From the IMG/VR virus record IMGVR_UViG_2562617057_000007: a DNA stretch of 60,252 nt. The stretch is one strand, 5' to 3'. Numbering within the stretch: the first letter of the stretch is position 1; the number at the start of each line of letters is the position of its first letter. The position numbers were made by a program, and so were the translations under genes. This document shows, in pieces, positions 1 through 60,252 of this stretch. The notes below the pieces were generated by a model. The model worked only from the letters and a program-made list of their open reading frames with translations. It had not been told where the DNA came from and did no database searches. The DNA is from a virus. Lineage: Duplodnaviria > Heunggongvirae > Uroviricota > Caudoviricetes.

Positions 1-270
<270 letters not shown>

Positions 271-475
271 TTACCGTTAAATCATTTTAAAATCAGTAAG
301 TTGTATCGAGTTTATATGCTTTACTGTCATTAACTTACTGTATGTTGATCCAGTGTATTTAACCCTGATAAACTCAGTCCAGTAACACAAAGCCGCAACA
401 CATTGCATTTTGTCCCGTAGAAAAGACTTGTATGTGTGAGCTTGTTTTCTGCGCCTACGCAGATAAGGATTGAGA

Positions 476-1873
476 ATGCCGCGCACTGTAACACATAATC
501 CGGATAGCCCCAATAATGACGATGTTTTAGCCGCATCTGAAAAATGGGACGCCTGTAAACCCCCCTATACCAGCGCACACATGAAAATCTGTGTTGCTGC
601 CGCCAAAATCATCCTCGCTGCTTCCGGCGTGGCTCGTCGTTCCAAATACGAAAAAGAGAACTATCTCCGTATCGATTTCAGCAAAGCCGGTAAGGTTACA
701 TTTTACGCCGAGTATCCAAAAAAGATGGGCCTCAAAGGTAAAAAGCTTGGCGAGTGGCCGGAGCTCGCTATCCAGCTGGCGCGCGAAAAAGCACTAGGTA
801 TGGCTGACGGTGGACTGCGGGCAGAGTCCGTACATGCAGCGCTGGAAATGTACCGGGATGACCTCAAAGCCAAAGTCGCCCGGCAGAAGCTGAGCCCGGA
901 CAGTTTCACAACCTACGGGGTGCGTATCGACCGGATTAAAGCAACGTTCGGCGAGCGCGAGGTGTTCAGCGACGTAACATACAATCGGCTGGTGGAAGTA
1001 CTGGACGAGTGGATCGCCACTCGCTCGAACAATAACGCCCTGGAGTTGTTTGCCGAGCTCCGTCGGTTCTGGAAGTTCTGCGCACCTACTCTTTGCAACG
1101 GCCGCAATGTTGCCGCCAGTCTGCCAGATGATTATGTTTCCTCCCGCGTACAGAAACCTACCCCCACACGGCTTTTTACCGATATTGAATCAATCGCCCG
1201 ACTCTGGCTCAATGTTGCTGCCTGCACCTCTGTACACCAGAAGAATGCTGTTCGCTTCATGATCATCACCGGCGTTCGTCCGATTAATGTCCATAACCTG
1301 CGCTGGGACTACGTTCACGAGGAGACTGGCGAAATTGTTTATCCTGAAGGGGTTATCGGCATGCGAGGGGCTATGAAAACACAAAAGGCTTTCCGCCTGC
1401 CAATAACGCCGGAGATCCGGCGGATTATCGACGAGCAGAAAGCCTGGCGTGATTCAGTTCCTGAGTGCAACAGGGATTATGTATTTTTGCAGCCACGTGA
1501 TCCAATGCAGCCATTTTCAAAACGGTCACTGGATAAGCTGGTGAAAACATACAGCCCGGACGGGGCTGTAAAAGGAATAAAACATGATGGGACTGTTAAA
1601 GGGAAAGACGGTGCATTTAATACGATGTGCCGTAAATTCCTTAAGAGCAATGTTATTGCCTTGATGAAGGAAAGAGGCTATTCCCGATCAGACCGAAGGG
1701 AAATCAGCCTCCTTTGCCTTCACCACTCCAGCAAGTCAGATGACCCGATGGCAGAACATTACGACTTTTCTGATGAGATTTTACAGGAAGAGATTGCGTT
1801 AAAGCGCGAAGCTTTCGAGGCTCACGAGCGGAGCATACTTGCGCAGGTTGCATTGCTACGGCGGCGAGGTTAA
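476..1873 (+). CDS. phage-type tyrosine integrase
   Basis: about 465 aa; C-terminal region has integrase-like R (ITGVRPIN) and terminal HY motifs; AGGA-like RBS before ATG at 476 (ORF track begins at TTG 470); converges on an AlpA-like gene. Confidence 0.75.
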   Translation: MPRTVTHNPDSPNNDDVLAASEKWDACKPPYTSAHMKICVAAAKIILAASGVARRSKYEKENYLRIDFSKAGKVTFYAEYPKKMGLKGKKLGEWPELAIQLAREKALGMADGGLRAESVHAALEMYRDDLKAKVARQKLSPDSFTTYGVRIDRIKATFGEREVFSDVTYNRLVEVLDEWIATRSNNNALELFAELRRFWKFCAPTLCNGRNVAASLPDDYVSSRVQKPTPTRLFTDIESIARLWLNVAACTSVHQKNAVRFMIITGVRPINVHNLRWDYVHEETGEIVYPEGVIGMRGAMKTQKAFRLPITPEIRRIIDEQKAWRDSVPECNRDYVFLQPRDPMQPFSKRSLDKLVKTYSPDGAVKGIKHDGTVKGKDGAFNTMCRKFLKSNVIALMKERGYSRSDRREISLLCLHHSSKSDDPMAEHYDFSDEILQEEIALKREAFEAHERSILAQVALLRRRG

Positions 1874-2070
1874 TACTGGCTGCGACACTTTTGAATAAAA
1901 GCGTCGACATTTCGGCGCTCATAACGAACTACTTTTGCACTGAAACGAATTGGTGCCAGGATAGCCCGATGACGATGCTTAATATTCCACTCACATAGCG
2001 TTTTTTGTGTAATACCTAACTTTTGGCATACTTCATCCGGGGTGAGTAAATCGTCGGGTTTCTCGCTCAT
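1870..2070 (-). CDS. AlpA-family excisionase-like DNA-binding protein
   Basis: 66 aa small HTH protein (LTPDEVCQKLGITQKTLCEW), typical size and position next to an integrase; 4 nt overlap with upstream helicase gene. Confidence 0.7.
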   Translation of the reverse strand: MSEKPDDLLTPDEVCQKLGITQKTLCEWNIKHRHRAILAPIRFSAKVVRYERRNVDAFIQKCRSQY

Positions 2071-3461
2071 GCTATACCTCTCTTTTTCATGGCATCGAGC
2101 AGGATGTCCTGCACTGTTCGTTTTGAGTTGCGCCGCTCCATCACCATTTCGTCCATAGTGTCGGCAGCAATAATGTGGTGAATAAATACCGGACGATTGT
2201 GTCCGGCCTGTATCTGCCTGGTGGGGCCGATACGTTCAATAATTTGCTGATACTGCTCCAGGTCCCACCAGTGTGAGAAAAATACCAGTATATTTCCGCC
2301 GTCCTGCATGTTCAGACCGTGGCCCGCGCTGGCTGGGTGTGCAAAGAGAACAGGAATCTTTCCGGAATTCCAGTCACGTAGTGTCTGTGGATCCTGGTCG
2401 AGGTGACGACCGCGAGGAAATGCTTTAAGCAAGCGTTCAAGATCGTGTTTCCAGTGATAAGCAACCAGCACAGGCGCGCCAGCTGCTTCGGTCAGTATGC
2501 TGTCCAGCGCCTGTAGTTTGGTGTCATGCAGTTCTGACCAACTTCCGGTGTCGTCTGTGTATACTGCGCCACTGGCGATTTGAAGACACTTTTGCGTCTT
2601 TGCCGCAGCGTTTGGCGCTTCGATGCTTTCGCCGTTCAGCTCGAGGAACATTTCCTTTTCCATTTCACGATACTGCTGACGTGCCTTCGGCGGCATATCC
2701 ACGCGGACCACGTTATGAACGGGCTCTCTGACATCGAACCAGTCGGCCGCATCCAGCGAGAGGGTCACATCGGCTAACGCTCGCTGTATTTCAGCCTGTG
2801 AGTGAGCAAACGGCTCCAGTTTGGTCCAGCTCTGCCCCGGAAACTGTATCGAGTTGAACCAGCGTGAGGTAAACGCGCCGTAAGTGCGCCCGAGACGTTG
2901 CCCCTGGTCCACAAACCACGATTGTCCCCACAAATCTACCAGGCCGTTCGGTGCTGGCGTACCAGTGAGATTTATCCAGCGCCGGACATACTTATGCGCC
3001 ACTTTGCCCAGCGCCGCCGCGCGCTTACCACCACCTCGCAGCCGGAAGGATTTTAGCCGGGTGCTTTCATCTGGAATGACAGTACCGAACGGCCATTGTT
3101 CTCCCAATTCTTCAACCAGCCAGACAAGGTTATCGTAGTTGATGGTGAACACGCTTGCGTTGCTGTTCGCCAGCGCCGTAGAGCGCGCTTTGGCATTACC
3201 AACAATCGGCTGTACCTCGATATTGCGCAGATGCTCCCATTTCAGCGCTTCATCCGGCCATGTGCTTGCTGCAACGCGTAGCGGCGCGAGGACCAGCGCG
3301 GGGCGTGTTTCTGTTCCAGCCATGAAAAGATCTTCCAGCGTGGTGAGTGTTGCTACGGTTTTACCCATTCCCATCCCCGCCCAGATGTTGCCGCGCAGGG
3401 TTTCGATTTGGTGATTGATGATCAGGTCTTGATACGGGCGGGGGGTGAAAATTTGTCCCAT
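2067..3461 (-). CDS. SNF2-family helicase-like ATPase
   Basis: 464 aa; Walker A GMGKT, DExx box (IPDESTR), LTGTP motif, C-terminal helicase motifs (HPASAGHGLN, QQIIERIGPTRQ). Confidence 0.8.
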   Translation of the reverse strand: MGQIFTPRPYQDLIINHQIETLRGNIWAGMGMGKTVATLTTLEDLFMAGTETRPALVLAPLRVAASTWPDEALKWEHLRNIEVQPIVGNAKARSTALANSNASVFTINYDNLVWLVEELGEQWPFGTVIPDESTRLKSFRLRGGGKRAAALGKVAHKYVRRWINLTGTPAPNGLVDLWGQSWFVDQGQRLGRTYGAFTSRWFNSIQFPGQSWTKLEPFAHSQAEIQRALADVTLSLDAADWFDVREPVHNVVRVDMPPKARQQYREMEKEMFLELNGESIEAPNAAAKTQKCLQIASGAVYTDDTGSWSELHDTKLQALDSILTEAAGAPVLVAYHWKHDLERLLKAFPRGRHLDQDPQTLRDWNSGKIPVLFAHPASAGHGLNMQDGGNILVFFSHWWDLEQYQQIIERIGPTRQIQAGHNRPVFIHHIIAADTMDEMVMERRNSKRTVQDILLDAMKKRGIA

Positions 3462-3504
3462 AGTGTTTTAGCCAGTAGGGCGCGGGTAATCCCGCGCAAT
3501 AATG

Positions 3505-4311
3505 TCAGATTAGATCGGTGTAGTAGGTGAAGTTGCCAAACTGCGGATGTGTCCAGCGCTTGCGGTTACCTTTCGGCGGTGTCGATTCGTTTAACAGCTT
3601 TTGAGCTGCTTGTTCGATCGCTGGGAGCTTAACGAGCAATCCCCGAACACCGGTGTCTGAACGTACCGGTATCCTGGCGAAGCCGATCAATTTCCGGCAT
3701 GTTGAATCAGATAAACCTGTTTTCCATGCTGCTTTGCTGACGGGGACATATTCACCGTTACTGTGTGGTTGTGACTCTCTGACTTGTTGTTTTAAGTCTT
3801 CTACCCAGTTGGTTTCATGTCCCAGAGTTGAAAGCGTTACGTTTTGAACTTGCCGGGGAGCCATCACTTCGACAATTGCTTTCATCGTTGCGGATGCCGT
3901 AGCTTCTGCAACGACACGGGCAAACTGAACGATGTTGTCGTTTACCTGAATTGCAGGAGTTGGCACTGGTAATGATGCCGGACGAGGTTGCTCTAATTCA
4001 ATCTTCATCGCCTGCCACTGTTCGATGAGTGCCAGCCGGCGTTTTGCGTCGTAACCGGTGACGAGAGTCATGGAAAGATTTTCATCAAGCCAAATCTCGT
4101 CGATGACATCACGTCCCTTGTATTCTTTGCGCTTGATAATAAATCCTTTAAAATCATCATAATCCAAATCTGGACTATAGATTTGTAACTGTTCAAGCAT
4201 AGCCAGAATATCCCGTACAACATGCTTATGCTGTTTGCCAGTGACTTCTGCAATTTTCCGGCTGCCCATCATTGGTTGCTTGGTATCGTTTATCAGTGTT
4301 AAAGTATTCAT
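3505..4311 (-). CDS. Rha-family phage regulatory protein (antirepressor-like)
   Basis: N-terminal Rha signature GSRKIAEVTGKQHKHVVRDI; start placed at MNTLTL (ORF track extends to 4353). Confidence 0.7.
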   Translation of the reverse strand: MNTLTLINDTKQPMMGSRKIAEVTGKQHKHVVRDILAMLEQLQIYSPDLDYDDFKGFIIKRKEYKGRDVIDEIWLDENLSMTLVTGYDAKRRLALIEQWQAMKIELEQPRPASLPVPTPAIQVNDNIVQFARVVAEATASATMKAIVEVMAPRQVQNVTLSTLGHETNWVEDLKQQVRESQPHSNGEYVPVSKAAWKTGLSDSTCRKLIGFARIPVRSDTGVRGLLVKLPAIEQAAQKLLNESTPPKGNRKRWTHPQFGNFTYYTDLI

Positions 4312-4370
4312 GCTGTATTCTTCATTCAGTAAAAGATGCGCTGGTAGCTGCAACTATCAGCGCGTTTTGT

Positions 4371-4547
4371 TTATTCATCCCACGGCTTGTTTGCAGCTTC
4401 CCTTGCGGCCTGCTGCGCAAAATAAATCAATTCAAAAGCTAACTGCTCTCCTTTTTCCAGCGAACTGAGAAGTCTTGCTGTTTCCAGCATGTCCGCGATA
4501 TACCCGAAAATATCTGCCTGATGTAACTGCGTGATCTGAATAGCCAT
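4371..4547 (-). CDS. hypothetical small protein, first gene of leftward operon
   Basis: 58 aa from MAIQITQLH; GAGGT RBS 8 nt upstream; longer ORF to 4619 would read through the operator palindromes. Confidence 0.45.
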   Translation of the reverse strand: MAIQITQLHQADIFGYIADMLETARLLSSLEKGEQLAFELIYFAQQAAREAANKPWDE

Positions 4548-4563
4548 AGCGTTAACCTCGATA

Positions 4564-4627
4564 GAACCACGGTGGTTCATTTTTAGTAAACCACCGTGGT
4601 TCATTGATGTCAACACCACCGTGGTGC
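4564..4627. promoter_or_regulatory. three 15 bp operator-like palindromes in divergent promoter region
   Basis: GAACCAC-G-GTGGTTC (4564..4578), AAACCAC-C-GTGGTTC (4588..4602), ACACCAC-C-GTGGTGC (4613..4627), centres about 24 bp apart; overlapping candidate -35 TTGATG (4604..4609) and -10 CATAAT (4626..4631) for the rightward gene. Confidence 0.6.
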
Positions 4628-4661
4628 ATAATTTGGTGATTGAGTTTATGAGGTGTTTGCT

Positions 4662-5006
4662 ATGAGTCGTGAAGATGCACAGATGAAGATCCGTTTACCT
4701 GCGGAGCTGAAAGCGCAGTTAGAAAAAGCAGCTCTGGAAAATAAGCGGTCTATGAATGCGGAAGTACTCCATCGTCTCAAAGAAAGCTTTAATGTTTTAG
4801 TTCACATAACATATAAAGATTCCGAGGGGGAGTTATCAGATAGTAATACCTGGAAGCGTTTTTTGGAATCATCTGAACATGGTGATGAATATAAAAAAGG
4901 CTTTGTTAAGCTTGTCAAAGAAAAATATAAACTTGATAAGGAAAATGAGAGGTTATATAGCTTAATTATAAGCTATTTGAACCCCACAAAGAGTGAAGAT
5001 GATTAG
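4662..5006 (+). CDS. ribbon-helix-helix (Arc/MetJ-like) DNA-binding protein with AT-rich C-terminal extension
   Basis: N-terminus MSREDAQMKIRLPAELKAQLEKAALENKRSMNAEVLHRLKESF is a classic RHH fold signature; GAGGTG RBS 6 nt before ATG 4662. Confidence 0.7.
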   Translation: MSREDAQMKIRLPAELKAQLEKAALENKRSMNAEVLHRLKESFNVLVHITYKDSEGELSDSNTWKRFLESSEHGDEYKKGFVKLVKEKYKLDKENERLYSLIISYLNPTKSEDD

Positions 5007-5136
5007 TTTGTGTTTGTAAGTCTGAATAATATTTCTGCATTTACTGAACGCATATTTTTCTTTGCTGTTTTCTTTAACTCCTCCGCTAATGCGCGGGGGA
5101 CCCGTAATTTAAACTGTAAGTGCTCATCTGATTTTT

Positions 5137-5406
5137 TCACAATATTCCCTCCAGATTTTTGCTATCCAGCACCACTACGGTAAAGCCCAGTTTTCGCAGA
5201 CGTTCATGTTCGCGCAATTGGTCAGGCCGTGGTGGCTTGCCGGGAGATTTACATTCAACGAAAACGATACGACCACCTGGTAGCAGGACAATGCGATCCG
5301 GTACCGAGCGGTGACCGGGAGATACAAACTTAAAGGCCACTCCGCCAGCTTTTTTCACTTCAGCGACGAGGTGCTTTTCGATAAGGCTTTCACGTTCATA
5401 GGCCAT
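5137..5406 (-). CDS. VRR-NUC domain nuclease
   Basis: PD-(D/E)xK-type motif region DRIVLLPGGRIVFVECKSPG; start placed at MAYERE. Confidence 0.75.
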   Translation of the reverse strand: MAYERESLIEKHLVAEVKKAGGVAFKFVSPGHRSVPDRIVLLPGGRIVFVECKSPGKPPRPDQLREHERLRKLGFTVVVLDSKNLEGIL

Positions 5407-5695
5407 CTGAATCCCACTCTTCAAAAAGCACATTCAATTCCAGTTTCTCTGCCAACGCGTTTTCTGCACGTGCGCCAGCAGAGTACTCCCACTCTTTGAG
5501 CATATAAATCGTATCGGCACAGCGAAGCATTGCGAGGCAGATGTCCATATACTGAGCCTGTGTCAAACCATTGGGTAAAGTTGCGGGGTTAAGCACAACA
5601 TATCCCTTGTCCGTTAGCCTCTTTGCTGCGGAATGAAAAGCCGGGCGGTTAAATTGTTCGTAACCGCTCATAGGCCCGGCAACGTAAACGATCAT
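5396..5695 (-). CDS. DUF4406 (nucleoside deoxyribosyltransferase-like) phage protein
   Basis: N-terminus MIVYVAGPMSGYEQFNRPAFHSAAKRL matches DUF4406 pattern. Confidence 0.7.
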   Translation of the reverse strand: MIVYVAGPMSGYEQFNRPAFHSAAKRLTDKGYVVLNPATLPNGLTQAQYMDICLAMLRCADTIYMLKEWEYSAGARAENALAEKLELNVLFEEWDSDGL

Positions 5696-5907
5696 TCTTC
5701 GACCGCCTTACGCTTTTCACGCATATTCTGCATCAGGCAAAAATCAGATCTGCGTTCACTCCATTCCTGATTCAGTTCGTGATGTGATTCGCGGTTGGCT
5801 TTTGCCCAGGCCTTCGCTGCCCGGTCATATTCGCCGGACTGCTCAAGGCGCAAGGCCTCCCTCGCAGCCCGGTAATAAAGTGGGCTGTCCCGATATTTAA
5901 ATGACAT
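5692..5907 (-). CDS. hypothetical phage protein
   Basis: 71 aa ORF translationally coupled (4 nt overlap) to downstream gene; no recognised motif. Confidence 0.5.
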   Translation of the reverse strand: MSFKYRDSPLYYRAAREALRLEQSGEYDRAAKAWAKANRESHHELNQEWSERRSDFCLMQNMREKRKAVEE

Positions 5908-5959
5908 AGCTTTCGAGTCCTGTAAAAAGCCCCTGACTGAGCAGGGGCGAATTGAAGGA

Positions 5960-6724
5960 TTAACGGGGTAACTCTGGTGGAATATATCTGCCGATGCGGT
6001 CTTCTATGGTCGGCAGAATGCACATGCTGTCGTTAAAGCGGTCATGCAGTTTGTAGACCAGTTTCGAATCCATTTTTTCGAGAGCAGGCATTAACTGCGC
6101 TCGCCAGATTTCATTAATACGTCGGAAGTTATGACAGACGGCGCGGAGATTGTTGATGAACATTTCCTTCTCTGCGTCATTGATTGCTGTCTGCACTTTC
6201 TGAATACGCTTTGTGCTGCCGTTCCGGTAAAAGTCCTTCTGCGCAGCGACAGCCTCATCCACGGATGGATAACACCCTACGTAAACGCTTTTCTCTCCGT
6301 TCCATGCGTAGGCTCTGTACGGGTTGTATTTGCTCTGGTGATGGTAAACCATCTTCGGCAGGCACTCCCTGTGCGGCGCCAGTATCGTGGAGGACTGCTG
6401 GTGCAGTTTGCGTTCGCATTCGATGAAGTATCGGCGTATCTGGCGACCTTTTTCGTTACGCTCGACCATCGCCAGTTCTTTGGCTGTATCGAGGGTGAGG
6501 TGGTAGTCCTTACAAAGAACATTTTTACGCTTTCCAGTTTTGGAAAACGTTACGATATAATCATGATTTTCAACGAATTTATAGTCTGCAATTCGTGATG
6601 TAATCCATGCTGCAAACACTTTCCCTACCCCAAGGAATGCGTGCAGATCGCGAGCATTGCAGAGCAGGGTGATTTCGTTGGCGATAGCGCCGTTGAAAAC
6701 GGGGATGAGTTGAGCTGCCATCAC
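5960..6724 (-). CDS. AntA-domain antirepressor-like protein
   Basis: AntA signature DYHLTLDTAKELAMVERNEKGRQIRRYFIECE in N-terminal half. Confidence 0.8.
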   Translation of the reverse strand: MMAAQLIPVFNGAIANEITLLCNARDLHAFLGVGKVFAAWITSRIADYKFVENHDYIVTFSKTGKRKNVLCKDYHLTLDTAKELAMVERNEKGRQIRRYFIECERKLHQQSSTILAPHRECLPKMVYHHQSKYNPYRAYAWNGEKSVYVGCYPSVDEAVAAQKDFYRNGSTKRIQKVQTAINDAEKEMFINNLRAVCHNFRRINEIWRAQLMPALEKMDSKLVYKLHDRFNDSMCILPTIEDRIGRYIPPELPR

Positions 6725-6884
6725 AGTTACCTCTAACGGTGAAATTCACCGCCACCACTGAGTTGCAAATCTCATATGGGTGGCGAACTGACGAGGTTTG
6801 CAATACCGGCGTTAGAGGAAACCGGCGCGCCGAAGCGCCCCCGCCAGCCCGCCATAATGCGAACGTGGCAAAGCTTGCGACAAT

Positions 6885-6904
6885 AAAAAAGACGCTGGCG
6901 CGTC
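6885..6904 (-). terminator. candidate rho-independent terminator
   Basis: minus-strand hairpin GACGC-GCCA-GCGTC followed by TTTTTTATT; lies downstream of the PolA fragment. Confidence 0.4.
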
Positions 6905-7202
6905 TGGTGTCGCCCCTAACAATTCCGGGTTGCAAATCCCGATCTCCATTTGGGAGATTCGGTGAGCATAAACCGGAAGGGGGTGATGAGTCAATATCGG
7001 GGTAGCAGGGCGGTCGGGTACTTGAACACCGCAGCAAGTCGGCCCGTATCCTTAGCCTTTCGGCTGTTTTTCGGTATACGCGCTACCCGACCATATCTGA
7101 AAATGGACATAAAAAATCCGCATGACTGACGGGCGCGGTTTCCGCTTGCTGTGGTGTGTTCAGCACCATGAAGCGGAATATACCTATTGGTCATCGCGGA
7201 TG

Positions 7203-8135
7203 TCAATCTTTCCGGTATCTGTAAGATTCGAATCCTCCGGCGTTTAGTGGAATGCTCGTGGCCCAGTCAGGAACGGTTGCCAGTAACTGGCTGACATGTT
7301 CTGCTGAGTAATCGGGTGAGTCAGGGGCCTCACTTATAATTTCATCGTGTACCGTCAGCACAATGCTGTAACCGGCATCTTCGATAAGCGGCATGTTTCC
7401 GGCCAGAACGTCGCGGGCGGCCGCCTGGGTGACGTTCTCCACCAGCTTTCCGCCGTAGGTTTTGAGTCGTTGCCATTTACGCGAATAAGAGTTAACACCC
7501 ATATAGGTGATATTCCCTTTTTCGATAACCGGAGACGGGTAGCATACAGCGCGTCCGGATGGTAGCTGTATGCGCAGCCACGCGCCATCGCGGCGGATTT
7601 TAAGATAACCGCAATACAATGTTTTTTGCGGTGTGGCGATTGCAGTGCGGACGGTGCGCTCCAGTTCGTACCAGAAATCGCAGGTCGCCGGGTGCGCCCT
7701 GCGCCAGAGACGTTTAAGTGAGTCGCAGGCGATAAATACCCGTTCAGAAAGGCCGTAGGTTGACTTACGTTTAACCGATTCGTAGTACCAGCTTTTCGCC
7801 TCGCGGATAACATCGCGGGGAATGTTTGGCAGTGCGGCGTTCGCCAGCTCGTCGAGATCGAGACTGTAAACCAGTGCAAAAGTGATGAAGGCCGACACAC
7901 CACCACCGTACCCGCAGTTGTGAACGATTAAATGTCCTGAGTCGGTTTTAATCGTGAATCTGTTTCGAGGCCCCGCATGTGCAATGTCGTAAACATCGCT
8001 CCAGCTCGTCGATACGTTTTTGCAGGTCTGCGATTTTTCTTCTGTTGCGGTTATTGTCTGCTTTGGAGACGAACTGGATATTACCCGGTTCGTAGCCTTT
8101 GTTATTGTCGATGCGATCCATTTCCAACTACCCAA
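7203..8135 (-). pseudogene. C-terminal fragment of a family A (PolA-type) DNA polymerase
   Basis: Contains Pol I motif B-like GYGGGVSAF, NxxQG-AAD-like VTQAAARDV and motif C LTVHDEI; N-terminal exonuclease and most of the polymerase domain absent; first about 40 codons of the ORF lack homology. Confidence 0.6.
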
Positions 8136-8297
8136 ACTTCATTGGCTGAAAGTGTTGGCATGCGCCAGCAGTCTGTTCAATACCTTGAGTCCGGACGCGC
8201 CACCCGTACCGGTTTCATCCTTGAATTGGCAAAAGTTCTGAAATGCGATCCTGACTGGCTATTAAACGGCGAAAATTCAGAGCAGCAAAAGGTGTAA
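8100..8297 (+). pseudogene. HTH XRE-family regulator fragment (helix 1 missing)
   Basis: TQTSLAESVGMRQQSVQYLESGRATRTGFILELAKVLKCDPDWLLNGE is a helix-turn-helix core, but upstream in-frame sequence is Cys/Phe-rich and non-HTH-like; no convincing start. Confidence 0.4.
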
Positions 8298-8300
8298 CCC

Positions 8301-8793
8301 ATGGCTGATAACAAACCATGGGGAGCTACGCCCGATGAGTGGTTCCACTTCGATCTGGTGTTGGGGATGACAGACAGGCTTTTACCTGTGGTGTCCAATC
8401 CCTGTGCAGAACTGTCGCCTAATAGCAAGCTGTCTCATAATTTCGGCAAAACTCCCTGTCGCTACAATGGCCAACGTAAGGTCGTTGGTATAATTCGCTG
8501 CGTATACAGACCTGTCGTTGCAGGTCAAAGGTAATATTGGCGCATCAATGAAGGCTCAACTTGGCATCAGGATTGAACGAGAATTGTACAGTGAAGATGT
8601 TACTTACTGTGATTCAGCAGTTCAGTTGATGTGGACACTCTTTCAGGCAGGTGTTCTGGCCGAACGAAGAGCTACCAGCGTTACGCTTCCTGCGCTGAAG
8701 GCAAAGCCGGATAGCTTCTACGATGCGGGTTATAACGAAGGTATTCAGGACTGTCGTAAACATCTGACGGCATCAGGCATCAAGGTAAGATAA
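8301..8793 (+). pseudogene. hypothetical phage protein split into two overlapping frames (8301..8534 and 8518..8793)
   Basis: two consecutive ORFs in different frames overlapping by 17 nt, suggesting a frameshifted gene; function not recognised. Confidence 0.35.
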
Positions 8794-8860
8794 AAAATAG
8801 TTGTGGAATTCCAAAAAGCCGATTAGCCTGATATCCGTTGAAAACAGTTCATCACGAAGA

Positions 8861-8884
8861 GGCTTCCGCAAGGGGGCCTTTTTT
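8861..8884 (+). terminator. rho-independent terminator
   Basis: GGCTTCC-GCAA-GGGGGCC hairpin (GNRA-type loop, two G-U pairs) followed by TTTTTT. Confidence 0.55.
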
Positions 8885-9221
8885 ATTGCCCCATTCTGGG
8901 GAAAAGTTAATAAAACAGGGCTTTCGCTGCGAAAAAACGCTATGCAGTTTTTGCCCTTTTTTATGCACCTTTTATTCACTCGAATTTCGTCATTCTGGAC
9001 CACTTAAGTTGATTAAATAGGCCTTTCATCGCAAATCTATTGCGAGCGGGGATCGTGTGGTTCCTATAATGTATATTATGTTAAATCATGTTGACTGTTA
9101 ACTTACTTCATGAACCAAGATGGTTCGCATAAAATCATAGGGTTAAGTCCCCCCTTAATCTTTCGTTTGCTGGCATTATGTTTAAGAGCTATTTTCTTCA
9201 TATCCATGAACTTCTCTGAGG

Positions 9222-10592
9222 ATGTCTCAGATGTATATACTCGACCAGTTGAGTGTTGCTCCAAACCGGCGGATTTGGACATTGGTTGACGCCACTACTA
9301 ACTTACCGCTTCTGTTTCCACTTCTCTTTCTCATTGATCGCTTGTCTTTACGTTCCGAATCCACGCAGTCATCTACGCTACAGGCTCTAAAATTTTTTTA
9401 TGAGTACTGGTATCAAAAACATGATGTTACTTTCTGTTTGAGCTTCCATCTGTCTGGATACAATCCTTCGATTGCAATTAGTGAGATTGAAGCATTTCTT
9501 CATTATCTTGAATCAGGAAAGCTTGTGTTGCCTACACTCGGACGCGCTGTAATTAGCAAGCACAATACAAATATTAATCATGTACATGCAGTCTGCCGTT
9601 TTATCAACTATCTGATCAATACTTACGTTTCTCCTCGTTATATGGATGGTACCCCAAAAGAACTTTCTCGTTACGCTTTACAATTATCCAGGCGTTTGTC
9701 GGCCTATCGTTCGGATTTTCGACCCAGCAAGCAAAAGCATTCAAACAAACATTTTAATAGCCTTACAGCAGACATGGTCAGGAAATTTTATGAGATTATT
9801 AGACCAGAATCGTCTTCCAAGCCAAATCCTATTAATCCCTTCCCTACTGGAGAAATTCAATTCAGAAATTATTTAATCTGTCGCCTTCTTTTGAATTATG
9901 GTTTGCGTGTAAGTGAATTGCTTTTGTTAGAAAAAAACTCAATTAAACCTAACATCAAGGGCGTACAGTTCAGTATCATAGTGACGTCTGTAGATGATGA
10001 TGTTAGAGATCCAAGAAAGAGATTACCGTCATTAAAAAACTCATGGGCGCATCGAGTTTTAGCGTTAGACATAAATGATTACAACCACTTAAAAACATAC
10101 ATTGATAAAATAAGGAAAAAAACCTCTCATAGTTTCATATTCACTTCAACTAAAAATAACACTCCACCACTATCGTATCACTCTATATATGATATTTTCT
10201 CAAAAATTGATTGTGCTTTCAAAAAAGAGTACCCGCAATTCAGTGATGAAGAAAGCATTGATTCTGTAGTTAGCATAACCCCACACGTAGCTCGCCATAC
10301 ATGGGCTTATTTGATCTTAAAGAGAGTCTATACTGATAAATATCAGTCTGTTATGAGAAGTTGCCAGCTTGCAGGAGTTGATTTCGCTATTGCAGGTCTG
10401 ATGAGTGAAGCCAAAGATGAGCTCCGTCTTTTAGGTGGATGGAGCCATAATAGCCGCATGCCAGAACTCTATGCCCGCCGTTTTCTTTCTGAGCGAGCTA
10501 ATTTTTCCAATCTCACGCGTATTGCTGCTGATGCCTCAGAAGATGATTTTTTTTCATCTATACATCAAGCGTTTAGGGAAACGACCAAGTGA
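9222..10592 (+). CDS. tyrosine recombinase-like protein 1
   Basis: 456 aa; GLRVSE (box I Arg), HVARHTWA, GGWSH, ELYARRF (catalytic Tyr). Confidence 0.8.
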   Translation: MSQMYILDQLSVAPNRRIWTLVDATTNLPLLFPLLFLIDRLSLRSESTQSSTLQALKFFYEYWYQKHDVTFCLSFHLSGYNPSIAISEIEAFLHYLESGKLVLPTLGRAVISKHNTNINHVHAVCRFINYLINTYVSPRYMDGTPKELSRYALQLSRRLSAYRSDFRPSKQKHSNKHFNSLTADMVRKFYEIIRPESSSKPNPINPFPTGEIQFRNYLICRLLLNYGLRVSELLLLEKNSIKPNIKGVQFSIIVTSVDDDVRDPRKRLPSLKNSWAHRVLALDINDYNHLKTYIDKIRKKTSHSFIFTSTKNNTPPLSYHSIYDIFSKIDCAFKKEYPQFSDEESIDSVVSITPHVARHTWAYLILKRVYTDKYQSVMRSCQLAGVDFAIAGLMSEAKDELRLLGGWSHNSRMPELYARRFLSERANFSNLTRIAADASEDDFFSSIHQAFRETTK

Positions 10593-12139
10593 ATAAAATC
10601 TTAGAGATAGAAAGCGAAGATAAGCATGTCTTTTTTTCACGTGAACAAATGATAAAAATAAAAAGTCTTTACATCCCTTCTAAAATACACTTGAGGTCAG
10701 CTGATGTTTTTGATGACAAGAATATATTTGCAGAGACTAATGATTGGGTGTTCCATTATTCAGGTAGCCAGTCACACATTAATTTCAAAACGGATGATTA
10801 CACCACAAAAATAATGAAGTATATATTATTCCATTATGCATCTTCAAAGTCTCCTGGGACTATATATCGTGTGCATCGTGCATGGATAGGCGCAATTGAA
10901 TATACTTCGAAACAAGGAATGTTTAACTTTCAATTGTTAAGATCTTTCCTTGAAAAGGAAAGTGTATTGCCCACACATTTTTTCTATATTATTTTTGGCC
11001 TTAAAATTCTTTGTATAGATGAATTTCCGGGTTTTACTTTAGATGACTACGAAGACCTTGAATTCATTCCTCGCCCTAATTCAAATGATTGGAGTGTATA
11101 TCAAAACATAGATAATATCTTTGAACCAGTTGAAAAGAACATGATCAGCAAAGGCCTTTTTGAAATGGCTACCGCCATATCACGAGGCAGAAATTACAAT
11201 CTGGTAGATCTTCGCAATGCCACTGTTTTGGGTCTATGTTACGTCACAGGTGGCCGTCCAGTTCAGTTAGCTAAATTGGCTGCTGGTGACTTTCGAATCG
11301 ATACTTGTAATACGACTACAGGGTTGGTTCGTTATAGCGTTCTTTTACCTTATGCTAAACAAAGGCACGTCACTACTGATCGGTTGATTCTGGCGCTCCC
11401 GCCGGAAATCGGTGTACTGGTTAACCATTATATAGATAAAGCAAGATTGTTGCCTACCGATAAGATGTTTGATATGGGGGCATCAGCAACTAAGTTTGTC
11501 TCTCAGTCTATTAGACAAACCATTCTAAACTTCAGCCCCCCTGATTATCAAGATGCCGTTGCTCGCGGAGAAGCCGCTCCCCCATCAATCACGCCAACTG
11601 ATTTACGCCACAACGTTGGTCACTCACTGGCTATGCAAGGAGTAAGTGCCGAAGAGATTGCTCACATTCTTGGTCATTCATCCTTAGTTGTAGCAAAGCA
11701 CTACATCTTGGCGACACCGGCCTTGGCCTTGATACGCGCTAAAGCACTAGGTTCTAACCCCGTGTGGCAAAACATGGTGGCTATGATGATGACAGGGAAG
11801 TTGGTCCCTTCAAAAGAATGGCAAGGTCGACGAGTAGTTGGCATGGTTGGTGATCGATTACACTATGAGATTGGTGGCTGTGCGAGAGGCGATGACGAAT
11901 GCCCTTTCTGTGAAGTCCGTTGCTGCTATGGTTGCTTATATTATCGCCCTTTCCTTGATGGCCAACACCAGGATGTACTAGATAGCATCTTGAAAGAAGT
12001 CGATGAGCTGATAGCTGTGTCAGATAGTGTAGGCAATGCTCACAATCCACTAATTTCTATCCACGAGACGACGCAAATAGAGATCAAGTCAGTGATTGCC
12101 CGTTGTCATTTGCATAACGTCAGAGGTTGTGGGAGATGA
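10589..12139 (+). CDS. tyrosine recombinase-like protein 2
   Basis: 516 aa; GGRPVQ, DLRHNVGHSLA, HILGHSS, KHYI; GTG start overlapping stop of upstream gene. Confidence 0.8.
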   Translation: MNKILEIESEDKHVFFSREQMIKIKSLYIPSKIHLRSADVFDDKNIFAETNDWVFHYSGSQSHINFKTDDYTTKIMKYILFHYASSKSPGTIYRVHRAWIGAIEYTSKQGMFNFQLLRSFLEKESVLPTHFFYIIFGLKILCIDEFPGFTLDDYEDLEFIPRPNSNDWSVYQNIDNIFEPVEKNMISKGLFEMATAISRGRNYNLVDLRNATVLGLCYVTGGRPVQLAKLAAGDFRIDTCNTTTGLVRYSVLLPYAKQRHVTTDRLILALPPEIGVLVNHYIDKARLLPTDKMFDMGASATKFVSQSIRQTILNFSPPDYQDAVARGEAAPPSITPTDLRHNVGHSLAMQGVSAEEIAHILGHSSLVVAKHYILATPALALIRAKALGSNPVWQNMVAMMMTGKLVPSKEWQGRRVVGMVGDRLHYEIGGCARGDDECPFCEVRCCYGCLYYRPFLDGQHQDVLDSILKEVDELIAVSDSVGNAHNPLISIHETTQIEIKSVIARCHLHNVRGCGR

Positions 12140-14498
12140 AAAAAATATAGAGAATTTTGACACTTTTATCGTAGAACAGAAAGCTTGGTTCGAAGAGAAT
12201 CTGGCAGCAGATTTTGCAGAATCATGGGATAGCCTTGTCTGGATATGTGGGAAAAAAGGTTCCGGCTGGTTACGAGGCAATGGTGTTAATGTATTGCGAT
12301 TTGATGAGATTAACCGGCTAAAAGGAATCGATGAACACTATACTGTATCCGATACTTATCAGTTGTTTATGAAAGCCATGCTGGTACTCGTCTATCGAGG
12401 CAGAAATCGCAGCATCTCCCCTGCGGTTGCTATTGCAACTCTGATTATTTTGAAACGCTGGTACTGTGCGCTGATTAAATTAACCGGGCAGACTCATCCC
12501 ATCTATCTGGCTACAGATGTTGTTCGTAGTGCAATGGATACTATGAGTGCAGCATCCAAGCCAGGTGATCCTAACATAGCCAACTACAAGGGGCGTTGCG
12601 TTAAGATTCAAAAATTAGTAAATCATCATGCTTTCACATTGGTAACTCTACATTATGTGTCCGACGAAAATTACACTAACCGGACCAATTTGACCCAGAA
12701 AGCCCGGGAAACAATAGCCCTTAAACACAAGGACAGGCTCGATGATACAGTCACTGATGGTGAAGATGCACTTATTACAATTCGAGGATTCCTCAATATC
12801 GTGTCACTTATCCAGCGTGTAGAAAACGGCACTGAAAAGATAGCGCTCAATTGCCTTCTGCTACTCATCATCACGGGTTTTCGGTCCATTGAAGCATTCA
12901 ATCTCAGGCTGGATGCGTTGGTCAAACGAAAGATAGATAACGCTGATATCAGCAGACGTCTACGCGATAAAGGGTTGCCGGATTATTTTCTTGGCATTCG
13001 CTATGTTGGTGTTAAGGGAGCTGGTGAGCGAACACATTGGGTCGAACCCTTAGCTGTTCCTTTAGTTGAAAACATATTCAAATCGGTTAAGTCACTAACA
13101 TGTGAGTTACGAAAGCATCTCATAAACTTACGTTTAAAAGGATTTGCTGATTATTTACCGGAGGCGATCAGTGATATTGCAGGTGAACTTGTTGAACTTG
13201 ATGATATTGTAGAACACATAGCCCAATCCTCATCAGAGCTTCGGGGGCGTGCGGGATTACGTGATAAAGCATCAAAAGCGTTAGCGAAACGAGGCTGTAT
13301 TCCGACTGAAGTCATTCTTTTTCCAGGTAATGAAAAAAGGAAATATTATTCAAAATCAGACCTTAGTCTTTACCTTAAAAATGAATTTGGTGATAGCAGC
13401 GCAAATACTCCCTGTACTCACTCATGGGTAGAAAACGGCAAAAGATTTGAGATTATGTATGAGGATTTATTGTTCCTTTACCCCAAAGGGTCTATGACGT
13501 TAAAGAGAGCATTGGGGCTAAAAGCAACACCTTTACCACTGAGTAATGCTGGCGTAAACAAGTTTCTCGGTAACGTTGACGGCTATGCTTCAGTCTTCAG
13601 TAAATACAGGCTACTCGAAGATGACGGTCGTCCTACCCAGCTTCGCACTCATATTCCTCGTCACAATATAAACACTTTTCTCGCTATTGCTGAAATTTCA
13701 GACCACTTACAAGCCATGTTGATGGGGCGTGTTGATATTACTCAAAATAAACATTACCAGCATCTGGCTCTTAAGGAGCGCCGAAAGGCTGCTTCTCTTA
13801 TTCCGTTAGTTCCGATCATACAGGAGCAGACAACACCAATTACTATTGACGCTGATACACCGCTCGATGTGGTAAAACAAAGTGGTATGATGATATTTAG
13901 CAGTACGAAGAATCTGGAAACCAACATAAAGGCGAACCTACATACCTTCGATAATCGTGACGATGTTGCAGGATTCATTGAGGCGTCGTTAGACGATGGA
14001 TTATTCGAAGACATAGCCGCTGCGTTCGAAGATATTAGTAAAAATGAAGGGCCATCGCAAGCGACTGAAATGGTGCATAGGCACGCGGTGCTGCATCCAT
14101 TGAAATTGGGCTCCTGCATGAGAGACGTAAACTTGTGGGGATGCCCTTATCGAATGAAGTGTCAGGCATTGAAGCCCTGTGAGCATTTCACGTTAACAGG
14201 TCGTATTGATGAATACTCCACAATTGAAGCCAAAGGTCGTGCATTAAACGAGGCTACGTTTGCTTTTGAACAGTATACCGCGACCTTTCCGGGTAACCAG
14301 CTAATGCAGGGCAATATCGAAGAAAATCTAGCACAACTAGATGCCTTAACTAAGCAATTACGCAGCCGCTCAAACTCGCTGGAAGCAATCCCCTCTCAGG
14401 TGGTCCTGTCCGGAGAGATAAAAGTAGAAGGTGAAATTCGTACTCTGGCTCAACTATTTGCCCTCGAGTACCAAAAAATCAAACAAGGAGAAGACTGA
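12096..14498 (+). CDS. tyrosine recombinase-like protein 3 (large, 800 aa)
   Basis: TGFRSIE, IPRHNINTFLA, MGRVDITQNKHYQH motifs; start uncertain (ATG 12096 or GTG 12129). Confidence 0.75.
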   Translation: MPVVICITSEVVGDEKNIENFDTFIVEQKAWFEENLAADFAESWDSLVWICGKKGSGWLRGNGVNVLRFDEINRLKGIDEHYTVSDTYQLFMKAMLVLVYRGRNRSISPAVAIATLIILKRWYCALIKLTGQTHPIYLATDVVRSAMDTMSAASKPGDPNIANYKGRCVKIQKLVNHHAFTLVTLHYVSDENYTNRTNLTQKARETIALKHKDRLDDTVTDGEDALITIRGFLNIVSLIQRVENGTEKIALNCLLLLIITGFRSIEAFNLRLDALVKRKIDNADISRRLRDKGLPDYFLGIRYVGVKGAGERTHWVEPLAVPLVENIFKSVKSLTCELRKHLINLRLKGFADYLPEAISDIAGELVELDDIVEHIAQSSSELRGRAGLRDKASKALAKRGCIPTEVILFPGNEKRKYYSKSDLSLYLKNEFGDSSANTPCTHSWVENGKRFEIMYEDLLFLYPKGSMTLKRALGLKATPLPLSNAGVNKFLGNVDGYASVFSKYRLLEDDGRPTQLRTHIPRHNINTFLAIAEISDHLQAMLMGRVDITQNKHYQHLALKERRKAASLIPLVPIIQEQTTPITIDADTPLDVVKQSGMMIFSSTKNLETNIKANLHTFDNRDDVAGFIEASLDDGLFEDIAAAFEDISKNEGPSQATEMVHRHAVLHPLKLGSCMRDVNLWGCPYRMKCQALKPCEHFTLTGRIDEYSTIEAKGRALNEATFAFEQYTATFPGNQLMQGNIEENLAQLDALTKQLRSRSNSLEAIPSQVVLSGEIKVEGEIRTLAQLFALEYQKIKQGED

Positions 14499-14941
14499 TG
14501 CGGGGTAAAGAATTGGATACTCAGATTGAGCATGAGCTCCAGCTGATGTTGATTGAAGGGTTTGATAAATCGCCAATTTCAGCTAAAAGCTTACACGCCA
14601 GACTTAAGTCAAAAGGCATCATCAATGGCGGCTTAAGTACATTAAGTAGCATTGAACGAAAACGTCTTATTGCAGCCTATGTCGATCAACAGCTATCTCC
14701 CCTAAATCTTCGCCCCAAAGAAAAGCAGCAGTATGTGAATCGTAAGACCCGTCAGGCTTTGCTTGGTCGTAATCAGCAGCTTCAGGAAGAGAACAAAGAG
14801 CTGCGCGAACAGCTAGCACAGAATACCTTGTCATTAATTGAAATTGTCAAAGCGGTAAAAATCAATACGGTTATACCGGTAGAAAGCCTTCTTGCTCCGC
14901 ACTTGATCATGGAGCTACACGAAAGGAAAAAAAATCAATGA
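14498..14941 (+). CDS. small coiled-coil protein, fourth gene of recombinase operon
   Basis: 147 aa; ATG overlaps TGA of upstream gene (TGATG); heptad-like QQLQEENKELREQLAQN segment. Confidence 0.6.
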   Translation: MRGKELDTQIEHELQLMLIEGFDKSPISAKSLHARLKSKGIINGGLSTLSSIERKRLIAAYVDQQLSPLNLRPKEKQQYVNRKTRQALLGRNQQLQEENKELREQLAQNTLSLIEIVKAVKINTVIPVESLLAPHLIMELHERKKNQ

Positions 14942-14971
14942 TAGGTATAGCGCTATATTTGTACAACAAAG

Positions 14972-15166
14972 TCATGAATAAACGCCTTGCTCTATTCGAA
15001 AAATGAGCATGGCAACTTTCAATACCCCCTCTTCTGAGTCCATTATTTCAGAGGGCATTTTCCACTGTAATGCTCTGTTTGGTTCATTGCACCAGTTTAA
15101 TGCTGCACTTTCGTTACCTTCAAAAAGATCAATAGCCTTTTGTATAACATCATTTTTTGTCAGCAT
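14972..15166 (-). CDS. DUF2384-like antitoxin C-terminal domain (Xre/MbcA/ParS type)
   Basis: ends with ...ALQWKMPSEIMDSEEGVLKVAMLIFRIEQGVYS, matching the DUF2384 RIExGVY signature; overlaps upstream HTH ORF in a different frame. Confidence 0.6.
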   Translation of the reverse strand: MLTKNDVIQKAIDLFEGNESAALNWCNEPNRALQWKMPSEIMDSEEGVLKVAMLIFRIEQGVYS

Positions 15167-15482
15167 ATTTTACACCTGAAGACGTTTTTAGTGCTTCGAT
15201 AAGGTTACTTCGCTCTTCCTCTGTCATTCGGGAGATGAGTAATGCAAGTTCTGCTGTTGTCTGATCATCACAAAAAAAATAGTTCAACGGTACGTTTAAC
15301 TCTGCCGCCATTCGTCGAAGCGTATCAATATCGGGGACATGGCGTCCTTTCTCATAATGATTCATACGACTGCTAGCCGATGCGGGATCAAAGCCAACAA
15401 GGAGACCCAGAGAGCGCTGTGATAAACCCGCCCTGCATCTCGCTTCCTTAAGTCGTTCTGGTATTGGATTTTTTTCAGACAC
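15150..15482 (-). CDS. HTH XRE-family DNA-binding protein
   Basis: IPERLKEARCRAGLSQRSLGLLVGFDPASASSRMNHYEKGRHVPDIDTLRRMAAELNVPLNYFF is a canonical Cro/C1-type HTH. Confidence 0.7.
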   Translation of the reverse strand: MSEKNPIPERLKEARCRAGLSQRSLGLLVGFDPASASSRMNHYEKGRHVPDIDTLRRMAAELNVPLNYFFCDDQTTAELALLISRMTEEERSNLIEALKTSSGVKYADKK

Positions 15483-15869
15483 TGATTCATCTTCATTGGC
15501 CTCGAATGCTTAGATTGTCTAAGTATCTGTCATTGTTGTATACTTAGCAATCCTAAGTTAACAGCCTTGTTTTGTCATATGAATAGTCGAGTAACCAACC
15601 CTGAGTCGTACATATTTTCTGCAATCATCTTAATTGGCAAAGATAACTTCACCAGTAACGAAGTAGCAAAAATTCTTATCGAGCGATTTTCACTTCCGAA
15701 AAATTATTTAAAGGCAAAAGCTTTTGCTTATAACCAAATTCAATCCCTGGTTAGAAAAGGATTATTAAACAAAGTAAGAAAAACGTAACCGTCTCATTTA
15801 AACCGTCTTTCGCCTCCCTTTCCTGTTTCCGATACTAATGTCCATTTTCGCAGTAAAGGGACATTTAAG

Positions 15870-16511
15870 ATGAATGCACGAAAAGCGGTACTGGCAGACA
15901 ATCCGGAATTGATCCTGCGTGTGCTACAACTGAGATTTGACGAGTCACTGTCGTACCCGCGCATTTCTGCGCAGACCGGTATCAGCAAAACCGCCATTTT
16001 TTCTCTGGTGAGGCGATTTCACCAGGTATTCACTGACTGGCCTCTTTCCGGGGAATATTCCTGCGTGCAACTGGCCCGGGCTTTGTTCCCGGGGCGATAC
16101 CCTTCAGCCCCGACAGTAACTCAGACTGTGAAAACAGAGAAAAACCGCCGGAACCGATTTTCACCGGAGTTTAAATGGAGACTTGTTCAGCAAACTCTTT
16201 TACCCGGTGCCTGTGTCGCACAAATAGCTCGTGAGAACGGAATCAACGATAACCTGCTCTTTAACTGGCGGCATCTCTGGCGTAACGGCGGCCTGCAGCC
16301 GACCGGCGAACATGAAACATCGCTACTTCCCGTGACGTTAACTCCGGAGCCGGATAATAAAATCCCGGCACCAGTGCAGATACCTGAACAGATGCCCGAC
16401 AGTCTGTGCTGTGAGCTGGTTCTGCCGGCCGGAACTCTCAGGCTGAAAGGTGAACTGACACCGGCGTTATTACAGACACTTATCCGCGAAATGAAAGGGA
16501 GCAGCCACTGA
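15870..16511 (+). CDS. IS66-family accessory protein OrfA (copy 1)
   Basis: 213 aa, identical to 20728..21369. Confidence 0.8.
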   Translation: MNARKAVLADNPELILRVLQLRFDESLSYPRISAQTGISKTAIFSLVRRFHQVFTDWPLSGEYSCVQLARALFPGRYPSAPTVTQTVKTEKNRRNRFSPEFKWRLVQQTLLPGACVAQIARENGINDNLLFNWRHLWRNGGLQPTGEHETSLLPVTLTPEPDNKIPAPVQIPEQMPDSLCCELVLPAGTLRLKGELTPALLQTLIREMKGSSH

Positions 16512-16612
16512 TGTCAGCGCCAGTGATATAAGACGGTAATTCGCCATTTGGATTGTCCGCTCCACCCAACATGTTGTTTCCTTAAGGTTCTCACACCAGA
16601 AAGGACATCAAC

Positions 16613-18582
<1,970 letters not shown>

Positions 18583-18644
18583 CGAAAGTATTTAGCGGGC
18601 ATGAAAATGGCAAATAACGGTCAAACATCGTGGCGTTGACACTG

Positions 18645-18992
18645 ATGATATCTCTCCCTGCCGGTTCGCGTATCTGGCTGGTTGCCGGTATCACCGACAT
18701 GCGAAATGGTTTTAACGGCCTGGCATCAAAAGTTCAGAACGTCCTGAAGGATGACCCGTTCTCCGGGCATCTGTTCATCTTCCGCGGACGCCGGGGTGAC
18801 CAGATAAAAGTGTTGTGGGCTGACAGTGACGGACTGTGCCTCTTCACCAAACGCCTGGAGCGGGGCCGCTTCGTCTGGCCGGTTACCCGTGACGGCAAGG
18901 TGCACCTTACTCCGGCTCAGTTATCTATGCTTCTTGAAGGTATCAACTGGAAGCACCCGAAACGAACGGAACGCGCTGGCATCCGCATATAA
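18645..18992 (+). CDS. IS66-family OrfB (copy 1)
   Basis: MISLPAGSRIWLVAG..., identical to 21369..21716; separated from orfA by the IS21 insertion. Confidence 0.8.
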   Translation: MISLPAGSRIWLVAGITDMRNGFNGLASKVQNVLKDDPFSGHLFIFRGRRGDQIKVLWADSDGLCLFTKRLERGRFVWPVTRDGKVHLTPAQLSMLLEGINWKHPKRTERAGIRI

Positions 18993-19011
18993 CCCGTTGT
19001 AAAGTGAGGAT

Positions 19012-20583
19012 ATGGACACCTCACTTGCTCATGAGAATGCCCGCCTGCGGGCACTGTTGCAGACGCAACAGGACACCATCCGCCAGATGGCGAAATACAA
19101 CCGCCTGCTCTCACAGCGGGTGGCGGCTTATGCTTCCGAAATCAACCGGCTGAAGGCGCTGGTTGCGAAACTGCAGCGCATGCAGTTCGGTAAAAGCTCA
19201 GAAAAACTTCGCGCTAAAACCGAACGACAGATACAGGAAGCACAGGAGCGAATCAGCGCACTTCAGGAAGAAATGGCGGAAACGCTGGGTGAGCAATATG
19301 ACCCGGTACTGCCATCCGCCCTGCGCCAGTCTTCAGCCCGTAAACCGTTACCGACCTCACTTCCCCGTGAAACCCGGGTCATCCGGCCGGAAGAGGAATG
19401 CTGTCCGGCCTGTGGTGGTGACCTCAGTCCTCTGGGGTGTGATGTGTCAGAGCAACTGGAGCTTATCAGCAGCGCTTTTAAGGTTATCGAAACACAACGT
19501 CCGAAACTGGCCTGTTGCCGGTGCGACCATATCGTGCAGGCACCAGTACCTTCAAAACCCATTGCACGCAGTTATGCCGGAGCGGGGCTTCTGGCTCATA
19601 TCGTCACCGGGAAGTATGCAGACCATCTGCCGTTATACCGCCAGTCAGAAATATACCGTCGTCAGGGCGTGGAACTGAGCCGCGCCACGCTGGGGCGCTG
19701 GACCGGTGCCGTTGCTGAACTGCTGGAGCCGCTGTATGACGTGCTGCGCCAGTATGTACTGATGCCCGGTAAAGTCCATGCGGATGATATCCCCGTTCCG
19801 GTCCAGGAGCCGGGCAGTGGTAAAACAAGAACTGCCCGGCTGTGGGTCTATGTCCGTGATGACCGTAACGCCGGTTCACAGATGCCCCCGGCGGTCTGGT
19901 TCGCGTACAGCCCGGACCGGAAAGGTATCCATCCACAAAATCACCTGGCCGGTTACAGCGGTGTGCTTCAGGCCGATGCTTACGGTGGTTACCGGGTGTT
20001 ATACGAATCCGGCAGAATAACGGAAGCCGCGTGTATGGCTCATGCCCGGAGAAAAATCCACGATGTGCATGCAAGAGTGCCCACCGACATCACCACGGAA
20101 GCCCTGCAGCGTATCGGTGAACTGTATGCCATCGAGGCAGAGGTCCGGGGCTGTTCAGCAGAACAGCGTCTGGCGGCAAGAAAAGCCAGAGCCGCGCCAC
20201 TGATGCAGTCACTGTATGACTGGATACAGCAACAGATGAAAACACTGTCGCGTCACTCGGATACGGCAAAAGCGTTCGCATACCTGCTGAAACAGTGGGA
20301 TGCACTGAACGTGTACTGCAGTAATGGCTGGGTGGAAATCGACAACAACATTGCAGAGAACGCCTTACGGGGAGTGGCCGTAGGCCGGAAAAACTGGCTC
20401 TTCGCGGGTTCTGACAGCGGTGGTGAACATGCTGCGGTGTTGTACTCGCTGATCGGCACATGCCGTCTGAACAATGTGGAGCCAGAAAAGTGGCTGCGTT
20501 ACGTCATTGAACATATCCAGGACTGGCCGGCAAACCGGGTACGCGATCTGTTGCCCTGGAAAGTTGATCTGAGCTCTCAGTAA
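19012..20583 (+). CDS. IS66-family transposase OrfC (copy 1)
   Basis: 523 aa, N-terminal leucine-zipper-like region, Cys cluster CPACGG...CCRCDH, identical to copy 2. Confidence 0.85.
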
Positions 20584-20727
20584 ATATCAATACGGTTCTG
20601 GCGAGCCGCTTACGAAAAACAGGCGTGTATCAATATTTATACGTAACCGTCTCATTTAAACCGTCTTTCGCCTCCCTTTCCTGTTTCCGATACTAATGTC
20701 CATTTTCGCAGTAAAGGGACATTTAAG

Positions 20728-21369
20728 ATGAATGCACGAAAAGCGGTACTGGCAGACAATCCGGAATTGATCCTGCGTGTGCTACAACTGAGATTTGACG
20801 AGTCACTGTCGTACCCGCGCATTTCTGCGCAGACCGGTATCAGCAAAACCGCCATTTTTTCTCTGGTGAGGCGATTTCACCAGGTATTCACTGACTGGCC
20901 TCTTTCCGGGGAATATTCCTGCGTGCAACTGGCCCGGGCTTTGTTCCCGGGGCGATACCCTTCAGCCCCGACAGTAACTCAGACTGTGAAAACAGAGAAA
21001 AACCGCCGGAACCGATTTTCACCGGAGTTTAAATGGAGACTTGTTCAGCAAACTCTTTTACCCGGTGCCTGTGTCGCACAAATAGCTCGTGAGAACGGAA
21101 TCAACGATAACCTGCTCTTTAACTGGCGGCATCTCTGGCGTAACGGCGGCCTGCAGCCGACCGGCGAACATGAAACATCGCTACTTCCCGTGACGTTAAC
21201 TCCGGAGCCGGATAATAAAATCCCGGCACCAGTGCAGATACCTGAACAGATGCCCGACAGTCTGTGCTGTGAGCTGGTTCTGCCGGCCGGAACTCTCAGG
21301 CTGAAAGGTGAACTGACACCGGCGTTATTACAGACACTTATCCGCGAAATGAAAGGGAGCAGCCACTGA
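20728..21369 (+). CDS. IS66-family accessory protein OrfA (copy 2)
   Basis: 213 aa; stop overlaps orfB start (TGATG). Confidence 0.8.
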   Translation: MNARKAVLADNPELILRVLQLRFDESLSYPRISAQTGISKTAIFSLVRRFHQVFTDWPLSGEYSCVQLARALFPGRYPSAPTVTQTVKTEKNRRNRFSPEFKWRLVQQTLLPGACVAQIARENGINDNLLFNWRHLWRNGGLQPTGEHETSLLPVTLTPEPDNKIPAPVQIPEQMPDSLCCELVLPAGTLRLKGELTPALLQTLIREMKGSSH

Positions 21370-21716
21370 TGATATCTCTCCCTGCCGGTTCGCGTATCTG
21401 GCTGGTTGCCGGTATCACCGACATGCGAAATGGTTTTAACGGCCTGGCATCAAAAGTTCAGAACGTCCTGAAGGATGACCCGTTCTCCGGGCATCTGTTC
21501 ATCTTCCGCGGACGCCGGGGTGACCAGATAAAAGTGTTGTGGGCTGACAGTGACGGACTGTGCCTCTTCACCAAACGCCTGGAGCGGGGCCGCTTCGTCT
21601 GGCCGGTTACCCGTGACGGCAAGGTGCACCTTACTCCGGCTCAGTTATCTATGCTTCTTGAAGGTATCAACTGGAAGCACCCGAAACGAACGGAACGCGC
21701 TGGCATCCGCATATAA
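21369..21716 (+). CDS. IS66-family OrfB (copy 2)
   Basis: 115 aa. Confidence 0.8.
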   Translation: MISLPAGSRIWLVAGITDMRNGFNGLASKVQNVLKDDPFSGHLFIFRGRRGDQIKVLWADSDGLCLFTKRLERGRFVWPVTRDGKVHLTPAQLSMLLEGINWKHPKRTERAGIRI

Positions 21717-21735
21717 CCCGTTGTAAAGTGAGGAT

Positions 21736-23307
21736 ATGGACACCTCACTTGCTCATGAGAATGCCCGCCTGCGGGCACTGTTGCAGACGCAACAGGACAC
21801 CATCCGCCAGATGGCGAAATACAACCGCCTGCTCTCACAGCGGGTGGCGGCTTATGCTTCCGAAATCAACCGGCTGAAGGCGCTGGTTGCGAAACTGCAG
21901 CGCATGCAGTTCGGTAAAAGCTCAGAAAAACTTCGCGCTAAAACCGAACGACAGATACAGGAAGCACAGGAGCGAATCAGCGCACTTCAGGAAGAAATGG
22001 CGGAAACGCTGGGTGAGCAATATGACCCGGTACTGCCATCCGCCCTGCGCCAGTCTTCAGCCCGTAAACCGTTACCGACCTCACTTCCCCGTGAAACCCG
22101 GGTCATCCGGCCGGAAGAGGAATGCTGTCCGGCCTGTGGTGGTGACCTCAGTCCTCTGGGGTGTGATGTGTCAGAGCAACTGGAGCTTATCAGCAGCGCT
22201 TTTAAGGTTATCGAAACACAACGTCCGAAACTGGCCTGTTGCCGGTGCGACCATATCGTGCAGGCACCAGTACCTTCAAAACCCATTGCACGCAGTTATG
22301 CCGGAGCGGGGCTTCTGGCTCATATCGTCACCGGGAAGTATGCAGACCATCTGCCGTTATACCGCCAGTCAGAAATATACCGTCGTCAGGGCGTGGAACT
22401 GAGCCGCGCCACGCTGGGGCGCTGGACCGGTGCCGTTGCTGAACTGCTGGAGCCGCTGTATGACGTGCTGCGCCAGTATGTACTGATGCCCGGTAAAGTC
22501 CATGCGGATGATATCCCCGTTCCGGTCCAGGAGCCGGGCAGTGGTAAAACAAGAACTGCCCGGCTGTGGGTCTATGTCCGTGATGACCGTAACGCCGGTT
22601 CACAGATGCCCCCGGCGGTCTGGTTCGCGTACAGCCCGGACCGGAAAGGTATCCATCCACAAAATCACCTGGCCGGTTACAGCGGTGTGCTTCAGGCCGA
22701 TGCTTACGGTGGTTACCGGGTGTTATACGAATCCGGCAGAATAACGGAAGCCGCGTGTATGGCTCATGCCCGGAGAAAAATCCACGATGTGCATGCAAGA
22801 GTGCCCACCGACATCACCACGGAAGCCCTGCAGCGTATCGGTGAACTGTATGCCATCGAGGCAGAGGTCCGGGGCTGTTCAGCAGAACAGCGTCTGGCGG
22901 CAAGAAAAGCCAGAGCCGCGCCACTGATGCAGTCACTGTATGACTGGATACAGCAACAGATGAAAACACTGTCGCGTCACTCGGATACGGCAAAAGCGTT
23001 CGCATACCTGCTGAAACAGTGGGATGCACTGAACGTGTACTGCAGTAATGGCTGGGTGGAAATCGACAACAACATTGCAGAGAACGCCTTACGGGGAGTG
23101 GCCGTAGGCCGGAAAAACTGGCTCTTCGCGGGTTCTGACAGCGGTGGTGAACATGCTGCGGTGTTGTACTCGCTGATCGGCACATGCCGTCTGAACAATG
23201 TGGAGCCAGAAAAGTGGCTGCGTTACGTCATTGAACATATCCAGGACTGGCCGGCAAACCGGGTACGCGATCTGTTGCCCTGGAAAGTTGATCTGAGCTC
23301 TCAGTAA
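21736..23307 (+). CDS. IS66-family transposase OrfC (copy 2)
   Basis: 523 aa. Confidence 0.85.
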
Positions 23308-23713
23308 ATATCAATACGGTTCTGGCGAGCCGCTTACATTTATACTCAGTCACATCAGAATTTAATATCGCAACAGAATGCGTGGAATTAATTGAGGCAA
23401 CCCCAAAGTCTTCCTGTCAACTTGTTTCAAGTGCTACCAACCATGAACACAGAAATGTAAATATCCAAATAAAGTCTCTTATTGAAAAATACAGCAGTGA
23501 GTTGGCGAAAGTATCAGGAGCAAAGGAGATTTATGAAGAATTGATAGTTGCTGTGCCGAGCAGGGAAAATGAATTCAGGAAGCTTTCTCTTGAACAAGAG
23601 AAAAAACACATCAAGATAAATGAAAAAATAAATACATTAATTGGAATTATTAATCAATCTCTTGCAGTAACGCAATGAATTTTAACAAGTATTTGAAGAT
23701 AAATGGAGTCATG

Positions 23714-23746
23714 AAAAAGAGAGGGCAAAGCCGAGCCCGCCCTCTC
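23714..23746 (-). terminator. candidate rho-independent terminator for the hsd operon
   Basis: on minus strand, GAGAGGGC...GCCCTCTC stem (8 bp, 12 nt loop) followed by TTTTT. Confidence 0.4.
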
Positions 23747-23986
23747 CCTTCATGCACTGACAAGCCTCATTAAAATGAGATTAACAGCGACACCCCTATA
23801 TGCTAGACGTATATAAATATAATGTCAGCCAGTCCCGGATGCAACTCCTTAATGAAGTTCAGTACTCTCTGTTTATTAGTTACCGAAATGATAGTTGGTT
23901 ATAGGTTTGTAAAATTCCGCTCGGGATGAAGCAAAGCAAACATTCGGTAAAGGGCTTTTTTATTATCGGTGACCCGTCCTGAATAA

Positions 23987-24742
23987 CTACATATCAGCCA
24001 ACAGCATCCCGGCTATCCCGTCCAGGCGTTTTTTTACCTTTTCCCAACCCGGCATAACCTGCCCCATCAGCCGGTAAAATTTCTCGCTGTGATTGTGCTC
24101 AGCGACATGGCATAACTCATGGAGCAATACATAGTCGATGCATTCCGAGGAAGCCTTTACCAGCCACGGGTTAAGTGTCAGGCAGCCTTTTGCAGAACAG
24201 TTTCCCCATTGCGTCTGCATGGCTCGTAAACGTATCGGAGGACGCTCACTTACCCATAAGGTTTGCGGTATCAGTAAATCCAGTCTGCGTTGAAACACAT
24301 CTCTGGCGCGTTCCCGATACCACTCAACCAGCACCGCCTTAACGCGTTCAGCGGATTTGTGTCTGACGGTGACTTCCAGACGGCCCCGCAACATTTTCAC
24401 TTTTTGCGTAACAGCAGCATCTTCTGTTACTTTCAACTGGTATTGTTTGCCAAGATAGTAATGGCTTTCGCCACTCACATACTGACGCGGAACGATATGC
24501 GTTTGTTGCTCCCTGAAGTCGCGTAGTTGCTGGTATATCCAGCGCCCTCGCTTTTTCAGCGCAGATATCACATCCAGCTCCGGCGTTCCGGGTGGTACAG
24601 ATGCGACTACCCGGCAGTCCGGATGAACCTTGATAAGTATCCTGCCTTTAACAACCTGCCGTGGTACACACTGAACCACGATGGTTTCATCACCATAAAC
24701 AAAACGTACAGCATTCATAGATAGTGACTTTTTCTCACTCAT
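23987..24742 (-). CDS. M48/DUF45-type zinc metallopeptidase (YgjP-like)
   Basis: 251 aa with HELCH zinc-binding motif; start overlaps hsdR stop by 4 nt. Confidence 0.75.
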   Translation of the reverse strand: MSEKKSLSMNAVRFVYGDETIVVQCVPRQVVKGRILIKVHPDCRVVASVPPGTPELDVISALKKRGRWIYQQLRDFREQQTHIVPRQYVSGESHYYLGKQYQLKVTEDAAVTQKVKMLRGRLEVTVRHKSAERVKAVLVEWYRERARDVFQRRLDLLIPQTLWVSERPPIRLRAMQTQWGNCSAKGCLTLNPWLVKASSECIDYVLLHELCHVAEHNHSEKFYRLMGQVMPGWEKVKKRLDGIAGMLLADM

Positions 24743-27700
24743 GATTTCATCAAACCAACGCGCAGGATCTGTATGATGGTTTCAACGATACGGTTTACCT
24801 GGTTCATTCCAGCACCGATCTCTCGACAGGCAGTAAACAGTCGCGGCAACAGGCTTGTCTTAACGGCTTTCTCGATATCCTGAGGATTGAGGGAATTTTC
24901 CGCAACCGCTTTGACAATAATAGTGTCCACTTCGAAAGCCAGCTTCGTCCATTTATGCTGAACCTGATCATCGTTTACCGCGAAAACCTCAGGTAGCTCT
25001 TTTTTAAATACTCCGTAGTATGCCTGCGCATGTTTGTTTACGGCCAGCGCATCCGGGATGTCGCTGAGTTTGCGGGCTTCCACCTGCGCCTCAAACTCGC
25101 GGAAAAGGAGATATTGCTTCAGCGGATGGTCGAACAGTTTTTCAGTCTCTTCAATAACCATACGCAGGAGTTTTGAGAATGCCTCCTGAGCATAGGGATC
25201 GTCGCACAGTTCATGTTCAATCATCTTCGTGACGCGGGTTTTAATGATGTCGGTCTCATTGCGGGTTTTGTTGTTATCCCACTCTTCCGGCTTTTCAGTT
25301 TTACCCATCTTGCCCACTTCATATACGCCATCCGGTTCACGAACCGCGACACCAGTAACATGCTTATTCAGCAGTTTTTTCACCTGTTCAGCGTAGTCGT
25401 CATAATTGACCTGCTCACCACTGACCTGCATCGCCCACTGGCGCAGGCTGGACATCTGTTTTACGGTTTCTTTATAGATATTTCGGTCTTGTTCCGTAAA
25501 GCTCTTGTCGGTGAAGAAGGTGGCGGACTGCAGCGCTACTTTCAGGCATCCGGCAAAGGCCGTTAACACCTCGAAGAAATCATCACGGGTTTTCTGATGG
25601 ATATCGACCATCTCTCCGTCACGTTCTTCCATTTTAGGCACCAGAACTGCACGTAACTGCTCAGTATCATTCTTGTTTTTAACACCGGCAAATATGGCCC
25701 ACAACTGGTTATACAGATGCGGCAGACGCTTGTATTCAGAGCTCATGGCGCTGTACAGCCCATCAATATCCTTGATGTCATATCCTCCCTGAGTTCGGGA
25801 GGCAAGATCCTGATATTTACCGATAGTCGTGTCCAGTTCAGCCAAAATGCCGCGATAATCAATCAGCAGACCAAACTTTTTCAGTGGATGCAGTCGGTTC
25901 ACCCGGGCAATCGCCTGGATAAGATTATGGGACTTAAGAGGTTTGTCGATATACAGCACGGTATTCTTCGGTTCATCAAACCCGGTGAGCAATTTATCAA
26001 CGACGATCAACAATTTAAGCTTATCATCGGTATCGAAGCGGCTAATGATATTACGGGTATACACAGACTCATCCTGCGTGCCGACATTATCCTTCCACCA
26101 TTTCGTCACTTCCGGCAGTTTGCTTTCATCCACCTCGGTGTTCCCTTCCCGGGTATCCGGCGGGCTGATAACGACAGCTGACTCAAACAACCCGGCTTCA
26201 TCAAGATACTTTTTATATTTGATGGCGGAAATCTTGCTGTCGCAGGCAAGTTGGCCTTTCAGCCCCTCATCAATATTCTTCGAGAAGTGCATGGCGATAT
26301 CTAATGCAATCAGCCGGATGCGGTCATCTGCACTATAAACCTCACCCTTACGGGCATATTTACGCTTAAGGTCGGCTTTTTGCGCTTCGCTTAACCCATC
26401 GGTAATACGATCAAACCATGCATCTATTGCCCGGTCGTTTACCTCAAGATCAGGAATACGTTCCTCGTAAAGCAGAGGCGTCACCGCCTGATCTTCTACC
26501 GCTCGCTGCATGGTATAAGCGTGGACAATCGGCCCGAATTTATTGGTGGTCTTATCTTCTTTCAGCAAAGGTGTACCGGTAAATGCCACAAAAGCAGCAT
26601 TCGGCAGGGCCAGTTTCATACGCACATGGTTTTCGCCACCCTGGCTGCGGTGTCCTTCATCAATCAGTACGATGATGTCGGGGCTGGTATTGACGCATTC
26701 AGGAAGTTTTGTCGCTGAATTAAATTTCTGGATCAGGGTGAAGATAATACGTTCTTTACCGGAGCCAATCTGTTCCGCCAACATCTGCCCGGATGTCGCC
26801 ATTGCATTGGCTTTGTCTTTTTTCCCGACCAACTCGCCGCCGGAAGCAAAGGTACCGCTGAGCTGTTCTTCAAGATCGATACGGTCCGTCACCACCACAA
26901 TACGACACTGCTTCAGGCTGTCATGAAGAATCAGCGCCTTACTGAGGAACACCATGGTATAAGATTTACCGGAACCCGTGGTATGCCAGATGACACCACC
27001 TTCCCTGCCGCCGTCTGATCTACGGGTACTGATGCGTTCCAGTAGTCTTTTAATGCCGAACACCTGCTGATAGCGGGCGACAATCTTCCCGGTCTTTTTA
27101 TCAAACAGGGTGAAAAAGCGCGTCATCTCCAGCAGACGTTCCGGCGAAAGCAGACTGATGAGCAGTTTGTCCTGTCCACTAACGGCCAGTTCACCCCCGG
27201 CGATTAACTGCTGATACCAGTTGAGATCGGCTGACGGACGATGATCAAATAACGCATGAATCTGTTCAGTCGATAACGGATGGTTGCGCAGAGCATACAT
27301 CTGCGCATCCGTAATATCTTCTTCCCGCCATGCCGCCCAGAATTTCATTGGCGTATGGCAGGTACCGTAGCGACCGTCATGCCCGTTAATCGAAAGCAAT
27401 AGCTGGCTATAGGCAAACAGCTGCGGGATTTCATCGTTGAACTGGTTGCGGATACTCTGAGATATCCCTTCGTCAATGGTTGGCCCTTTCTTACCGTGAC
27501 CTGCCGGGCTTTTCGCTTCAATGACTGCCAGCGGGATACCATTCACAAAGCAGACAATATCCGGTCTGCGGGTTTCGACACCGCCTGACCGCAATACCGT
27601 AAATTCTTCGGTAAAGTGAAACTGGTTATTTTCCGGATGTTCCCAGTCAATCAGCGCAATGGTGGGGTTCACCTTCTTGCCATCGACAAACTCCGTGACG

Positions 27701-28026
27701 GCGATACCGTAGAGCAGATGGTTATACATCCGCTCATTGGCTTTCAGCAGTCCTTCATTCAGCGCCGGAGAACAGACCTGCGATATCAGGTTATCCAGCG
27801 CCTTTTCCGATAACTGGCAGATTTTGCCACCCGCCATAAAGGAACGCTTCGAAAGCTCTTCACGCAGAACCGGACGCAGCACCACCTCATCCTGTTTATA
27901 GCCCCGGTAATCCATAATCTGTTTCGGGGATAAAAACGTCCAGCCGAGGCTGGTCAGTAACGTCAGTGCCGGAATTTTGGCGCTGTATTCTTCCTGGAAT
28001 TTTGGCGTGTACGTCTGGTTCATCAT
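24739..28026 (-). CDS. hsdR: Type I restriction enzyme R subunit
   Basis: 1095 aa; Walker A TGSGKS, DEGHR (DEAH-box) motif, size typical of HsdR. Confidence 0.9.
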   Translation of the reverse strand: MMNQTYTPKFQEEYSAKIPALTLLTSLGWTFLSPKQIMDYRGYKQDEVVLRPVLREELSKRSFMAGGKICQLSEKALDNLISQVCSPALNEGLLKANERMYNHLLYGIAVTEFVDGKKVNPTIALIDWEHPENNQFHFTEEFTVLRSGGVETRRPDIVCFVNGIPLAVIEAKSPAGHGKKGPTIDEGISQSIRNQFNDEIPQLFAYSQLLLSINGHDGRYGTCHTPMKFWAAWREEDITDAQMYALRNHPLSTEQIHALFDHRPSADLNWYQQLIAGGELAVSGQDKLLISLLSPERLLEMTRFFTLFDKKTGKIVARYQQVFGIKRLLERISTRRSDGGREGGVIWHTTGSGKSYTMVFLSKALILHDSLKQCRIVVVTDRIDLEEQLSGTFASGGELVGKKDKANAMATSGQMLAEQIGSGKERIIFTLIQKFNSATKLPECVNTSPDIIVLIDEGHRSQGGENHVRMKLALPNAAFVAFTGTPLLKEDKTTNKFGPIVHAYTMQRAVEDQAVTPLLYEERIPDLEVNDRAIDAWFDRITDGLSEAQKADLKRKYARKGEVYSADDRIRLIALDIAMHFSKNIDEGLKGQLACDSKISAIKYKKYLDEAGLFESAVVISPPDTREGNTEVDESKLPEVTKWWKDNVGTQDESVYTRNIISRFDTDDKLKLLIVVDKLLTGFDEPKNTVLYIDKPLKSHNLIQAIARVNRLHPLKKFGLLIDYRGILAELDTTIGKYQDLASRTQGGYDIKDIDGLYSAMSSEYKRLPHLYNQLWAIFAGVKNKNDTEQLRAVLVPKMEERDGEMVDIHQKTRDDFFEVLTAFAGCLKVALQSATFFTDKSFTEQDRNIYKETVKQMSSLRQWAMQVSGEQVNYDDYAEQVKKLLNKHVTGVAVREPDGVYEVGKMGKTEKPEEWDNNKTRNETDIIKTRVTKMIEHELCDDPYAQEAFSKLLRMVIEETEKLFDHPLKQYLLFREFEAQVEARKLSDIPDALAVNKHAQAYYGVFKKELPEVFAVNDDQVQHKWTKLAFEVDTIIVKAVAENSLNPQDIEKAVKTSLLPRLFTACREIGAGMNQVNRIVETIIQILRVGLMKS

Positions 28027-28075
28027 TAATCCTTTTCTTTCTGGCGCTACTCGCTACTGGTCACATGAAGATTCA

Positions 28076-28759
28076 TCAATGCAGACAGCACTTCTTAAAT
28101 TTTTTACCGCTGCCACACGGACACGGGTCATTTCGCCCGGGCATGTTTTCTGCCCTCTTCACTGGAACAGGCCGGGATGATGCCTCTGACATTCTCACTG
28201 ACAACCAGTACTGATAAAGTGCCAGTGCAGCAGGCTGAATAAGGGAAATACTTTTCTCAAACTGCTCTCCGGTCATTTTCTCAAGTACAGGAAAATTCTT
28301 CTCCACGCCATGAAGAGCGATCACTTCCAGAGAAGGCCGTAACTCACCGGGAAGACCAGACCAGTCATCCAGTGACTTTCCTTTCATATAACCAAAACAC
28401 CACTCTTCCACAATGGTATATTTTTCCCCCTTTACCTCACGCTCATTGAAAATCGGCTCAAACAGTTCAGGGGCGTCATAAAGGCAACCAGCGATATCGT
28501 TCATATGCTGAAAACACAGACTGACAAAACGCTCCATCTCTCTCTCAGATGACCATTTCGGATGATAATCGCCTCTTCCCCAAATAGCACTCAGCCAGAT
28601 ATTGGGTGAAACCATATTTGGACCTGATAAAATCGCCGTCAGCAATCCATCCAGCTCAGAGAAACAGAGTACAGAATCATCCATTCCATACTTCATTAAT
28701 ATTTCTTCCAGCCAGTCGATTTCCCGGTCAGTCAGTGGACCGCTTTTCGTCAGTTTCAT
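28076..28759 (-). CDS. YecA-like (UPF0149) protein with C-terminal SEC-C zinc motif
   Basis: 227 aa; collinear similarity to E. coli YecA as recalled; terminal [24 protein letters not shown] motif; start overlaps hsdS stop (ATGA). Confidence 0.8.
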
Positions 28760-29940
28760 ACGGCAACCGCCTCATCCACTTTCACCCGACGTTTCCCGGT
28801 CAGCAGTTGCTGCATCAAGGCTTTCTTCTCGTTTTTCAGGCAGGCGAGTTTTTTCTCAAGTGTGGAGATTTCGGTGTCGGCAGCGGACAGAACGGCGGCA
28901 ATTTTTTGTTGTTCTTCAAAATTGGGCACTGATAATTTTAATGTCTTTATATCATCACTATTAATTGATTCAAATGTGCTACCTTGTGATAGGTAACACC
29001 ATTTTGGTTCAAACCAAAGAAACCATTGATAAAGAAATGATTGACTCATTTTTCTCTTGGATTTTATAGCCGATATACCACGCCCTATACATGCTTTATG
29101 TTGAGAAAGTGCAACAGTACCTACAGGTGCCCTGACACTTAGAAGAATATCTCCAGGAGTACATTCTTTCGTAATGTCAGACGTATAAACTCTGGGACAT
29201 GAAACTCGGCACTTTATATCGGCATTACCCTGTATTAATGGCAAACCTAAGCCATTATCGTTGTAGGCTTCGGATTTAGGTGATGATCCCATAATAATAT
29301 GTGCTACTTCAGACAAAGTGCACGTACACCACTCCCCACTAAACCTCACCCCATTCTCATCCAGCAACCGTTTCTTCCCGGTAAGCAATTGCTGAATCAG
29401 GGCTTTTTTCTGCTGCTGGCTGTTGGCGAGAAGCTTTTCCGTCACCGAAATCGCCTTATTCCAGGTTGACAGGATTTGGGATATTTTCTTTTGTTCAGCA
29501 ACAGGCGGGGTAAGCACAAATTGATTATCAATGTCTTTTTTTTGAACATGTAATAATGTTGATTTGAAACCATGAGCCTGCGCTTCAATTTTTTGAGTTA
29601 TATGCAATAAAGCTAAATACAGCCAGTGTTCATGAACATTTTCATTTGCAAATACCTTGTAGATATGCTGATTCAAAACACCTTTTGGCCCATTCCAAAT
29701 GAAAGGACCGAAGGATACACCTTTTGTACCTGCCCAAGAAAATAGTAACTGCCCTGGTTCAACTAACCATTTATCCTGAGGAACACCTGAAAAATAGTTA
29801 TAATTACCGCTTCCATTTAGATTTTGAATTCGAATGATAGGAAGACCTTTTGTATCCCACTCATGTGGCTTAAAACTATTACCATTTTGTAACTTACAGA
29901 TATCTGACACTTGGAGAAGCATCCACCCCTTAGGCACCAT
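28756..29940 (-). CDS. hsdS: Type I restriction-modification specificity subunit
   Basis: 394 aa with two variable halves separated by repeated conserved segment [14 protein letters not shown] / [14 protein letters not shown]. Confidence 0.85.
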
Positions 29941-31453
29941 AACCCAACTCCTTCAGATAACCCGCCATCTCCGTTTCCAGTTTCGCCAGTTCCACCTTCA
30001 ATTGCTCACGCTCAGAACGCACGGCCAGCAAATCAATCTCGTCTTCTTCTTCAAAAGTATCGACATAGCGCGGAATATTGAGGTTGTAATCGTTATCCTG
30101 AATCTCCTTCAGGCTGGCGAGATAGGCATATTTCTCGACGTTATCGCCTTCACGATAGGTGTTAACGATCTTCTGGATATTTTCTGCGCTGAGCTGGTTC
30201 TGGTTTTTGCCCGCCTTATATTCACGGCTGGCATCGATAAACAGCACCTTGTCATCCACTTTCTGCTTCTTAAAAATCAGAATCGCGGCCGGAATCCCCG
30301 TACCGTAGAACAGTTTTTCAGGCAAACCAATCACCGCATCCAGCAGATTTTCATCAATCAGTTTCTGGCGAATCTTACCTTCGCTGGAGCCACGGAACAG
30401 CACACCGTGTGGCACGACCACCCCCATACGACCCGTTCCCGGTTTCAGGGTTTCTATCATATGTGAGATAAAGGCGTAATCGCCTTTGGTCTTCGGCGGT
30501 ACACCACGACGGAAGCGACCAAACTTATCGTTCTCGGCCTCATCATGGCCCCACTTATCCAGACTAAACGGCGGGTTAGCGGTCACGATATCAAACAGCA
30601 TCAGATCGCCATTTTTATCGAGCAGCTTCGGGTTACGAATGGTATCGCCCCACTCGATTTTATGGTTGTCCTCGCCATGCAGGAACATGTTCATTTTCGC
30701 CAGCGACCACGTGGAGCCAATCGCTTCCTGACCGAACAAAGCATAGTTACGGCTGTCATGCCCGGATACAATCTTACGCCCGCACTTCATTAACAACGAA
30801 CCAGAACCACAGGCCGGATCGCAGATGGTATCACCCGGTTGTGGATCAAGTAGTTCAGCAATCAGGTCCGAGACTTCCGGCGGGGTATAAAATTCCCCGG
30901 CTTTCTGCCCACCGCTGGCGGCAAAGTTTTTAATCAGATATTCGTAGGCATTACCGATAACGTCCAGCGTACCTACACGGCTTGGCTTCAGGTTAAGATC
31001 TTCACCGGCAAAGTCTTCCAGCAGCTGACGCAGGATGGTGTTCTTCTGTTTTTCTTCACCCAAGCGGTCAGTGTTAAACGAAATATCCTGAAAGACGCTT
31101 TTCCCGGCATCTTTCAGTTTGGTGCCGTTGGCTTCTTCAATAGCGTGTAGTGCCTGATCAATACGCTCGCCGTTTCCCGGCTCATAGCGACGCTCGTAAA
31201 GAGTATAAAAGCTGGCACTTTTCGGCAGCACAAAACGCTCGTTAGCCATCATCGCTTCAATCAGCTCCGGCGCATCGCCATACTGTTCTTTGTATTCGTC
31301 ATAGTGATCCTGCCAGACATCCGAAATGTACTTGAGGAACAGCATGGTAAGGATAAAGTCTTTGTAAGTATCAGCACTGATGGTACCACGGAACGTATCG
31401 CACGCGGCCCACAGGGCTTTGTTGATCGTGTCCTGACTGATTTTGTCGTTCAT
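29930..31453 (-). CDS. hsdM: Type I restriction-modification N6-adenine methyltransferase subunit
   Basis: 507 aa; motif I DPACGSGSLL and motif IV NPPF (VTANPPFSLDKW). Confidence 0.9.
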   Translation of the reverse strand: MNDKISQDTINKALWAACDTFRGTISADTYKDFILTMLFLKYISDVWQDHYDEYKEQYGDAPELIEAMMANERFVLPKSASFYTLYERRYEPGNGERIDQALHAIEEANGTKLKDAGKSVFQDISFNTDRLGEEKQKNTILRQLLEDFAGEDLNLKPSRVGTLDVIGNAYEYLIKNFAASGGQKAGEFYTPPEVSDLIAELLDPQPGDTICDPACGSGSLLMKCGRKIVSGHDSRNYALFGQEAIGSTWSLAKMNMFLHGEDNHKIEWGDTIRNPKLLDKNGDLMLFDIVTANPPFSLDKWGHDEAENDKFGRFRRGVPPKTKGDYAFISHMIETLKPGTGRMGVVVPHGVLFRGSSEGKIRQKLIDENLLDAVIGLPEKLFYGTGIPAAILIFKKQKVDDKVLFIDASREYKAGKNQNQLSAENIQKIVNTYREGDNVEKYAYLASLKEIQDNDYNLNIPRYVDTFEEEDEIDLLAVRSEREQLKVELAKLETEMAGYLKELGYGA

Positions 31454-31936
31454 GAATCATCCTGGTATGAAGAAAACCATACGATGTGTTGTATTCATCG
31501 TAGAAAATTTGGTGCAGATAATACCTTAAGGTGCGTCTTCAGGCACGTCAAAGCCGCATCGTTCGAAGTGGATTTTTCCTGAGGGGAATAGGACTCTTTT
31601 TTCCCGTAATGTGGTGGACTGGTTGATGAAACAAACACTAACGCGCGGCTTGGTACTGGATTGACCTGCTCCCCGTGATATCAATACACCCTACCCCAGT
31701 GACGCTAAAACGCATTTTACAACCTTTTATTACATTGGGAATGGTCCAAGATTAAGCTGTCAGGAAATACTCATAAGAGGTGCATTTCCTGTTAGTTCAT
31801 GAAGTACTCTTGAAGTGATTTCATCTTTCTATTAAAAATATCTTTCAAAGCAATGAAATATGTACCATATGGTTTATGAACTGAACTCTTACACAACATA
31901 AGTTAAATAACCTTCTTTTTTAACAAATTTAACAAG

Positions 31937-31958
31937 GTTCGCTATGGCGAACTTTTTT
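31937..31958 (+). terminator. rho-independent terminator upstream of lysis genes (tR'-like position)
   Basis: GTTCGC-TATG-GCGAAC hairpin (extendable to 9 bp) followed by TTTTTT, about 100 bp before the holin gene. Confidence 0.55.
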
Positions 31959-32059
31959 GTATTCAGGGCCCACCGAAGGACGGCTCATAACCCAATCCTA
32001 CGGGCGTATACGCAGGGCCCGCCTTTCAACAACACCCCGTAATGGCGGAGGTGGGAAGT

Positions 32060-32401
32060 ATGAAAATGCACAATACTCCTCATTCCTGGCCTGACTTACT
32101 GGAACTCTTACAAAGTTGGTGGCGTGGAGATACGCCGTTGGGCGCAGTGGTTATGTCAATTGTTATGGCTGGTTTGCGCATCGCCTATTTTGGCGGTGGC
32201 GGCGGCTGGAAACGAAAAACGCTCGAGATTTTGCTCTGTGGCGCTCTGACGCTGACTTTTGCATCCGCTCTTGAGTATGTCGGATGGCCTAAATCACTTT
32301 CTGTTGCCCTTGGTGGTGGTGTTGGGCTGATCGGTGTCGATGCTATTCGTGGGGCTGCAATGCGAGTAATCGGTAACAAGTTTGGTGGCTCTAAGGAGTA
32401 A
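32060..32401 (+). CDS. class I holin with dual-start motif
   Basis: starts MKM (lambda S-like dual start); GGAGGTG RBS; hydrophobic segments; lies directly upstream of a lambda R-like endolysin. Confidence 0.8.
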   Translation: MKMHNTPHSWPDLLELLQSWWRGDTPLGAVVMSIVMAGLRIAYFGGGGGWKRKTLEILLCGALTLTFASALEYVGWPKSLSVALGGGVGLIGVDAIRGAAMRVIGNKFGGSKE

Positions 32402-32404
32402 TTC

Positions 32405-32881
32405 ATGCAGACACTAAATTCCCAACGTAAAGCTTTCCTGGATATGGTGGCATGGTCAGAAGGAACGGATAACGGGCGACAACCGACACGTAATCACGGT
32501 TATGACGTTATCGTCGGAGGTGAGTTGTTCACTGATTACTCCGATCACCCTCGCAAACTTGTCACGCTAAACCCGAAGCTTAAATCAACAGCCGCAGGCC
32601 GGTATCAGCTTCTTTCACGCTGGTGGGATGCCTACCGCAAGCAGCTTGGCCTGAAAGATTTTTCGCCAGAAAGTCAGGACGCTGTGGCGCTGCAGCAGAT
32701 TAAAGAGCGTGGCGCTTTACCGATGATTGACCGTGGCGATATTCGTCAGGCAATCGACCGTTGCAGCAATATCTGGGCGTCGTTACCTGGTGCAGGTTAC
32801 GGTCAGTATGAACATAAAATCGGTGACCTGATTTCCAGGTTTAAAGATGCTGGTGGGGTGGTAAATGAAGCTGACTTATAA
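32405..32881 (+). CDS. endolysin, lambda R-like lytic transglycosylase
   Basis: 158 aa, near-collinear match to remembered lambda R (NSQRKAFLDMVAWSEGTDNGRQPTRNHGYDVIVGGELFTDYSDHPRK...). Confidence 0.9.
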   Translation: MQTLNSQRKAFLDMVAWSEGTDNGRQPTRNHGYDVIVGGELFTDYSDHPRKLVTLNPKLKSTAAGRYQLLSRWWDAYRKQLGLKDFSPESQDAVALQQIKERGALPMIDRGDIRQAIDRCSNIWASLPGAGYGQYEHKIGDLISRFKDAGGVVNEADL

Positions 32882-33389
32882 GATTGTCATCGCGGCATTT
32901 TTCTTCTCTGTCTTTGGGGCGCTCGTCTGGTCTGCAAACCATTACCACAGCAAGTATCAGGCAGAAAAGTTGCGGGCTGATAAAGCGGAAGGTGAAGCTG
33001 AATATCAAGGGAAAGTGATAGCTAATCAGGCATTAAACTTCAATCGTTTTAACCAGATAGCAGAAAACGCAAGCCGATTAAATTCTCTGGTCGACATCGG
33101 TCACGAGAAGACAGTCATCAAATACCGTGAGGTTTTGCTCCGTGAAAAGAACTGTGATTTCCCTGTTCCTGTTGATATTGCTGTCGGGTTGCTCAACTAC
33201 GCGAACCGTTTACGCGCCAGCGCATTGCACTCCGATTCCGGGGACATTGACTCAGCCGGTGATCGTGCCACTACCACCAGAACGTTGACATATTGCCAGG
33301 CTGTTCTGTGGATTAACCCACTGTTGGCAGCCATCGAGAAGGCGAATAACCAGTTGGCTGGTGTCCGACAAATAGAACAGTCCCGGTAA
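32865..33389 (+). CDS. i-spanin (Rz-like)
   Basis: 174 aa with N-terminal transmembrane segment and coiled-coil region, positioned after endolysin. Confidence 0.7.
   Translation: MKLTYKIVIAAFFFSVFGALVWSANHYHSKYQAEKLRADKAEGEAEYQGKVIANQALNFNRFNQIAENASRLNSLVDIGHEKTVIKYREVLLREKNCDFPVPVDIAVGLLNYANRLRASALHSDSGDIDSAGDRATTTRTLTYCQAVLWINPLLAAIEKANNQLAGVRQIEQSR
33127..33288 (+). CDS. o-spanin (Rz1-like lipoprotein) embedded in +1 frame of Rz
   Basis: frame encodes ...ISLFLLILLSGCSTTRTVYAPAHCTPIPGTLTQPVIVPLPPER with lipobox LSGC and Pro-rich tail; start GTG 33127 or 33142 uncertain. Confidence 0.55.
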   Translation: MRFCSVKRTVISLFLLILLSGCSTTRTVYAPAHCTPIPGTLTQPVIVPLPPER

Positions 33390-33450
33390 TAGCATTACAG
33401 AAGCTCTTCCTGGAGGGGCTTCGATAATGACCTGATAACTGGAAAATAAA

Positions 33451-34023
33451 ATGACTAAGAAGCTGAAAGCAAAACACGAGGTGTTTTGTCGCGAGTTTCT
33501 TGTCGATCTGAATGCTACACAAGCAGCTATTCGCGCAGGCTACGCCTCCAGGCGAGCACATGTTACGGGGGCTGAACTATACGGTAAACCTGAGATACGC
33601 GCCCGTATTAACGAGCTAAAGCAGGAGCGTATTGATCAACTGGGCATTGATGCGAATTATGTGCTGATGCGACTGGTTGAGATCGACAGGCTCGATGTGG
33701 CTGACATCCTGGAGGACGATTTAAGTATTAAGCCTCTGTCTGCGTGGCCGGAATCGTGGCGTCGGTACCTGAGTGGATTTAACCTCGCTGAAATGTTTGA
33801 GGGGCGAGGAGATGACAGAGAAATGGTCGGGATCCTTAAAAAGATTAAGTGGCCTGATAAGGTTAAAAACCTTGAGTTGCTTGGGCGCCATGTTTCTGTT
33901 CAGGCGTTTAAAGACAACGTCAAAAATGAAGTGACTGGCGCTGACGGAGGACCAGTCAGAACAGAAATTACCAAATTAACGCCTGAGCAGGCCGCAGAGG
34001 TGTATAGAAAAATGATGGGCTAA
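33451..34023 (+). CDS. terminase small subunit
   Basis: 190 aa; N-terminal HTH-like region ([23 protein letters not shown]), immediately upstream of large terminase. Confidence 0.8.
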
Positions 34024-34025
34024 GT

Positions 34026-35645
34026 ATGCCGTTACCATTCCCCTTCGATTTTAAACATCCTGATTACCAGATGGTTTTTGAATGGCGGATGGAACGCCTA
34101 CAGCGCATTCGCCAGAATCCTGAAATATTGCCTGCACTAAAACAGTTTTACCGTACCAATCCGGCTCAGTTCATCATCGACTGGGGCATGACAACGGACC
34201 CGCGTAATATTGATTATGGCCTGCCGGTGACCATTCCGTTTTTACTCTTCCCTAAGCAGGAGGAGTGGATCCACTGGATTATGGAACGCTGGAGCAATCG
34301 GGAGAATGGTATTACCGATAAATCCCGTGAAATGGGGCTCAGTTGGACCGCGATCGGACTGGCCTGCTCGCTTTGTCTCTTCAACAAAGAAATGGTTATC
34401 GGTTTCGGCTCCCGTAAAGAGGAATACGTCGACAGCACCGGTGACCCGAAAGCATTGTTCTGGAAGGCGCGCAAGTTCGTGGAAACACTACCTGTAGAGT
34501 TTCGCGGTTCGTGGAGCGAGAAGAAGCACGCGCCATATATGCGTGTTGAGTTTCCTGAAACTGGCGCGGTTATCAAAGGTGAGGCTGGCGATAATATCGG
34601 TCGTGGTGACCGTACGACCCTTTATCTTGTGGATGAGGCTGCTTTTCTCCAGCGACCATTACTTATTGATGCCGCGCTTTCCCAGACAACCCGATGTCGT
34701 ATCGATCTCTCATCGGTTAACGGCATGAACAACCCCTTCGCACAGAAGCGGCACAGTGGAAAAATCCCGGTGTTTACGTTTCACTGGCGTAGCGATCCGC
34801 GTAAAGACGATGAGTGGTATCACAAGGAGTGCGAGAAAATTGATAACCCAGTCATCGTTGCCCAGGAACTGGATCTTAATTACCAGGCATCAGCAGAAGG
34901 CATCCTGATCCCCTCAGAATGGGTACAGGCTGCGGTTGATGCACATATCAGACTGGGCATTCAGCCCGGCGGCCAACGGCTTGGTGCAATGGATGTCGCC
35001 GACGAAGGGCGGGATAAAAACGCCTGTTCGCTCCGTTATGGCATCCTGCTGAATGACGTACAGGAGTGGTCAGGTAAGGGGAGTGACATCTATGACTCTG
35101 TGGTTAAGGTTTTTGGTCTGTGCGATGACTTTGGTGCCGATGAGTTTCGCTTTGATGAGGACGGATTGGGTGCTGGCGTTCGTGGTGATGCGCGCGCTAT
35201 CAACGAACTGCGTGAAGCGGAGGGCATCTGTCAAATCACCGCCACTCCATTCCGGGGCAGCGGGAGCGTGTTTCATCCTGAAAATGAAGCTGTTCCCGGT
35301 GATAATGGTAAACCGGCTCGTCTGAATAAGGACTTTTTTGTCAATGCCAAAGCCCAGGGGTGGTGGCATCTTCGCAAATTATTCCGCAATACATTTCGTG
35401 CACTACAGGGTATGGAGTATGACCCGGATGAGATTATTTCCATCAGCAGCACAATGGAAAATAAAGACCGGTTGTTGATGGAGCTGTCACAACCTACCTG
35501 GTCAAAAAATGCCACCGGAAAAATTCTTGTGGATAAGCAACCTGACGGAACGAAATCTCCAAACCTGGCTGATTCTGTGATGATTGCTTATGCCCCGATG
35601 GAAATGCCCATCGTAATTTCTGATGACTTTATGGAGTGGATCTGA
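34026..35645 (+). CDS. terminase large subunit
   Basis: 539 aa; ATPase N-terminal domain and nuclease C-terminal domain layout, followed by portal. Confidence 0.85.
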
Positions 35646-37186
35646 TGTGGCCGTTTAAACGAAAAGAACCGTCAGCGCCGGCGGTACCGGACAAACAACC
35701 TGAACCACAGCCACCGGAAATTAACGATGAGGTGATCGCTTCCGTCCGGCAGAAACCACGGAGGGAGTTTGTTCGCTATGAGCCACCACCGGGCGTTATC
35801 CCGGCACCGGTTCGCGACGCTGTGCTGGCAATGGATGCAACACCGTATGACACCCTGAACAGTCATTATCCTGATTTTGTTTATGGTGGTTTCCCGGGCT
35901 ATCCGTATCTGGCACTTCAGGCGCAGTTACCGGAGTACCGGCGTATGGTCAGTGTGCTTGCCGAGGAGATGACCCGTAAGTGGATAAAGGTTAAGGCGGT
36001 CGGAGAAGGGGACGACAGCCACGCGTCACGCATAGCGCAGCTTACTGACGCACTGGAGCACTATAACGTACAGGACGTTTTCAGACTGGCGATTGAGCAC
36101 GACGGCTTTTTCGGGCGAGGGCAGATTTATATTGATGTGCGTTCGCCATCGGGTATATCTGCCTGGACTGACCCGGCGGAGCTGGGATCCAGACTGTTTA
36201 TTTCCGACAAAAAAATCCCGAAAGGTTCCCTGCTGGGGCTTCGTGTTATTGAACCCGTCTGGACGTATCCGGGTATATATAACGCGGATAATCCGCTGAG
36301 TGATGATTTTTACCGTCCGTCCGAATGGTACGTAATGGGAAAAACGGTTCACGCCAGCCGCATGATTGATCTGATCTCCCGTCCGGTTCCGGACATGCTG
36401 AAGCCGGCCTACAACTTTGGCGGCCTGTCACTGGTTCAGATTGCTGAGCCTTATGTTGATAACTGGCTGCGAACACGCGACAGCGTGGGCGATATGCTGC
36501 ATTCGTTTTCGCTGAGCGGGATTAAGACGGATATGACACAGGTATTAAGTGGTAAAAGGGACCCGAATTACGCAAAACGCGCGGAGTTGTTTAACCGTAC
36601 CCGTGATAACCGCGGGCTGCTGATGCTGGACAAGACGAACGAAGAGTTTTTCCAGTTCAACACTCCCCTGAGCGGCCTCGACACCCTTCAGGCGCAGGCA
36701 CAGGAACACATGTTCTTTGTCAGTGCCATACCGTCCGTAAAATTCGCCGGGCTGAGCCCAACGGGACTGAATGCGTCGAGTGAGGGTGAAATCCGGGTGT
36801 TTTACGACACCATTGCTGCACTTGCCACCCGTCTTCTGAAGAAACCGCTGAAAAAGGTGCTGGATATTATCCAGTTGTCTGAGTTCGGCGATATCGATCC
36901 TGATATCACGTTTGAATTTGAACCCCTGCATGAACTGACGCGTGAGCAACTGGCGAATATCCGTAAAACTGAGGCGGAAACGGATCAGATTTATGAGAGC
37001 ACCGGAGCAGTGACCAATAACGAAGTACGCGAACGGCTGGCGACTGCGCAGGACAGCCCGTACAGCGGTATTGACCTGAGCGGGGACATCGAAATTGACG
37101 ACACTGAAATTGACAACACCGAAGAAAATCCGCCGCAAGGCCCGAATGCAGACCCTGAGGCGGATTTCACCCAACGCGGGGATTGA
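35636..37186 (+). CDS. portal protein
   Basis: 516 aa, position between large terminase and head morphogenesis gene; acidic C-terminus. Confidence 0.75.
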
Positions 37187-37916
37187 GGCCTGGTACCGCA
37201 GACAACTGGATAATGCCGTCAGTGGGATGCACAACAGTGTACTTTACTGGCTGCGGGCTGAGTACCGTAAAACAGACCTCGCGCAGGATGCGTCCCCCGT
37301 TAACCTGATGCGTGGTGCCATGCAGCAACTTGCCCGGCGCTGGCAGAAAAATTTTGACGAAATGGCCCTGCGGCTGGCGAGGCGGTTTGCCGGTGATGTC
37401 CTGAAAAACAGCGATGCGTCACTGTACACTGCGCTCCGTGATGCCGGGTTTACGGTTCCTTTCCGTATGACAACGGAGATGAATACCGCACTTCAGGCCA
37501 GCATCACGGAGAATGTGAACCTCATTCGCTCCATCCCGCAGCAACATCTCACCCAGGTGGAAACACTGGTCATGCAGTCTGTTGGCCGGGGACGTGACCT
37601 GAAAACGCTGACCGATGAACTGGAAAAACGTTACGGCATCACACGACGGCGCGCGGCGCTGATTGCCCGCGACCAGAACAATAAGGCAACGTCGGTAATG
37701 CAGGCCGCCAGACAGCGTTCGGTGGGTATCACTGAAGGTGTCTGGAGGCATTCCCGCGCGGGTAAAACATGGCGTCCGTCGCATGTGAAGGCGAACGGTA
37801 AACGGTTTGACCTGCGAAAGGGGATGTTTCTGGATGGTAAGTGGGTACTGCCGGGCGAAGAAATCAACTGCCGGTGTGGCTGGGAGGCCGTTATTCCCGG
37901 ACTGGAGAAAAAATGA
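37095..37916 (+). CDS. head morphogenesis protein (Mu F / SPP1 gp7 family)
   Basis: C-terminal conserved region with CRC motif ([12 protein letters not shown]); start may be the internal Met at 37146. Confidence 0.7.
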
Positions 37917-39262
37917 TTATTACCGAAATGCTGGCGTTTGACCGGGCATCGGTAAGGCAGTTCGATAAAGTCGGTCGCCTCCAGATTGAGCGCAGTAATC
38001 TCAGCAAGGCGAACGTCTGCGGTTATTTCGGGTATGAAATACCGGGGGCGGAAGCGCTGGGACTCGACCCCAAAAAACTTTATCAGCTTTACCGTGACCC
38101 CGATGAACTGCGCAAGGCAGTTTCAACCTTCAACAATATTCCCGTCCTGTGCCGACACAAACCCGATTATCCGGGCGCGCCCGCGCGCGAGTACCGGGTG
38201 GGGACGACTCATGCCAACAGCGAGTTTGACGGTACCTATCTGGTTAACGGCATGTCCATCTGGGACAACTCCGCCATCGCGGGGATAGAAACGGATGAAC
38301 AACGGGAAATCTCATCGTCATATGCCTATGTGGCAGATATGACGCCGGGAACCACCCCCGACGGTGAGCCGTATGACGGCGTTATGCGGAATATCGTGGG
38401 AAATCATGTGGCCCTGGTCGGCGATGGCCGGGTAGGGTCGGACTGTCTTGTTATGGACTCTCTCCCTCAGGAGCTAAAACGCATGAAACTGAGTAAAAAA
38501 GAAGTGGCGGTGCTTACCGCGCTGGGAACCTATCTTGCGCCGCGTCTGGCGCAGGATGCGGCTCCCGGGGATTTGTTACGCCTGATGGCGCAGTATAAGC
38601 GTCCGGCAGCTATCGCCAGCGCGGTAAAAACTGCTTACAGCGAACGGCTGGCACAGGATATGGATATTGAACCGGCGGAGCTGGCGCAACTGATGGAATC
38701 AGCAGAAGCCGTACCGGAGCTGGTCGGGGATGATGATACCGGGTTAACTGACGAGTCGAAGGCATTTGATACCGACAGCCCGATGGAAAGTGTACTGGCG
38801 TTGCTGTCCGGCAAAGTTCCTGATGATGTGCTGGAAAAAATTAAATCCGCACTGTCTCCGACAACCGACGAAGCCCCCGAAACAAAAGAGGCTGATGTGA
38901 AACCCGACGATGTGAAAGTCGATAAACCTGCGATGGATGCAGCAATCAGGCTGGCAACTGACCAGGCAACGAAACGGGCTGCTGAAAATTTCCGCGCCGT
39001 CCGTGTGGCTGAAGCTGAAGTGCGACCGCTGATTGGCGATGTGGTGGCGATGGACTGCGCCGAAGATGTTTACCGTACCGCGCTGGAACAGACGGGGATC
39101 GATATTCAGGGTATTCACCCCAGTGCGTACCGCAGCATGGTGAAGTTTGCCGTTGAGCAGAAGCAGACGGCCAAATCCTCTCCCCGTGTGGCGATGGATC
39201 AGGCCAGCGCATCGACGTTTGCGGCAGATTTCCCCGGTGCAAAACTGAAACGAGGTTACTGA
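37913..39262 (+). CDS. putative prohead protease/scaffold (DUF2213-like)
   Basis: 449 aa, acidic middle region, location between head morphogenesis and capsid genes; GGAG RBS before ATG 37913. Confidence 0.55.
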
Positions 39263-39263
39263 T

Positions 39264-39746
39264 ATGAATACTTTTCAGACACACATGAACCAGTACCCGG
39301 CACCGGGTATTCCGGGGGCGTTTGCCAGTGCTAACCCTCATGCCTCGTATGTGGCGGGAGATGGCGGGCTGATTACCGGCCCTGACGGGCTGGTAATTGC
39401 CCGGTTTGCCTGGGTAACCAAAGGTGTTGCCGCTAATAAGGGGGCCGGCGCACCGGCGGGTTTTGTTCCTCGTGACGGGCAGGCTTCCATTGTGGAATGG
39501 CTGGCCGGGGACTCGAACACCATTTATCCGGGGCGTGAATGCACCCTGATGGTGTCGGGGGATTTCTGGGCGCTGACCACCACTACTGCGACGATCGGGC
39601 AGAAAGTATTTGCCTCACTGGCCACCGGGGAGATAGCCACGGGGGCGGCTGGCACCTCGATGGCGGGGTTTGTCGAAACCTGGTTTTCCGTTGCCAGCGC
39701 TGCGGCGGCAAAAGAAGTCATTAAGATCAGTACCTGGAGCAAATAA
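39264..39746 (+). CDS. head structural protein (possible decoration protein)
   Basis: 160 aa Gly/Ala-rich protein immediately upstream of major capsid gene. Confidence 0.5.
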
Positions 39747-40774
39747 TGAATAAATTTAAACAGCATTATGCGACGGCAAGTCGCGACTACGGGATTATTC
39801 TTCCCGGAGCACAGGCTTATTTGCCGAAGGAGTACGCTGCCGATTACGGACTGGCGATGGACGCGCAGCCTGCGCTGGTCACAGCGGCTAACAGCGGTAT
39901 CCCTGCGTATTTCACCAATTACGTTGAGCCAGAACTGATCCACGTGCTGGTGACGCCGATGAAAGCCGCTCAGATTCTGGGCGAAACCAAAAAAGGTGAC
40001 TGGACGACACTGTCGGCACAATTCCCGATTGCAGAATCTGACGGGGAGGTGAGTTCCTACGGGGATTACAGCAACAACGGGGTGGTAAGCGCAAACGTCA
40101 ACTGGGTACCGCGCCAGAGCTATCACTTCCAGACCTTCACCGTATGGGGCGAACGTGAGCTGGAGATGTACGGCGCAGCCCGTATTGGCTGGGCGGCAGA
40201 GCTGAACGTGGCGTCAGCACTGACGCTGAATAAGTTCCAGAATAAGTCCTATTTCTACGGTATTGCCGGACTGACGAACTACGGTTTGCTGAATGATCCG
40301 TCGTTATCTGCACCAATCACCCCGGATACCGTTGACGGTAAACTGAAGTGGGACGACAAGGACGGACAGGGCGTGTATGACGATATCGTGAAACTCTTTA
40401 AGCAACTGGTGAAACAGACTAACGGTCATATTGAGCGTACCGACAAAATGAAACTGTGCATGTCGCCGCTGGCAGAGGTGAACCTCACCAAAACAAACCA
40501 GTACAGGGTTAACGTGTCCGATCTGCTGGCGAAAAATTTCCCGGCGATGACCATTGAAACGGCGGTGGAATACACCTCTGACGCTGGCGAGCTGGTACAG
40601 CTTATCGCGGAGCGTCTGGGTGAACAGGATACAGGCTATTGCGCTTTCACTGAAAAAATGCGCGCCCATGCGGTAGTGGCAGATACGTCTTCCTGGAAAC
40701 AGAAAAAATCCGCTGGTACCTGGGGGGCGATTATTCGCCAGCCGCTGGCGTATGCACAAATGCTGGGGGTGTGA
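39746..40774 (+). CDS. major capsid protein
   Basis: 342 aa, position and size typical; follows scaffold/decoration genes. Confidence 0.7.
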
Positions 40775-40777
40775 GTT

Positions 40778-41125
40778 ATGGCTGAAATGGTAACAGTGGG
40801 CTGCAAACTGCCGAACGGTCTGGTGCTGGAAGTGGGTCAGAAACGGGTTCAGGTGGCAGGCTGGCGGAATAACGCGGTTAAAATTGTGGGGGGCTATGGT
40901 CTGACGCAGGTCGATAAGGTGTTTTTTGACGCCTGGCTGGCGGAGCACGGACAGCAACCTTATGTGAAAAATGGCGTTATTTTTGCGCAGGATAAGGCGA
41001 ACAGTGCAGTCTCGCAGGCTACGGAGCAGAAAGCCGTTAAATCCGGCCTTGAACCGCTGCCGCAGAAAAATCCGGCTCCGGGCGTTAACCGCAATGATGA
41101 AGTGATGGGTAAACCTCAGGAGTAA
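40778..41125 (+). CDS. hypothetical head-associated protein
   Basis: 115 aa ORF in structural operon. Confidence 0.5.
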
Positions 41126-41130
41126 ACGCT

Positions 41131-41589
41131 ATGGGTACGGTGACGTTTGACTGTCGGATGTTTGTCAGTCTGTACCCGGAGTTTTCCACGGTGACACCGG
41201 AGCTACTGACGGCGGTGTTTAACCAGGCGACCGCGTTGTACCTGGATAACACGGACGACAGTCCGGTTACCGACCTGAAGGAGCGGGAACAGCTTCTGTT
41301 CCTGCTGGTTGCGCATCTGTGCGCATTGCGGGGGCTGGGAAACGGGAGAGACGGGCAGGCTGGTCTGGTGGGGCGTATCACCAGTGCGTCGGAAGGTTCT
41401 GTATCGGTATCGGTGGATAATAGCGGCAGTAATGATGCGTCGTGGTGGTATCTCCAGACCCCCTGGGGTGCTGACTACTGGCAGGCGACAGCGCCATACC
41501 GCTCAATGCAGTATCATTCCGGGGGGTCACCTTCGCGATATCCGGGGCATTATTACCGGGGATACGGGAGGGGCGTCGATGGTAAATAA
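41131..41589 (+). CDS. putative head-tail connector protein
   Basis: 152 aa ORF in structural operon. Confidence 0.5.
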
Positions 41590-42163
41590 AGTCACAGGTG
41601 GCAAACAGTTCCGGCAGAAGCTGAAACAGGTTGCCGCGAACCTTTCATTGGGTAAAAAACTCAAAGTGGGTTTTCTTGAGGGAGCAACTTACCCTGACGG
41701 TACGTCAGTGGCTTATATTGCCGCAGTTCAGGAGTTTGGTGGAAGAGCGGTCATACCCGCCCGTGAGCAGACGCTCCACTTTCGCTATAACGAAAAAACG
41801 GGAGAAACCGGGCACCGCTTTGTCAAAGCCGGTAAAGGGAATTTTGTTCAGGATGTGGTTATTCCTGAGCACACGGTCACCATTCCCCCCCGTCCGTTCT
41901 TCCGTAAGATGATCGAACATAAAAGTCCCGAATGGGGCGAAAAAATGGCGACCTTATTACGGGCGAATGATTTTGATACTGCGACCGCTCTGGTGTGTAT
42001 GGGAGAACATATCAAAGGGCAGTTGCAGATGTCTGTTCGCGACTGGGAAAGTCCGCCCAACGCTGCATCCACTGCCCGGCAAAAGGGTTTTAACAACCCG
42101 CTTATTGAAACCGGACATATGATGGACAGCGTTGATTATTCTGTAGACGGGGGCAAAAAATGA
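41579..42163 (+). CDS. hypothetical virion morphogenesis protein
   Basis: start at MVNKVTGG; the longer track ORF from 41309 overlaps the upstream gene in another frame. Confidence 0.5.
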
Positions 42164-42525
42164 ACTTTCACGGTATTGTTTCCGGCGCAGTACGTCGGGT
42201 AAATCCCTTTACAGACGCGCTGGTTTATCGTTCCCGCGGGAGTACACAGCAGGCAGATTATTCCCGCGTACCTGAGTATGAAGATCCGGTTTCCGTCAGG
42301 GTGCAAAAGCAGGCTGTCACCCAGGCTGATTTACGTCATCTTGATAATCTTAACCAGCAGGGAGTTTTCGCCACATTGTATACCGATGGTAACTGGTGCG
42401 GGCTTAACCGTGCCCGGCAACAGGGAGGCGATAAATTTGTTATTGGCGATGAAACGTGGCTGGTGATTGAGGTACCGGAAATCTGGCCTGACTGGACGAG
42501 GGTTATTGTATGCCTTCAGGTGTGA
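42160..42525 (+). CDS. hypothetical tail-associated protein
   Basis: 121 aa, coupled to neighbours. Confidence 0.5.
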   Translation: MNFHGIVSGAVRRVNPFTDALVYRSRGSTQQADYSRVPEYEDPVSVRVQKQAVTQADLRHLDNLNQQGVFATLYTDGNWCGLNRARQQGGDKFVIGDETWLVIEVPEIWPDWTRVIVCLQV

Positions 42526-43055
42526 CCCTCTCCGTTACGGAAAGCGCTCTTTATCAGGCCCTCGGTGATTATCTCCGGGGGCTTTTTTCTGATGCCGGGA
42601 TTGAACGAACGCAGCAGAACCAGGTCCCGATGCCTCAGGGGAATTTCATCACCATGACGGGCATTGATGTTACCGGATTATCCACTGCGGTAGTGGCATA
42701 TTCTGCGCCAGCGCAGGCTGGTGAGGGCTCTCAGCATATCACCCGTACCACAAAATGGCGTTGCCAGCTTGATTTCTACGGCCCTCACGTGGCAGATAAC
42801 GCGCAGGTGCTGGCAACGCTTTTCCGGTCTGAATTTTCCGTACGGCTTTTCCGGCAGGGCGGTGGGCTGATTTCCCCGCTGTATTGCTCAGAGCCCTTTA
42901 ACACCACATTCCCCAACGGTCAGCAACAGTATGAACCGCGCTGGACGCTTGATATTCAGATGCAGATTAACCCTGTGGTCACAACTTCCCTGATGTTTTT
43001 TGACAACGTGATCACCCGGACAACGGAGGCTGATAATGCCAATTCCACTCAGTAA
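42510..43055 (+). CDS. hypothetical tail-associated protein
   Basis: 181 aa immediately upstream of sheath gene. Confidence 0.5.
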
Positions 43056-44520
43056 AGATGTACAGATAAATCCCGGTGTGCTGGCTGTGGCGGGTAATGC
43101 CGTCGATCTTAACGGCCTGCTGTTGACCAGTAATCCGTTACTTCCGGTCGGCACTGTGGTTCCGTTTTCCTCTCCGGATGATGTGGCCGCGTATTTTGGT
43201 GCATTATCCGATGAGTACGCACGCGCTCAGCTTTATTTCCAGGGCTTCAAAAATGCCACCAGGACGCCGGGGCAATTGTTGTTTTCCCGTTTCAGTCCTG
43301 CCCCATCGGCGGCCTGGTTACGTAGCGGTTCGTTTAAGGGCGCGACTGTTGAACAGCTACAAAAACTTTCCGGCACGCTGATGCTGAGTATTAACGGGAA
43401 AAGCGTCAGCATTGAAGTGAATTTTAACGGTGTCGCCAGCTTCGCCGCTGCTGCAACGGCACTACAGACAGCGCTGACCGCAGCAGTGGCTACAGTGGTA
43501 TTCGATACCACACAGAATGCTTTTGTCATTACTGTCGCCGGGGCGAAACCCGGGAGTACCACGATAACGTTCGGCAGTGGATCGGCAGCAGAACTCCTGA
43601 AGATGACCAGTAACACCGGTGCGGTGATATCCCGGGGCGCGCCTGTATCTGATGTCCCTGACACAATGGCAGCCATTAAGGCCGCTTCCCAGCAATGGGC
43701 GGGTTTTTCCACGGTATCTGAGGTCACTGACGAGCAACACCTGGCGTTTTCTGCATGGGCAAACGGGCAGGGCAAGCGTTACTTTTATGTGGCATGGACA
43801 ACCAGCGGCAACGCCAGAGTAAAAGGCAGTACTGAACACATCGCTTACCAGATAATTGCTGTCAATAACTACAGCTCTGTTGTACCTGTTTTCGCGACTG
43901 ATGGTAACCGGGCTGCAGCGGTACTGGGGTATGCAGCGTGCCTTGATTTTGTCCGACCAGAGGGGCGTGTATCATTCAAGTTCCGCGAGTATGAGGGGCT
44001 GGCCGCTGATGTTACCAGTGGCAGCGATTATGATGCGCTGATCGCCGCAGGTTACAATTTCTACGGAAAATATGCGGAAAACAGTGTGGTGGAAGATTAC
44101 TGGGCGGATGGCACTATTACCGGTGATTTTAAATGGCTGGACAGTTTCTGCGGGCAAATCTGGCTGAATGCCAGTTTGCAGGGGGCGGTGATCGCGTTAT
44201 TCAAGTCAAACCAGACGATCCCCTACAACAATGAAGGGCGGGCGCTGGTTGCAGCGTCAATGAGTGACGTTATCCAGCAGTACAAACGCTGGGGAGGGAT
44301 CCGTGAAGGGGTGACACTGACGGAGGCGCAGAAGAAACAGATTAACAATGTTGTGGGGGCAGATGTTTCTTCAACGTTGTTTGCCACCGGCTATTACCTG
44401 TATATCGGCGATATGCTTCCCTCTTTGCGGGCAACCCGTAGCAGTCCGTCCTGTACGCTCTGGTACTGTGACGGCGGTAGTATCCAGAAACTTGTTATTG
44501 CATCCACGGAGGTCCAGTAA
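43036..44520 (+). CDS. contractile tail sheath protein
   Basis: 494 aa followed by 148 aa tube-size gene, frameshifted chaperone and tape measure: canonical myovirus order. Confidence 0.75.
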
Positions 44521-44967
44521 ATGTCGGGTAACAACAACACCATCACTGCGGCGGATGCCATTATCACGCTGACAGTGAATAATCTGTATCCCTCCGGCGT
44601 ACGACTTCAGGGATTTGCAACAGATAACGTTTATGGCACCGATCCACTGGTACTGGCGGAAACTGCCCGCGGTATTGACGGTAAACTGTCCGCGGGATTT
44701 GTGTACAGCAACATTATCCAGACGTTTCATATCATGCCGGATTCCCCCAGCCGGGATATTTTTGATACCTGGTCAACCACATCCCGGGCCAGTCGGGCTG
44801 TATTCCGTTGTAACGCTGTCGTCCTGCTTCCGGCGATTGGCCGTAAATATACCTGCGTGAATGGCGTACTCAAACAATGGAAAGCGCTGCCTGATGCAGC
44901 TCGTACGTTGCAGCCAGGGCAGGCGGTTATTGAGTGGGAAACCATTACTCCGGAGGTTTTTAACTGA
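44521..44967 (+). CDS. tail tube protein
   Basis: 148 aa directly after sheath. Confidence 0.7.
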   Translation: MSGNNNTITAADAIITLTVNNLYPSGVRLQGFATDNVYGTDPLVLAETARGIDGKLSAGFVYSNIIQTFHIMPDSPSRDIFDTWSTTSRASRAVFRCNAVVLLPAIGRKYTCVNGVLKQWKALPDAARTLQPGQAVIEWETITPEVFN

Positions 44968-45371
44968 TGGCCCGTAAAGAGAAATTTATCACTATTGAAG
45001 GTCAGGGACGGGATAAGGGCAAGGTATTTCATCTTACCGAAATGTCTGCCTCACAGGCGGAATGGTGGGCGATGCGTGCCATTATGGCAATGGGGCGTGG
45101 TGGCGTGGAGTTACCGGATGATGTTCGTAGTCTGGGGATGGCTGCGCTTGCCCTTGAAGGGCTGAAAGCATTATCGAAAATTCCGCCTGATGAGGCGCGT
45201 CCGTTGATGGATGAAATGATGGACTGTGTGCAGTTTGTTCCCGATCCGAAAAAACGCAGCATCCGGAGACCGCTTGTTGAAGAGGATATTGAAGAAATCA
45301 TTACCCGTCTTAATCTGCGTGCGGAGGTCTTTAAGCTGCATGTGGATTTTTTCGCTACCGTCGTCAGCTAG
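44967..45371 (+). CDS. tail assembly chaperone (short form)
   Basis: 134 aa between tube and tape measure; contains slippery heptamer T-TTT-TTC near 3' end. Confidence 0.65.
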   Translation: MARKEKFITIEGQGRDKGKVFHLTEMSASQAEWWAMRAIMAMGRGGVELPDDVRSLGMAALALEGLKALSKIPPDEARPLMDEMMDCVQFVPDPKKRSIRRPLVEEDIEEIITRLNLRAEVFKLHVDFFATVVS

Positions 45372-45595
45372 ATATCCCCCCGCGTTATCTCGACCCCGAC
45401 AGACCGTTCGGGGTGGTGGATTACGTTAATGTTCCCCGTACCATTGCGACCGTTATCTCCTCCGGTAAGGCTTCAAAAGCTGAACTGGATTCTGTCCTTG
45501 GTGTGCAGGACTTATGGGATCTGCTGGAAATAATTCATGTGGATGCCCATAACGAACAGGTGATACAGGAGAACAGAAATGGCGCAGGTACTTGA
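45347..45595 (+). other. programmed -1 frameshift site and extension of tail chaperone
   Basis: slippery T TTT TTC at 45347..45353 in correct register; -1 frame stays open to 45595. Confidence 0.55.

Positions 45596-60252: not shown

Follow-up and report, generated by a model that had tools for sequence, protein, structure and literature searches.

Three related palindromes lie in the 114-bp gap (4548-4661) between two divergent genes of an E. coli prophage, and the question raised by this locus is which protein reads them and which genes they control. The prophage is myovirus-like, sits between yfhL and yfhH, and was analysed as a 60,252-bp stretch of DNA (the whole of which we call the window) that is identical to the chromosomes of strains VL40 and O121 201805972. 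The gap is bounded by a leftward ORF of 58 aa (start codon 4547-4545) and by a rightward gene that begins at 4662. An initial annotation had likened the palindromes to the operators of P22 immI or lambda OR and had suggested that an Arc-like RHH protein controls an antirepressor operon through them. Having weighed the evidence set out below, we consider it very probable that they are Mnt-type operators of an immI-like secondary immunity switch in this E. coli myovirus-like prophage.

4564-4578, no strand assigned: O1, GAACCACGGTGGTTC, a perfect palindromic 15-mer centred at 4571.
4589-4601, no strand assigned: O2, AACCACCGTGGTT, a perfect palindromic 13-mer centred at 4595.
4614-4626, no strand assigned: O3, CACCACCGTGGTG, a perfect palindromic 13-mer centred at 4620.
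4371-4547, minus strand: 58-aa ORF, first gene of the leftward operon, predicted by AF2 to form a two-helix hairpin.
3505-4311, minus strand: Rha-family, antirepressor-type gene (Pfam Phage_pRha, 2.5e-10; PHROG anti-repressor families).
2067-3461, minus strand: SNF2 helicase gene, next after the Rha gene.
4662-5006, plus strand: gene for a 114-aa, Mnt-like RHH putative repressor (Pfam Arc, 1.7e-10).
5003-5140, minus strand: gene for a second, Arc-size RHH protein of 45 aa (Pfam Arc, 1.4e-9) with the beta strand Q-F-K-L-R.

Direct inspection of the sequence and a repeat finder agreed with the earlier description of three related palindromes spaced about 24 bp apart: all share the core CCAC-N-GTGG, and the O1-O2 and O2-O3 distances are 24 and 25 bp (centre to centre, and also start to start). 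The length of 15 bp that had been given for all three holds in full for O1, whereas O2 and O3 are 13-mers, the next outer pair of O2 being a mismatched A/C. The sequence CCACNGTGG occurs four times in the window, against 0.85 occurrences expected, and three of the four fall within 58 bp inside the gap, O1-O3 together spanning 63 bp (4564-4626). The fourth match, at 51163, lies in an unrelated region without flanking similarity. Exact matches to the 13-mer AACCACNGTGGTT in the window are limited to O1 and O2.

Pfam assignments likewise agreed with the proposed gene arrangement, in which a small ORF and a Rha-family gene run leftward and an Arc-like RHH gene runs rightward. The Rha gene is the presumed regulated target of the operators, and its product would act as an antirepressor, a name that the Rha family carries by annotation only. 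The 58-aa ORF ahead of it is conserved in Enterobacterales, where it precedes Rha or KilA-N genes; its product gave no Pfam or PHROG match, and no match was obtained when species-representative genomes were scanned with it. We considered and rejected the idea that it is a cryptic RHH protein, given an hhalign probability of 0.8%, no PDB sequence match, and the two-helix hairpin of its AF2 model. On the other side of the gap, the 45-aa RHH gene converges on the 114-aa gene with a 4-nt overlap and is the last gene of an upstream leftward AntA operon; the genes beyond it, all leftward, encode VRR-NUC, DUF4406, a PerC/ANR-like protein and AntA.

The 114-aa protein carries an N-terminal RHH with the beta strand Q7-M-K9-I-R11 (QMKIR), and it aligns with the Arc and Mnt PDB chains over the DNA-reading beta strand, such that Q7, K9 and R11 fall opposite Arc Q9, N11 and R13. 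These Arc positions reportedly contact DNA in the Arc-operator structure of Raumann et al. 1994, and genetic work on Mnt from the Sauer laboratory is said to have identified the aligned beta-strand positions as DNA-contacting. The family N terminus, MSREDPQ.K.R.P, resembles that of Mnt (ARDDPHFNFRMP) and that of Arc. The remaining ~70 C-terminal residues are predicted to be helical, in an AF2 model that is poor (mean pLDDT 52), and no similarity between this domain and the tetramerisation domain of Mnt was detectable by sequence. The resemblance to P22 extends to the DNA: in the P22 record, the annotated mnt operator (ATAGGTCCACGGTGGACCTGTAT) directly follows Pant, and its CCACGGTGG core (GGTCCACGGTGGACC) is the 9-bp core of O1-O3. 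The ACCACSGTGGT consensus of the family described below differs from the P22 mnt operator mainly at positions +/-5. The likeness to P22 immI proposed at the outset is thus borne out both by the shared operator core and by the alignment of the 114-aa protein with Arc and Mnt.

4604-4632, plus strand: predicted promoter P_R, -35 TTGATG at 4604-4609, 17-nt spacer, -10 CATAAT at 4627-4632 (from a consensus scan).
4585-4613, minus strand: predicted promoter P_L, -35 TTGACA at 4613-4608, 17-nt spacer, -10 TTTACT at 4590-4585 (read from the sequence).

We infer the positions of both promoters from consensus and conservation. They would stand back to back with their -35 hexamers overlapping by 2 bp, within TTGATGTCAA at 4604-4613, between O2 and O3; the general form of this element, TTGnTGTCAA, reads as two overlapping -35 hexamers. 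The -10 of P_L is a weak match, and the promoter scan did not call P_L because this hexamer has no A at position 2. O2 fills the 17-bp spacer of P_L and touches its -10, while O1 covers ~+1 to +15 of the predicted transcript, just downstream of the -10. O3 occupies the spacer of P_R, the predicted promoter of the 114-aa RHH gene, and is therefore the predicted autoregulatory site; its centre lies 42 bp before the ATG, and a rightward Shine-Dalgarno sequence, GAGG, is found at 4650-4653. The expectation that the palindromes overlap candidate -35 and -10 elements thus stood, O2 and O3 filling the predicted spacers. The overlap with the leftward RBS that had been described was not found: O1 stops 4 nt short of that RBS (CCTC, 4556-4559).

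Conservation picks out the same elements. Six diverged enterobacterial loci vary in their leaders and spacers but are invariant at the three sites and at AGTAAA, TTGnTGTCAA and GCATA, and both P_R hexamers are kept in relatives. The O1-O2 spacing, by comparison, is 24 bp in the window and 31 bp in close relatives, and ranges over 17-31 bp across the family, which argues against fixed helical phasing and leaves any cooperativity undefined. No consistently weakest site among O1-O3 emerged from the family comparison.

If the 114-aa protein reads these sites, then site and beta strand should be found together elsewhere, and this is the pattern that we observed. ACCACSGTGGT sites are also present upstream of distant RHH relatives with 58-67% N-terminal identity and unrelated C termini, one of which comes from a GC-rich host, and RHH relatives with other beta strands have other repeats upstream. 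We also ran the search in reverse, scanning viral contigs and bacterial genomes by DNA alone for ACCACSGTGGT-N(8-38)-ACCACSGTGGT. Among the viral contigs, this recovered 78 loci, 69 of which had an RHH gene start within 250 bp; over 1.6 Mb, only 5 RHH matches were farther than 500 bp from the sites. Of the bacterial genome loci, 23 of 120 likewise had an RHH gene start within 250 bp, and most of the remaining matches came from high-G+C genomes. Five multi-site genome arrays were rejected as operators, being tandem coding repeats in genomes of 60-73% G+C and hence false positives. These arrays (L122, L128, L143, L216 and L220, from hosts that include Rhizobium, Sphingomonas and Acidimicrobiaceae) hold 5-7 ACCACSGTGGT matches each, as tandem repeats with periods of 15-43 bp, apparently in repetitive coding sequence.

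Pooling the viral and genome scans gave 103 non-redundant RHH loci. The beta strand is Q-x-K-x-R in 102 of them (QFNLR in the other), and 90 carry three sites no more than 260 bp from the start codon, with a spacing mode of 25-26 bp. The order O1, O2, ccATTGcTGTCAAc, O3, CATAAT/CATCAT recurs across the family, and the TTGnTGTCAA and CATAAT/CATCAT elements are conserved from Enterobacterales to Pseudomonas, Burkholderia and Rhizobium. Named genome records with the layout belong to Burkholderia, Cupriavidus, Rhizobium, Stenotrophomonas and Stutzerimonas, and it is also present in Enterobacterales contigs. The window conforms to the group in its QMKIR strand (Q-[MLF]-K-[ILV]-R), in a start codon ~60 bp or less from the sites, and in three sites of which O2 and O3 flank TTGnTGTCAA. 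The mRNAs of Pseudomonas-type loci may be leaderless, since the centre of O3 there precedes the ATG by only 19-20 bp.

The divergent neighbours of these triple-operator loci are mostly antirepressor-type genes: the 150 divergent ORFs taken from ~75 loci include matches to Phage_pRha (18), ANT/KilAC (16), Arc (11), AntA (8), ORF6N (8), Bro-N (6), KilA-N (6) and P22_AR_N (4). Of the complete loci, 34 pair a long RHH gene with a short one and 20 have a single RHH gene. In most two-RHH loci, the short gene comes first in the divergent operon, as arc does in P22; in the enterobacterial subgroup that includes the window, the short gene is convergent behind the long one and the operon begins with the 58-aa gene. 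Many non-enteric members (L069 11375-12100, L031, L056, L073, L103 and others) have a divergent 50-60-aa RHH gene followed by Rha/KilAC, which reproduces the full P22 order of mnt, operators, arc and ant.

Closely related prophages of E. coli offer an independent view of the pairing, since the operators and both RHH genes have been replaced in some of them. We compared the window with the sister prophages of STEC435, CFIAFB20190157 and SI-NP020 and with those on ten IMG/VR contigs.

4551-5136, no strand assigned: exchangeable specificity module, consisting of the operators and both RHH genes.
L005 2478-3064 (also L006, L007 and L010-L019), in E. coli sister prophages: the type-2 cassette.

Identity to the STEC435 sister prophage falls to 0.3-0.6 across 4551-5136 and is 0.85-1.0 in most flanking comparison intervals on both sides; in the sister prophages, the neighbouring 58-aa and VRR-NUC genes are kept at ~90-100% identity while 4551-5136 is replaced. 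The type-2 module retains the -35 core TTGAnGTCAACA and, at the same three positions as O1-O3, carries the repeats CTCATTGTGAG, CTCACAATGAG and TGTGAGG (CTCAttgTGAG-type). Its RHH proteins, of 109 and 58 aa, are paralogues with an identical 14-residue N terminus, and both begin MSKRDDPQLRVRIP, as against QMKIRLP (114 aa) and QFKLRVP (45 aa) in the window proteins. Because the operators and both RHH genes are replaced together, we regard them as one exchangeable specificity cassette. A reverse scan with the CTCAYWRTGAG pair recovered only the same E. coli prophage lineage and unrelated palindromes, and so gave no independent support for the second specificity. In E. coli LH50-c (L004 2497-2705), whose long RHH gene carries a truncated-pseudogene annotation, O2 and O3 are intact and O1 (AACCACTGCGGTC) is degenerate.

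These observations support the proposal that the Arc-like RHH protein would act on the sites and control the Rha operon: operators and RHH genes are exchanged together, a scan by DNA alone recovers the RHH subfamily, promoter and operator bases are conserved in diverged relatives, and the divergent genes are enriched for antirepressor-type domains.

The strongest alternative makes the 45-aa RHH protein, or mixed oligomers of the two RHH proteins, the main reader of the sites; the 45-aa protein could then be the main regulator, or a dominant-negative partner without the C-terminal domain. This reading overlaps our preferred one, and we think it unlikely, if worth keeping in mind. The 45-aa protein shares the Q-x-K-x-R pattern; the two type-2 paralogues are identical over their 14 N-terminal residues; and the short paralogue has Q-x-K-x-R in 22 of the 34 complete two-RHH loci. 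It has a different beta strand in the other 12, however, and is therefore dispensable for site recognition, whereas the long RHH protein is the constant partner of the sites. Where a complete locus has one RHH gene, the lone product is a Q-x-K-x-R protein of 73-177 aa in 18 of 20 cases.

Far less probable is a role for the palindromes as RNA hairpins, with O1 and its T run serving as an intrinsic terminator or O1 and O2 as a leader structure. A terminator scan does list O1 on the plus strand (6-pair stem, 3-nt loop, ATTTTTAG tail), and the long inverted repeat formed by O1 and O2 produced weak, spurious matches to microRNA precursors, which were the only Rfam models, all sub-threshold, returned for the intergenic region. 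Yet no upstream gene is transcribed rightward into O1, the T run accompanies one of the three copies and is absent in relatives, and the palindromes are conserved in sequence rather than by compensatory change. The sites moreover co-vary with the protein beta strand and match a known protein-binding site.

We give equally little credence to the idea that the sites are operators of host LexA or of the primary repressor, the product of a LexA/CI-like gene that lies ~11 kb from them (~15385-16014); the antirepressor would then answer to the SOS response, as in the Gifsy prophages. LexA control of some prophage antirepressor genes is reported by Lemire et al. 2011 (PMC3121763). In the window, however, there is no CCACNGTGG site near the CI-like gene and no LexA box (CTGT-N8-ACAG) near the operator region, and across prophages the sites travel with RHH genes and not with the CI gene. 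The least probable reading is a centromere- or origin-like array for a ParG/omega-type RHH protein in partition or replication: RHH partition proteins do bind repeat arrays, and two PHROG families matching the RHH domain are labelled 'partition protein ATPase', but no ParA-type gene is nearby, the element is an integrated prophage, and the sites fall precisely between conserved promoter hexamers, with antirepressor genes as neighbours.

We therefore return to an Mnt-type switch, and propose that it would operate as follows. Judged by sequence, the 114-aa Mnt-like RHH protein would be made from P_R, bind O1-O3 and repress from them. The analogy of Mnt on Omnt makes it most likely that a dimer of dimers, two RHH dimers in all, would occupy each palindrome. 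Occupancy of O2, in the P_L spacer and at its -10, would block leftward transcription, and occupancy of O1, at the P_L start site, would add to the block; in a lysogen, O1 and O2 together would keep the 58-aa ORF and Rha off, and probably SNF2 too. With O3 occupied in the P_R spacer, the 114-aa repressor would limit its own synthesis. Upon infection or induction, P_L would fire until repressor accumulates, and the 45-aa paralogue from the AntA operon, which has the same Q-x-K-x-R pattern and probably reads the same sites, may contribute.

Two further regulatory elements, both RNA, may accompany the switch.

4297-4378, plus strand: candidate sar-like antisense RNA, with an extended -10, TGtTAAAGT, at 4297-4305 within the first Rha codons.
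6776-7092, minus strand: three Rfam matches above the gathering score, namely sRNA-Xcc1 (7004-7092), isrK (6885-6958) and C4 antisense RNA (6776-6859).

The candidate antisense RNA would contain a 15-pair hairpin (4333-4368; dG -23.5 kcal/mol, z -4.4) with a T run after it, and its extended -10 is kept across Rha variants although the Rha N termini differ. No Rfam model, sar included, matched it. We would speculate that such an RNA runs across the Rha ribosome-binding site, placed as sar is in P22. The second cluster lies just upstream of the AntA antirepressor gene (5960-6724) and is preceded by a strong sigma-70-like promoter (TTGACA, 18 nt, TATATT, ~7205-7170 on the minus strand). These Rfam matches indicate that the Mnt-type module has a tandem partner, an antirepressor module of the P1 type under RNA control.

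The prophage that carries the switch has accumulated insertions.

Near 600-1300, IS1; ~21700-22700, ISEc11; ~34200-35350, IS600; ~44300-45530, IS2: IS elements, some in tail genes.
~48580-50410: ipaH, an IpaH type III effector gene, at the right end of the prophage.

Since four IS elements interrupt it, in part within tail genes, and it carries ipaH at the right end, the prophage is probably defective, and with several insertions present the switch may no longer matter in its host. In the window itself, then, the operators are a regulatory detail of a decayed prophage of enteroinvasive/Shiga-toxigenic-type E. coli. In the annotation, the family-A DNA polymerase gene is split into two pseudogene fragments ~785 bp apart, at ~7203-7997 and 8782-10038 on the minus strand.

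The significance of the locus lies in the family. P22 immI is the textbook case of beta-sheet DNA recognition and antirepressor control, and it has been treated largely as a P22-like peculiarity. Our survey indicates that an Mnt-type core and a Q-x-K-x-R repressor are used in phages of many Proteobacteria, in one fixed layout of three sites and two promoters. We found no description in the literature of the Q-x-K-x-R subfamily, of its operator or of the triple-site layout; a paper on Pseudomonas phage Gp53 was considered as a precedent and set aside, since it concerns an AmrZ-like RHH protein with other motifs. A phage-database search with 3500-5500 matched only the VRR-NUC part, and on that evidence no characterised phage carries the module. 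Prophages that are otherwise almost identical can exchange the module whole. The two cassettes supply a candidate recognition pair for studies of RHH specificity on the same scaffold (K9 with ACCACSGTGGT, R9 with CTCAywrTGAG), a way to predict prophage cross-immunity at the antirepressor level, and a compact natural part for synthetic circuits.

A broader reading is possible, though we would put the balance somewhat against it: the loci may represent a widespread, undescribed switch in which a long and a short RHH protein with the same DNA-reading residues compete or co-assemble on three like operators in back-to-back promoters, the short one setting the timing or antagonising the long one, and the whole module being swapped as a specificity cassette. 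If this is true, two repressors would act on one operator set, as against two repressors on two operators in P22.

Among known systems, the structural relatives are the Arc-operator complex (PDB 1PAR), AmrZ and CopG. The N-terminal RHH aligns with them, and a sheet of two strands, in which every other residue faces the DNA, is to be expected here; they differ in operator sequence and in residues, and the Q-x-K-x-R subfamily has no structure of its own. The immI region of P1/P7, in which C4 antisense RNA controls icd/ant, is likewise an antirepressor-control module, and such a module adjoins the locus upstream; it is RNA-based, whereas O1-O3 are protein/operator-based.

The proposed likeness to lambda OR holds as an analogy only. 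Three related sites lie between and overlap divergent promoters, one of which would make the repressor, so that autoregulation and repression of the target could be graded, but RHH proteins, which read DNA with a beta sheet, take the place here of the helix-turn-helix proteins CI and Cro. Lambda pits its repressor against Cro at three sites that the two prefer in opposite order, and no gene for a Cro-like competitor of a different fold was found at this locus. We found no evidence here for differential affinity or for pairwise cooperativity of the lambda OR kind, and with no consistently weakest site and a variable O1-O2 spacing, the sequences do not support ordered, cooperative occupancy as in lambda. 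Lambda OR is, in addition, a primary immunity region, whereas O1-O3 belong to a secondary one.

P22 immI is the closest parallel. In both systems, an RHH maintenance repressor gene is divergent from an antirepressor-type operon, the palindromic operator has the identical CCACGGTGG core, and a second, Arc-size RHH protein is encoded nearby. O1 follows closely on the predicted -10 of P_L, which is where Omnt stands at Pant, and here too there may be an antisense RNA at the start of the antirepressor-type gene. P22 has one Omnt and one unrelated Oarc, in contrast to the three Mnt-type sites here, and its promoter spacer holds Oarc where ours holds the Mnt-type O2. Pant and Pmnt, on opposite strands, overlap over nearly their full length, while P_L and P_R would stand back to back with overlapping -35s. 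Despite the common operator core, the beta-strand residues are H/N/R in Mnt and Q/K/R here, so the exact contacts are not transferable from Mnt; operator position +/-5 is A/T here and T/A in P22; and the C-terminal domain is longer than that of Mnt and not detectably related to it. The first operon gene encodes Arc in P22 and a 58-aa helical protein without RHH signal here, where the short RHH gene, unlike in P22, sits behind the long one in convergent orientation and encodes a protein with the same recognition pattern. The regulated gene would encode a Rha-family protein, against Ant in P22, and the phage is a myovirus-like E. coli prophage, P22 being of the podovirus type. What the two have in common is the operator core and the logic; what is new is the three like sites, the back-to-back promoters, the reading residues, the first gene, the Rha-type target and the type of phage.

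Follow-up and report, generated by a model that had tools for sequence, protein, structure and literature searches.

In the immI regions of phages P1 and P7, the leader of the antirepressor operon contains the c4 RNA (Rfam RF01695), which is read from the strand of the antirepressor. This RNA is processed by RNase P and represses the ant operon by antisense pairing and premature termination. The RNA of phage P1 is closed by a stem and holds two hairpins, with a single-stranded stretch preceding the 3′ strand of the stem; its segments b′ and a′ are antisense to b2 (at the ribosome-binding site) and a2 downstream and to a1 and b1 upstream, and its CCACC-type 3′ tail and U/G 5′ end fit an RNase P substrate. 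The direct target in phage P1 is an icd-like ORF between c4 and ant, and in the heteroimmunity of P1 and P7 specificity shifts by paired loop/target substitutions. These c4-type RNAs reportedly act in trans in P1/P7 immunity, a finding attributed to Citron and Schuster in 1990. The CI RNA of satellite phage P4 (seqA/CI(seqB)/seqC) is likewise a processed leader RNA that pairs with complementary sites on both sides and shuts off the downstream genes, similar to the locus described here. It acts, however, mainly by premature transcription termination of replication genes and not by covering the Shine-Dalgarno sequence of an antirepressor, and no P4-like sequence or Rfam match was found in the DNA analyzed.

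The RNA sRNA-Xcc1 is said to have been studied by Chen et al. in 2011, in integron cassettes of Xanthomonas campestris. The family (RF02221) was described from these cassettes (PMC2996969), and in Xanthomonas the RNA is found upstream of the toxic gene symE, in the same orientation (bioRxiv 10.1101/2025.06.18.660453). It is viewed in the literature as a trans-acting, virulence-linked sRNA under HrpG/HrpX, with direct targets unnamed. Among the literature searched, no paper links sRNA-Xcc1 to c4 or to antirepressor control; in the main text of Weinberg et al. 2017 (PMC5737381), c4-a1b1, isrK and Xcc1 go unmentioned.

The arrangement closest to the present one is isrK-orf45(STnc1160)-anrP of Gifsy-1 from Salmonella (RF01394). 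This operon is transcribed and stays translationally silent unless IsrK is supplied, which activates it 139-fold (Hershko-Shalev et al. 2016, PMC4825925). The authors explain the activation by a structural switch together with orf45 translation and name the P4 CI RNA, never c4, as the analogue and structural homologue of the isrK arrangement (PMC4825925).

We analyzed positions 6725–7202 of a 60,252-nt stretch of DNA from a virus of the Caudoviricetes (IMG/VR record IMGVR_UViG_2562617057_000007), hereafter the window. These 478 bp lie between a DNA polymerase gene (pol) and antA, in an integrated E. coli prophage. They very probably form, on the minus strand, the regulatory leader of antA, an antirepressor gene of the prophage, with two tandem c4-type antisense-RNA modules, and are a further example of a known phage immunity device. 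It is also highly likely that this leader encodes, on the minus strand, a C4 antisense RNA and an IsrK-like decoy RNA, and upstream of them a second RNA, of the sRNA-Xcc1 family, which has no target gene of its own. The features are as follows, in the order of the minus strand.

7177..7206, minus: promoter P1; -35 TTGACA at 7206..7201, 18-nt spacer, -10 TATATT at 7182..7177
7145..7168, minus: decoy sites a1* (UGAACAC, 7162..7156) and b1* (CAGCAAG, 7151..7145)
7111..7138, minus: T1*, weak terminator-like hairpin; CCGCG 7138..7134 / UGCGG 7122..7118, then U6 at 7116..7111
7004..7092, minus: sRNA-Xcc1-family RNA, c4-like antisense; match to Rfam RF02221 at 72.8 bits (gathering score 53), model positions 1-87 of 87
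7003..7004, no strand: recombination junction; the sequence common with the Xcc1 module of GF4 and F451 stops at 7004
6965..6994, minus: promoter P2 of the IsrK-like/C4/antA transcript; -35 TTGACT at 6994..6989, -10 TATGCT at 6970..6965
6885..6958, minus: IsrK-like short RNA; marginal match to Rfam RF01394 at 50.9 bits (gathering score 50)
6776..6859, minus: C4 antisense RNA; match to Rfam RF01695 at 70.6 bits (gathering score 45), model positions 1-87 of 87
6719..6775, minus: antA leader with cis targets, from complementarity scans and the PGAP start codon
5960..6721, minus: antA, AntA/AntB-family antirepressor of 253 aa; Pfam PF08346, E = 2e-24

RNA elements and repeats of the gap

Three Rfam families score above their gathering thresholds, all on the minus strand, which is that of pol and antA, with E-values of 2e-11 (sRNA-Xcc1), 9e-12 (C4) and 5e-8 (isrK) for a search space of the whole 60-kb window. 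Read on the plus strand, the hairpins fold no better than shuffled sequences (z of -0.67 for Xcc1 and -1.62 for C4), and we discarded that reading. Rfam matches to RalA (18.6 vs 170 bits) and to a group-II intron fragment (15.3 vs 49) were set aside as noise. The c4-a1b1 motif (RF03163) remains below its gathering score at 6971..6922 (29.8 vs 46.7 bits), and the a1/b1 complementarities are nonetheless present.

The initial annotation had described the gap as GC-rich, with several hairpins and a long-range pair, and had proposed a small RNA or the relic of a replication origin. The enrichment exists and is modest, 54.2% GC against 49.8% for the window. The hairpins are real, all belong to the minus strand, and their coordinates had to be corrected by up to 6 nt. 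The long-range pair is complementary over 9/9 positions and proves to be the closing stem of the sRNA-Xcc1-family RNA; it is formed by GGTCGGGTA at 7012..7020 and TACCCGACC at 7084..7092, not by 7006..7014 and 7083..7091. The AGCC-TTTC-GGCT hairpin lies at 7054..7065, followed by GTTTTT, and is the tip of the first hairpin of the same RNA. The terminator-like hairpin AGACGC/GCGTCT, placed earlier at 6885..6904, occupies 6890..6905; because the U-run that goes with it (6890..6885) belongs to the minus strand, it terminates minus-strand transcription. The suggestion of a small RNA thus has its counterpart in three Rfam-recognized elements, whose strand, tandem arrangement and antisense loops against the antA ribosome-binding site had been missed. 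The structure and covariance searches that had been proposed as a check find all three elements conserved, with covariation, in related prophages.

A scan for repeats returned four direct and eight inverted ones, among which I1–I4, I8 and D3 are explained by the RNA closing stem and by antisense/target arms, and the remaining short ones (D1, D2, D4, I5–I7) are at chance level. One of the latter, I5, corresponds to a complementarity of 8–11 nt between C4 hairpin 2 and the T1* region, which was dropped as being about what chance gives for 500 nt.

The isrK-C4-antA module

The downstream module (6994..6719) is intact. Promoter P2 is a modest match to the consensus (9/12) with an inferred start at A6958; its hexamers and spacing recur in locus L007 despite a different spacer sequence, and its geometry from -10 to +1 is that of Gifsy-1 PisrK. 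The IsrK-like RNA opens with a hairpin (6958..6942), presents a1, UUUGCAA (6936..6930), in a CGGG/CCCG loop, continues with b1, GUUAGGGG (6920..6913), and ends at the intrinsic terminator 6905..6890 with U6 to 6885, for a total length of about 75 nt; a1 and b1 are supported by repeats I4 and D3. C4 begins 25 nt farther downstream and is followed by antA. The C4 RNA consists of a long closing stem and two hairpins, and its minimum-free-energy fold is the Rfam structure; on the minus strand it folds with z = -4.07 (0/200 shuffles fold as well), and its stems show compensatory double changes in 15 of 26 pairs among eight homologues. Segment b′, CCUCUAACG (6818..6810), occupies the loop of hairpin 2, a′, UUGCAAA (6803..6797), is single-stranded, the 3′ tail is CCACCC, and an AUG at 6855..6853 is conserved.

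The gene antA, called ‘phage antirepressor Ant’ in an identical O121 prophage, starts at ATG 6721 (alternatively GTG 6724), on the same strand and 55 nt after the C4 RNA. In its leader, a2 is UUUGCAA (6769..6763) and b2 is CGUUAGAGG (6738..6730), which includes the Shine-Dalgarno sequence GAGG (6733..6730), 8 nt before the ATG. C4 b′ pairs with b2 over 9/9 nt, spanning this Shine-Dalgarno sequence, and with b1 over 9 nt, G-U pairs counted, eight of which are the b1 site. The a′/a2 and a′/a1 pairings cover 7 nt each, and the repeat scan, which is unbiased and recovers the antisense/target arms (I1–I4, D3), lengthens them to arms of 11–12 nt; for the antA leader it gives I1 (13 nt, 92%) and I3 (11 nt, 91%). 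The a2..b2 pattern occurs once in 60 kb against 0.00 expected. The leader also forms a hairpin fold with z = -3.20, and its box GGUGGCGG (6756..6749) can pair with the 3′ strand of C4, UCGCCACC (6786..6779).

The C4 RNA agrees with that of phage P1 in its place and strand in an antirepressor leader, in its fold, a closing stem with two hairpins and an unpaired stretch ahead of the 3′ strand, and in the targets of b′ and a′ on both sides. The RNase P hallmarks, U(-1)/G(+1) where the stem begins and an A/G-C-C tail after it, are present in C4 and in most Xcc1-type copies, so that C4 resembles a putative RNase P substrate, as in phage P1. The two loci differ in several respects: the antirepressor is of the AntA/AntB family instead of Ant1/2, no ORF was found between C4 and antA and b2 lies on the antA Shine-Dalgarno sequence itself, a1 and b1 are inside a separately terminated IsrK-like RNA, and a second c4-like RNA lies upstream.

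With Gifsy-1, the order and geometry are identical: the promoter and a hairpin are followed by a1, held in a hairpin loop, then by b1 and the intrinsic terminator, and next come the C4-family RNA, a2, the GGUGGUG box, b2 with the Shine-Dalgarno sequence, and the antirepressor gene. In Gifsy-1, isrK scores 79.3 bits (50.9 in the window), C4 scores 69 bits, and anrP follows. The surroundings differ, with antQ upstream and isrJ downstream in Gifsy-1, and the DNA polymerase gene and the Xcc1-type module upstream and no isrJ in the window.

From these homologues we infer how RNA processing, repression and anti-repression at the antA leader may proceed. The transcript from promoter P2 would carry the decoy sites a1 and b1 first and would usually stop at the intrinsic terminator, yielding the IsrK-like short RNA. 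Read-through transcripts would include C4, presumably excised by RNase P as in phage P1; its b′ and a′ would then pair with b2 and a2 in their own leader and block antA translation, so that the antirepressor would be off and lysogeny would hold, and the pairing would probably also cause premature termination, as in phage P1. Having the same target sequences, the IsrK-like RNA may titrate or displace C4, which agrees with the switching on of the Gifsy-1 antirepressor by excess IsrK. The Gifsy-1 upstream ORF has 45 aa and is coupled to the antirepressor gene, whereas the ORF from the homologous AUG has 27 aa here and stops about 50 nt before antA. Coupling to antA is therefore unlikely and, as an icd-type coupled ORF is also absent, de-repression may differ in its details.

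A positive switch like that of Gifsy-1, as the main function of the region, would assign these elements other roles: the leader would fold into a translationally inactive form that the short IsrK-like RNA opens in trans, a small ORF from the AUG at the 5′ end of C4 would hand ribosomes to antA, and C4 would not be a free antisense repressor. Mutational and footprinting data on Gifsy-1 favor a leader with two alternative structures and a requirement that orf45 be translated (PMC4825925); the first orf45 AUG (+107) is the conserved AUG found here at 6855, and the alternative hairpin between the C4 3′ strand and GGUGGCGG is possible in the leader. We nevertheless consider this model rather unlikely for the present locus. 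The upstream ORF is unconserved: three homologues have one of 3 aa and two have one of 14 aa, and it reaches 27 aa here and 39–45 aa in L007 and Gifsy-1. The invariant A-U-G, with U at -1 and G at +1, suits an RNase P site no less well than it suits a start codon. Moreover, the b′/b2 pairing over the Shine-Dalgarno sequence co-varies in all modules, as a repressor requires, and a processed stable RNA corresponding to C4, STnc1160, exists in Gifsy-1. It is far less probable still that the segment encodes a small protein, be it the 45-aa CDS that PGAP places at 6949..6812(-) in an identical O121 genome (WP_001300362.1) or the 27-aa ORF from 6855. The Gifsy-1 paper does report detection of orf45 as a tagged protein (PMC4825925). 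The 45-aa CDS, however, has no Pfam match, starts in the first hairpin of the IsrK-like RNA, crosses the intrinsic terminator and overlaps C4, and the ORF from the conserved AUG varies from 3 to 39 aa among homologues; conservation tracks base pairs, not codons, and the early statement that the gap holds no credible coding sequence is borne out. As for an origin relic, or hairpins and terminators present by chance, the position directly after a DNA polymerase gene and the number of hairpins would suit it. Yet no iterons or tandem repeats appear in the repeat scan, the significant repeats being the RNA stem and antisense/target arms, and there are three covariance-model matches with covariation in homologues, in modules that accompany antirepressor and not replication genes; a replication origin is thus unsupported, and we regard this explanation as extremely improbable.

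The upstream Xcc1-type RNA and the junction

The upstream module (7206..7004) follows the design of the downstream one, with a promoter, a1*/b1*, a weak terminator and the sRNA-Xcc1-family RNA. Promoter P1 matches the consensus at 11 of 12 positions, its -35 hexamer overlaps the pol stop codon, and its inferred start is near A7169; it is identical in E. coli GF4 and in the IMG/VR locus L011 and conserved at the equivalent position in Stx2a_F451. Site a1* is predicted in the loop of the hairpin 7168-7164/7156-7152, and repeat I2 (13 nt, 92%) makes 7145-7157 complementary to 7026-7038. T1* would end a short decoy transcript; its fold alone is not significantly stable (z = -0.35), and a hairpin with a U-run is present at its position in all compared modules except the L026/L029 type.

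The Xcc1-type RNA is closed by the stem 7092..7084 / 7020..7012 (9/9), carries b′*, CUUGCUG (7038..7032), in the loop of hairpin 2 and a′*, GUGUUCA (7029..7023), in its 3′ single strand; its 5′ end shows U(-1)/G(+1), and its 3′ tail is GCC. Its minus-strand fold has z = -2.49, with 4 of 200 shuffles folding as well. Since MAFFT with RNAalifold aligned the Xcc1 copies poorly, covariance-model alignments were used instead. In the resulting alignment A4, which comprises 12 distinct sequences and is fitted to the model, 89.4% of cells are paired (30–53% in slid controls) and 16 of 22 pairs show double changes, a value that none of 500 shuffles reaches. Like the founding sRNA-Xcc1, it is about 88 nt long, folds into a closing stem and two hairpins and is carried on mobile DNA; the founding RNA is in an integron cassette, whereas this copy is in a prophage of E. 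coli, with pol on one side and antA on the other, and has lost its cis target. No target a2*/b2*, in cis or in trans, was found after 7004 or elsewhere in the window.

The mosaic origin of the segment is apparent at 7003..7004, where its BLAST matches break. The window Xcc1 module is 97% identical to the copy of E. coli GF4, with identical promoter and loops; the sequence of GF4 runs through GCCCTGCT up to the junction and GAACACAGGG beyond it, and farther on CAGCAAGGACATAAGACTATG. In GF4 and L011, the matching module is followed by a2*, by b2* with the Shine-Dalgarno sequence and by the start of a Bro-N antirepressor gene, and in the window these are replaced by the isrK-C4 module. The window copy was therefore orphaned by recombination exactly at the 3′ end of the RNA and, lacking a2*/b2* and a gene of its own, is an orphan immunity RNA. 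Loci L006, L004, L005 and L016 have the matching junction, with different or truncated Xcc1 copies.

Two readings offer themselves for the orphan RNA: a recent remnant, or a silencer that acts in trans on a matching foreign antirepressor. In the second reading, which seems unlikely to us, a working immunity RNA made from its own strong promoter would silence the GF4-like Bro-N antirepressor of superinfecting or co-resident phages with CAGCAAGG/UGAACAC targets, and would widen prophage immunity or protect from cross-induction. The intactness of the module speaks for it, with promoter P1 at 11/12, the closing stem at 9/9 and 97% identity to the GF4 copy, which is called functional, as does a second prophage lineage, L006, that has a different intact Xcc1 type at the matching junction. 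The c4-type RNAs of P1/P7, too, are said to act in trans. For Xylella fastidiosa De Donno, Xcc1, isrK and C4 are listed in this order on a single strand (PMC12189769). On the other hand, L004, L005 and L016 keep only a 5′-truncated Xcc1 stump at the matching junction, so that the upstream RNA is dispensable for the isrK-C4-antA unit. The module also retains its own a1*/b1* decoy, which would compete, and the window contains no target. Of 5,426 complete E. coli genomes, a single one yielded the exact cognate target. It was not found in the three that have the window arrangement, and these are not among the 16 genomes with a GF4-like a2*/b2*-bro segment; this scarcity weakens a trans-acting role.

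Loop/target codes and the sRNA-Xcc1 family

Loops and targets co-vary across dozens of modules. In 14 modules, cognate RNA/target duplexes were better than non-cognate ones both downstream and upstream (permutation p ~5e-5). On a backbone of about 90% identity, loop and target switch together, from CUUGCUG/CAGCAAG in the window and GF4 to CUUUCGA/UCGAAAG in Stx2a_F451, CUUGUAU/AUACAAG in RM10410 and CUAUAUC/GAUAUAG in L039, similar to the paired substitutions of P1 and P7. For the GF4, L011, F451 and RM10410 copies, a2*/b2* sites lie on the ribosome-binding site of the gene that follows. Among 66 Xcc1-type loci from diverse bacteria, the loop complement lies at the start of the next gene in 35 (53%, against 2.6% for mismatched pairs), mostly antirepressors, and at these loci the hairpin-2 loop is c4-like in being antisense to the ribosome-binding site. 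The modules are associated with antirepressor genes rather than replication genes, and in loci of AntA homologues C4 or Xcc1 ends about 40–65 nt before the start codon, in the same slot.

These data suggest that the c4-type immunity RNAs may include a second structural class, the sRNA-Xcc1 family, whose members would be antisense repressors embedded in leaders and probably processed by RNase P, an interpretation that we somewhat favor. The hairpin-2 loop of such an RNA would rather likely cover the ribosome-binding site of the next gene, with decoys upstream and freely exchangeable loop/target codes, and the targets would plausibly be, as a rule, Bro-N, Rha, AntA, P22_AR or KilA-N antirepressors or the SymE toxin. 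That orphan copies are kept as target-less immunity RNAs against the antirepressors of rival phages is an improbable extension of this proposal.

The assignment turns an unannotated gap, left empty by PGAP or given a doubtful 45-aa CDS, into the control region of a prophage antirepressor and thus of an induction switch. C4, isrK and sRNA-Xcc1 appear as parts or variants of one modular riboregulator beside antirepressor and toxin genes of Proteobacteria. Should this hold, the homologues of sRNA-Xcc1 annotated in Xanthomonas, Xylella, APSE phages and Stx phages would be cis-linked immunity RNAs rather than virulence sRNAs, and their loop/target codes would predict which prophages resist each other's antirepressors, which bears on the cross-induction of Stx phages.

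Structured RNAs between the polymerase remnant and antA

The gap at 6725..7202 is an antisense control region for antA of the P1-immI/Gifsy-1-isrK type, with an additional c4-like RNA that belongs to the sRNA-Xcc1 family and has been orphaned, and its reading as a replication-origin relic in the initial annotation is rejected. It is flanked by two minus-strand genes and has a GC content of 54.2%, versus 49.8% in the window. An Rfam scan of the whole window gave exactly three matches above the gathering score, all in the gap and all on the minus strand.

Genes and RNA families at the gap
7203..8135, minus: DNA polymerase remnant
7092..7004, minus: sRNA-Xcc1 (RF02221), 72.8 bits
6958..6885, minus: isrK (RF01394), 50.9 bits, overlapping a sub-threshold c4-a1b1 match
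6859..6776, minus: C4 antisense RNA (RF01695), 70.6 bits
6721..5960, minus: antA from its ATG, AntA/AntB antirepressor (Pfam PF08346, E = 2e-24)

On the minus strand, the minimum-free-energy fold of C4 is the Rfam structure (z = -4.07) and the Xcc1-type RNA folds with z = -2.49, while the same test on the plus strands of both RNAs gave nothing remarkable. Covariation supports both predicted structures: double changes occur in 15 of 26 pairs of C4 and in 16 of 22 of the Xcc1-type RNA, for which 89% of cells are paired in a model-fitted alignment, a value reached by 0 of 500 shuffles and compared with 30–53% in slid controls. The hairpins initially noticed exist, at slightly different coordinates. 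The long-range pair joins GGTCGGGTA (7012..7020) to TACCCGACC (7084..7092; inverted repeat I8 of a repeat scan) and forms the stem that closes the Xcc1-type RNA, the AGCC-TTTC-GGCT hairpin (7054..7065) is the tip of its first hairpin, and the terminator-like hairpin lies at 6890..6905 with its U-run on the minus strand. In an identical genome, PGAP annotates a 45-aa hypothetical protein (WP_001300362.1) over 6812..6949 (minus), without a match in a Pfam search; its ORF, which starts within the IsrK-like hairpin, runs across the terminator and extends into C4, was probably called spuriously on structured RNA.

The isrK-C4-antA module

Elements of the downstream module
6994..6965, minus: promoter P2, TTGACT-18-TATGCT
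between the P2 start and a1, minus: hairpin
6936..6930, minus: a1 UUUGCAA, displayed in a CGGG/CCCG hairpin loop
6920..6913, minus: b1 GUUAGGGG
6905..6885, minus: intrinsic terminator, followed by C4
6769..6763, minus: a2 UUUGCAA, after C4
6756..6749, minus: GGUGGCGG, able to pair with the C4 3' strand
6738..6730, minus: b2 CGUUAGAGG, including the Shine-Dalgarno GAGG, 8 nt before ATG 6721

The hairpin-2 loop of C4, CCUCUAACG (6818..6810), is antisense to b2 over 9 nt without a mismatch and can also pair over 9 nt with b1 when G-U pairs are allowed, and the single strand UUGCAAA (6803..6797) is antisense to both a1 and a2. In an unbiased repeat scan, the top inverted repeats (I1–I4) are the antisense and target arms of this and the upstream module, and the a2..b2 pattern as a whole has a single occurrence in the window versus 0.00 expected. 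The hexamers and spacing of P2 recur in the locus L007 despite a different spacer sequence, and the -10 to +1 spacing, the same as in Gifsy-1 PisrK, places the start at A6958. Separately, 6814..6824 in the C4 hairpin-2 region is 91% complementary over 11 nt to 7136..7146, the GGAAACCG box beside b1* (I5); this is about chance level for a 500-nt region, and could allow cross-talk between the modules.

RNase P processing and Rho-dependent polarity were reportedly described for the P1/P7 c4 system by Hartmann in 1995 and Biere in 1992. In P1/P7 immI, c4 RNA is processed from the leader and its a'/b' pair with a2/b2; the first ribosome-binding site can then no longer be translated from, and the antirepressor is not expressed (Citron & Schuster 1990, as summarised in later literature). 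Gifsy-1 has Rfam matches to isrK (34316..34240) and to the C4 family (34214..34131), followed, as in the window, by a2, a GGUGGUGA box, b2 with the Shine-Dalgarno and the antirepressor gene, in this case anrP. The Gifsy-1 operon is transcribed and anrP remains untranslated unless IsrK is given in trans (139-fold activation), and the C4 region yields a stable processed RNA, STnc1160 (PMC4825925). Since P1/P7 immI and Gifsy-1 share this architecture, three working steps can be proposed for the window: C4 would hold antA translationally off, the IsrK-like RNA bearing a1 and b1 would counteract C4 or the closed leader, and the balance of termination and read-through would set antirepressor output. 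By the same analogy, we infer processing, binding and repression at the window locus. The next gene (5692..5907, minus) encodes a 71-aa protein that is annotated as 'ANR family transcriptional regulator' and matches PerC weakly, below the cutoff (E = 0.001); the C4 leader probably controls this gene along with antA.

All 8 homologues keep an A-U-G at the 5' end of C4 (6855..6853 in the window). In Gifsy-1 this triplet opens orf45 (A34210 = +107), so that the experimentally translated orf45 lies atop the C4-family RNA STnc1160. The ORF starting there is between 3 and 45 aa long across homologues, Gifsy-1 included (27 aa in the window), and conservation of the AUG is better explained by a putative RNase P-type U(-1)/G(+1) site, in combination with the A/G-C-C tail that both RNA families carry after the closing stem. 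In L019, a more distant AntA-homologue viral contig, Rfam AaHKsRNA82 (RF02900, an Aggregatibacter sRNA) lies at 1773..1842 directly upstream of C4, at the usual place of IsrK, and is probably another named family matching the a1/b1 decoy RNA.

The orphan Xcc1-type RNA in a mosaic segment

Elements upstream of the Xcc1-type RNA
7206..7177, minus: promoter P1, TTGACA-18-TATATT, 11/12 match, overlapping the polymerase stop codon
7162..7156, minus: a1* UGAACAC, in a hairpin loop
7151..7145, minus: b1* CAGCAAG
7138..7111, minus: weak hairpin, then U6

The Xcc1-type hairpin-2 loop CUUGCUG (7038..7032) is antisense to b1* and the adjacent GUGUUCA (7029..7023) to a1* (I2), and no complement of the RNA was found downstream of it or elsewhere in the window. 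The same module, 97% identical and with an identical promoter, is present in E. coli GF4 and the IMG/VR locus L011, where ...GCCCUGCU is followed by UGAACAC, by CAGCAAGGA and by the start codon (ATG) of a gene for a Bro-N antirepressor; the window copy has thus been separated from its cis targets and its gene, precisely at 7004|7003.

Comparison with other prophages indicates that the segment is a mosaic: all 478 bp occur together in only 3 of 5,426 complete E. coli genomes, and the P1-to-Xcc1 and isrK-C4 parts are each found separately in many prophages and Stx phages. Window 1..8129 is 99.99% identical to a prophage beside yfhL in E. coli O121 strain 201805972, in which the polymerase gene is intact (2,835 nt). 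The likeness ends at 8129, beside an HNH-endonuclease-like ORF fragment (7948..8127, minus); the stretch from there to about 10600 holds a 456-aa ORF (9222..10592, plus), a possible tyrosine recombinase by its sequence motifs. Together these suggest that an insertion or rearrangement disrupted the polymerase gene.

The orphan may be either what a recent recombination left behind or an immunity RNA that acts in trans. It is intact behind a strong promoter, P1, and the order Xcc1-isrK-C4 recurs in the prophage lineage L006, with the same junction and a different intact Xcc1 type, and in Xylella fastidiosa De Donno (published annotation table, PMC12189769), all of which favour a function. However, the junction follows 5'-truncated Xcc1 stumps in three other prophages (L004, L005, L016), and the exact target was found in a single genome among the 5,426 complete ones of E. 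coli, with 0 of the 3 that have this arrangement containing it; we regard a trans-acting role as unlikely. These junction variants, together with the absence of the junction from L007, indicate that the upstream RNA is exchangeable and dispensable for the isrK-C4-antA unit.

Xcc1-type RNAs as candidate c4-type regulators

Where the Xcc1 backbone is almost the same, changes in the loop are matched by changes in both targets.

Hairpin-2 loops and their targets
window and GF4: loop CUUGCUG, target CAGCAAG
Stx2a_F451: loop CUUUCGA, target UCGAAAG
RM10410: loop CUUGUAU, target AUACAAG
L039: loop CUAUAUC, target GAUAUAG

Among 69 AntA-homologue loci of IMG/VR, a C4 or Xcc1-type RNA ends about 40–65 nt upstream of the start codon. 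Each of the 15 modules inspected has a hairpin-2 loop that complements a site on the Shine-Dalgarno and a 3' single strand that complements a site just past the RNA, and both sites are repeated upstream, before a terminator; cognate RNA/target duplexes exceed non-cognate ones at downstream and upstream sites alike (permutation p about 5e-5). Tandem units of Xcc1-type RNA and antirepressor gene were observed in the viral contig L026 (1201..3137; four units spaced by about 530–660 nt, each with a separate loop/target code) and in Stx2a_F451 (4092..4717; two units), and five tandem copies are reported in a Xylella island (PMC12189769). Deletion between such units would yield gene-less tandem RNAs like that of the window.

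When one genome per species was scanned for the motif, 80 loci were obtained, many of the sources being Proteobacteria and some belonging to other phyla; a covariance model built here identified 78 Xcc1-type RNAs in them. Among 66 distinct modules, a site of 7 nt or more with Watson-Crick complementarity to the hairpin-2 region ends 0–14 nt before the next ORF start in 35 (53%) for cognate versus 2.6% for non-cognate combinations, and an upstream site of this kind lies within 140 nt in 74% versus 6.2%. The proteins downstream in those 35 are mostly of antirepressor type (Bro-N 5, Rha 4, AntA 3, P22_AR 2, KilA-N 2, ORF6C 2, ANT 1), besides two SymE toxins and several HTH proteins. The published placements of sRNA-Xcc1 upstream of symE in Xanthomonas integrons (bioRxiv 10.1101/2025.06.18.660453) and of an ORF6N gene in APSE phages fit this picture. 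The Xanthomonas integron-type copies (L080, L091–L094, L141, L142, L146, L147) clearly have loop complements upstream, near -81 and -95, but in many of them no start codon within 80 nt downstream bears an obvious site; such copies may resemble orphans or use another part of hairpin 2 (GUGCGGU/ACCGCAC at +49 in L092).

The searchable literature yielded no link between sRNA-Xcc1 and c4, and the Rfam C4 clan does not contain sRNA-Xcc1. As a by-product of the window analysis that reaches beyond the antA locus itself, we consider it somewhat probable that the sRNA-Xcc1 family regulates antirepressor and toxin genes in the manner of c4, through specificity loops that can be exchanged.

What the first reader, a model, noticed from the sequence alone, without database searches (positions are those of the whole stretch)
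7203..8297. Back-to-back truncated genes: PolA-type polymerase C-terminus and an HTH regulator lacking helix 1
The minus-strand ORF carries polymerase motifs B and C (GYGGGVSAF, LTVHDEI) but lacks everything N-terminal, and its first 40 or so codons show no polymerase similarity. The plus-strand HTH reading frame begins without helix 1 and without a convincing start. The two fragments meet around 8015..8110, consistent with a deletion or inversion breakpoint that destroyed the prophage replication and regulation genes.
Basis: partly seen in the sequence, partly recalled or inferred. Interest (0 to 1): 0.4.

Follow-up and report, generated by a model that had tools for sequence, protein, structure and literature searches.

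The report
Prophage deletion scar with intein remnant
Two gene stumps in a decayed E. coli prophage meet at the scar of an 8.6-kb deletion that removed its replication and immunity genes, and the odd non-polymerase start of the polymerase stump is the tail of an intein that carried a nuclease-like gene in a second reading frame.

Summary
Window 1..8129 is 99.99% identical to a prophage next to yfhL in E. coli O121 strain 201805972. At 8129|8130 the window jumps 8,559 bp further along that prophage, in the same orientation, so this is a deletion and not an inversion. Lost are the first 667 codons of a 975-codon family-A DNA polymerase ORF, six other complete genes of the leftward early operon, an oppositely oriented hypothetical gene, the LexA-family repressor and the first 19 codons (helix 1) of a 74-aa Cro-like HTH gene. 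A second deletion 362 bp to the right (8491/8507, with 15 bp of filler) truncates the DUF5906 primase gene and a phiTE_015-family gene. The polymerase N-terminus is nowhere else in the 60 kb. All remnants are best read as pseudogenes.

One correction: 73 leading codons, not about 40, are non-polymerase. Codons 3-73 are the C-terminal end of an intein (…VYDIAHAGPRNRF…LIVHN|C) inserted in polymerase motif B. Intein-less alleles read straight through the site. Inside that intein, in the -1 frame, intact relatives encode a conserved HNH-like protein, and its last 60 codons survive at 7948..8129. This two-frame arrangement recurs in Jerseyvirus polymerases and in metagenomes. The architecture was first reported in 2025 for actinobacteriophages. 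The window feature itself is ordinary.

The parts
7203..7916 (-). C-extein remnant of a phage family-A DNA polymerase (237 codons plus stop). It starts with the +1 Cys (codon 7916..7914) followed by GYGGG (end of motif B) and contains motif C (LTVHDEI).
   Evidence: 100% identical to residues 739-975 of the O121 polymerase ORF. phrog_7766 E=1e-69. Motif B alignment to Pol I 8jrb.
7917..8129 (-). C-terminal 71 codons of a 287-aa intein. These are off-frame linker codons followed by splicing blocks F/G, SDVYDIAHAGPRNRFTIKTDSGHLIVHN.
   Evidence: The O121 polymerase reads …GKVLELA|CIAPDT…TPDH…LIVHN|CGYGGG, while the intein-less allele reads GKVMELGLGYGGG. A profile of the splicing blocks hits solved inteins: Neq Pol split intein E=5e-5 and Spl DnaX mini-intein E=1e-3.
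7948..8129 (-). Last 60 codons plus stop of an HNH-like gene nested in the intein in the -1 (+2 offset) frame: (L)EMDRIDNNKGYEPGNIQFVSKADNNRNRRK…CTCGASKQIHD*.
   Evidence: The intact 250-aa ORF in O121 is L001 9249..10001. It hits phrog_374 'HNH endonuclease' at E=4.7e-37 and has 163 homologues. The AF2 model of a homologue has pLDDT >90 over the core.
8129..8130 (.). Deletion junction 1. 8,559 bp of the O121 prophage are missing here. The join is blunt, with 0 bp of microhomology.
   Evidence: blastn: window 1..8129 = L001 1302..9430, and window 8130..8491 = L003 34840..34479. Junction sequences were compared. No repeats or IS ends were found.
8130..8297 (+). 3' 55 codons plus stop of a 74-codon Cro-like HTH_3 gene. 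Helix 1 (first 19 codons), the start codon and the upstream region are deleted.
   Evidence: Pfam HTH_3 E=9.5e-8, profile positions 11-55 only. Intact protein translated. 100% nucleotide identity to O121.
8301..8491 (+). First 63 codons of a 753-codon DUF5906 (primase/helicase-type) replication gene, cut off at junction 2.
   Evidence: The O121 CDS at L003 32408..34669 is annotated 'DUF5906 domain-containing protein'. Window 8130..8491 is 100% identical to L003 34840..34479.
8492..8506 (.). Junction 2, with 15 bp of filler (AATTCGCTGCGTATA) that matches neither flank. About 3.9 kb of the O121 prophage are missing here: most of the DUF5906 gene, a hypothetical gene and the antiterminator Q gene, plus an IS1A that O121 carries.
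   Evidence: The filler is unique in the window.
8507..8793 (+). phiTE_015-family gene lacking its first 55 nt.
   Evidence: Window 8507..9086 = L003 30532..29953 at 99.5%. The O121 CDS is at L003 30246..30587.

Best explanation
The region is a decay scar in a cryptic prophage integrated next to yfhL. A single 8,559-bp illegitimate (blunt, no microhomology) deletion fused the 3' 927 nt of an intein-bearing family-A DNA polymerase gene (minus strand) to the 3' 168 nt of the divergently oriented Cro-like HTH gene (plus strand). The deletion removed several things:
- the polymerase exonuclease, thumb and palm motif-A part, and the Lys of motif B;
- the N-terminal three quarters of the intein;
- the BRO-N, DUF2815, HNH and DUF2800 genes and two hypothetical genes of the same leftward operon, plus one oppositely oriented hypothetical gene;
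- the LexA-family repressor gene;
- by inference, the intergenic region that holds the divergent early promoters.

A second deletion 362 bp to the right removed most of the DUF5906 primase gene and the Q antiterminator gene. What is left cannot work. The polymerase stump lacks catalytic motif A and the O-helix Lys, and it has no credible start: a junction-created TTG, no Shine-Dalgarno sequence, and no in-frame ATG before the distal part of the ORF. The HTH stump lacks helix 1 and its start codon.

The 71 codons that precede the polymerase sequence are the C-terminal end of a motif-B intein. Overlapping them in the -1 frame is the 3' end of that intein's nested HNH-like gene.

Shown here: the coordinates, identities and junctions, the absence of the N-terminal half from the window, and the intein signature. 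Inferred: that the remnants are not expressed, and the order and mechanism of the two deletions.
For:: window 1..8129 matches the O121 prophage at 99.99%, then 8130..8491 matches at 100% a stretch 8,559 bp further on, in the same orientation. VL7S7 shows the same 8,559-bp distance.
gene content of the missing stretch.
polymerase residues 1-667 have no tblastn match anywhere in the 60,252-bp window.
junction sequences, 0 bp microhomology.
intein-plus and intein-less alleles differ by a precise 287-codon insert that begins with Cys and ends with His-Asn followed by Cys.
the splicing-block profile hits solved inteins.
the insertion lies in motif B.
the HTH remnant lacks the first 19 codons.
no sigma-70-like promoter near the junction on either strand.
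Against: None of the 5,426 complete E. coli genomes holds either junction, and a 34-mer spanning junction 1 is absent from the GTDB representative genomes. The join therefore rests on this one assembly and cannot be confirmed independently here. The absence of expression was not tested. A 106-aa plus-strand ORF (7977..8297) and the 310-aa minus-strand ORF are formally open.
Confidence: 0.9

Rival explanations
1. The 310-aa ORF is a natural stand-alone product: either a short PolA-like family, or the C-terminal half of a 'fractured' polymerase gene (intein C-fragment plus C-extein) that is joined to an N-terminal half by trans-splicing.
For: PHROGs holds short 'DNA polymerase' families (phrog_7766, 186 positions; phrog_10285, 321 positions). 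The database contains 279-311-aa proteins that begin with the intein tail (P0001, P0005-P0008). One metagenome contig (L008) has the intein N- and C-parts in different frames. Split-intein 'fractured genes' with a free-standing nuclease gene between the halves are known (Dassa et al. 2009, PMC2677866, abstract as listed).
Against: The window ORF is 100% identical to an uninterrupted 975-codon ORF right up to the junction. The break lies in the middle of the nested HNH-like gene and linker, 43 codons upstream of block F, not at a split-intein boundary. There is no ATG or Shine-Dalgarno sequence before block F. The N-terminal half is absent from the window. P0007's apparent start is a gene-caller choice inside an ORF that runs to the contig end.
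Confidence: 0.03
2. The junction is an assembly artefact (a chimeric join of two prophage segments), or the product of an inversion or a more complex rearrangement rather than a simple deletion.
For: No other complete E. coli genome has the junction. The prophage is rich in IS elements and repeats: IS66 copies in the window, and IS1, IS600 and IS421 in the O121 relative.
Against: Both flanks keep the orientation and order they have in the intact prophage, which excludes an inversion. The junction is not in repeated DNA, and there are no repeats or IS ends at either side. Assemblers rarely join unique sequences without shared k-mers. A second independent junction lies 362 bp away in unique sequence.
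Confidence: 0.05

Closest known systems
Prophage next to yfhL in E. coli O121 strain 201805972 (NZ_CP119441.1, about 3,560,000-3,611,000), and the same prophage in strains VL7S7 and VL40
   Same: 99.9-100% nucleotide identity on both sides of the junction. Same integration site, the same intein-bearing polymerase allele, and the same HTH and DUF5906 genes.
   Different: The relatives keep the 8,559 bp (about 8.0 kb in VL40) and the roughly 3.9 kb that the window lacks. They lack the window's ~22.8-kb type I R-M/integrase cassette, and the O121 copy carries extra IS insertions.
Jerseyvirus 'intein-containing DNA polymerase precursor' (e.g. Salmonella phage vB_SalS-S10, OL770276; SE2)
   Same: A family-A polymerase with an intein in motif B. 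The same kind of HNH-like ORF (about 50% aa identity) is nested at a +2 offset inside the intein, with both frames open.
   Different: The insertion point is 4 residues upstream (RQIGKA|C…HN|CELGLGYEGG versus RQIGKVLELA|C…HN|CGYGGG). These are lytic siphoviruses, not a chromosomal prophage. Their copies are intact, whereas the window keeps only the last quarter.
Non-canonical actinobacteriophage inteins with an endonuclease VII-like homing endonuclease 'in reading frame 3 relative to the intein' (Gosselin, Arsenault & Gogarten, bioRxiv 10.1101/2025.01.02.630785)
   Same: Same architecture: splicing domains in the extein frame and a nuclease gene in frame 3 between the splicing blocks. DNA polymerase is among the four host protein types that the paper lists for its non-canonical inteins as a group. 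The in-frame reading of the central part has no recognisable fold.
   Different: Different hosts (Actinobacteria phages versus enterobacterial phages and prophages and marine metagenomes). Apparently a different nuclease family: here PHROG 374 'HNH endonuclease', about 190-aa core, with no Pfam hit. Homology between the two nuclease sets was not tested.
ShiLan-type 'hidden' out-of-frame HNH insertion in phage methylases (Arsenault et al. 2025, PMC11855218)
   Same: A nuclease gene in a second frame of an insertion that stays open in the host gene's frame.
   Different: The ShiLan insertion has no splicing domains. Here canonical intein blocks flank the nuclease gene.
Fractured genes with split inteins and a free-standing nuclease gene (Dassa et al. 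2009, PMC2677866)
   Same: A free-standing type nuclease gene sits between the intein N- and C-parts.
   Different: In the intact relatives the intein frame is continuous (one ORF), not split. The window fragment results from a deletion, not from a split-gene design.

Membership tests
Family-A DNA polymerase (Pfam PF00476) | Motif A (Dx..E.R, catalytic Asp) | tested here: not met
   Present in the intact homologue (VVSDLSNIEGRMLAWL aligned to IADFSQIELRIAA of Pol I 8jrb) but upstream of the break. It is absent from the window ORF and from the whole window.
Family-A DNA polymerase (Pfam PF00476) | Motif B (RxxxKxxxFGxxYG, O helix) | tested here: not met
   Only the terminal G-Y-G survives, after the +1 Cys. 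The R…K…(F)G part lay N-terminal of the intein and is deleted.
Family-A DNA polymerase (Pfam PF00476) | Motif C (VHDE) and overall homology | tested here: met
   LTVHDEI is present. The Pfam hit of the fragment is sub-threshold (12.3 bits against a cut-off of 34.3, profile positions 306-370). The full-length O121 and intein-less proteins pass (46.3 and 53.2 bits). phrog_7766 E=1e-69.
Intein (HINT splicing domain) | C-terminal His-Asn followed by a Cys/Ser/Thr +1 residue, preceded by block F | tested here: met
   Window 7917..8000 (-) encodes SDVYDIAHAGPRNRFTIKTDSGHLIVHN, followed by Cys (7916..7914). This is conserved in 5 diverged elements.
Intein (HINT splicing domain) | N-terminal Cys1 (block A) and block B TxxH | tested here: not met
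   Present in the intact O121 copy (CIAPDTLVLT…TPDH) but deleted from the window. The window therefore holds an intein remnant, not an intein.
Intein (HINT splicing domain) | Precise in-frame insertion at a conserved site, with intein-less alleles reading through | tested here: met
   GKVLELA|[287 aa]|CGYGGG versus GKVMELGLGYGGG. The C-extein DNA is in 159 of 5,426 E. coli genomes and the intein in 4.
Intein (HINT splicing domain) | Sequence or fold similarity to solved HINT domains | tested here: met
   The profile of the splicing blocks hits the Neq Pol split intein (5oxx, E=5e-5), the Spl DnaX mini-intein (7cfv, E=1e-3) and the Mtu RecA mini-intein (E about 0.01). The AF2 model of the intein frame was unusable (pLDDT 50, 3 sequences), so the fold itself was not tested. 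Protein splicing is not testable with these tools.
HNH (beta-beta-alpha-Me) homing endonuclease | Membership of an HNH family by profile | tested here: inconclusive
   phrog_374 'HNH endonuclease' E=4.7e-37, and weaker hits to other HNH and endonuclease VII PHROGs. Sources name homologues 'HNH endonuclease'. There is no Pfam HNH hit in any of 21 members and no PDB sequence hit.
HNH (beta-beta-alpha-Me) homing endonuclease | Catalytic His of the first strand, and the beta-beta-alpha-Me fold | tested here: inconclusive
Cro/C1-type HTH (Pfam HTH_3, PF01381) | Complete five-helix domain including helix 1 | tested here: not met
   The score passes the cut-off (32.4 bits against 23), but only profile positions 11-55 are matched. 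The first 19 residues, MTSSTLASRIKERRKALGI, of the intact protein are deleted.

The most novel reading that the evidence does not exclude
The remnant derives from a widespread but apparently undescribed family of polymerase motif-B inteins in phages of Gram-negative bacteria (Jerseyvirus, this E. coli prophage, marine metagenomes). Their nuclease-like gene is read in the -1 frame.

The intein frame is kept stop-free across the roughly 190-codon nuclease core in five elements with only about 33% intein identity. Synonymous resampling gives P=0.0007-0.017 for this in each element.

The conserved intein motif D-G-E-E-W supplies the start signal of the nested gene. A GGAG from the G-E codons was found in 4 of the 5 elements, and an ATG (GTG in one element) sits on the E-W codons in all 5. 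One peptide motif would then serve both splicing-domain structure and translation initiation of the selfish nuclease.

The window itself would be only a fossil of this.
Probability: 0.5. Interest if true: 0.5.

Novelty: new member of a known kind. Interest (0 to 1): 0.3.

Why it matters
For the window itself, the result explains two odd ORFs as pseudogenes. The prophage has lost its repressor, Cro-like gene, polymerase, primase and Q antiterminator, so it cannot replicate or be induced. This matters for annotation: the 310-aa 'DNA polymerase' and the HTH ORF should be flagged as partial.

The by-product is of wider interest. In this search the intein DNA was found in only 4 of 5,426 complete E. 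coli genomes. The intact relative shows that the recently described architecture of an intein with its nuclease gene in another reading frame also occurs in enterobacterial phages, with a different nuclease-like family. It also offers a concrete, testable idea of how the nested gene is translated.

Tried and rejected
1. Pfam and NCBIfam scans of the intein and of the nested ORF found nothing at threshold. The only trace was TIGR01445 intein_Nterm at E=0.02.
2. Single-sequence phmmer of both proteins against the PDB found nothing useful. The HNH-frame profile against the PDB gave only zinc-ribbon noise.
3. The AF2 model of the intein frame, built from the only 3 admissible homologues, had pLDDT 50 and was not used for a fold search.
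5. A search for the junction 34-mer in the GTDB representative genomes gave 0 hits. No complete E. coli genome spans either junction.
6. I looked for microhomology, repeats or IS ends that could explain the deletions and found none.
7. I looked for a -1 slippery heptamer conserved upstream of the nuclease core. One occurs in E. coli only (TTTAAAC) and none in the other four elements, so programmed frameshifting is not supported.
8. I considered the short PolA-like proteins P0005-P0008 as a natural stand-alone family. This was rejected: P0007 is an ORF that runs to a contig end with a gene-caller start, and P0005 and P0006 begin with the same off-frame linker as the window ORF.
9. Inversion was rejected because both flanks are collinear with the intact prophage.

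Full report
WHAT IS IN THE WINDOW. The minus strand carries a 310-codon ORF at 7203..8135 with a TTG start. The plus strand carries a 106-codon ORF at 7977..8297 whose last 55 codons are an HTH. Pfam gives HTH_3 at E=9.5e-8 but matches only profile positions 11-55 of 55. For the minus-strand ORF, Pfam gives only a sub-threshold DNA_pol_A hit over the motif C region. PHROGs places residues 136-310 in DNA-polymerase families (phrog_7766, E=1e-69).

COMPARISON WITH AN INTACT RELATIVE. A megablast against 5,426 complete E. coli genomes found three strains that match window 6700..8129 at 99.9-100% and then stop. The annotated region of E. coli O121 201805972 (NZ_CP119441) shows a prophage integrated next to yfhL. 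Its polymerase is annotated as a 944-aa 'DNA polymerase', and the full ORF from a TTG start is 975 codons.

A blastn of the whole window against the fetched loci gives four blocks:
- Window 1..8129 matches L001 1302..9430 at 99.99%.
- Window 8130..8491 matches L003 34840..34479 at 100%.
- Window 8507..9086 matches L003 30532..29953 at 99.5%.
- The late genes of the same prophage resume at window 31899.

In record coordinates, the first jump skips 3,594,840..3,603,398, which is 8,559 bp. Strain VL7S7 shows the same distance, and VL40 about 8.0 kb. Orientation is preserved on both sides, so this is a deletion and not an inversion.

The missing stretch holds the following:
- polymerase codons 1-667;
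- six further complete genes of the same leftward operon: BRO-N, DUF2815, HNH, DUF2800 and two hypothetical genes;
- one oppositely oriented hypothetical gene;
- the LexA-family repressor gene;
- the first 19 codons of the 74-codon HTH gene.

The join is blunt. The window reads CCATTTCCAACT|ACCCAAACTT. The polymerase side continues …CAACT|TTGGG in O121, and the HTH side is preceded by …GGTATA|ACCC, so there is no microhomology. No repeats or IS ends flank it. A tblastn of the full polymerase against the window finds only residues 668-975 at 8129..7206, so the N-terminal part is nowhere in the 60 kb.

A SECOND JUNCTION. The window follows the intact prophage for only 362 bp after junction 1. 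This stretch holds the HTH 3' end (8130..8297) and the first 63 codons of the 753-codon DUF5906 replication gene (8301..8491). Then come 15 bp that match neither flank (AATTCGCTGCGTATA, 8492..8506). The window resumes 55 nt inside the phiTE_015-family gene at 8507. About 3.9 kb are missing, including the antiterminator Q gene. Four genes are therefore truncated within 1.6 kb.

THE NON-POLYMERASE LEADER IS AN INTEIN REMNANT. The O121 polymerase is 287 residues longer than the 687-aa allele of strain CFIAFB20190157. The intein-less allele reads RQIGKVMELGLGYGGGVSAF. The O121 allele reads RQIGKVLELA|CIAPDTLVLT…TPDHQVLT…SDVYDIAHAGPRNRFTIKTDSGHLIVHN|CGYGGGVSAF. It has an N-terminal Cys, a TxxH block, a C-terminal His-Asn and a +1 Cys, which is the intein signature as I know it from established work on inteins.

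An alignment of the intein-less allele to Pol I (PDB 8jrb) pairs RQIGKVMELGLGYGGG with RQLAKAINFGLIYG. The insert therefore sits in motif B, five residues after the invariant Lys. A profile of the splicing blocks from five elements hits solved inteins: the Neq Pol split intein (E=5e-5), the Spl DnaX mini-intein (E=1e-3) and the Mtu RecA mini-intein (E about 0.01).

The window keeps intein codons 217-287 (7917..8129) and the C-extein (7203..7916). The first two codons of the ORF (TTG GGT, 8135..8130) come from the other side of the junction. The leader is therefore 73 codons long, not about 40, and the junction is at 8129|8130, not at 8015..8110. The intein DNA occurs in 4 of 5,426 complete E. 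coli genomes, while the C-extein DNA occurs in 159. A database protein, P0001, carries the same intein tail on a different C-extein allele.

A SECOND READING FRAME. In the window, the -1 frame of the intein remnant reads MEMDRIDNNKGYEPGNIQFVSKADNNRNRRK…* (7948..8127). In O121 this is the end of a 250-codon ORF lying wholly inside the intein (L001 9249..10001). That ORF hits phrog_374 'HNH endonuclease' at E=4.7e-37.

The only full-length homologues of the intein frame among 5.8 billion proteins are three metagenome proteins at 33-34% identity. All three contigs have the same layout: the intein frame is open, and a 233-246-codon homologue of the HNH-like ORF lies at a +2 offset.

Alignments show where each frame is conserved. 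The intein frame is conserved only in its first ~92 and last ~30 residues. The +2 frame is conserved from FG.LTV to the end.

I resampled synonymous codons of the nuclease core with each element's own codon usage. This leaves the intein frame stop-free in only 0.07-1.7% of trials per element, with a mean of 3.5-6 stops. The observed count is 0 stops in all five elements, while the third frame has 9-27 stops. Both frames therefore appear to be kept open by selection.

The HNH-like ORF has 163 homologues and tblastn matches in 315 phage records. Of these, 149 are Salmonella phages, and the top-listed Salmonella hits are Jerseyvirus-type genomes whose matches lie inside CDSs annotated 'DNA polymerase' or 'intein-containing DNA polymerase precursor'. 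In vB_SalS-S10 the ORF is at a +2 offset, and the insertion point is four residues upstream of the E. coli one.

A start codon in the +2 frame (ATG in four elements, GTG in one) falls on the conserved intein codons E-W. In four of the five elements a GGAG from the G-E codons lies just upstream. This suggests internal initiation. A conserved slippery heptamer was not found.

WHAT IS KNOWN. Inteins whose nuclease gene lies in 'reading frame 3 relative to the intein' were reported for actinobacteriophages in 2025, with an endonuclease VII-like nuclease, and described there as previously unreported (bioRxiv 10.1101/2025.01.02.630785). An out-of-frame 'hidden HNH' without splicing domains was reported in phage methylases (PMC11855218). 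I found no description of this arrangement for enterobacterial phage polymerases in the searchable library. That is not proof of absence, because the library is incomplete.

FUNCTION OF THE WINDOW FEATURE. There is most likely none. The polymerase stump lacks motif A and the motif-B Lys, and has only a junction-created TTG without a Shine-Dalgarno sequence. The intein stump lacks Cys1 and block B. The HNH-like stump begins just before its DR motif. The HTH stump lacks helix 1 and its start codon. No promoter-like site lies near the junction. The divergent early promoter region presumably lay between the repressor and Cro-like genes, which are deleted (inference). With the repressor, Cro-like gene, polymerase, primase and Q gone, the prophage is cryptic.

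RIVALS. A natural short PolA family, or a split-intein half, is rejected for four reasons. The ORF is identical to the continuous gene up to a break that lies mid-linker. There is no start before block F. The N-terminal half is absent from the window. The look-alike short protein whose contig I inspected, P0007, is a contig-end artefact. An assembly artefact cannot be excluded without reads. It is unlikely, because both junctions lie in unique sequence.

VERDICT. The feature is ordinary. The added value is the recognition of the intein and nested-gene fossil, and of the two-frame intein family it comes from, which is a new member of a kind described only recently. Interest 0.3.

Noticed in passing
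window 9067..31913: A ~22.8-kb cassette sits between the two prophage pieces. It holds two site-specific integrases (one at 9222..10592) and a type I restriction-modification system. It is 99.9% identical to a ~14-kb stretch of E. coli G3/10 and of O19:H7 730V1, and in the window it is interrupted by IS66 copies (15785..16513, 18640..20616, 20643..23338). The flanking prophage matches overlap by about 10 bp in O121 coordinates, which suggests site-specific insertion with a short duplication.
   Followed up: partly
L001 9218..10078 (O121); L004, L005, L006; L007 2971..3714: In intact relatives the intein frame and a -1-frame HNH-like ORF are both open over about 750 nt. This holds in five elements with only about 33% intein identity. 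The start codon of the nested ORF falls on the conserved intein codons E-W in all five, and a GGAG from the G-E codons lies upstream in four of them.
   Followed up: yes
L005 and L006 (metagenome contigs): Two of the related inteins sit in a different, unidentified host protein (…LPN.P.E|C…HN|CY..AR.LCW..ID…), not in a polymerase. The intein and nested-gene unit has therefore moved between host genes.
   Followed up: no
L008 2038..4165 (ENA metagenome contig): This is a variant at the same polymerase site as in E. coli (GKVIFLA|CFAPDT). Here the intein N-domain is in frame with the HNH-like domain, and the intein C-block plus C-extein lie in another frame. It could be a frameshifted copy, a sequencing error or a split arrangement. 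The Salmonella phage SS3e 'HNH endonuclease' (P0091) shows a similar N-domain fusion.
   Followed up: partly
window 5924..6398 and 7103..7207: The 3' part of the antirepressor (Ant) gene is 92% identical to the 3' part of the BRO-N gene that lies in the deleted stretch of the O121 prophage. The ~105 bp just downstream of the polymerase stop are 90% identical to a stretch just upstream of the O121 DUF2815 gene. These are internal paralogous segments of the prophage and are not at the deletion end points.
   Followed up: no
E. coli RMDEC465 NZ_CM177019 4,624,974..4,626,409: This strain has an intein 100% identical to the O121 one, but its polymerase C-extein matches the window only from position 7342 upward (99.3%) and diverges at the 3' end. 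That is consistent with the intein having moved between polymerase alleles.
   Followed up: no
window 43326..44375 compared with L003 11392..15055: The window's copy of the prophage lacks the IS600 and IS421 insertions that split the DUF3383 gene in O121 strain 201805972. The two copies have therefore decayed independently from a common ancestor.
   Followed up: no

Follow-up and report, generated by a model that had tools for sequence, protein, structure and literature searches.

A probable GInt-type integrative island inserted between the early region and the lysis genes of a prophage

The stretch of viral DNA analysed here (60,252 nt; IMG/VR record IMGVR_UViG_2562617057_000007; hereafter the window) carries on its plus strand a 22,822-bp island (9087..31908, one core copy counted) whose 5′ end is occupied by a ginABCD-like operon (9222-14941) of co-oriented genes, three integrase-like and a small fourth. 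The ginA-like tyrosine recombinase gene (9222..10592, plus strand) matches Pfam Phage_integrase (3.5e-9) and Sakai ECs_3512 (BLASTP, 8e-13), and its product shows the motifs LRVSE, HVARH, GGWSH and ELYARR on reading of the sequence; RefSeq begins the G3/10 copy at the equivalent of 9231. The ginB-like tyrosine recombinase gene (10589..12139, plus strand), whose start according to the G3/10 annotation corresponds to 10649, is recognized by Pfam (4.1e-7), by NCBIfam integrase_1 (3.8e-25, under the model's curated cutoff) and by BLASTP with ECs_3511 (1e-3). The third gene (12135..14498, plus strand) encodes a ginC-like protein of 787 aa that has a recombinase fold but gave no match in Pfam. It matches ECs_3510 by BLASTP (3.5e-10) and by hhalign (97.2%, E 3e-11). 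Its box I R, HxxR and Y-like residues fall in invariant alignment columns. The small fourth gene (14498..14941, plus strand; 147 aa, no domain) is ginD-like by position and size only, and neither BLASTP nor further comparison detected similarity between its product and the GinD orthologue ECs_3509. Homology of the Gin proteins was assessed against Sakai ECs_3512-3509, with which, as with the module of E. coli H1, the four open reading frames are colinear. Additional file 10 of PMC10214605 lists ECs_3510 as a ginC and ECs_3509 as a ginD orthologue; in part of that published ginC/ginD list, none of the accessions or records tried was found. Relative to G3/10, the ginC-like gene has lost one nucleotide from an A8 run at 12138, which places its native ATG (12133) out of frame, and the body of the gene is open from TTG 12096 or GTG 12129. 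Because this native start is lost and all four gin genes are essential in Pseudomonas GInts (PMC5385486), the island may have lost its mobility.

Cargo (14942-31453) begins directly after the ginD stop codon (14941). Its first gene, the "antitoxin-like" gene of the first-pass annotation, encodes an HTH_3 regulator (15150..15482, minus strand) with its best match to a PADLOC restriction-modification (R-M) "control protein" model (5.7e-26). A hypothetical gene of 186 aa (15577..23678, plus strand), intact in E. coli H1, is here split by two IS66-family copies into three pieces (15577-15784, 20614-20642 and 23338-23678). The first copy (15785..20613, plus strand; tnpA/B/C) is flanked by the 7-bp duplication GAAAAAC and is itself interrupted by an IS21-family element (16514..18639, plus strand; istA 16613-17785, istB 17782-18582) with the 8-bp target duplication CACTGATG. 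The second copy (20643..23337, plus strand) is 100% identical to the first, and its 8-bp target duplication is ATTTATAC. A type I R-M system follows on the minus strand, identified by searches that included PADLOC: the restriction subunit gene hsdR (24739..28026), the hsdS specificity subunit gene (28756..29940) and the hsdM methyltransferase gene (29930..31453). A gene for a YecA-like protein (UPF0149 and SEC-C; 28076..28759, minus strand; PADLOC candidate model PDC-S12, 7e-99) lies between hsdS and hsdR, and one for an M48/YgjP-like metallopeptidase (23987..24742, minus strand) overlaps the end of hsdR. We consider that the R-M cargo probably defends the host and doubles as the island's addiction module. 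Beyond hsdM lies an AT-rich non-coding 3′ end (31454..31901) that terminates in ...CACAACATAA; with the core it spans 455 bp (31454-31908; GC 0.393). Cargo varies among elements: G3/10 has neither the HTH gene nor the hypothetical gene, and the H1 element has R-M cargo as here beside a gin module that is only 31-41% identical. The recombinase trio, antitoxin-like gene, insertion sequences and type I R-M genes reported earlier were thus all found. The ginD-like gene, the peptidase gene, the YecA-like gene and the split hypothetical gene are additional to that list.

Both edges of the island coincide with breaks in homology. In blastn comparisons with relatives, homology of the phage flanks stops at 9086 and restarts at 31899/31902, and when 9020-9086 is joined to 31909-31975 the product is found as uninterrupted sequence in 138 complete E. 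coli genomes at 90-98% identity. The same intergenic site is without the island in phages 683R1 and 689R2. This confirms an accessory island inserted between the prophage early region and the lysis/late genes. Its extent of about 23 kb stands as first described; the edges, previously set at 8795 and 31935, are corrected to 9087 and 31908, the first 292 bp of the former interval (8795-9086) being native phage DNA present at empty sites. No relative carried gin or R-M genes as native content at this position, which supports insertion. Repeat comparison identified a 7-bp core, GTTAAAT, at attL (9080..9086) and at attR (31902..31908). The left and right sequences, TGTATATTATGTTAAAT and CACAACATAAGTTAAAT, are identical at 10 of 17 positions including the whole core, and empty sites hold one copy. 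Insertion was precise at the core, 134 bp before the holin gene; no phage base was lost, and the island junctions rebuild the empty site exactly.

The island also occurs outside phage DNA. Without its IS block it is 99.9% identical to an island downstream of hipA in G3/10 and 730V1. A gin-type attL at hipA is common to 21 E. coli genomes, and the predicted hipA-side attR (island 3′ end, GTTAAAT, K-12 right flank) is present in 81; in K-12 itself the site is empty. Downstream of hipA therefore appears to be the usual E. coli site of the element. The phage and hipA sites have the pattern ATAA-N6-TTATGTTAAAT in common, a pattern that recurs in the attL of a Klebsiella grimontii copy, and the hipA junctions are consistent with plain exchange at the 7-bp core.

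We propose, with a probability of about 85%, that 9087..31908 is a site-specific integrative island of the GInt type (Genomic Island with three Integrases, ginABCD; Bardaji et al. 2017, PMC5385486; surveyed by Idola et al. 2023, PMC10214605) that entered a prophage, and that Q and neighbouring genes were lost through unrelated deletions. By analogy with the experiments of PMC5385486, we infer a circular intermediate and Gin-catalysed integration: the circle would recombine at GTTAAAT with a look-alike of its usual hipA-downstream target, lying in the Q-to-holin intergenic region of a yfhL-integrated prophage, leaving one core copy at each junction and the phage DNA intact. Two IS66-family copies later inserted into a cargo gene, and one of them in turn received an IS21-family element. 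Prophage decay through two unrelated internal deletions removed most of the polymerase gene together with Q, the primase and the repressor.

As in GInts, four co-oriented, abutting genes lie at the 5′ end and encode two tyrosine recombinases, a larger recombinase-fold protein (generally labelled hypothetical in GInt annotations) and a small protein (about 130-170 aa in GInts). Cargo again starts right after the fourth gene and includes R-M genes, a type I system being present also in the model GInt of P. stutzeri DSM 4166. The short, AT-rich, non-coding 3′ end resembles the poorly conserved 0.2-0.4 kb of GInts and here measures 455 bp. The imperfect direct repeats (10/17) resemble their repeats of about 10-17 nt, which are attI/attB chimeras, and target specificity is high, as seen from the hipA junctions. 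Escherichia is a genus reported to host GInts, with 7.5% of replicons carrying them. Four features set the island apart: its target lies inside a prophage rather than at a chromosomal gene end; its GinC-like protein retains box I R, HxxR and Y-like residues, whereas the RHRY motif is described as partly or wholly missing from published GinC proteins; its GinD-like protein is without detectable similarity to ECs_3509, the only listed orthologue compared; and three attL bases match its presumed previous site.

These three bases lie in a 6-nt block of the left arm, TGTATA (9070..9075), which is identical to the hipA site and differs from the empty site of a nearly identical E. coli O121 prophage (CATACA) at 9070, 9071 and 9074, unlike the prediction of a simple exchange within GTTAAAT. 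About evenly balanced, in our judgement, is an explanation that leaves mechanism uninformed, namely that the substitutions are ordinary polymorphism of a Shigella-lineage phage or gene conversion from a second, hipA-borne copy. The block does vary among empty sites (CGTACA, CATACA and, in UPEC 26-1, a 4-nt deletion) and reads TCATTG in Klebsiella, and Shigella genomes lay outside the collection searched. Against this explanation, TGTATA occurred at 0 of 138 empty sites in E. coli genomes, and the three differences are the only mismatches to the O121 prophage in 580 bp and yield identity to the hipA site. It is conceivable, if rather unlikely, that the element brought TGTATA with it when it moved from a donor site of the hipA type into the phage, and that the block variants at empty sites are scars of repeated GInt visits. 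GInts would then bring donor-site bases to new sites, resembling the Tn554/SE footprint on the opposite side. No transfer route is known for GInts; prophages may be occasional landing sites and possible carriers between cells.

That resemblance bears on a less probable account, to which we give little credence, in which the element belongs to or moves like SE/Tn554, by copy-out with carry-over of donor bases, instead of by GInt-type reciprocal exchange. Several tyrosine recombinases with a small auxiliary protein, site-specific insertion, the lack of conjugation genes and short flanking blocks able to travel with the element are common to both; the attL block matches hipA and not the phage target, recalling the 6-bp SE/Tn554 footprint, and some GInts left no empty site. 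However, SE donor bases end up beside the right end, not the left, and the hipA junctions match plain 7-bp core exchange. The gene order A, B, C, D, with two catalytic recombinases first and the large non-Pfam protein third, also differs from the intA, tfp, intB, srap order of SEs, in which the non-catalytic Tfp is second, and Tn554 (tnpA, tnpB, tnpC) lacks a counterpart of the 787-aa recombinase-fold gene. The third protein has a homologue among the listed GinC orthologues, and SE and GInt proteins cluster separately. SEs have imperfect terminal inverted repeats of 13-19 bp (motifs C and C′); on reading of the island ends only short inverted matches, TTATGTT/AACATAA and TCATGTT/AACATAA, were seen, and a repeat search that scanned each end separately reported no terminal inverted repeat pair. 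Recombinase-in-trio (RIT) elements also have three adjacent tyrosine-recombinase genes; they are compact and bounded by long inverted repeats, and are not known to have a fourth small gene or large cargo. At the island ends the repeat search found no long terminal inverted repeats.

The first-pass annotation was right that no Q-like late-gene activator is evident: tblastn with the Q proteins of four relatives against the whole window gave a best E of 0.11, and synteny indicates that the lambdoid Q-family gene expected between the replication genes and the lysis cassette has been deleted. In relatives the order is cro, primase, (hypothetical gene), Q, phiTE_015-family gene, hairpin, about 200 bp, attB, hairpin and holin, so that Q lies upstream of the insertion point. 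Compared with the O121 prophage (99.99% identical over 8.1 kb), two separate deletions removed Q, the primase, the repressor and part of the polymerase. The first (junction 8129/8130; 8.56 kb) took the N-terminal two thirds of the DNA polymerase gene, BRO-N, DUF2815, HNH and DUF2800 genes, the LexA-type repressor and the 5′ end of cro, the 3′ part of this cro-like HTH gene remaining at 8130..8297 (plus strand). The second (junction 8491/8507; about 3.9 kb relative to O121, whose copy contains an IS1, and about 2.8 kb relative to CB9615) begins at codon 65 of the primase gene and ends at codon 17 of the phiTE_015-family gene, with 15 bp of filler (8492..8506) at the junction. Lost with it were the remainder of the primase gene, a hypothetical gene, Q and the opening 17 codons of the gene that follows. 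On its left remain the first 64 codons of a VapE/DUF5906 primase-like replication gene (8301..8491, plus strand; blastn, and tblastn 97% to residues 1-64 of the 683R1 homologue), and on its right the truncated phiTE_015-family gene (8507..8793, plus strand; residues 18-113, 99% identical to WP_001174014). The open reading frame 8518-8793 of the first-pass annotation belongs to this truncated gene and is not Q.

Lambdoid phages often carry extra genes in the Q-to-lysis interval. The proposal that the island took Q's place, replacing or displacing regulatory genes on insertion, draws on the lack of Q in the window and on the island's position within this interval; we consider it very improbable. 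The second deletion junction lies 580 bp upstream, with intact phage sequence (8507-9086) in between, including the 3′ part of the post-Q gene, and the island junctions restore the empty site with nothing lost. Since the Q-deletion junctions are separate from the island, replacement or displacement is unsupported; judged from synteny, Q was lost by a separate deletion and not via the island. An origin as native phage cargo, comparable to the stx moron region of Stx phages, which occupies the same interval between Q and the holin gene, is scarcely credible for an independently mobile element that brings a recombinase operon and core repeats of its own, that is absent at 138 of 138 related E. 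coli prophage sites and whose module and cargo also reside outside any phage, at hipA.

Base composition, which had been described as distinct from that of the flanks, is so for the gin operon (GC 0.416) and at the left edge, with a clear fall from about 0.51 to 0.38. The island as a whole is heterogeneous (0.475, or 0.442 without IS; IS block 0.543, R-M genes 0.43-0.50; early phage 0.498, late phage 0.524), and at the right edge low GC is confined to the 455-bp 3′ end. A uniform profile across the boundaries had been proposed as evidence against an island, and on this point the GC profile was mixed. The two terminator hairpins once taken as its limits both fold terminator-like with a U run after the stem: one at 8856..8889 (plus strand; -17.1 kcal/mol, z -2.6) and one at 31934..31955 (plus strand; -10.9 kcal/mol, z -3.7), the latter a phage hairpin between attB and the holin gene (32042..32401, plus strand), the first lysis gene. 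A simple terminator scanner called the right hairpin only, not the left one. The left hairpin is native phage DNA, conserved at empty sites, and lies outside the island.

Homology between the window and all related phages compared breaks off at 9086 and restarts at about 31899-31902. Among sequenced phages, Escherichia phages vB_EcoM-683R1, 689R2, 611R5 and 606R2 are the nearest, and the best reference is the yfhL-integrated prophage of E. coli O121 strain 201805972, with identities of 99.99% over window 1-8129, 100% over 8130-8491, 99.5% over 8507-9086 and 99.8% over 31899-32860. When 9020-9086 is joined to 31909-31975, the resulting 134 nt occur without a break in 138 out of 5,426 complete genomes of E. 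coli, and no phage base was lost at the insertion of the island (9087-31908). The insertion that the first-pass annotation had placed at 8795-31935 is therefore real, but its left edge was set 292 bp too far left and its right edge 27 bp too far right; the stretch 8795-9086 belongs to the phage itself, as does the hairpin within it (8856-8889), and occurs in empty sites. The list of island genes proposed at that stage was borne out, with some genes added. The description of the segment as compositionally distinct captured a real difference in GC, but the island is mixed, not uniform: GC is 0.416 in the gin operon (9222-14941), 0.543 in the IS block, 0.43-0.50 in the restriction-modification (R-M) genes, 0.393 at the 3' end and 0.442 for the island minus IS, against 0.498 and 0.524 in the early and late phage regions. 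The occupied junction was absent from complete E. coli genomes and IMG/VR contigs (exact-pattern scan of viral contigs, 0 hits), and a scan of GTDB representatives for the island left end returned one Klebsiella grimontii contig as its sole match.

The island is a GInt-type element (genomic island with three integrases) at an unusual target, a prophage. Its first four ORFs abut in the same orientation, and ORFs 1 and 2 match Pfam Phage_integrase (3.5e-9 and 4.1e-7). The third, GinC-like ORF (787 aa counted from the native start position) had no match in Pfam, NCBIfam or PDB (single-sequence search), and a profile search of PDB yielded no more than a weak resemblance to XerD box II (HxxRH...GR...Y, E = 1.2). 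Columns R250, H506, R509 and Y541 are invariant in this family, although the model is poor over 508-572 and catalytic competence is not claimed; the family is widespread in Enterobacterales, Aeromonas and others, and is always annotated as hypothetical. The fourth, GinD-like ORF (147 aa, no domain found) belongs to a family often found in Pectobacterium, Aeromonas, Klebsiella and E. coli. The island has the GInt architecture as published (PMC5385486, PMC10214605): ginABCD comes first, cargo next and a short, AT-rich 3' end last, and the junctions carry imperfect direct repeats. In contrast to integrative elements of the strand-biased circularizing type (SEs), whose gene order is intA, tfp, intB, srap (PMC10214605), two catalytic recombinases come first, which is the GInt order.

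As homology reference we used E. coli Sakai ECs_3512-3509; Additional file 10 of PMC10214605 lists two of these, ECs_3510 and ECs_3509, as orthologues of ginC and ginD, respectively. Similarity between island and Sakai proteins was detected for A-A (8e-13), B-B (1e-3) and C-C (BLASTP 3.5e-10; hhalign 97.2%, E 3e-11, 398 columns), and none was found for D-D. The family's accessions and records were not found among the listed rows of the published ginC/ginD list, a result that says nothing on membership either way. The Sakai operon (NC_002695.2, 3493997-3498544), a second and distantly related gin-like operon, lies within the annotated 'prophage Sp17; lambda-like phage', so GInt-type modules beside or inside prophage-like DNA may not be rare.

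In E. coli G3/10 and 730V1, the same element without the IS block, 99.9% identical, lies immediately downstream of hipA. Its hipA-side attL is common to 21 complete genomes, the predicted right junction (island 3' end, GTTAAAT, K-12 yneL-side flank) is present in 81, and the site is empty in K-12. Around the core GTTAAAT, the hipA attB of K-12 has the left arm GCGCATAATGTATATTAT and the right arm CATGTCTGAG, and the phage attB of O121 has TTCCTATAACATACATTAT and AACCTTC. In the window, the attL core (9080-9086) lies between TTCCTATAATGTATATTAT and CATGTTGAC, and the attR core (31902-31908) between CACAACATAA and AACCTTC. The hipA and phage junctions both fit reciprocal exchange at this 7-bp core, and the phage site is, judged by the ATAA-N6-TTATGTTAAAT present in both, a look-alike of the hipA site. 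The K. grimontii copy shows the same pattern with another N6, and the three sets of att sites together offer a modest body of natural data on how targets are recognised. A GInt normally found downstream of hipA occupies here a look-alike secondary site within a prophage. Targeting of a tRNA was rejected because no tRNA gene was found in the window.

Other occupants of the hipA site were also seen. The right flank of the G3/10 island is not the K-12 yneL side and leads to IS1 and a heat-resistance (trx-GI) region, indicating that several islands have accumulated there. In E. coli H1, cargo and 3' end at the same site are 100% identical to window 23338-31902, the gin module shares only 31-41% identity at the protein level, and similarity to the window stops at ...ACATAAG, without the core's TTAAAT. 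Modules may have been swapped in H1, or elements may lie there in tandem or nested.

Next to attL, positions 9070, 9071 and 9074 are the only mismatches to the O121 prophage in 580 bp, and they convert CATACA into TGTATA, the hipA-site sequence. Plain exchange within GTTAAAT would not predict this block. Carry-over of donor bases is a possible source: 6-nt overhang variants described in PMC5385486 offer a comparison, and the 6-bp footprint of SEs and Tn554 recalls a 6-nt block of this kind. Gene conversion from a hipA-borne copy is also possible, as is a polymorphism of the phage lineage; the 6-nt block varies among the empty sites read, TGTATA occurs in none of the 138 empty E. coli sites, and the empty phage site with TGTATA had 0 hits in the exact-pattern scan of viral contigs. 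An empty site with TGTATA would read TTCCTATAATGTATATTATGTTAAATAAC, and an occupied site TTCCTATAA-N6-TTATGTTAAATCATGTTGAC. If crossover took place in the block itself, attR should be 10 bp longer than it is at the phage site and at hipA, so the GTTAAAT-core model was kept. In the inferred circle junction, ACATAA-N6-TTATGT forms a perfect inverted repeat. The empty phage site of UPEC 26-1 has a 4-nt deletion, placed exactly in the 6-nt block by which the window departs; attB sites restored by GInt excision have been reported to carry small deletions (PMC5385486).

The structure of the island, its insertion site, the empty sites and the homology are observed. From GInt experiments, we infer that exchange between attL and attR would generate a circle, with the predicted junction ...CACAACATAA-GTTAAAT-CATGTTGAC..., which would integrate at attB via the Gin proteins. 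The gin region differs from that of G3/10 by four substitutions and one A lost from an A8 run right after the ginC ATG, which puts the native start out of frame and leaves the body open from TTG 12096 or GTG 12129. Since all four gin genes are required in Pseudomonas (PMC5385486), this copy may be immobile, or ginC may be expressed from an alternative start. GInts lack transfer genes and transduction has been suggested as their route (PMC5385486), which makes prophage insertions relevant to their spread; this island copy is too large, and its prophage too damaged, for packaging.

The prophage begins after yfhL (1-261, -) with an integrase gene (470-1873), followed by early genes for SNF2 helicase, Rha, Arc, DUF4406 and Ant; from 32042 onward lie the genes for lysis, terminase, head and tail of a myovirus with lambdoid organisation. 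In relatives, the intervening order is cro, VapE/DUF5906 primase, (a hypothetical gene), Q, (a phiTE_015-family gene), hairpin, ~200 bp, attB, hairpin and holin. The first-pass annotation had seen no Q-like gene, and tblastn with the Q proteins of four relatives likewise found nothing across the whole window. The primase gene breaks off behind codon 64 (8491); past a stretch of 15 unmatched bases, the sequence restarts at 8507 with codon 18 of the phiTE_015-family gene, and Q lay inside this 8491/8507 gap. The accompanying proposal that the island had replaced or displaced regulatory genes fails, because 580 bp of intact DNA separate the Q-deletion junction from the island. A second deletion of 8.56 kb (junction 8129/8130) cost the prophage two thirds of its DNA polymerase gene along with several early genes, the LexA-type repressor and the 5' end of cro. 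Cargo insertion and regulator loss are thus separate events, and the prophage is a multiply decayed remnant rather than one re-engineered by the island. The ORF at 8518-8793, initially read as a Q remnant with its 3' end aligning near the 683R1 Q gene, corresponds by coordinates to shared DNA downstream of Q and is a truncated phiTE_015-family gene.

Through the insertion, 22.8 kb now separate the Q/phiTE_015 region from the lysis and structural genes. Since Q is deleted, the question of an effect on late transcription does not arise in this copy. The gin operon is co-directional with the late genes and could therefore receive read-through from phage promoters; in P. stutzeri, transcription entering from outside was observed (PMC5385486). 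A sigma-70 scan of the window and one empty site gave no + strand hit for a late promoter in the Q-to-holin interval, and a TTGCGA-19 bp-TATAAT match ending at 9070 was discounted due to its overlong spacer. Near the left junction, a single promoter-like match was seen, a mere match to the consensus at 9073-9101 (-) (TTAACA-17-TAATAT), which spans the junction and faces outward from the island; an outward promoter at the gin end has been reported for a Pseudomonas GInt (PMC5385486).

Two IS66-family copies, 100% identical and 29 bp apart, later entered and now interrupt a hypothetical cargo gene, which H1 carries unbroken: copy 1 (15785-20613) is flanked by a 7-bp target duplication, GAAAAAC, and copy 2 (20643-23337) by an 8-bp one, ATTTATAC. 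Nested in copy 1 is a 2,126-bp IS21-family element (16514-18639; 8-bp duplication CACTGATG). The type I R-M genes are accompanied by an M48 peptidase, an HTH gene matching the PADLOC R-M control-protein model (5.7e-26) and, between hsdS and hsdR, a YecA-like gene (UPF0149 + SEC-C; 28076-28759, -) matching the candidate defence model PDC-S12 (7e-99). It is likely that the R-M system defends the host and helps to keep the island in place. The YecA-like gene accompanies the same R-M operon in many E. coli genomes.

Directly past the tail-fibre genes, low-GC DNA contains a gene (57496-59322, -) for a 608-aa IpaH-type effector that combines a type III secretion LRR domain with a NEL E3-ligase domain at its C-terminus; its presence suggests that the window comes from Shigella or enteroinvasive E. 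coli. An IS2 copy at 54402-55733, 99.6% identical to the SfX-record IS2, lies amid the tail-fibre genes, and a truncated tail-fibre N-terminal domain restarts at 55705. Beside the tail-fibre region, a gene that runs off the window end (59791-60252, +) encodes a serine recombinase whose N-terminal domain is of the resolvase type; it looks like a Pin/Gin-type DNA invertase.

Follow-up and report, generated by a model that had tools for sequence, protein, structure and literature searches.

A probable four-gene recombination module

The window analyzed here is a stretch of 60,252 nucleotides from a tailed-phage record (IMGVR_UViG_2562617057_000007). Between positions 9222 and 14941 it carries four overlapping, co-directional open reading frames on the plus strand, followed by variable cargo genes (Table 1). 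A preliminary description of the DNA had assigned the catalytic signature of tyrosine recombinases to the first three products. Upon profile searches proteins 1 and 2 passed the Pfam threshold, with protein 2 additionally giving a partial match to NCBIfam NF041502 'integrase_1' (88.6 bits), while protein 3 scored below it. Residue invariance was judged over six loci with identities down to 37-40%. The quoted residues were invariant throughout this set, i.e., R229, H355xxR358, W407, and Y417 in protein 1; R223, R340, H363, and Y372 in protein 2; and R250, H506xxR509, R532 (at the H/W position), and Y541 in protein 3. In protein 2 the HxxR histidine is replaced by T/S. Protein 2 furthermore carries an invariant C-terminal cysteine cluster (C431/C438/C446/C449). 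The catalytic residues of protein 3 are spaced by 23 and 9 positions, which we take to be the spacing of XerD. A recombinase fold and invariant R/HxxR/Y residues are supported for protein 3; in its structural model, the catalytic segment 509-573 is predicted with low confidence. Sequence searches of solved structures with proteins 1 and 2 and a protein 3 profile returned no match, and proteins 2 and 3 showed no significant similarity when compared by their profiles (E 0.13).

Table 1. Features of the island and its junctions (window coordinates).
Feature	Position	Strand	Evidence or remark
Left-junction dif-like 28-mer (attL)	9059..9086	+	empty phage sites
XerC-type arm GGTTCCTATAA of attL	9059-9069	+
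attL central region TGTATA	9070-9075	+
XerD-type arm TTATGTTAAAT of attL	9076-9086	+
GTTAAAT common to both junctions	9080-9086 (left), 31902-31908 (right, attR core)
Island left end, begins CATGTTGACTGTTAAC	9087..9221	+	identity of G3/10 and plasmid copies to the window copy begins at 9087
Conserved (A/T)CTTCAT(G/A) motifs	9105 and 9195	+	candidate recombinase-binding sites
Gene 1, ginA-like tyrosine recombinase, 456 aa	9222..10592	+	PF00589, 37.1 bits
Gene 2, ginB-like tyrosine recombinase, 516 aa	10589..12139	+	PF00589, 30.4 bits
Gene 3, ginC-like large recombinase-fold protein, 800 aa from TTG	12096..14498	+
Gene 4, ginD-like small helical protein, 147 aa	14498..14941	+	all-helical model; no Pfam family
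Xre-type HTH regulator	15150..15482	-	PF01381
Insertion-sequence block	15783..23693	.	two IS66-family copies
YgjP-like metallopeptidase	23987-24742	-	Pfam; also in G3/10
HsdR	24739-28026	-	Pfam; also in G3/10
YecA-like protein	28076-28759	-	Pfam; also in G3/10
HsdS	28756-29940	-	Pfam; also in G3/10
HsdM	29930-31453	-	Pfam; also in G3/10
Non-coding right end	31454..31908	+	phage resumes at 31909

The fourth gene encodes a small helical product with a 40-residue helix at positions 82-121 of its model. Conservation is higher for this protein than for the other three (57% identity in Acinetobacter vs 37-40% for proteins 1-3). A fold search with protein 4 gave no match, and weak Pfam matches (Wtap, TSC22) were dismissed as coiled-coil noise. 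Concerning the proposed translational coupling, the overlaps GTGA (genes 1/2) and TGATG (genes 3/4) were confirmed. The reported 44-nt overlap of genes 2 and 3, on the other hand, is an artefact, because gene 3 of the window copy is frameshifted: a 1-nt deletion (A8 to A7) at 12138-12144 puts its native ATG at 12136 out of frame, and intact copies overlap by ATGA. The shortened A-tract may reflect either a sequencing error or a genuine frameshift, which could be phase-variable. Gene 1 likely starts at 9231. When the vicinity of gene 1 and the region following gene 4 were scanned for promoters and terminators, nothing exceeded the shuffled background. With gene 3 frameshifted and insertion sequences residing in the cargo, the window copy may be crippled.

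Island boundaries, empty sites and cargo

The module lies within a 22.8 kb island spanning positions 9087-31908, the limits being set by empty-site comparisons with related phages that are devoid of the entire segment. The proposal of a low-GC accessory segment harboring a type I restriction-modification (RM) system proved correct on both counts, with a GC content of 36-45% in the island compared with about 52% in the flanking phage DNA. Its placement of the gene set at one end was equally accurate, with gene 1 starting 135 nt inside the left end. The host of the island is a prophage integrated next to yfhL, which carries ipaH and an integrase of its own, and the insertion is located between its Q region and holin gene. 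As the prophage adjoins yfhL and has its own integrase, dif was rejected as its integration site.

Exact empty sites were found for both phage and chromosome. The phage empty site reads GGTTCCTATAA-N6-TTATGTTAAAT|AAC, with O121 201805972 serving as near-isogenic reference; VL7S7 was discarded for this purpose, its prophage lysis region having been lost to insertion sequences. In K-12 the empty chromosomal site is dif|CATGTCTGAGTG, and in AR_0369 this flank restarts immediately after ...ATAAGTTAAAT, thus demonstrating a clean insertion. The far end of the island is short and AT-rich, its last 28 nt being CTGAACTCTTA CACAAC ATAAGTTAAAT. It contains a degenerate XerD-arm-like half site (ATAAGTTAAAT matches TTATGTTAAAT at 9 of 11 positions, seven of them contiguous) and is devoid of a XerC-type arm (2/11). 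Only about 15 nt are common to the right ends of the window copy and AR_0369.

The Xre-type HTH gene, on the opposite strand directly behind gene 4, recurs at this position in many relatives, namely at loci L004, L005, L010, L012, L013, L017, L024, and L108. In the insertion-sequence block, one IS66-family copy is split by an IS21-family element (about 16.6-18.6 kb). The segment 15007-23693, comprising the HTH gene and this block, is missing from the G3/10 copy. Modules with 88-100% identity occupy the same kind of site with differing cargo, for example type I RM genes, a class 1 integron together with Tn3, or a two-component system; one E. coli strain has a class 1 integron with dfrA17, aadA5, and sul2. 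Layout, cargo swaps, and precise empty sites support the earlier view of the four genes as the likely mobility module of the island.

A dif-like target across genera

The site dif serves the resolution of chromosome dimers and is kept, strongly conserved, in almost all bacteria with a circular chromosome. Judged by sequence, a dif-like 28-mer was targeted in the window, with the island adjoining the outer edge of its XerD-binding arm TTATGTTAAAT. The same position beside the XerD arm was observed at the E. coli chromosomal dif and at a plasmid Xer-like site (AGTACATATAA CAAAGA TTATGTTAAAT). Two different family members are inserted at the latter, with CAAAGA being kept at both junctions. A survey of 47 loci, retrieved via protein 3 alone, yielded 36 evaluable ones. 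A dif-like site scoring 21-24 of 24 was present at the expected distance in 20 of them, compared with a maximum score of 18 in the controls. Three further loci showed the XerD arm as a half site or at a contig edge, resulting in 23 of 36 dif-adjacent loci from ten genera; no recognizable dif site adjoined the remaining 13. Pectobacterium, Aeromonas, Acinetobacter, Enterobacter, Pseudomonas fragi, and locus L017 were dif-adjacent as well. An A(A/C)(C/G)TTCAT-type motif was found approximately 20 nt inside the left end of all 20 strongly dif-adjacent survey loci. The sole invariant feature of the target is the XerD arm, the outer flank varying among chromosome, plasmid, and phage. Insertions can be stacked at dif, and in G3/10 the left end of a second element comes after the first element. 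As the newest insertion lies nearest to dif, the locus records the order of acquisition. Several of the examined sites have ISNCY-family transposases on their XerC side.

The central region of attL deviates from this simple picture in the window. It reads TGTATA as in chromosomal dif, compared with CATACA in the near-isogenic empty site, and three of the four mismatches to this reference within 1,580 nt fall into this region. TGTATA was found in none of 165 empty sites examined. The donor-type DNA begins where XerC cuts. That the element always brings along the central region of its donor was rejected, since the two elements at the plasmid site keep CAAAGA.

Proposed mechanism and alternative explanations

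Based on these data, the segment 9087-31908 is probably an integrative genomic island of the GInt family with genes 1-4 as its recombination module, an assignment resting on sequence comparison. The three recombinase-fold proteins, together with the small fourth protein, would recombine an element-borne site with the target. This site would appear in the circular form as ...CAACATAA-GTTAAA-TCATGTTG..., consisting of 8-bp inverted arms and a 6-bp spacer; an attP-like inverted repeat CAACAT/ATGTTG is present. The target would be formed by the outer half of the XerD-binding arm in a dif or dif-like site (TTAT-GTTAAAT), in the window one located in the late region of the yfhL-integrated, ipaH-carrying prophage. 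After integration, the whole 28-bp dif-like site would be retained on the gene 1 side, and the opposite end would carry the degenerate half site ATAAGTTAAAT. We infer that the exchange is performed by the island's own proteins rather than by XerCD, with the right-end crossover inside GTTAAAT. The own recombinases are favored because of the shared GTTAAAT and the attP-like core. Such an exchange predicts a circle junction ...CACAACATAAGTTAAAT|CATGTTGACTG..., joining ...ATAAGTTAAAT to CATGTTGACTG, whereas with a longer exchange region the junction would contain TGTATATTATGTTAAAT. In Pseudomonas GInts, recombination requires all four gin genes (PMC5385486).

The location at dif or dif-like sites would also be expected from a Xer-dependent element (IMEX), integrated by the host XerC and XerD with the four genes being accessory or idle. 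Donor-type sequence beginning exactly at the XerC cleavage boundary of the window attL agrees with this, as does the literature, which treats dif-flanked Enterobacter islands as Xer-dependent. Nevertheless, we regard this explanation as very unlikely: the right end offers neither a XerC-type arm nor a homologous central region, and the XerD-like arm ATAAGTTAAAT found there is specific to the element at all junctions, so the right-end exchange would not have taken place at a Xer cleavage point. Moreover, the central region of the plasmid site was retained with either of two different elements, the island encodes three recombinase-type proteins whose catalytic residues are conserved, and recombination in Pseudomonas depends on homologous modules. 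A concerted action of the island recombinases and XerCD on dif, exchanging the central region together with the XerD arm (17 bp), is quite unlikely; in such a scheme XerD could act as landing pad, or one of the strand exchanges could be carried out by XerC. It would accommodate the swapped central region in the window, the 6+11 layout of attR (CACAAC ATAAGTTAAAT), which equals that of the replaced dif segment, and the XerD arm as the only invariant target feature. It conflicts with the retained central region at the plasmid junctions, and we know of no precedent for a 17-bp overlap region among enzymes of the tyrosine-recombinase type. The TGTATA swap is not predicted by a single crossover inside GTTAAAT, which counts against the favored explanation. 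Gene conversion from a second, dif-resident 22-kb copy in the same cell would be a simpler explanation than a 17-bp exchange; it would stop exactly at the end of homology.

On a broader scale, one could envision a large GInt clade using dif as a universal dock on chromosomes, plasmids, and phages of Gammaproteobacteria by a composite reaction with XerCD on the same 28-mer. Exchange would then cover everything between the site of XerC cleavage and the outer boundary of the XerD arm, accounting for the swapped central region, and the Enterobacter EcloIMEX carbapenemase islands would be self-mobilizing members. We consider this scenario unlikely. Finally, the frameshift in gene 3 and the separate integrase of the surrounding prophage could indicate that the genes do not form one system but are decayed leftovers of separate integrases, make up a RIT element, or belong to the prophage. 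Gene order, sizes, and overlaps are, however, shared by E. coli, Acinetobacter, Pseudomonas, and relatives from metagenomes, the entire segment is absent from related phages, and RIT elements have neither a fourth gene nor an 800-aa member (PMC10214605), rendering this possibility extremely improbable. Neither a lack of recombinase matches nor unlinked or remnant genes, both named in the preliminary description as counter-evidence, was encountered.

Under the favored explanation, the island family would dock beside dif with its own recombinases and leave dif undestroyed. A near-universal, conserved site that is left intact constitutes a ready-made landing site of broad host range. The same family brings RM, other defense systems, and an integron to chromosomal dif, plasmid Xer sites, and a phage. 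These observations join two literatures without mutual citation in the papers examined, namely that on GInts, in which no dif target is reported, and that on "Xer-dependent" islands at dif-like sites with carbapenemase genes. If this link is true, element-encoded enzymes, accessible to tracking and testing, would underlie the mobility of those resistance islands.

Comparison with known systems

The likeness to ginABCD noted in the preliminary description was borne out, with three recombinase-type genes of rising size and a small fourth one overlapping at an island end. Protein 3 has a homologue (E 4e-14) in Chryseobacterium artocarpi UTM-3, namely BBI01_07240, three locus tags from BBI01_07255, which Bardaji et al. 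list as ginA of a GInt in this strain (Table S3, PMC5385486); the likeness to the Pseudomonas GinABCD proteins is by description. None of the RefSeq accessions of the E. coli proteins occurred in the examined part of the orthologue list of Idola et al. As in GInts (PMC5385486), two clear tyrosine recombinases are accompanied by a large degenerate third protein, usually annotated as hypothetical, and a small domainless fourth. Further features in common are variable cargo directly behind gene 4, a short, AT-rich far end, imperfect flanking repeats of 10-17 nt, high site specificity, and the frequent presence of RM or defense cargo. The GInt papers examined name an ABC-transporter gene, ssb, and a ribonucleotide reductase gene as targets without mention of dif. 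The new point is the target, for which dif and dif-like sites, also those of plasmids and phages, offer their XerD arm; according to a 2024 preprint, GInts are not known on plasmids. In contrast to published GinC proteins, which are described as lacking the first Arg or the RHRY set, R250, HxxR, and Tyr are invariant here.

With the IMEX examples compared (CTX-phi, TLC-phi, the gonococcal genetic island, and EludIMEX-1/EcloIMEX of Enterobacter), the island shares integration at dif, a functional-looking dif on one side and a degenerate site on the other (reviewed in PMC5357621), and possible tandem stacking. Classical IMEX lack a recombinase gene, and the XerC arm of their dif-like attP is good; the present island, by contrast, codes for three recombinase-type proteins and ends without a XerC arm. 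EcloIMEX has been described with a 'highly conserved 5' region'; the Enterobacter homologues were found at the chromosomal dif locus or with other cargo, not at setB-yeiP or with blaIMI. SEs resemble the island in their several recombinase-type genes plus small protein, site specificity, and 6-bp exchange or footprint, but are set apart by description through the gene order intA, tfp, intB, srap, and have no detectable sequence similarity to GInts (PMC10214605). Tn554 of Firmicutes (tnpA, tnpB, tnpC) differs, again by description, in having two recombinases and a small protein instead of three recombinase-type genes, and RIT elements comprise three recombinases without the fourth gene and 800-aa third protein conserved here (PMC10214605). 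IS1202-family insertion sequences likewise use Xer sites (dif/pdif) as a landmark (PMC10132070), yet these are DDE transposons inserting a few bp from the XerC arm rather than recombinase islands abutting the XerD arm.

Island boundaries and cargo

The boundaries of the island were determined by comparing the window with phage vB_EcoM-606R2 and E. coli G3/10 in local BLAST searches. Phage homology stops at 9086 and restarts at 31896-31909, and the element of G3/10 aligns with window 9066-15006 and 23694-31913. Together, these alignments place the island at 9087-31908 (22.8 kb). In the phage, it separates the Q-region genes from the holin gene, with the gin genes co-oriented with the late genes, and its previously described lower GC content was verified (36-45% versus ~52% in the phage DNA on either side). 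The window begins in host DNA (yfhL), and the prophage encodes its own integrase as well as ipaH. Its DNA polymerase gene (7203-8135) is cut down to the C-terminal 310 codons compared with 2,835 nt in the VL7S7 version, indicating that the replication module of the prophage is deleted in the window.

The Xre-type HTH gene of the cargo is accompanied by a divergent gene of ~170-185 aa (about 15580-15783). This pair is found again in many relatives and may represent a regulatory switch of the island. In the window, the divergent gene is seemingly cut by the IS66-family insertion, one of whose two copies is itself interrupted by an IS21-family element.

Features of the island and of its target site (window positions unless a comparison locus, L002 or L111, is named)
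Feature	Position	Strand	Details
Phage dif-like 28-mer	9059-9086 / 31909; L002 6060-6087; L111 3030-3057		
Gene 1 (ginA-like)	9222-10592	+	
Gene 2 (ginB-like)	10589-12139	+	
Protein 2 Cys cluster	11879-11935		C431/438/446/449
Gene 3 (ginC-like)	12096-14498	+	
Protein 3 Cys cluster	14118-14183		C661/670/676/682
Gene 4 (ginD-like)	14498-14941	+	
Xre-type HTH gene	15150-15482	minus	directly after gene 4; island cargo
IS66-family element, two copies	15783-23693		300-nt exact repeats at 15783/20641 and 18640/21364
Remaining island cargo			YgjP-like peptidase, HsdR, YecA-like protein, HsdS, HsdM

The gin operon and its proteins

The four open reading frames of the preliminary description were confirmed, and the overlaps GTGA (10589-10592) and TGATG (14496-14500) are genuine. 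The reported 44-nt overlap of genes 2 and 3, however, is non-native and stems from a 1-nt deletion near the start of gene 3. Across 9066-15006 the window and G3/10 differ at four substituted positions and by the loss of one A in the window. The lost A belongs to the A-run directly following the gene 3 ATG (12136-12146), where the window has A7 versus ATG-A8 in four other copies. The ATG-A8 copies show an ATGA overlap between both genes. With A7, the ATG at 12136 translates as MKKI-stop, and only TTG 12096 or GTG 12129 gives access to the long frame. Consequently, the window copy of gene 3 either carries a frameshift at its start or is affected by a homopolymer sequencing error; besides such an error, the tract could reflect a mutation that inactivates the gene or a sequence prone to slippage.

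Against the Pfam tyrosine-recombinase catalytic domain (curated cut-off 27.1 bits), proteins 1 and 2 score 37.1 and 30.4 bits; protein 3 remains below this cut-off (13.6 bits). In alignments of six loci with identities down to 37-40%, the invariant residues are R229, H355xxR358, W407, and Y417 in protein 1, R223, R340, H363, and Y372 in protein 2 (T/S replacing the His of HxxR), and R250, H506xxR509, R532, and Y541 in protein 3. The Arg-to-Tyr spacing of proteins 2 and 3 is 23 + 9 residues, as in XerD. Both additionally carry invariant four-Cys clusters near their C-terminal ends, C-terminal to the catalytic Tyr, which may be zinc-binding modules unusual for tyrosine recombinases. The all-helical protein 4, which includes a 40-residue helix, is conserved more strongly than proteins 1-3 and yielded neither a family nor a fold match. 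The family of protein 3 has few members (198 representatives in a set of 1.84 billion proteins) and is annotated as “hypothetical” throughout.

Insertion into dif-like sites

In the phage group (138 E. coli genomes, 27 viral contigs, and 4 isolates), the interval separating the Q-region genes from the holin gene contains a conserved dif-like 28-mer. The left junction of the island reads GGTTCCTATAA TGTATA TTATGTTAAAT / CATGTTGACTG... At the right end, an XerD-arm-like 11-mer is present (9/11) and an XerC-type arm is not found (2/11), GTTAAAT being the sole sequence common to both junctions. At the empty locus of E. coli K-12, dif is followed by CATGTCTGAGTG; in E. coli AR_0369, harboring a family element at chromosomal dif, the same flank resumes directly past the final bases ...ATAAGTTAAAT. 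Plasmid p027_SK3a carries a 100% identical element directly adjoining AGTACATATAA CAAAGA TTATGTTAAAT beside parM, and related Citrobacter/Klebsiella plasmids carry another family member (left end AACCTCCATAGG) at exactly the same position, with CAAAGA kept.

The circular junction would read CAACATAA-GTTAAA-TCATGTTG, with inverted 8-mers (7/8 complementary) flanking a 6-bp spacer inside the shared GTTAAAT, consistent with the proposal that GInts are cut with a 6-nt stagger (PMC5385486). We propose that the island's own recombinases perform the exchange in the outer XerD arm and leave dif intact, because right junctions are element-specific, plasmid junctions retain the central region of the target, and the catalytic residues are conserved.

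The central region at attL (9070-9075), TGTATA, is of the chromosomal dif type and occurs in none of 165 empty phage sites (27 viral contigs and 138 E. coli genomes), all having CGTACA, CATACA or CGCACA. The best comparator is carried as a prophage by E. coli O121 201805972; it and the reconstructed empty site disagree at only 4 of 1,580 positions. Of these four, 9070, 9071, and 9074 lie within the central region (CATACA versus TGTATA in the window). Together, these observations suggest that donor-type DNA starts at the XerC cleavage boundary. This swap may stem from gene conversion, with a copy resident at dif in the same cell as donor, from an Xer-mediated cointegrate route, or from a longer heteroduplex.

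Distribution of the family

Relatives with 65%, 62%, 40%, 33%, and 22% identity to protein 3 (Pectobacterium, Aeromonas, Acinetobacter, comparison locus L017, and Pseudomonas fragi) all keep the four-gene order and a dif 28-mer ~135-200 nt upstream of gene 1. An unbiased scan, in which the protein 3 alignment was used to query species-representative genomes, gave 47 loci, 36 of them evaluable. At 20 of these, a site at the expected distance agrees with dif in 21-24 of the final 24 positions (control regions: maximum 18 of 24); two further contigs start inside the XerD arm and one locus has a perfect XerD arm only. The resulting 23 dif-adjacent loci originate from Enterobacter, Citrobacter, Escherichia, Pectobacterium, Providencia, Aeromonas, Vibrio, Psychrobacter, Acinetobacter, and Moraxella, their central regions differing by target (TGTATA, TCAACA, TGAATA, TATATA, and TGTATC). 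The other 13 evaluable loci are not at dif, nor are two of three more distant metagenomic relatives (third protein ~680 aa) with left ends checked. The cargo of relatives (L007, L013, L014, L107, L108, and L009) consists mostly of defence-type genes, i.e., OLD/TOPRIM ATPase and UvrD helicase pairs, TIR/SEFIR, nSTAND3, Schlafen-like proteins, and restriction enzymes.

Module matches were detected in 256 of 5,426 complete E. coli genomes, and at ~596 plasmid places in E. coli a dif-like site precedes a 32-nt remnant of a family-type left end. On large plasmids (loci L015 and L016, about 3001-3060) this reads GTGCGCA(T/C)AA TCTATC TTATGTTAAAT, then AACATTGAATGTTAACTTACTTCATGAAGC, adjoined by an ISNCY transposase pseudogene. 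Several dif-like sites have ISNCY-family transposase genes on their XerC side (L059 423-1580; L106 9263-10666; L015/L016 about 1500-2885), fitting the dif/pdif targeting reported for IS1202-family elements (PMC10132070).

In G3/10 (L001 34158-45936), the right end of the first island is directly followed by a stretch similar to the left end found in the 65%-identity clade (CACCTACTGTGGTAAATAAGTTCATATGAC), then by IS1 and heat-resistance-locus genes (trx-GI, KefB-like antiporter, psiE, htpX, and DegP-like protease). This arrangement resembles a tandem array at dif in which the most recent element lies closest to dif.

Comparison with known systems

The preliminary description was essentially right overall: its proposal of a ginABCD-like mobility module is supported, as the module shares every testable defining feature of GInts, and the element itself belongs to this known kind. 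The target given for the Chryseobacterium GInt is ssb (PMC5385486). Neither the GInt literature examined nor a dedicated literature search mentioned dif or Xer as GInt target; as far as this literature shows, the insertion of GInts at dif and dif-like sites, be they on chromosomes, on plasmids or in a phage, is undescribed behavior. The Enterobacter EcloIMEX/EludIMEX islands are described as Xer-dependent, with XerC/XerD sites at the junctions and “a highly conserved 5' region”; they may belong to the same family as the island described here.

Follow-up and report, generated by a model that had tools for sequence, protein, structure and literature searches.

Chromosomal anti-addiction antitoxins are known antitoxins that lack a toxin of their own. 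On mobile elements, orphan antitoxin-like enzymes of phages are reported to counter DarTG1 (PMC11825919). Among toxin-antitoxin loci of the RES-Xre, MbcTA and ParST kind, knaAT, a RES-Xre locus of Klebsiella plasmids, has been shown experimentally to be an addiction module (PMC10896132). A different group of Xre-type proteins is represented by the restriction-modification controller (C) protein C.Csp231I, the operators of which have a 5-5-5 layout with CTAAG and CTTAG pentamers and a spacer of approximately 18 bp (PMC4321490). C.Csp231I-like Xre proteins of about 100 aa regulate their own expression and bring about zygotic induction in Tn7-like elements, and related regulators of about 100 aa are located in I-F3b Tn7-CRISPR-Cas transposons (bioRxiv 10.1101/2020.07.02.184150). 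Finally, GInt islands are characterised by an operon of four genes, which encode two tyrosine recombinases, a large protein with a recombinase fold but no good catalytic match, and a small protein (PMC5385486, PMC10214605, PMC10121019).

In the window (the whole stretch of DNA that was analysed, 60,252 nucleotides), two minus-strand genes, encoding a 110-aa helix-turn-helix (HTH) regulator and a 64-aa DUF2384 protein (hereafter the mini-antitoxin), are located next to the recombinase operon of a GInt and opposite a VspR-like gene. The features of the region are as follows (coordinates, strand, description and basis).

14498..14941, plus strand: ginD-like gene, 147 aa, last gene of the GInt operon, given as context and outside the module (ORF, profiles, synteny)
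14972..15166, minus strand: mini-antitoxin gene, 64 aa, ATG start, second gene of the operon (ORF; RefSeq WP_001300905.1)
15150..15161, minus strand: 3' end of the HTH gene, GAC AAA AAA TGA with an A6 run, the sole spot where a +1 shift could join both ORFs (sequence)
15150..15482, minus strand: HTH regulator gene, 110 aa, GTG start, first of the two operon genes (ORF; RefSeq WP_001300511.1)
15173..15177, minus strand: Shine-Dalgarno-like AGGTG, 6 nt 5' of the mini-antitoxin ATG (direct sequence reading)
15509..15523, no strand: operator 1, CTTAG-ATTGT-CTAAG, perfect 5-5-5 palindrome, proximal to the HTH gene (motif search)
15543..15557, no strand: operator 2, CTTAG-CAATC-CTAAG, distal to the HTH gene, with a 19-bp spacer to operator 1 (motif search)
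15579..15784, plus strand: N-terminal fragment of the VspR-like gene (full-length product 186 aa; homology to the uninterrupted copy in L001 ends at 15784)
23338..23678, plus strand: C-terminal fragment of the VspR-like gene, beyond two IS66-family copies (BLAST of L001 against the window; profile E=5e-26)

The recombinase operon (9222-14941) consists of four genes with products of 456, 516, 800 and 147 aa in the GInt gene order, and its synteny was found in about 20 loci. Phage_integrase matches relatives of the first two operon genes, and those of the third only marginally. As the initial annotation had pointed out, this operon ends convergently with the mini-antitoxin gene (at 14941, 30 nt from the stop codon of the latter); no terminator-like site was found in the 30-nt gap between the two. 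In relatives the island adjoins hipBA and carries defence cargo, as published for E. coli GInts. The module of regulator, VspR-like gene and mini-antitoxin, on the other hand, is not among the four defining gin genes, and no mention of it was found by term searches of the GInt papers. It is also present in Tn7-like elements and elsewhere: in 27 of 80 species loci the HTH gene adjoins tns genes (Tn7-like). A scan of viral contigs gave two matches, both of them GInt fragments and not phages.

The two ORFs reported by the initial annotation, of 110 and 64 aa on the minus strand and overlapping by 17 nt (15150-15166) in different frames, were confirmed, with the mini-antitoxin in frame +1 when the HTH frame is taken as 0. 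They are two intact adjacent genes and not one broken antitoxin gene. Firstly, the same pair, an HTH protein of 107-110 aa followed by a DUF2384 protein of 63-69 aa, is present as two separate genes in Pectobacterium, Citrobacter, Kluyvera and metagenomes, with overlaps of 14 or 17 nt and with varied junction sequences; natural two-gene homologues are what the initial annotation itself had named as refuting its reading. Secondly, the mini-antitoxin gene has an AGGTG-N6-ATG start of its own, the AGGTG element of which is retained in most relatives (alignment), and it is preceded, two codons ahead of its ATG, by a TAA stop in its own frame (15170-15172). Thirdly, RefSeq calls both genes intact, and no fused HTH-DUF2384 homologue, that is, no one-piece counterpart of the pair, was found among the HTH matches listed (the best 120 of 679) or the 27 matches of the mini-antitoxin.

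The assignment of an Xre-type HTH to the first product held, with an HTH_3 match (E=7e-9) and further matches to HTH_19 and HTH_31 in the profile search; the same search gave no match of the 110-aa product to PF20432 (Xre-like HTH), which in one-piece antitoxin relatives is located immediately N-terminal of PF09722. Nor does it resemble the first 89 residues of the plasmid antitoxin that comes closest (E=1.3). A profile of the family of the 110-aa protein matched, in the PDB, 3LFP (C.Csp231I; E=2e-25, residues 4-92 of 98) and 4O8B (E=2e-27, nearly full length), and the protein matched the PADLOC Control_protein model (E=6e-26, positions 2-93 of 101). All HTH homologues among the best 120 of 679 are stand-alone proteins of approximately 100-112 aa, none of them with PF09722, and the gene has a dN/dS of 0.05-0.18 in most pairs. 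As predicted from these matches, the 110-aa protein is a stand-alone controller-type regulator of the C.Csp231I class, and a nearly full-length match covers both its HTH core and its additional C-terminal helices. It resembles C.Csp231I and the Xre regulators of Tn7-like elements also in that its gene adjoins the transposition or recombination genes of a mobile element. It differs from the C.Csp231I class in that no type II restriction-modification operon is present, a mini-antitoxin rather than an endonuclease being encoded downstream (the restriction-modification system of the island is of type I, at a distance of more than 8 kb), and in its pairing, at one end of a GInt, with a VspR-like gene that is transcribed divergently.

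A further likeness to the C.Csp231I class is the presence, 5' of the regulator's own gene, of two 15-bp palindromes of 5-5-5 layout built of CTTAG and CTAAG pentamers and separated by a long spacer; the pentamer order (CTTAG..CTAAG here, CTAAG..CTTAG as printed for C.Csp231I) and the spacer (19 versus 18 bp) differ. Operators 1 and 2 are the only two matches to CTTAG-N5-CTAAG in the 60-kb window, and the motif search found no further copy there, for example 5' of ginA. Operator 2 overlaps the -10-like hexamer of a promoter-like site that faces the HTH gene. A pair of exact sites 30-38 nt apart was present in 69 of the 80 species loci; operator 1 is invariant across enterobacterial and marine loci, and from Escherichia to Vibrio, Shewanella and Marinomonas both sites stay unchanged between diverged flanks. 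An Rfam scan of 14700-15900 gave no meaningful RNA element.

The gene on the other side of the operators, divergent from the HTH gene, is cut in the window by an IS66-family insertion at 15784/15785, and a 32-nt piece of it (20611-20642) lies between both IS66-family copies. Its N-terminal fragment was recognised by the profile of a 182-aa VspR-like family (E=1e-21), members of which are paired with the HTH gene in 69 of the 80 loci. A homologue in L005, tied to the intact gene by phmmer (E=1e-24), carries the Pfam domains VspR_N and VspR_C. In the VspR-like protein the N-terminus resembles a winged-helix DNA-binding domain and the C-terminus a coiled coil; a profile search of the PDB returned designed coiled coils only. 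By analogy with C.Csp231I, a dimeric 110-aa regulator would bind both CTTAG-N5-CTAAG palindromes within the divergent promoter region of 96 bp, and would in this way set the levels of the regulator itself and of the opposite VspR-like gene. The switch would operate as in restriction-modification systems and Tn7-like transposons: expression would be strong when the element reaches a cell without the regulator, and would later be shut off. The C-like regulator, double operator and VspR-like gene can be regarded as a portable switch common to GInts and Tn7-like transposons, and as a handle on the control of these poorly understood islands.

For the second gene, the DUF2384 signature noted by the initial annotation was borne out by a match to PF09722 (Xre_MbcA_ParS_C) at E=8.6e-10 over profile positions 2-51 of 51. 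The product also matches NCBIfam NF049845, a RES/Xre antitoxin model (E=4e-14, positions 55-112 of 112). It starts 6-10 residues ahead of the PF09722 domain and has no N-terminal Xre-like HTH. In a 147-aa plasmid antitoxin, the last 58 residues (90-147) align with the mini-antitoxin, ungapped, at 59% identity and 78% positives. More than 1,300 enterobacterial plasmids carry this 147-aa antitoxin (Klebsiella accounts for 1,122), and its gene overlaps and precedes a RES NAD+ phosphorylase gene; a RES gene likewise follows the gene of P0152, the closest one-piece metagenomic relative. The close homologues, in turn, are all stand-alone proteins of 57-74 aa (27 matches), with orthologues of 63-69 aa in other genera, and stand-alone DUF2384 proteins of 60-75 aa constitute a recurrent architecture. 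Other stand-alone minis (P0159 and P0161-P0164) are mostly on contigs too short for informative context. An AlphaFold2 model of the mini-antitoxin built from a 12-sequence alignment was of low confidence (pLDDT 67.8) and gave no Foldseek match in the PDB below E=6, and a sequence search of the PDB gave weak matches only (8GUG_B, E=0.24; ParS 6D0H, E=0.55). From its domain content, the mini-antitoxin is predicted to be a headless antitoxin of the RES antitoxin kind that consists of the toxin-binding domain only.

A toxin gene beside the pair was, as the initial annotation had stated, lacking. The annotation of the closest relatives shows neither a RES nor a ParT gene within 8 kb, and a RES probe had no match in the window or in approximately 100 loci, although, being a single sequence, this probe had limited sensitivity. 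The cargo genes beside the module vary and include no consistent toxin. Compared with RES-Xre, MbcTA and ParST loci, the mini-antitoxin is alike in matching the toxin-binding PF09722 domain over its full length and in its 59% identity to the C-terminus of a plasmid RES antitoxin. It is unlike their antitoxins in having no Xre-like HTH in the same chain, in that no toxin gene was found downstream of it or in the island, and in being co-transcribed with an unrelated regulator and frequently lost. With the orphan antitoxins of mobile elements it shares that it is an antitoxin-type protein without a toxin of its own that could neutralise a toxin made elsewhere; it differs from those of phages in that its carrier is an integrative island. 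Of the earlier description as a frameshifted orphan antitoxin, the likeness to an orphan antitoxin therefore stands, while the frameshifted half of one gene does not.

Taken together, we favour as somewhat probable the reading that a headless RES-type antitoxin and a controller-type regulator are encoded together in a small operon on the cargo side of a GInt, at its end, and that the mini-antitoxin probably acts in trans. Its translation would begin at its own ATG, behind its own Shine-Dalgarno sequence, and be coupled to the end of the HTH gene. Most likely it would neutralise, by binding them, NAD+-degrading toxins of the RES family that are produced elsewhere in the cell. Among the candidate targets is the RES-Xre addiction module that is so common on enterobacterial plasmids; its neutralisation would shield the host of the island from killing, whether post-segregational or abortive. 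Cross-neutralisation at 59% identity is plausible, but it is not assured, since toxin-antitoxin pairs tend to be specific. If the mini-antitoxin does neutralise the RES toxins of the very common addiction modules on Klebsiella and enterobacterial plasmids, an integrative island would be interfering with plasmid maintenance or with NAD+-depleting defence. More speculatively, and with a good deal of doubt on our part, the controller-protein switch of mobile islands such as GInts may yield a burst of mini-antitoxin on arrival, which would disarm NAD+-depleting toxins of the RES type encoded by plasmids or defence systems already resident in the cell, making the mini-antitoxin an anti-addiction or anti-defence establishment factor. 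Stand-alone DUF2384 minis near C-like or VspR-like regulators and CBASS may then represent a class of trans-acting modulators that has gone unrecognised in defence islands. A headless mini-antitoxin beside a controller regulator is unusual. Toxin-antitoxin finders and annotation pipelines call such a gene an antitoxin; here it is neither a pseudogene nor half of a toxin-antitoxin pair, and the "Xre" gene beside it encodes a controller-type regulator of the mobile element.

The alternative that survives best, although we consider it unlikely, is that the mini-antitoxin is a co-regulator (an anti- or co-repressor) that binds the HTH or the VspR-like protein and tunes the island switch, DNA binding and partner binding being split over separate polypeptides. 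Such a role would agree with the fact that the mini-antitoxin always accompanies the pair of HTH and VspR-like genes, inside and outside GInts, next to cargo without a constant toxin. In Pectobacterium, moreover, another mini-like DUF2384 gene is located directly behind the gene of a VspR-like regulator, and in E. coli another mini lies directly upstream of a CBASS operon (cyclase and 4TM). However, traces of DUF2384 are confined to some 10 of the 80 species-representative loci, most modules of HTH and VspR-like genes having no such gene, and the switch thus works without a mini-antitoxin. The DUF2384 domain is, furthermore, known only for toxin binding, and the closest relatives of the mini-antitoxin are genuine RES antitoxins.

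The history of the gene bears on a second alternative, by which the mini-antitoxin is a functionless relic of a RES-Xre cassette that landed by the regulator and is still open by chance in this lineage. The gene was inactivated independently at least 4-5 times, by a nonsense codon, by loss of the start codon together with a 10-nt deletion, and by 1-nt deletions (alignment); it is annotated as intact in approximately one quarter of sampled E. coli loci, and some GInt lineages have no mini at all. It evolves much faster than the HTH gene, amino acid identity to the Pectobacterium copy being 80% against 96% for the HTH protein, and in the pair formed by the window and Pectobacterium its dN/dS is 0.95. 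All of this speaks for a relic. Yet lineages with saturated synonymous sites have retained the reading frame, its start context and its overlap with the stop codon of the HTH gene, dN/dS is 0.1-0.36 in most pairs (with saturated dS), 18 of the 64 positions are invariant among close homologues, and the module has also been relocated, with an intact mini-antitoxin, to a non-GInt context. We regard a relic as quite improbable; the mini-antitoxin gene is an accessory, fast-evolving add-on that has been lost by many island lineages.

It is very unlikely that the mini-antitoxin is instead the cis antitoxin of a toxin other than RES, for example the divergent 186-aa VspR-like protein, the two forming a divergent toxin-antitoxin pair under C-protein control. 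The VspR-like gene is indeed the only constant neighbour, the DUF2384 gene behind its Pectobacterium counterpart would fit, and its destruction by IS insertions in the window is a loss that might be tolerated for a toxin. But in the 69 of 80 loci that carry the 182-aa gene, it mostly has no DUF2384 partner, and the winged-helix-like N-terminus, the coiled-coil-like C-terminus and the matches of its homologues to the Pfam families of VspR, a transcription factor, speak for a regulator.

The junction of the two genes was considered in the light of the suggestion that the pair is a programmed split regulator, in the form of a +1 ribosomal frameshift at AAA AAA TGA that would yield an HTH-DUF2384 fusion of approximately 169 aa besides the 110-aa protein. 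Although the mini-antitoxin is in the +1 frame in both types of junction, and A-rich codons beside a stop codon resemble the logic of prfB, we hold this to be extremely improbable. The site is not conserved as a slippery site, the A6 run being interrupted or absent in several intact loci (alignment): the Citrobacter junction reads GACAAGAAATGA (AAG AAA TGA), and the Kluyvera-type junction is unrelated, with a TAA stop. There is no stimulatory Shine-Dalgarno sequence at a prfB-like spacing, only 23 nt are open from the upstream +1-frame TAA to the HTH stop codon, and the mini-antitoxin, as described above, has its own Shine-Dalgarno sequence and ATG.

The initial annotation had observed that the combined size of the two ORFs matches a one-piece antitoxin, which holds only loosely: the sum of approximately 169 aa lies within the range of one-piece relatives (104-212 aa), and exceeds the 112-133 positions of curated models. 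Its proposal that one ancestral Xre/DUF2384 antitoxin gene was broken by a frameshift or a sequencing error, for which this summed size, the overlap in different frames and the A6 run at the junction could be cited, is refuted by the HTH protein being a complete member of a stand-alone family unrelated to the antitoxin N-terminal domain, by the two-gene state kept across genera, and by independent assemblies with an identical junction. In particular, 14960-15490 is 100% identical in an independent E. coli plasmid assembly, and eight E. coli records have an identity of at least 99%.

The HTH ORF and the DUF2384 ORF overlap by 17 nt in different frames (the latter in the +1 frame), as the initial annotation had stated, and ORF and domain searches confirmed the identity of both. 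The 110-aa product matched HTH_3, HTH_19 and HTH_31, while the 64-aa product matched the entire PF09722 model (Xre/MbcA/ParS C-terminal toxin-binding domain; E=8.6e-10) as well as positions 55-112 of 112 in NCBIfam NF049845 (RES/Xre antitoxin; E=4e-14). The recombinase operon ends convergently with the DUF2384 gene across a gap of 30 nt, which also agrees with the first description. Features of the region were located as follows:

9222-14941: GInt-type four-gene recombinase operon (456, 516, 800 and 147 aa)
14972..15166 (-): DUF2384 ORF, 64 aa, ATG start
15150..15482 (-): HTH ORF, 110 aa, GTG start
15509-15523: predicted operator CTTAGattgtCTAAG, perfect 5-5-5 palindrome
15543-15557: predicted operator CTTAGcaatcCTAAG, perfect 5-5-5 palindrome
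15579-15784, 20611-20642 and 23338-23678: fragments of the VspR-like gene
15785-20610: first IS66-family copy, itself interrupted by IS21
16613-17785 and 17782-18582: istA and istB, respectively, of that IS21
20643-23337: second IS66-family copy, intact
23987-31453: type I R-M cargo, M48 metallopeptidase gene and YecA-family gene

The two-ORF layout is not a sequencing artefact, because an independently assembled E. coli plasmid contains the stretch with 100% identity, and RefSeq annotates two intact genes there; an error at the overlap is thereby excluded. The DUF2384 gene has its own Shine-Dalgarno sequence (AGGTG, 6 nt 5' of the ATG), a TAA lies in its frame two codons upstream of the ATG, and alignment of the junction across the compared loci revealed no conserved shift site. 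A frameshifted pseudogene, or a split regulator joined by programmed frameshifting, is essentially excluded. Nor did the proposal of a frameshifted one-piece antitoxin hold, since the best homologues of the HTH protein stand alone and lack PF09722, and since the pair occurs naturally as two genes, also adjoining ginD (the last gene of the recombinase operon), in Pectobacterium brasiliense and Citrobacter freundii.

Rather than half an antitoxin, the 110-aa protein is a complete C-protein-class regulator. Among the best 120 of 679 homologues (E≤1e-3), essentially all were stand-alone proteins of about 100-112 aa and none carried PF09722; their hosts were Enterobacteriaceae, Vibrio, Shewanella, Photobacterium and others, across which the family alignment was ~60% identical. 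Over nearly the full length, the family profile matched the crystal structures 3LFP, which is the restriction-modification controller protein C.Csp231I (E=2e-25), and 4O8B (E=2e-27), and the PADLOC R-M 'Control_protein' model matched the 110-aa protein with E=6e-26. PF20432 was not matched by this protein in the domain search, and comparison with the first 89 residues of the closest plasmid antitoxin showed no similarity (E=1.3). The description 'orphan antitoxin' applies to the small ORF only and not to the HTH ORF, a regulator of the C.Csp231I class.

Assignment to this class was also borne out by the operators, although the gene lies outside any R-M operon. Two perfect 5-5-5 palindromes lie 19 bp apart in the 96 bp that separate the HTH gene from the divergent one; they overlap promoter-like hexamers on both strands and are the only matches to the operator pattern in the 60-kb window. 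In a comparison of 24 loci spanning Escherichia to Vibrio, Aliivibrio, Shewanella, Marinomonas and Oceanospirillum, both palindromes and their spacing were almost invariant while the flanks had diverged. C.Csp231I reportedly recognises two 15-bp sites, CTAAG-N5-CTTAG, 18 bp apart (PMC4321490); the operators in the window have the same pentamers and architecture, but their half-sites stand in the opposite order to that printed, and their spacer is one base longer. [quoted passage not shown]

Clustering of ORFs from 80 species-representative loci, fetched via the HTH alignment, identified a divergent partner of ~182 aa in 69 loci; the exact operator pair was likewise found in 69 of the 80. A ResIII/DEAD helicase of ~459 aa followed the 182-aa protein in 43 loci. 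The module was convergent to Tn7-like tnsA-tnsB-tnsC in 17 loci, upstream of tnsD/tnsE in 10, and at the ginD end of a GInt in 9 enterobacterial loci, as in the window. Tn7-adjacent modules (L021-L090; for example, L056 5369-9854 and L026 5368-9410), comprising regulator, double operator and 182-aa gene and frequently the 459-aa helicase gene as well, were found in Vibrio, Photobacterium, Shewanella, Marinomonas and others, and the combination looks like a portable regulatory cassette common to unrelated kinds of mobile element. Members of the 182-aa family have a winged-helix-like N-terminus and a coiled-coil-like C-terminus; a Pectobacterium member carries Pfam VspR_N and VspR_C and was connected by phmmer to the E. 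coli 186-aa protein (E=1e-24). VspR represses the CBASS operon in V. cholerae VSP-1. In the window, the VspR-like gene is broken by two IS66-family insertions, at points 24 bp apart, and the two copies were 100% identical over 731 and 1,937 nt.

The individual parts of the module are of known kinds; term searches in GInt papers turned up no mention of a controller-type regulator together with a headless RES-type antitoxin and a divergent VspR-like gene bordering the GInt recombination module.

An exhaustive phmmer search with the 64-aa protein returned 264 cluster representatives, the one-piece antitoxins among them being 104-212 aa long; headless DUF2384 is a recurring architecture, because many of the remaining representatives were stand-alone proteins of 60-80 aa. 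Canonical one-piece relatives carry PF20432 (Xre-like-HTH) directly before PF09722, and the search for such relatives and their toxin neighbours that had been recommended placed a RES gene beside each of two antitoxins. The gene for the nearest one-piece representative (P0152, 147 aa, PF20432 plus PF09722) overlaps the RES-domain gene that follows it by 4 nt. On plasmids (tblastn), the 64-aa protein gave an ungapped alignment with the C-terminal 58 residues of a 147-aa antitoxin (59% identity, 78% positives) whose gene overlaps one for a 'RES family NAD+ phosphorylase'; this pair was present on >1,300 plasmids, of which Klebsiella accounted for 1,122 and Citrobacter, Escherichia, Pantoea and Enterobacter, among others, for the rest. 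A RES-Xre pair from a Klebsiella virulence plasmid, knaAT, is experimentally an NAD+-depleting addiction module (PMC10896132). Another DUF2384 protein, P0151 (172 aa, metagenomic), extends beyond the domain into sequence with a RES-like motif (ETASLTMLETLVH), and resembles either an antitoxin-toxin read-through or a toxin-antitoxin pair that has been frameshifted.

No RES-like ORF was detected either in the window or among the fetched loci, in line with the reported lack of an adjoining toxin, and cargo genes vary between islands; any toxin partner would therefore have to be encoded elsewhere. The 64-aa protein shares the domain of the Xre-RES antitoxin family but has neither an HTH in cis nor an adjacent toxin, and should thus not be filed as a toxin-antitoxin system: it is a toxin-binding domain descended from RES antitoxins and translationally coupled to the regulator gene, without DNA-binding domain or cis toxin. 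By analogy with C proteins and Tn7 Xre regulators, the 110-aa regulator would control both its own gene and the opposite VspR-like gene. The DUF2384 protein would be produced together with it and may act in trans against addiction or defence by neutralising RES-type toxins. A less probable role is that of a co-regulator binding one of the two transcription factors. It is suggested by two further small DUF2384 genes. One encodes a different stand-alone 65-aa protein in E. coli (P0160) and is flanked by a DUF7661 gene and, directly downstream, by a type I CBASS operon with cyclase and 4TM effector (L096-L099; for example, L097 4513-7362); the other, a close paralogue of P0160, comes immediately after the VspR-like gene in GInts of Pectobacterium (L005 4668-4991).

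Close homologues of the DUF2384 protein were all stand-alone (27 of 27, 37-74 aa), and pairwise dN/dS was 0.10-0.36 for most pairs, saturated-dS pairs included (HTH gene, 0.05-0.18 for most pairs); the value for the window against Pectobacterium was 0.95. At a locus that is not a GInt and neighbours a transposase-like gene (468 aa), a 107-aa HTH gene overlaps by 14 nt the gene for a 69-aa orthologue (70% identity) behind it, and the junction sequence is unrelated. Alignment of loci showed repeated inactivation: one E. coli lineage has TGA in place of TGG, another has CTG in place of ATG together with internal stops and a deletion of 10 nt, and loci of Klebsiella, Pseudocitrobacter and Enterobacter have single-base deletions. 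The gene was absent from Pectobacterium fontis and from an LSJC7-type GInt, in which the HTH gene and ginD lie just 27 nt apart. The locus occurred in 262 of 5,426 complete E. coli genomes, and an annotated DUF2384 gene in 14 of 59 E. coli records (an evenly spaced sample of locus carriers). The 64-aa ORF is a separate, real and dispensable gene, an accessory that is often lost. We consider it improbable that it is a functionless relic, and that it serves as a cis antitoxin for the VspR-like protein is unlikely.

In E. coli, GInts are known to carry defence systems (PMC10121019), and island cargo in the window includes a type I R-M system (hsdR, hsdS, hsdM). The 23987-31453 segment was 99.9% identical to E. 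coli G3/10, the closest genome, from which the entire regulator, DUF2384 and VspR-like module is deleted. Related islands adjoin hipBA, and their defence cargo differs from one to the next (type I R-M, Gabija-like OLD plus UvrD, NACHT, Hhe). One E. coli chromosome (L002, 1-2612) has a second, decayed ginC-ginD end with HTH and DUF2384 remnants a few kb from the main copy, which suggests tandem or nested GInts. Two IMG/VR contigs filed as viral (L106 and L107) carry the DUF2384 gene at 97% identity; they were rejected as phages, being GInt fragments with gin genes, HTH gene and split VspR-like gene. To the right of the island, a long same-strand ORF run (about 32400-54100) looks like a prophage or other mobile element.

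Follow-up and report, generated by a model that had tools for sequence, protein, structure and literature searches.

The five-gene operon at positions 23987–31453 of the window, which is the whole 60252-nucleotide stretch of the viral record IMGVR_UViG_2562617057_000007, is an intact, widely spread and horizontally mobile Type I restriction–modification (R–M) cassette of E. coli and its relatives. It is probably composed of a Type I core, a zinc metallopeptidase (M48) that accompanies the restriction subunit as a conserved partner, and a YecA-like gene embedded as optional cargo; the mechanism proposed below for either accessory protein, taken alone, is much more tentative. The locus is real but largely known, the M–S–[cargo]–R–M48 layout having already been published. 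In Type I systems, the M2S complex methylates a bipartite target, and the R2M2S complex translocates along unmodified DNA and cleaves it. The five open reading frames (ORFs) listed for this part of the window are all on the minus strand, and the cassette is arranged as follows.

31454–31800, minus strand: 5′ flank of the cassette; no RptR-like regulator gene
29930–31453, minus strand: hsdM, 507 amino acids (aa); Type I m6A DNA methyltransferase subunit
28756–29940, minus strand: hsdS, 394 aa; specificity subunit; contains two target-recognition domains and conserved spacer repeats
28076–28759, minus strand: YecA-like gene (YecA/AscA paralogue), 227 aa; UPF0149 domain and SecA-like metal-binding domain
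28027–28075, minus strand: spacer upstream of hsdR, 49 nt; contains the ribosome-binding site (RBS) AAGGA
24739–28026, minus strand: hsdR, 1095 aa; restriction (nuclease and translocase) subunit
23987–24742, minus strand: M48, 251 aa; YgjP-like (DUF45) M48/minigluzincin zinc metallopeptidase

The ORFs, profile matches and motifs bear out the gene identities given in a preliminary description of this DNA, and the same five genes are called by PGAP on identical DNA in E. coli genomes. The junctions are exactly as claimed there: hsdM and hsdS overlap by 11 nt, the hsdS stop and YecA-like start form an ATGA overlap, a 49-bp gap precedes hsdR, and hsdR overlaps M48 by 4 nt, again as ATGA. The same 49-nt spacer is present at two other loci in which the YecA-like gene alone separates hsdS from hsdR (L100 and L104), whereas in cassettes with nothing between these genes hsdS is followed by another spacer, of 24 nt, which carries an AAGGA of its own. 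The cassette and its flank to position 31800 are 100% identical in other E. coli genomes. The flank (31454–31800) has ORFs of only 31–52 aa, with no RptR-like gene upstream of hsdM, and contains one weak sigma-70-like site (31741–31714), such sites being no more numerous in the scanned region than expected by chance. Insertion sequence (IS) elements, including IS66 and an IS21-family element, flank the cassette.

All five predicted products match their families strongly, with catalytic motifs intact. HsdM matches N6_Mtase (E = 3e-107), HsdM_N and TIGR00497 (281 bits, cut-off 243), and contains NPPF and DPACGSGS motifs. In HsdS, two Methylase_S stretches and two 14-residue copies of the KKALxQQLLTGKxR repeat in the translation confirm the two-target-domain layout described earlier. 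HsdR contains HSDR_N, SWI2_SNF2/ResIII and T1R_D3-like domains, a Walker A motif (GSGKS), DEGH and a D...EAK nuclease motif; it scores 463 bits against TIGR00348 (cut-off 285) and 1366 bits over its full length against the PADLOC model REase_I PDLC03041, and EcoR124I HsdR is matched only by the motor region (HsdR residues 297–518). The four non-specificity genes, hsdM, YecA-like, hsdR and M48, are under purifying selection. Overall dN/dS values for HsdM, HsdR and M48 are 0.02–0.10 (HsdM, 0.02–0.03 at 93–99% identity across cassette variants; HsdR, 0.03–0.06), and constraint on the YecA-like gene is 3–5 times more relaxed than on these neighbouring enzyme genes. HsdS is only 34–49% identical in most cassette variants, as expected where specificities differ.

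The M48 protein matches the YgjP-like family PF01863 (E = 1e-57, 196 bits, cut-off 26), with weak matches to WLM and SprT-like profiles, and carries a HELCH...EHNH motif. Its fold is that of a minigluzincin/M48 peptidase, close to the SprT and Wss1 proteases. Compared with the minigluzincins (proabylysin, projannalysin and selecase) and the SprT/Wss1 DNA–protein-crosslink proteases, it has an extra N-terminal domain of approximately 160 residues, to which no structural match was found, and, unlike theirs, its gene is linked to that of a restriction subunit. M48 lies directly 3′ of hsdR in all 73 full-length hsdR–M48 pairs scored, with a gap of at most 5 nt in 57 pairs and of 6–150 nt in 16, and its identity tracks that of HsdR (Spearman rho 0.76). 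The linkage holds in relatives with only 37–40% HsdR identity and in cassettes of Yersinia, Klebsiella and Salmonella; as it occurs at many loci, it is not peculiar to this one. The genomes and metagenomes sampled are not independent of each other in phylogeny, and much of the linkage is due to the spread of one cassette. Across these comparisons, this HsdR family has M48 as a conserved partner.

The translational coupling of M48 to hsdR and the parallel divergence of the two suggest that the peptidase may act on the restriction subunit or on the complex. Its likeliest role would be to control by proteolysis, or to remove, HsdR that is unassembled or stalled, so that the cassette would carry its own counterpart of ClpXP-mediated restriction alleviation. 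A signal-transducing protease of the ImmA/IrrE/CapP type, which upon phage infection or DNA damage would cleave a repressor (for example, RptR) or activate an embedded effector rather than act on HsdR, is an unlikely alternative: M48 is a conserved neighbour in RptR–Type I R–M islands, in which hsdM is induced 15-fold upon infection, but the window lacks an RptR-like gene and yet has an intact M48 under strong purifying selection, M48 is kept whatever lies between hsdS and hsdR, including nothing, and no helix–turn–helix or sensor domain was detected in it by profile search.

The preliminary description had suggested that both accessory proteins work with the restriction complex, and had proposed a survey of Type I loci for their co-occurrence. 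Across the loci compared here M48 always accompanies hsdR, whereas the YecA-like gene is optional; coupling to the restriction subunit is supported for the first, and a working part in the complex is not supported for the second. The slot between hsdS and hsdR in close cassettes holds the YecA-like gene only at 26 loci, the YecA-like gene with a gene for a CSD-domain protein at 15 and the latter only at 1, and is empty at 8, plus locus L059. By sequence the gene is facultative: nine cassettes with 95–98% identical HsdM and 96–98% identical HsdR run directly from hsdS to hsdR through a clean hsdS–RBS–hsdR junction. In more distant members of this HsdR family it is never present, and their slot contains unrelated defence cargo or nothing. 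The cargo of these relatives includes SMODS and SLATT (CBASS-like), MoxR–vWA, GmrSD, Abi_2, TIR–STAND, Schlafen, RhuM, ApeA–HEPN, DUF3800, OloAB (Olokun), HEC-08, PDC-S14 and PDC-S58. The hsdS–hsdR slot is a known recombination hotspot for embedded defence genes. The observation with which this analysis started is confirmed, and its interpretation is partly supported.

The YecA-like protein matches UPF0149 (E = 8e-30) and SEC-C (E = 2e-10), scores 355 bits against NCBIfam PRK10396 (cut-off 149) and matches the PADLOC single-gene defence candidate PDC-S12 over its full length (E = 7e-99). It is collinear with E. coli housekeeping YecA, as had been noted, at 57% identity over the full length, with the same length and domain order, and ends in a 13-residue zinc motif. 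Identity is at least 74% within its clade and 51–59% to all housekeeping YecAs, with which the gene coexists within one genome; these identities set it apart as a paralogue that did not arise from the neighbouring housekeeping yecA. The two clades share 74 conserved positions and differ by one position fixed differently. The metal-binding domain consensus equals that of housekeeping YecA at 18 of 20 positions, compared with 110 of 185 in the UPF0149 domain and 5 of 22 in the linker.

It is improbable that this protein is a dedicated chaperone, assembly factor or regulator of the restriction complex, holding HsdS/HsdM or HsdR until assembly, with both accessories as working parts. Housekeeping YecA/AscA is a promiscuous chaperone, the YecA-like gene is under purifying selection, and its ATGA fusion to the end of hsdS was seen in all contexts, whatever gene comes next (hsdR, a CSD-domain protein or GmrSD) and also with a different HsdM family, in a Morganella system with only 42% HsdM identity. 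Such a universal tie could indicate a functional link to the methyltransferase core and not independence. Against this stand the nine near-identical cassettes and the distant HsdR relatives that lack the gene, the many unrelated defence genes in the same slot and the listing of PDC-S12 by PADLOC as a single gene. At L100, moreover, dS is 0 for YecA-like, 0.53 for HsdM and 1.09 for M48, and such mosaic values mean that the YecA-like gene recombines independently of the enzyme genes.

There is a similarly small chance that the gene plays no part in defence or R–M and is carried as a passenger: a captured copy of a housekeeping chaperone of the Sec pathway that is useful to the mobile element or to envelope biogenesis in the host, or that simply hitch-hikes beside hsdS. 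The R–M island lies 3–7 kb from housekeeping yecA at several loci (L091, L059, L060/L017, L117 and L134), which offers a route for capture; among 71 housekeeping yecA loci, R–M genes were found only at two, with an island inserted nearby. The essentially unchanged metal-binding domain and the single position fixed differently between the clades also fit capture. However, the clade identities exclude the neighbouring gene as the source, dN/dS is 0.07–0.21 over many genera and hundreds of plasmids, the genes that relatives have in this slot are almost all defence genes, and the PADLOC candidate list was curated against likely non-defence functions. Expression of YecA (a housekeeping allele, not the embedded paralogue) also changed phage plating: YecA carried on a plasmid, under the label PDC-S12, gave protection against T5- and T1-like phages (2026 H-NS preprint), an effect that its authors note could reflect altered receptor availability.

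In gene order (hsdM, hsdS, cargo, hsdR and an M48-family Zn metallopeptidase) and in its IS-element flanks, the cassette resembles the RRDM island of EPEC E2348/69, RptR–HsdM–HsdS–DarT–DarG–HsdR–M48 (NAR 2025, PMC12255303), whose authors call the hsdS–hsdR slot a recombination hotspot; it differs in lacking the upstream RptR gene and in carrying a YecA paralogue in place of DarTG2. PrrC (EcoprrI), TgvAB (Vibrio VPI-2) and RloA–H (Campylobacter) occupy the same position without being related to YecA-like in sequence or domains, TgvAB and RloF being GmrSD/DUF262 proteins and PrrC an anticodon nuclease. PrrC is almost exclusively embedded in Type I R–M systems (Payne et al., 10.1101/2024.01.29.577857) and is kept latent by the R–M enzyme, a dependence not known for the YecA-like gene; TgvAB, embedded in a Vibrio Type I R–M system, acts independently of HsdR. 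PDC-S12 comes from the ‘guilt-by-embedding’ approach, which took as candidates (PDCs) genes found inside BREX, DISARM and Type I R–M systems (Payne et al. 2024, bioRxiv 10.1101/2024.01.29.577857). The YecA-like gene resembles it in being embedded in Type I R–M and in its full-length profile match, but the profile also matches housekeeping YecA and not the embedded paralogue alone. In the literature, no experiment was found on the YecA-like paralogue or on any R–M-linked M48.

Of 5426 complete E. coli genomes, 371 match the full 8.1 kb over at least 80% of its length, 418 have a full-length YecA-like gene and 541 have hsdR together with M48; the cassette is present in about 8–10% of complete E. 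coli genomes. In every full-length case among the matches listed for these genomes, the YecA-like gene abuts hsdS. It is also carried (at least 78% identity) by 348 plasmids, mostly conjugative plasmids of Klebsiella, and in representatives of nine other Enterobacterales species the paralogue lies immediately downstream of hsdM and hsdS.

Housekeeping YecA/AscA, a Sec-pathway chaperone, uses its metal-binding domain to bind SecB and ribosomes. The embedded paralogue shares its domain order and a near-identical SecA-like metal-binding domain, and differs in forming a separate clade at a different locus, on mobile elements. As this domain is almost unchanged, the YecA-like protein has most likely kept the ability to dock on ribosomes or SecB, and its UPF0149 chaperone domain would work on clients. 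On this view, and by analogy with embedded TgvAB and DarTG, it may provide a second, restriction-independent layer of protection. It is probably not a subunit but cargo of the hsdS–hsdR slot. The YecA-like gene is better described as optional embedded cargo, comparable to prrC, tgvAB and darTG.

By its sequence, the locus is an intact and mobile Type I restriction–modification (R–M) cassette made up of five minus-strand genes and predicted to methylate a bipartite target and to restrict unmodified DNA in an ATP-dependent manner.

Genes of the cassette, from the ORF listing
29930–31453, minus strand, hsdM
28756–29940, minus strand, hsdS
28076–28759, minus strand, YecA-like gene
24739–28026, minus strand, hsdR
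23987–24742, minus strand, YgjP-like/M48 peptidase gene

At the junctions, hsdM and hsdS overlap by 11 nt, hsdS and the YecA-like gene overlap in an ATGA, 49 nt with a terminal AAGGA ribosome-binding site separate the latter from hsdR, and hsdR and the M48 gene again overlap in an ATGA. All five products exceed the curated Pfam and NCBIfam cut-offs by far, with PADLOC matches as well. HsdM is composed of an N6-adenine methyltransferase domain (PF02384, E = 3e-107) and the HsdM N-terminal domain (PF12161, E = 2e-22), scores 281 bits against TIGR00497 (cut-off 243) and has readable NPPF and DPACGSGS motifs in its translation. HsdS contains two Methylase_S stretches, corresponding to two target-recognition domains, and two copies of the KKALxQQLLTGKxR repeat. 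HsdR combines an HSDR_N nuclease, a SWI2_SNF2 and a T1R_D3-like domain (TIGR00348, 463 bits; cut-off 285), with the D...EAK, GSGKS and DEGH motifs readable. Profile and motif searches thus found the full Type I domain content in HsdM, HsdS and HsdR. The cassette does not fall within Type IC: EcoR124I HsdR aligns to the HsdR of the window only over the motor region, 297–518 (E = 2e-33), and a Pfam search of the latter returned no match to EcoR124_C (PF12008). It might belong to type ID, the StySBLI/EcoR9I/KpnAI family. A scan for promoters and terminators found promoter-like sites no more frequently than in shuffled sequence. The five-gene operon of the preliminary description is borne out in its coordinates, junctions and motifs by the ORF listing, the junction reads and the profile matches, and its gene identities agree with PGAP, which annotates the same five genes on the identical 8.1 kb in Escherichia coli chromosomes.

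In the window, the cassette is flanked by a tandem IS66/IS21 block on one side and a probable phage late region on the other. The block (15783–23360) holds two tandem IS66-family copies, 2724 nt apart from start to start for their tnpB–tnpC part, and abuts the M48 end of the cassette; the first copy is broken by an IS21-family element (istA, 16613–17785; istB, 17782–18582). A low-GC (36–44%) three-gene module at 9222–14498 looks like a mobile element of the recombinase-trio type: two tyrosine-recombinase genes (456 and 516 aa) overlap, and the ORF after them, of 800 aa, lacks any Pfam match. Directly beyond the cassette begins a long run of plus-strand ORFs (32042–54000), probably the late region of a prophage. 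The 158-aa product encoded at 32405–32881, which gave no Pfam match at E ≤ 0.001, presumably resembles the lambda R endolysin.

Of 5426 complete E. coli genomes, 371 contain 80% or more of the 8.1 kb. The YecA-like gene occurs at full length in 418 of these 5426 and adjoins hsdS in every full-length match listed; housekeeping yecA matches the same query only over the last 76 nt. The E. coli islands bearing the cassette carry integrases, GmrSD-like genes, Hhe and a primer-independent PolB, and are thus pipolin-like elements, in agreement with a published pipolin study that counts Type I R–M and PDC-S12 among the frequent defence cargo. Approximately 348 plasmids encode the YecA-like protein at 78% identity or more, and among all plasmids matching this protein, 342 come from Klebsiella and the majority are conjugative.

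The YecA-like protein belongs to the YecA/AscA family, matching NF007704 over its full length with 355 bits (cut-off 149) as well as PF03695 and PF02810, and has the 13-residue metal-binding motif CxCxSx6C(C/H). It is collinear with E. coli YecA (57% identity). In a database search its homologues split into one group sharing 74% identity or more with the window protein and, across a gap, the housekeeping YecAs of Enterobacterales at no more than 59%. These form a separate clade, so that the gene is not an ortholog of housekeeping yecA, whose locus lies next to tRNA genes and tyrP; in the reference E. coli locus, tRNA-Gly and tRNA-Leu lie directly upstream. A scan of one genome per species yielded nine loci of the R–M-linked group (76–85% identity), from Franconibacter, a Klebsiella michiganensis plasmid, Intestinirhabdus, Buttiauxella, Enterobacter, an uncultured Enterobacterales metagenome-assembled genome, Pseudescherichia, Morganella and Citrobacter, with hsdM and hsdS directly upstream in 9/9. 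Among the 71 housekeeping yecA loci of the same scan, R–M genes were found at only two, through an island inserted a few kilobases away, and within one genome the paralogue and housekeeping yecA co-occur 7 kb apart. Islands carrying the cassette are integrated 3–7 kb from housekeeping yecA at several of the relative loci, denoted by L-numbers (L091, 3248–14527; also L059, L060/L017, L117 and L134). Recent capture of the neighbouring yecA was considered and rejected, because the paralogue is about equally distant from every housekeeping YecA (51–59% identity; 53–81% among the housekeeping proteins themselves). The consensus sequences of paralogue and housekeeping YecA agree at 18/20 positions in the SecA-like metal-binding domain, 110/185 in the UPF0149 domain and 5/22 in the linker. 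More distant UPF0149/SEC-C proteins on Burkholderiales plasmids (34–36% identity) have no hsdS neighbour, and phage records contained only a housekeeping-like YecA (54–56% identity), at record ends.

The paralogue is a facultative occupant of a cargo slot between hsdS and hsdR. In the 5426 E. coli genomes, hsdR and M48 were found in 541, and the difference from the 418 with the YecA-like gene was dropped as an argument for cassettes lacking it, since 3/3 inspected loci had the gene. The evidence for optionality is instead taken from metagenomic loci with sequenced junctions. Searching metagenomes with HsdR gave 79 loci, which were scored with the five window proteins.

Slot content in cassettes with 95–100% identical HsdR whose visible sequence includes both the hsdS end and the hsdR start
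YecA-like gene alone, ~735 nt, 26 loci
YecA-like gene plus a 594–620-aa protein with a weak cold-shock domain, ~2560 nt, 15 loci
Cold-shock-domain protein alone, 2314 nt, 1 locus
Empty, 24–28 nt, 8 loci

Read directly, the empty junctions consist of the hsdS stop codon, approximately 24 nt with their own AAGGA, and the hsdR ATG, and the species-representative locus L059 is identical in layout; the same enzyme genes (HsdM 95–98% and HsdR 96–98% identical) therefore exist without the YecA-like gene. The additional protein of the six-gene form (L007, 3801–5585; L009, 7629–9491; L113, 4503–6362; and about 20 other loci) is encoded between the YecA-like gene and hsdR, shows no more than a weak cold-shock domain at its N terminus (E = 1e-4) and no PADLOC match, and at L117 is present without the YecA-like gene.

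Relatives whose HsdR is 67–77% or 37–40% identical have either an empty slot or one holding unrelated genes, mostly recognized defence genes: SMODS/AGS-C with SLATT; DUF4357 (PDC-S14) with MoxR and vWA; GmrSD with Abi_2; TIR-STAND with a Schlafen/AlbA_2 protein; RhuM; OloA/OloB with SMODS and Abi_2; ApeA-HEPN (PDC-S58); DUF3800; or HEC-08. RhuM occupies the slot in the Yersinia and Klebsiella relatives, and a 72-aa ORF in the Salmonella relative. These three (L173–L178, ~1000–2660) also contain an extra half-size hsdS-like gene of 192–198 aa, preceded in Yersinia and Klebsiella by an 88-aa ORF upstream of hsdM and in Salmonella (L177) only by a 55-aa ORF; this small ORF might be a candidate RptR-type regulator. 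In Morganella and Providencia, the YecA-like gene (76–78% identical) lies behind hsdS in a Type I system with an HsdM that shares just 42% identity with that of the window, and a GmrSD/HEC-06 type IV restriction gene comes next (L018, 5265–11174; L002–L004, 7700–10723). The Providencia copies are IS-disrupted remnants.

The modules of the cassette recombine, as seen from sharp differences in synonymous divergence (dS) within single loci. At L100, dS from the window is 0 for the YecA-like gene, 0.53 for hsdM, 0.39 for hsdR and 1.09 for M48, and across L005–L149 it varies several-fold between neighbouring genes of a locus, which points to frequent recombination at gene boundaries. The dN/dS ratios are 0.07–0.21 for the YecA-like gene, 0.02–0.03 for HsdM, 0.03–0.06 for HsdR and 0.04–0.10 for M48; the YecA-like gene is thus under purifying selection, yet 3–5 times more relaxed than HsdM and HsdR.

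The hsdR–M48 pair is deeply conserved. The M48 product matches the YgjP-like (DUF45) profile, with the HExxH zinc motif (HELCH) and a minigluzincin fold, and is a predicted metallopeptidase. Its catalytic domain is structurally near the SprT and Wss1 proteases, Foldseek agreeing on the structural matches, and its N-terminal ~160 residues have no structural match. In every scored locus with full-length matches to both, hsdR is followed by M48 on the same strand, at a gap of 5 nt or less in 57 loci and 6–150 nt in 16. The linkage holds in all evaluable relatives at 67–77% and 37–40% HsdR identity and in three further cassettes reached from M48 homologues, and M48 identity tracks HsdR identity (Spearman 0.76).

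Both the locus and its architecture have precedents, and its novelty is low. The PADLOC candidate PDC-S12 matches the YecA-like protein at E = 7e-99 over positions 2–218 of 218, the gene being embedded between hsdS and hsdR; such candidates were drawn from genes found inside BREX, DISARM and Type I R–M systems (Payne et al., bioRxiv 10.1101/2024.01.29.577857), in a work whose supplements lack the strings PDC-S12 and YecA. A 2026 preprint equates PDC-S12 with YecA/AscA. There, YecA expressed from a plasmid gave protection against T5- and T1-like phages, in an experiment that used the housekeeping allele and left immunity versus altered receptor availability undecided. The RRDM island of enteropathogenic E. 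coli resembles the cassette in that M48 immediately follows hsdR and cargo occupies the hsdS–hsdR interval, a site described there as a recombination hotspot, with M48 as a conserved neighbour (PMC12255303). It differs in its cargo, DarTG2 in place of the YecA-like gene, and in its first gene, encoding the RptR repressor (~79 aa) upstream of hsdM; the 350 nt upstream of hsdM in the window have no minus-strand ORF longer than 52 aa, and no RptR-like gene. The literature yielded no paper on the function of the R–M-linked M48 or the embedded YecA paralogue, and searches for DUF45, COG1451 or YgjP with Type I restriction returned nothing on the association.

YecA/AscA has been described as a chaperone whose metal-binding domain attaches it to SecB and ribosomes. 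This domain being nearly unchanged, the YecA-like protein most likely retains ribosome or SecB binding, and from its place in the cargo slot it probably contributes a layer of protection that does not depend on restriction. Genes embedded in this manner include the classical PrrC, in a Type I locus, and TgvAB of Vibrio VPI-2, which acts independently of HsdR; SEC-C motifs are present in the validated antiphage protein Rugutis and in PADLOC E2-type profiles. In a further, rather unlikely reading, the paralogue, docked on ribosomes or SecB through its SecA-like metal-binding domain, would either keep phage receptors from being exported or detect phage takeover. The preliminary description had suggested that both accessory proteins work with the restriction complex, and had proposed a survey of Type I loci for their co-occurrence. 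Coupling stands for M48, which came after hsdR in all loci scored, and is not supported for the YecA-like gene, which is facultative in its slot. A dedicated R–M chaperone, one form of that suggestion, carries some weight given that the YecA-like gene is always fused to hsdS, but cassettes with an empty slot exist and the gene recombines independently. That it is a pure passenger is less likely, purifying selection acting on it across genera.

Makarova and colleagues are said to have noted the association of M48 with Type I systems in 2011. Type I enzymes that are stalled or bound to unmodified host DNA must be neutralized. ClpXP is reported to do so for EcoKI, and for other families no means is known. 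The most likely target of M48 is HsdR or the complete enzyme, because M48 is translationally coupled to hsdR, diverges together with it, is indifferent to slot content, is present without an RptR-like regulator and has a SprT/Wss1-like catalytic domain. As a dedicated HsdR protease, it would provide restriction alleviation independent of ClpXP for a large HsdR family, stripping stalled or unassembled restriction subunits off DNA as the SprT and Wss1 proteases do with crosslinks. A rival to this HsdR-directed role is that of a signalling protease of the ImmA/IrrE/CapP type. Both proposals taken together, with the YecA paralogue a genuine immune protein and M48 a dedicated HsdR protease with ClpXP-independent alleviation, make up a rather unlikely whole. 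Because cassettes that carry the YecA-like gene and cassettes that lack it both occur in nature, the questions about both accessory proteins are directly testable.

The remaining interest lies in the mechanisms of these two proteins and in the presence of a Sec-chaperone paralogue inside a restriction operon. If the reading of the paralogue is true, it would represent a defence layer derived from a duplicated Sec chaperone, and M48 is possibly the missing self-protection, through restriction alleviation, of Type I systems outside ClpXP control. The locus is a common mobile defence cassette, found on chromosomal islands of E. coli and on conjugative plasmids of Klebsiella, and as such it probably influences how plasmids and phages move among clinical Enterobacterales.
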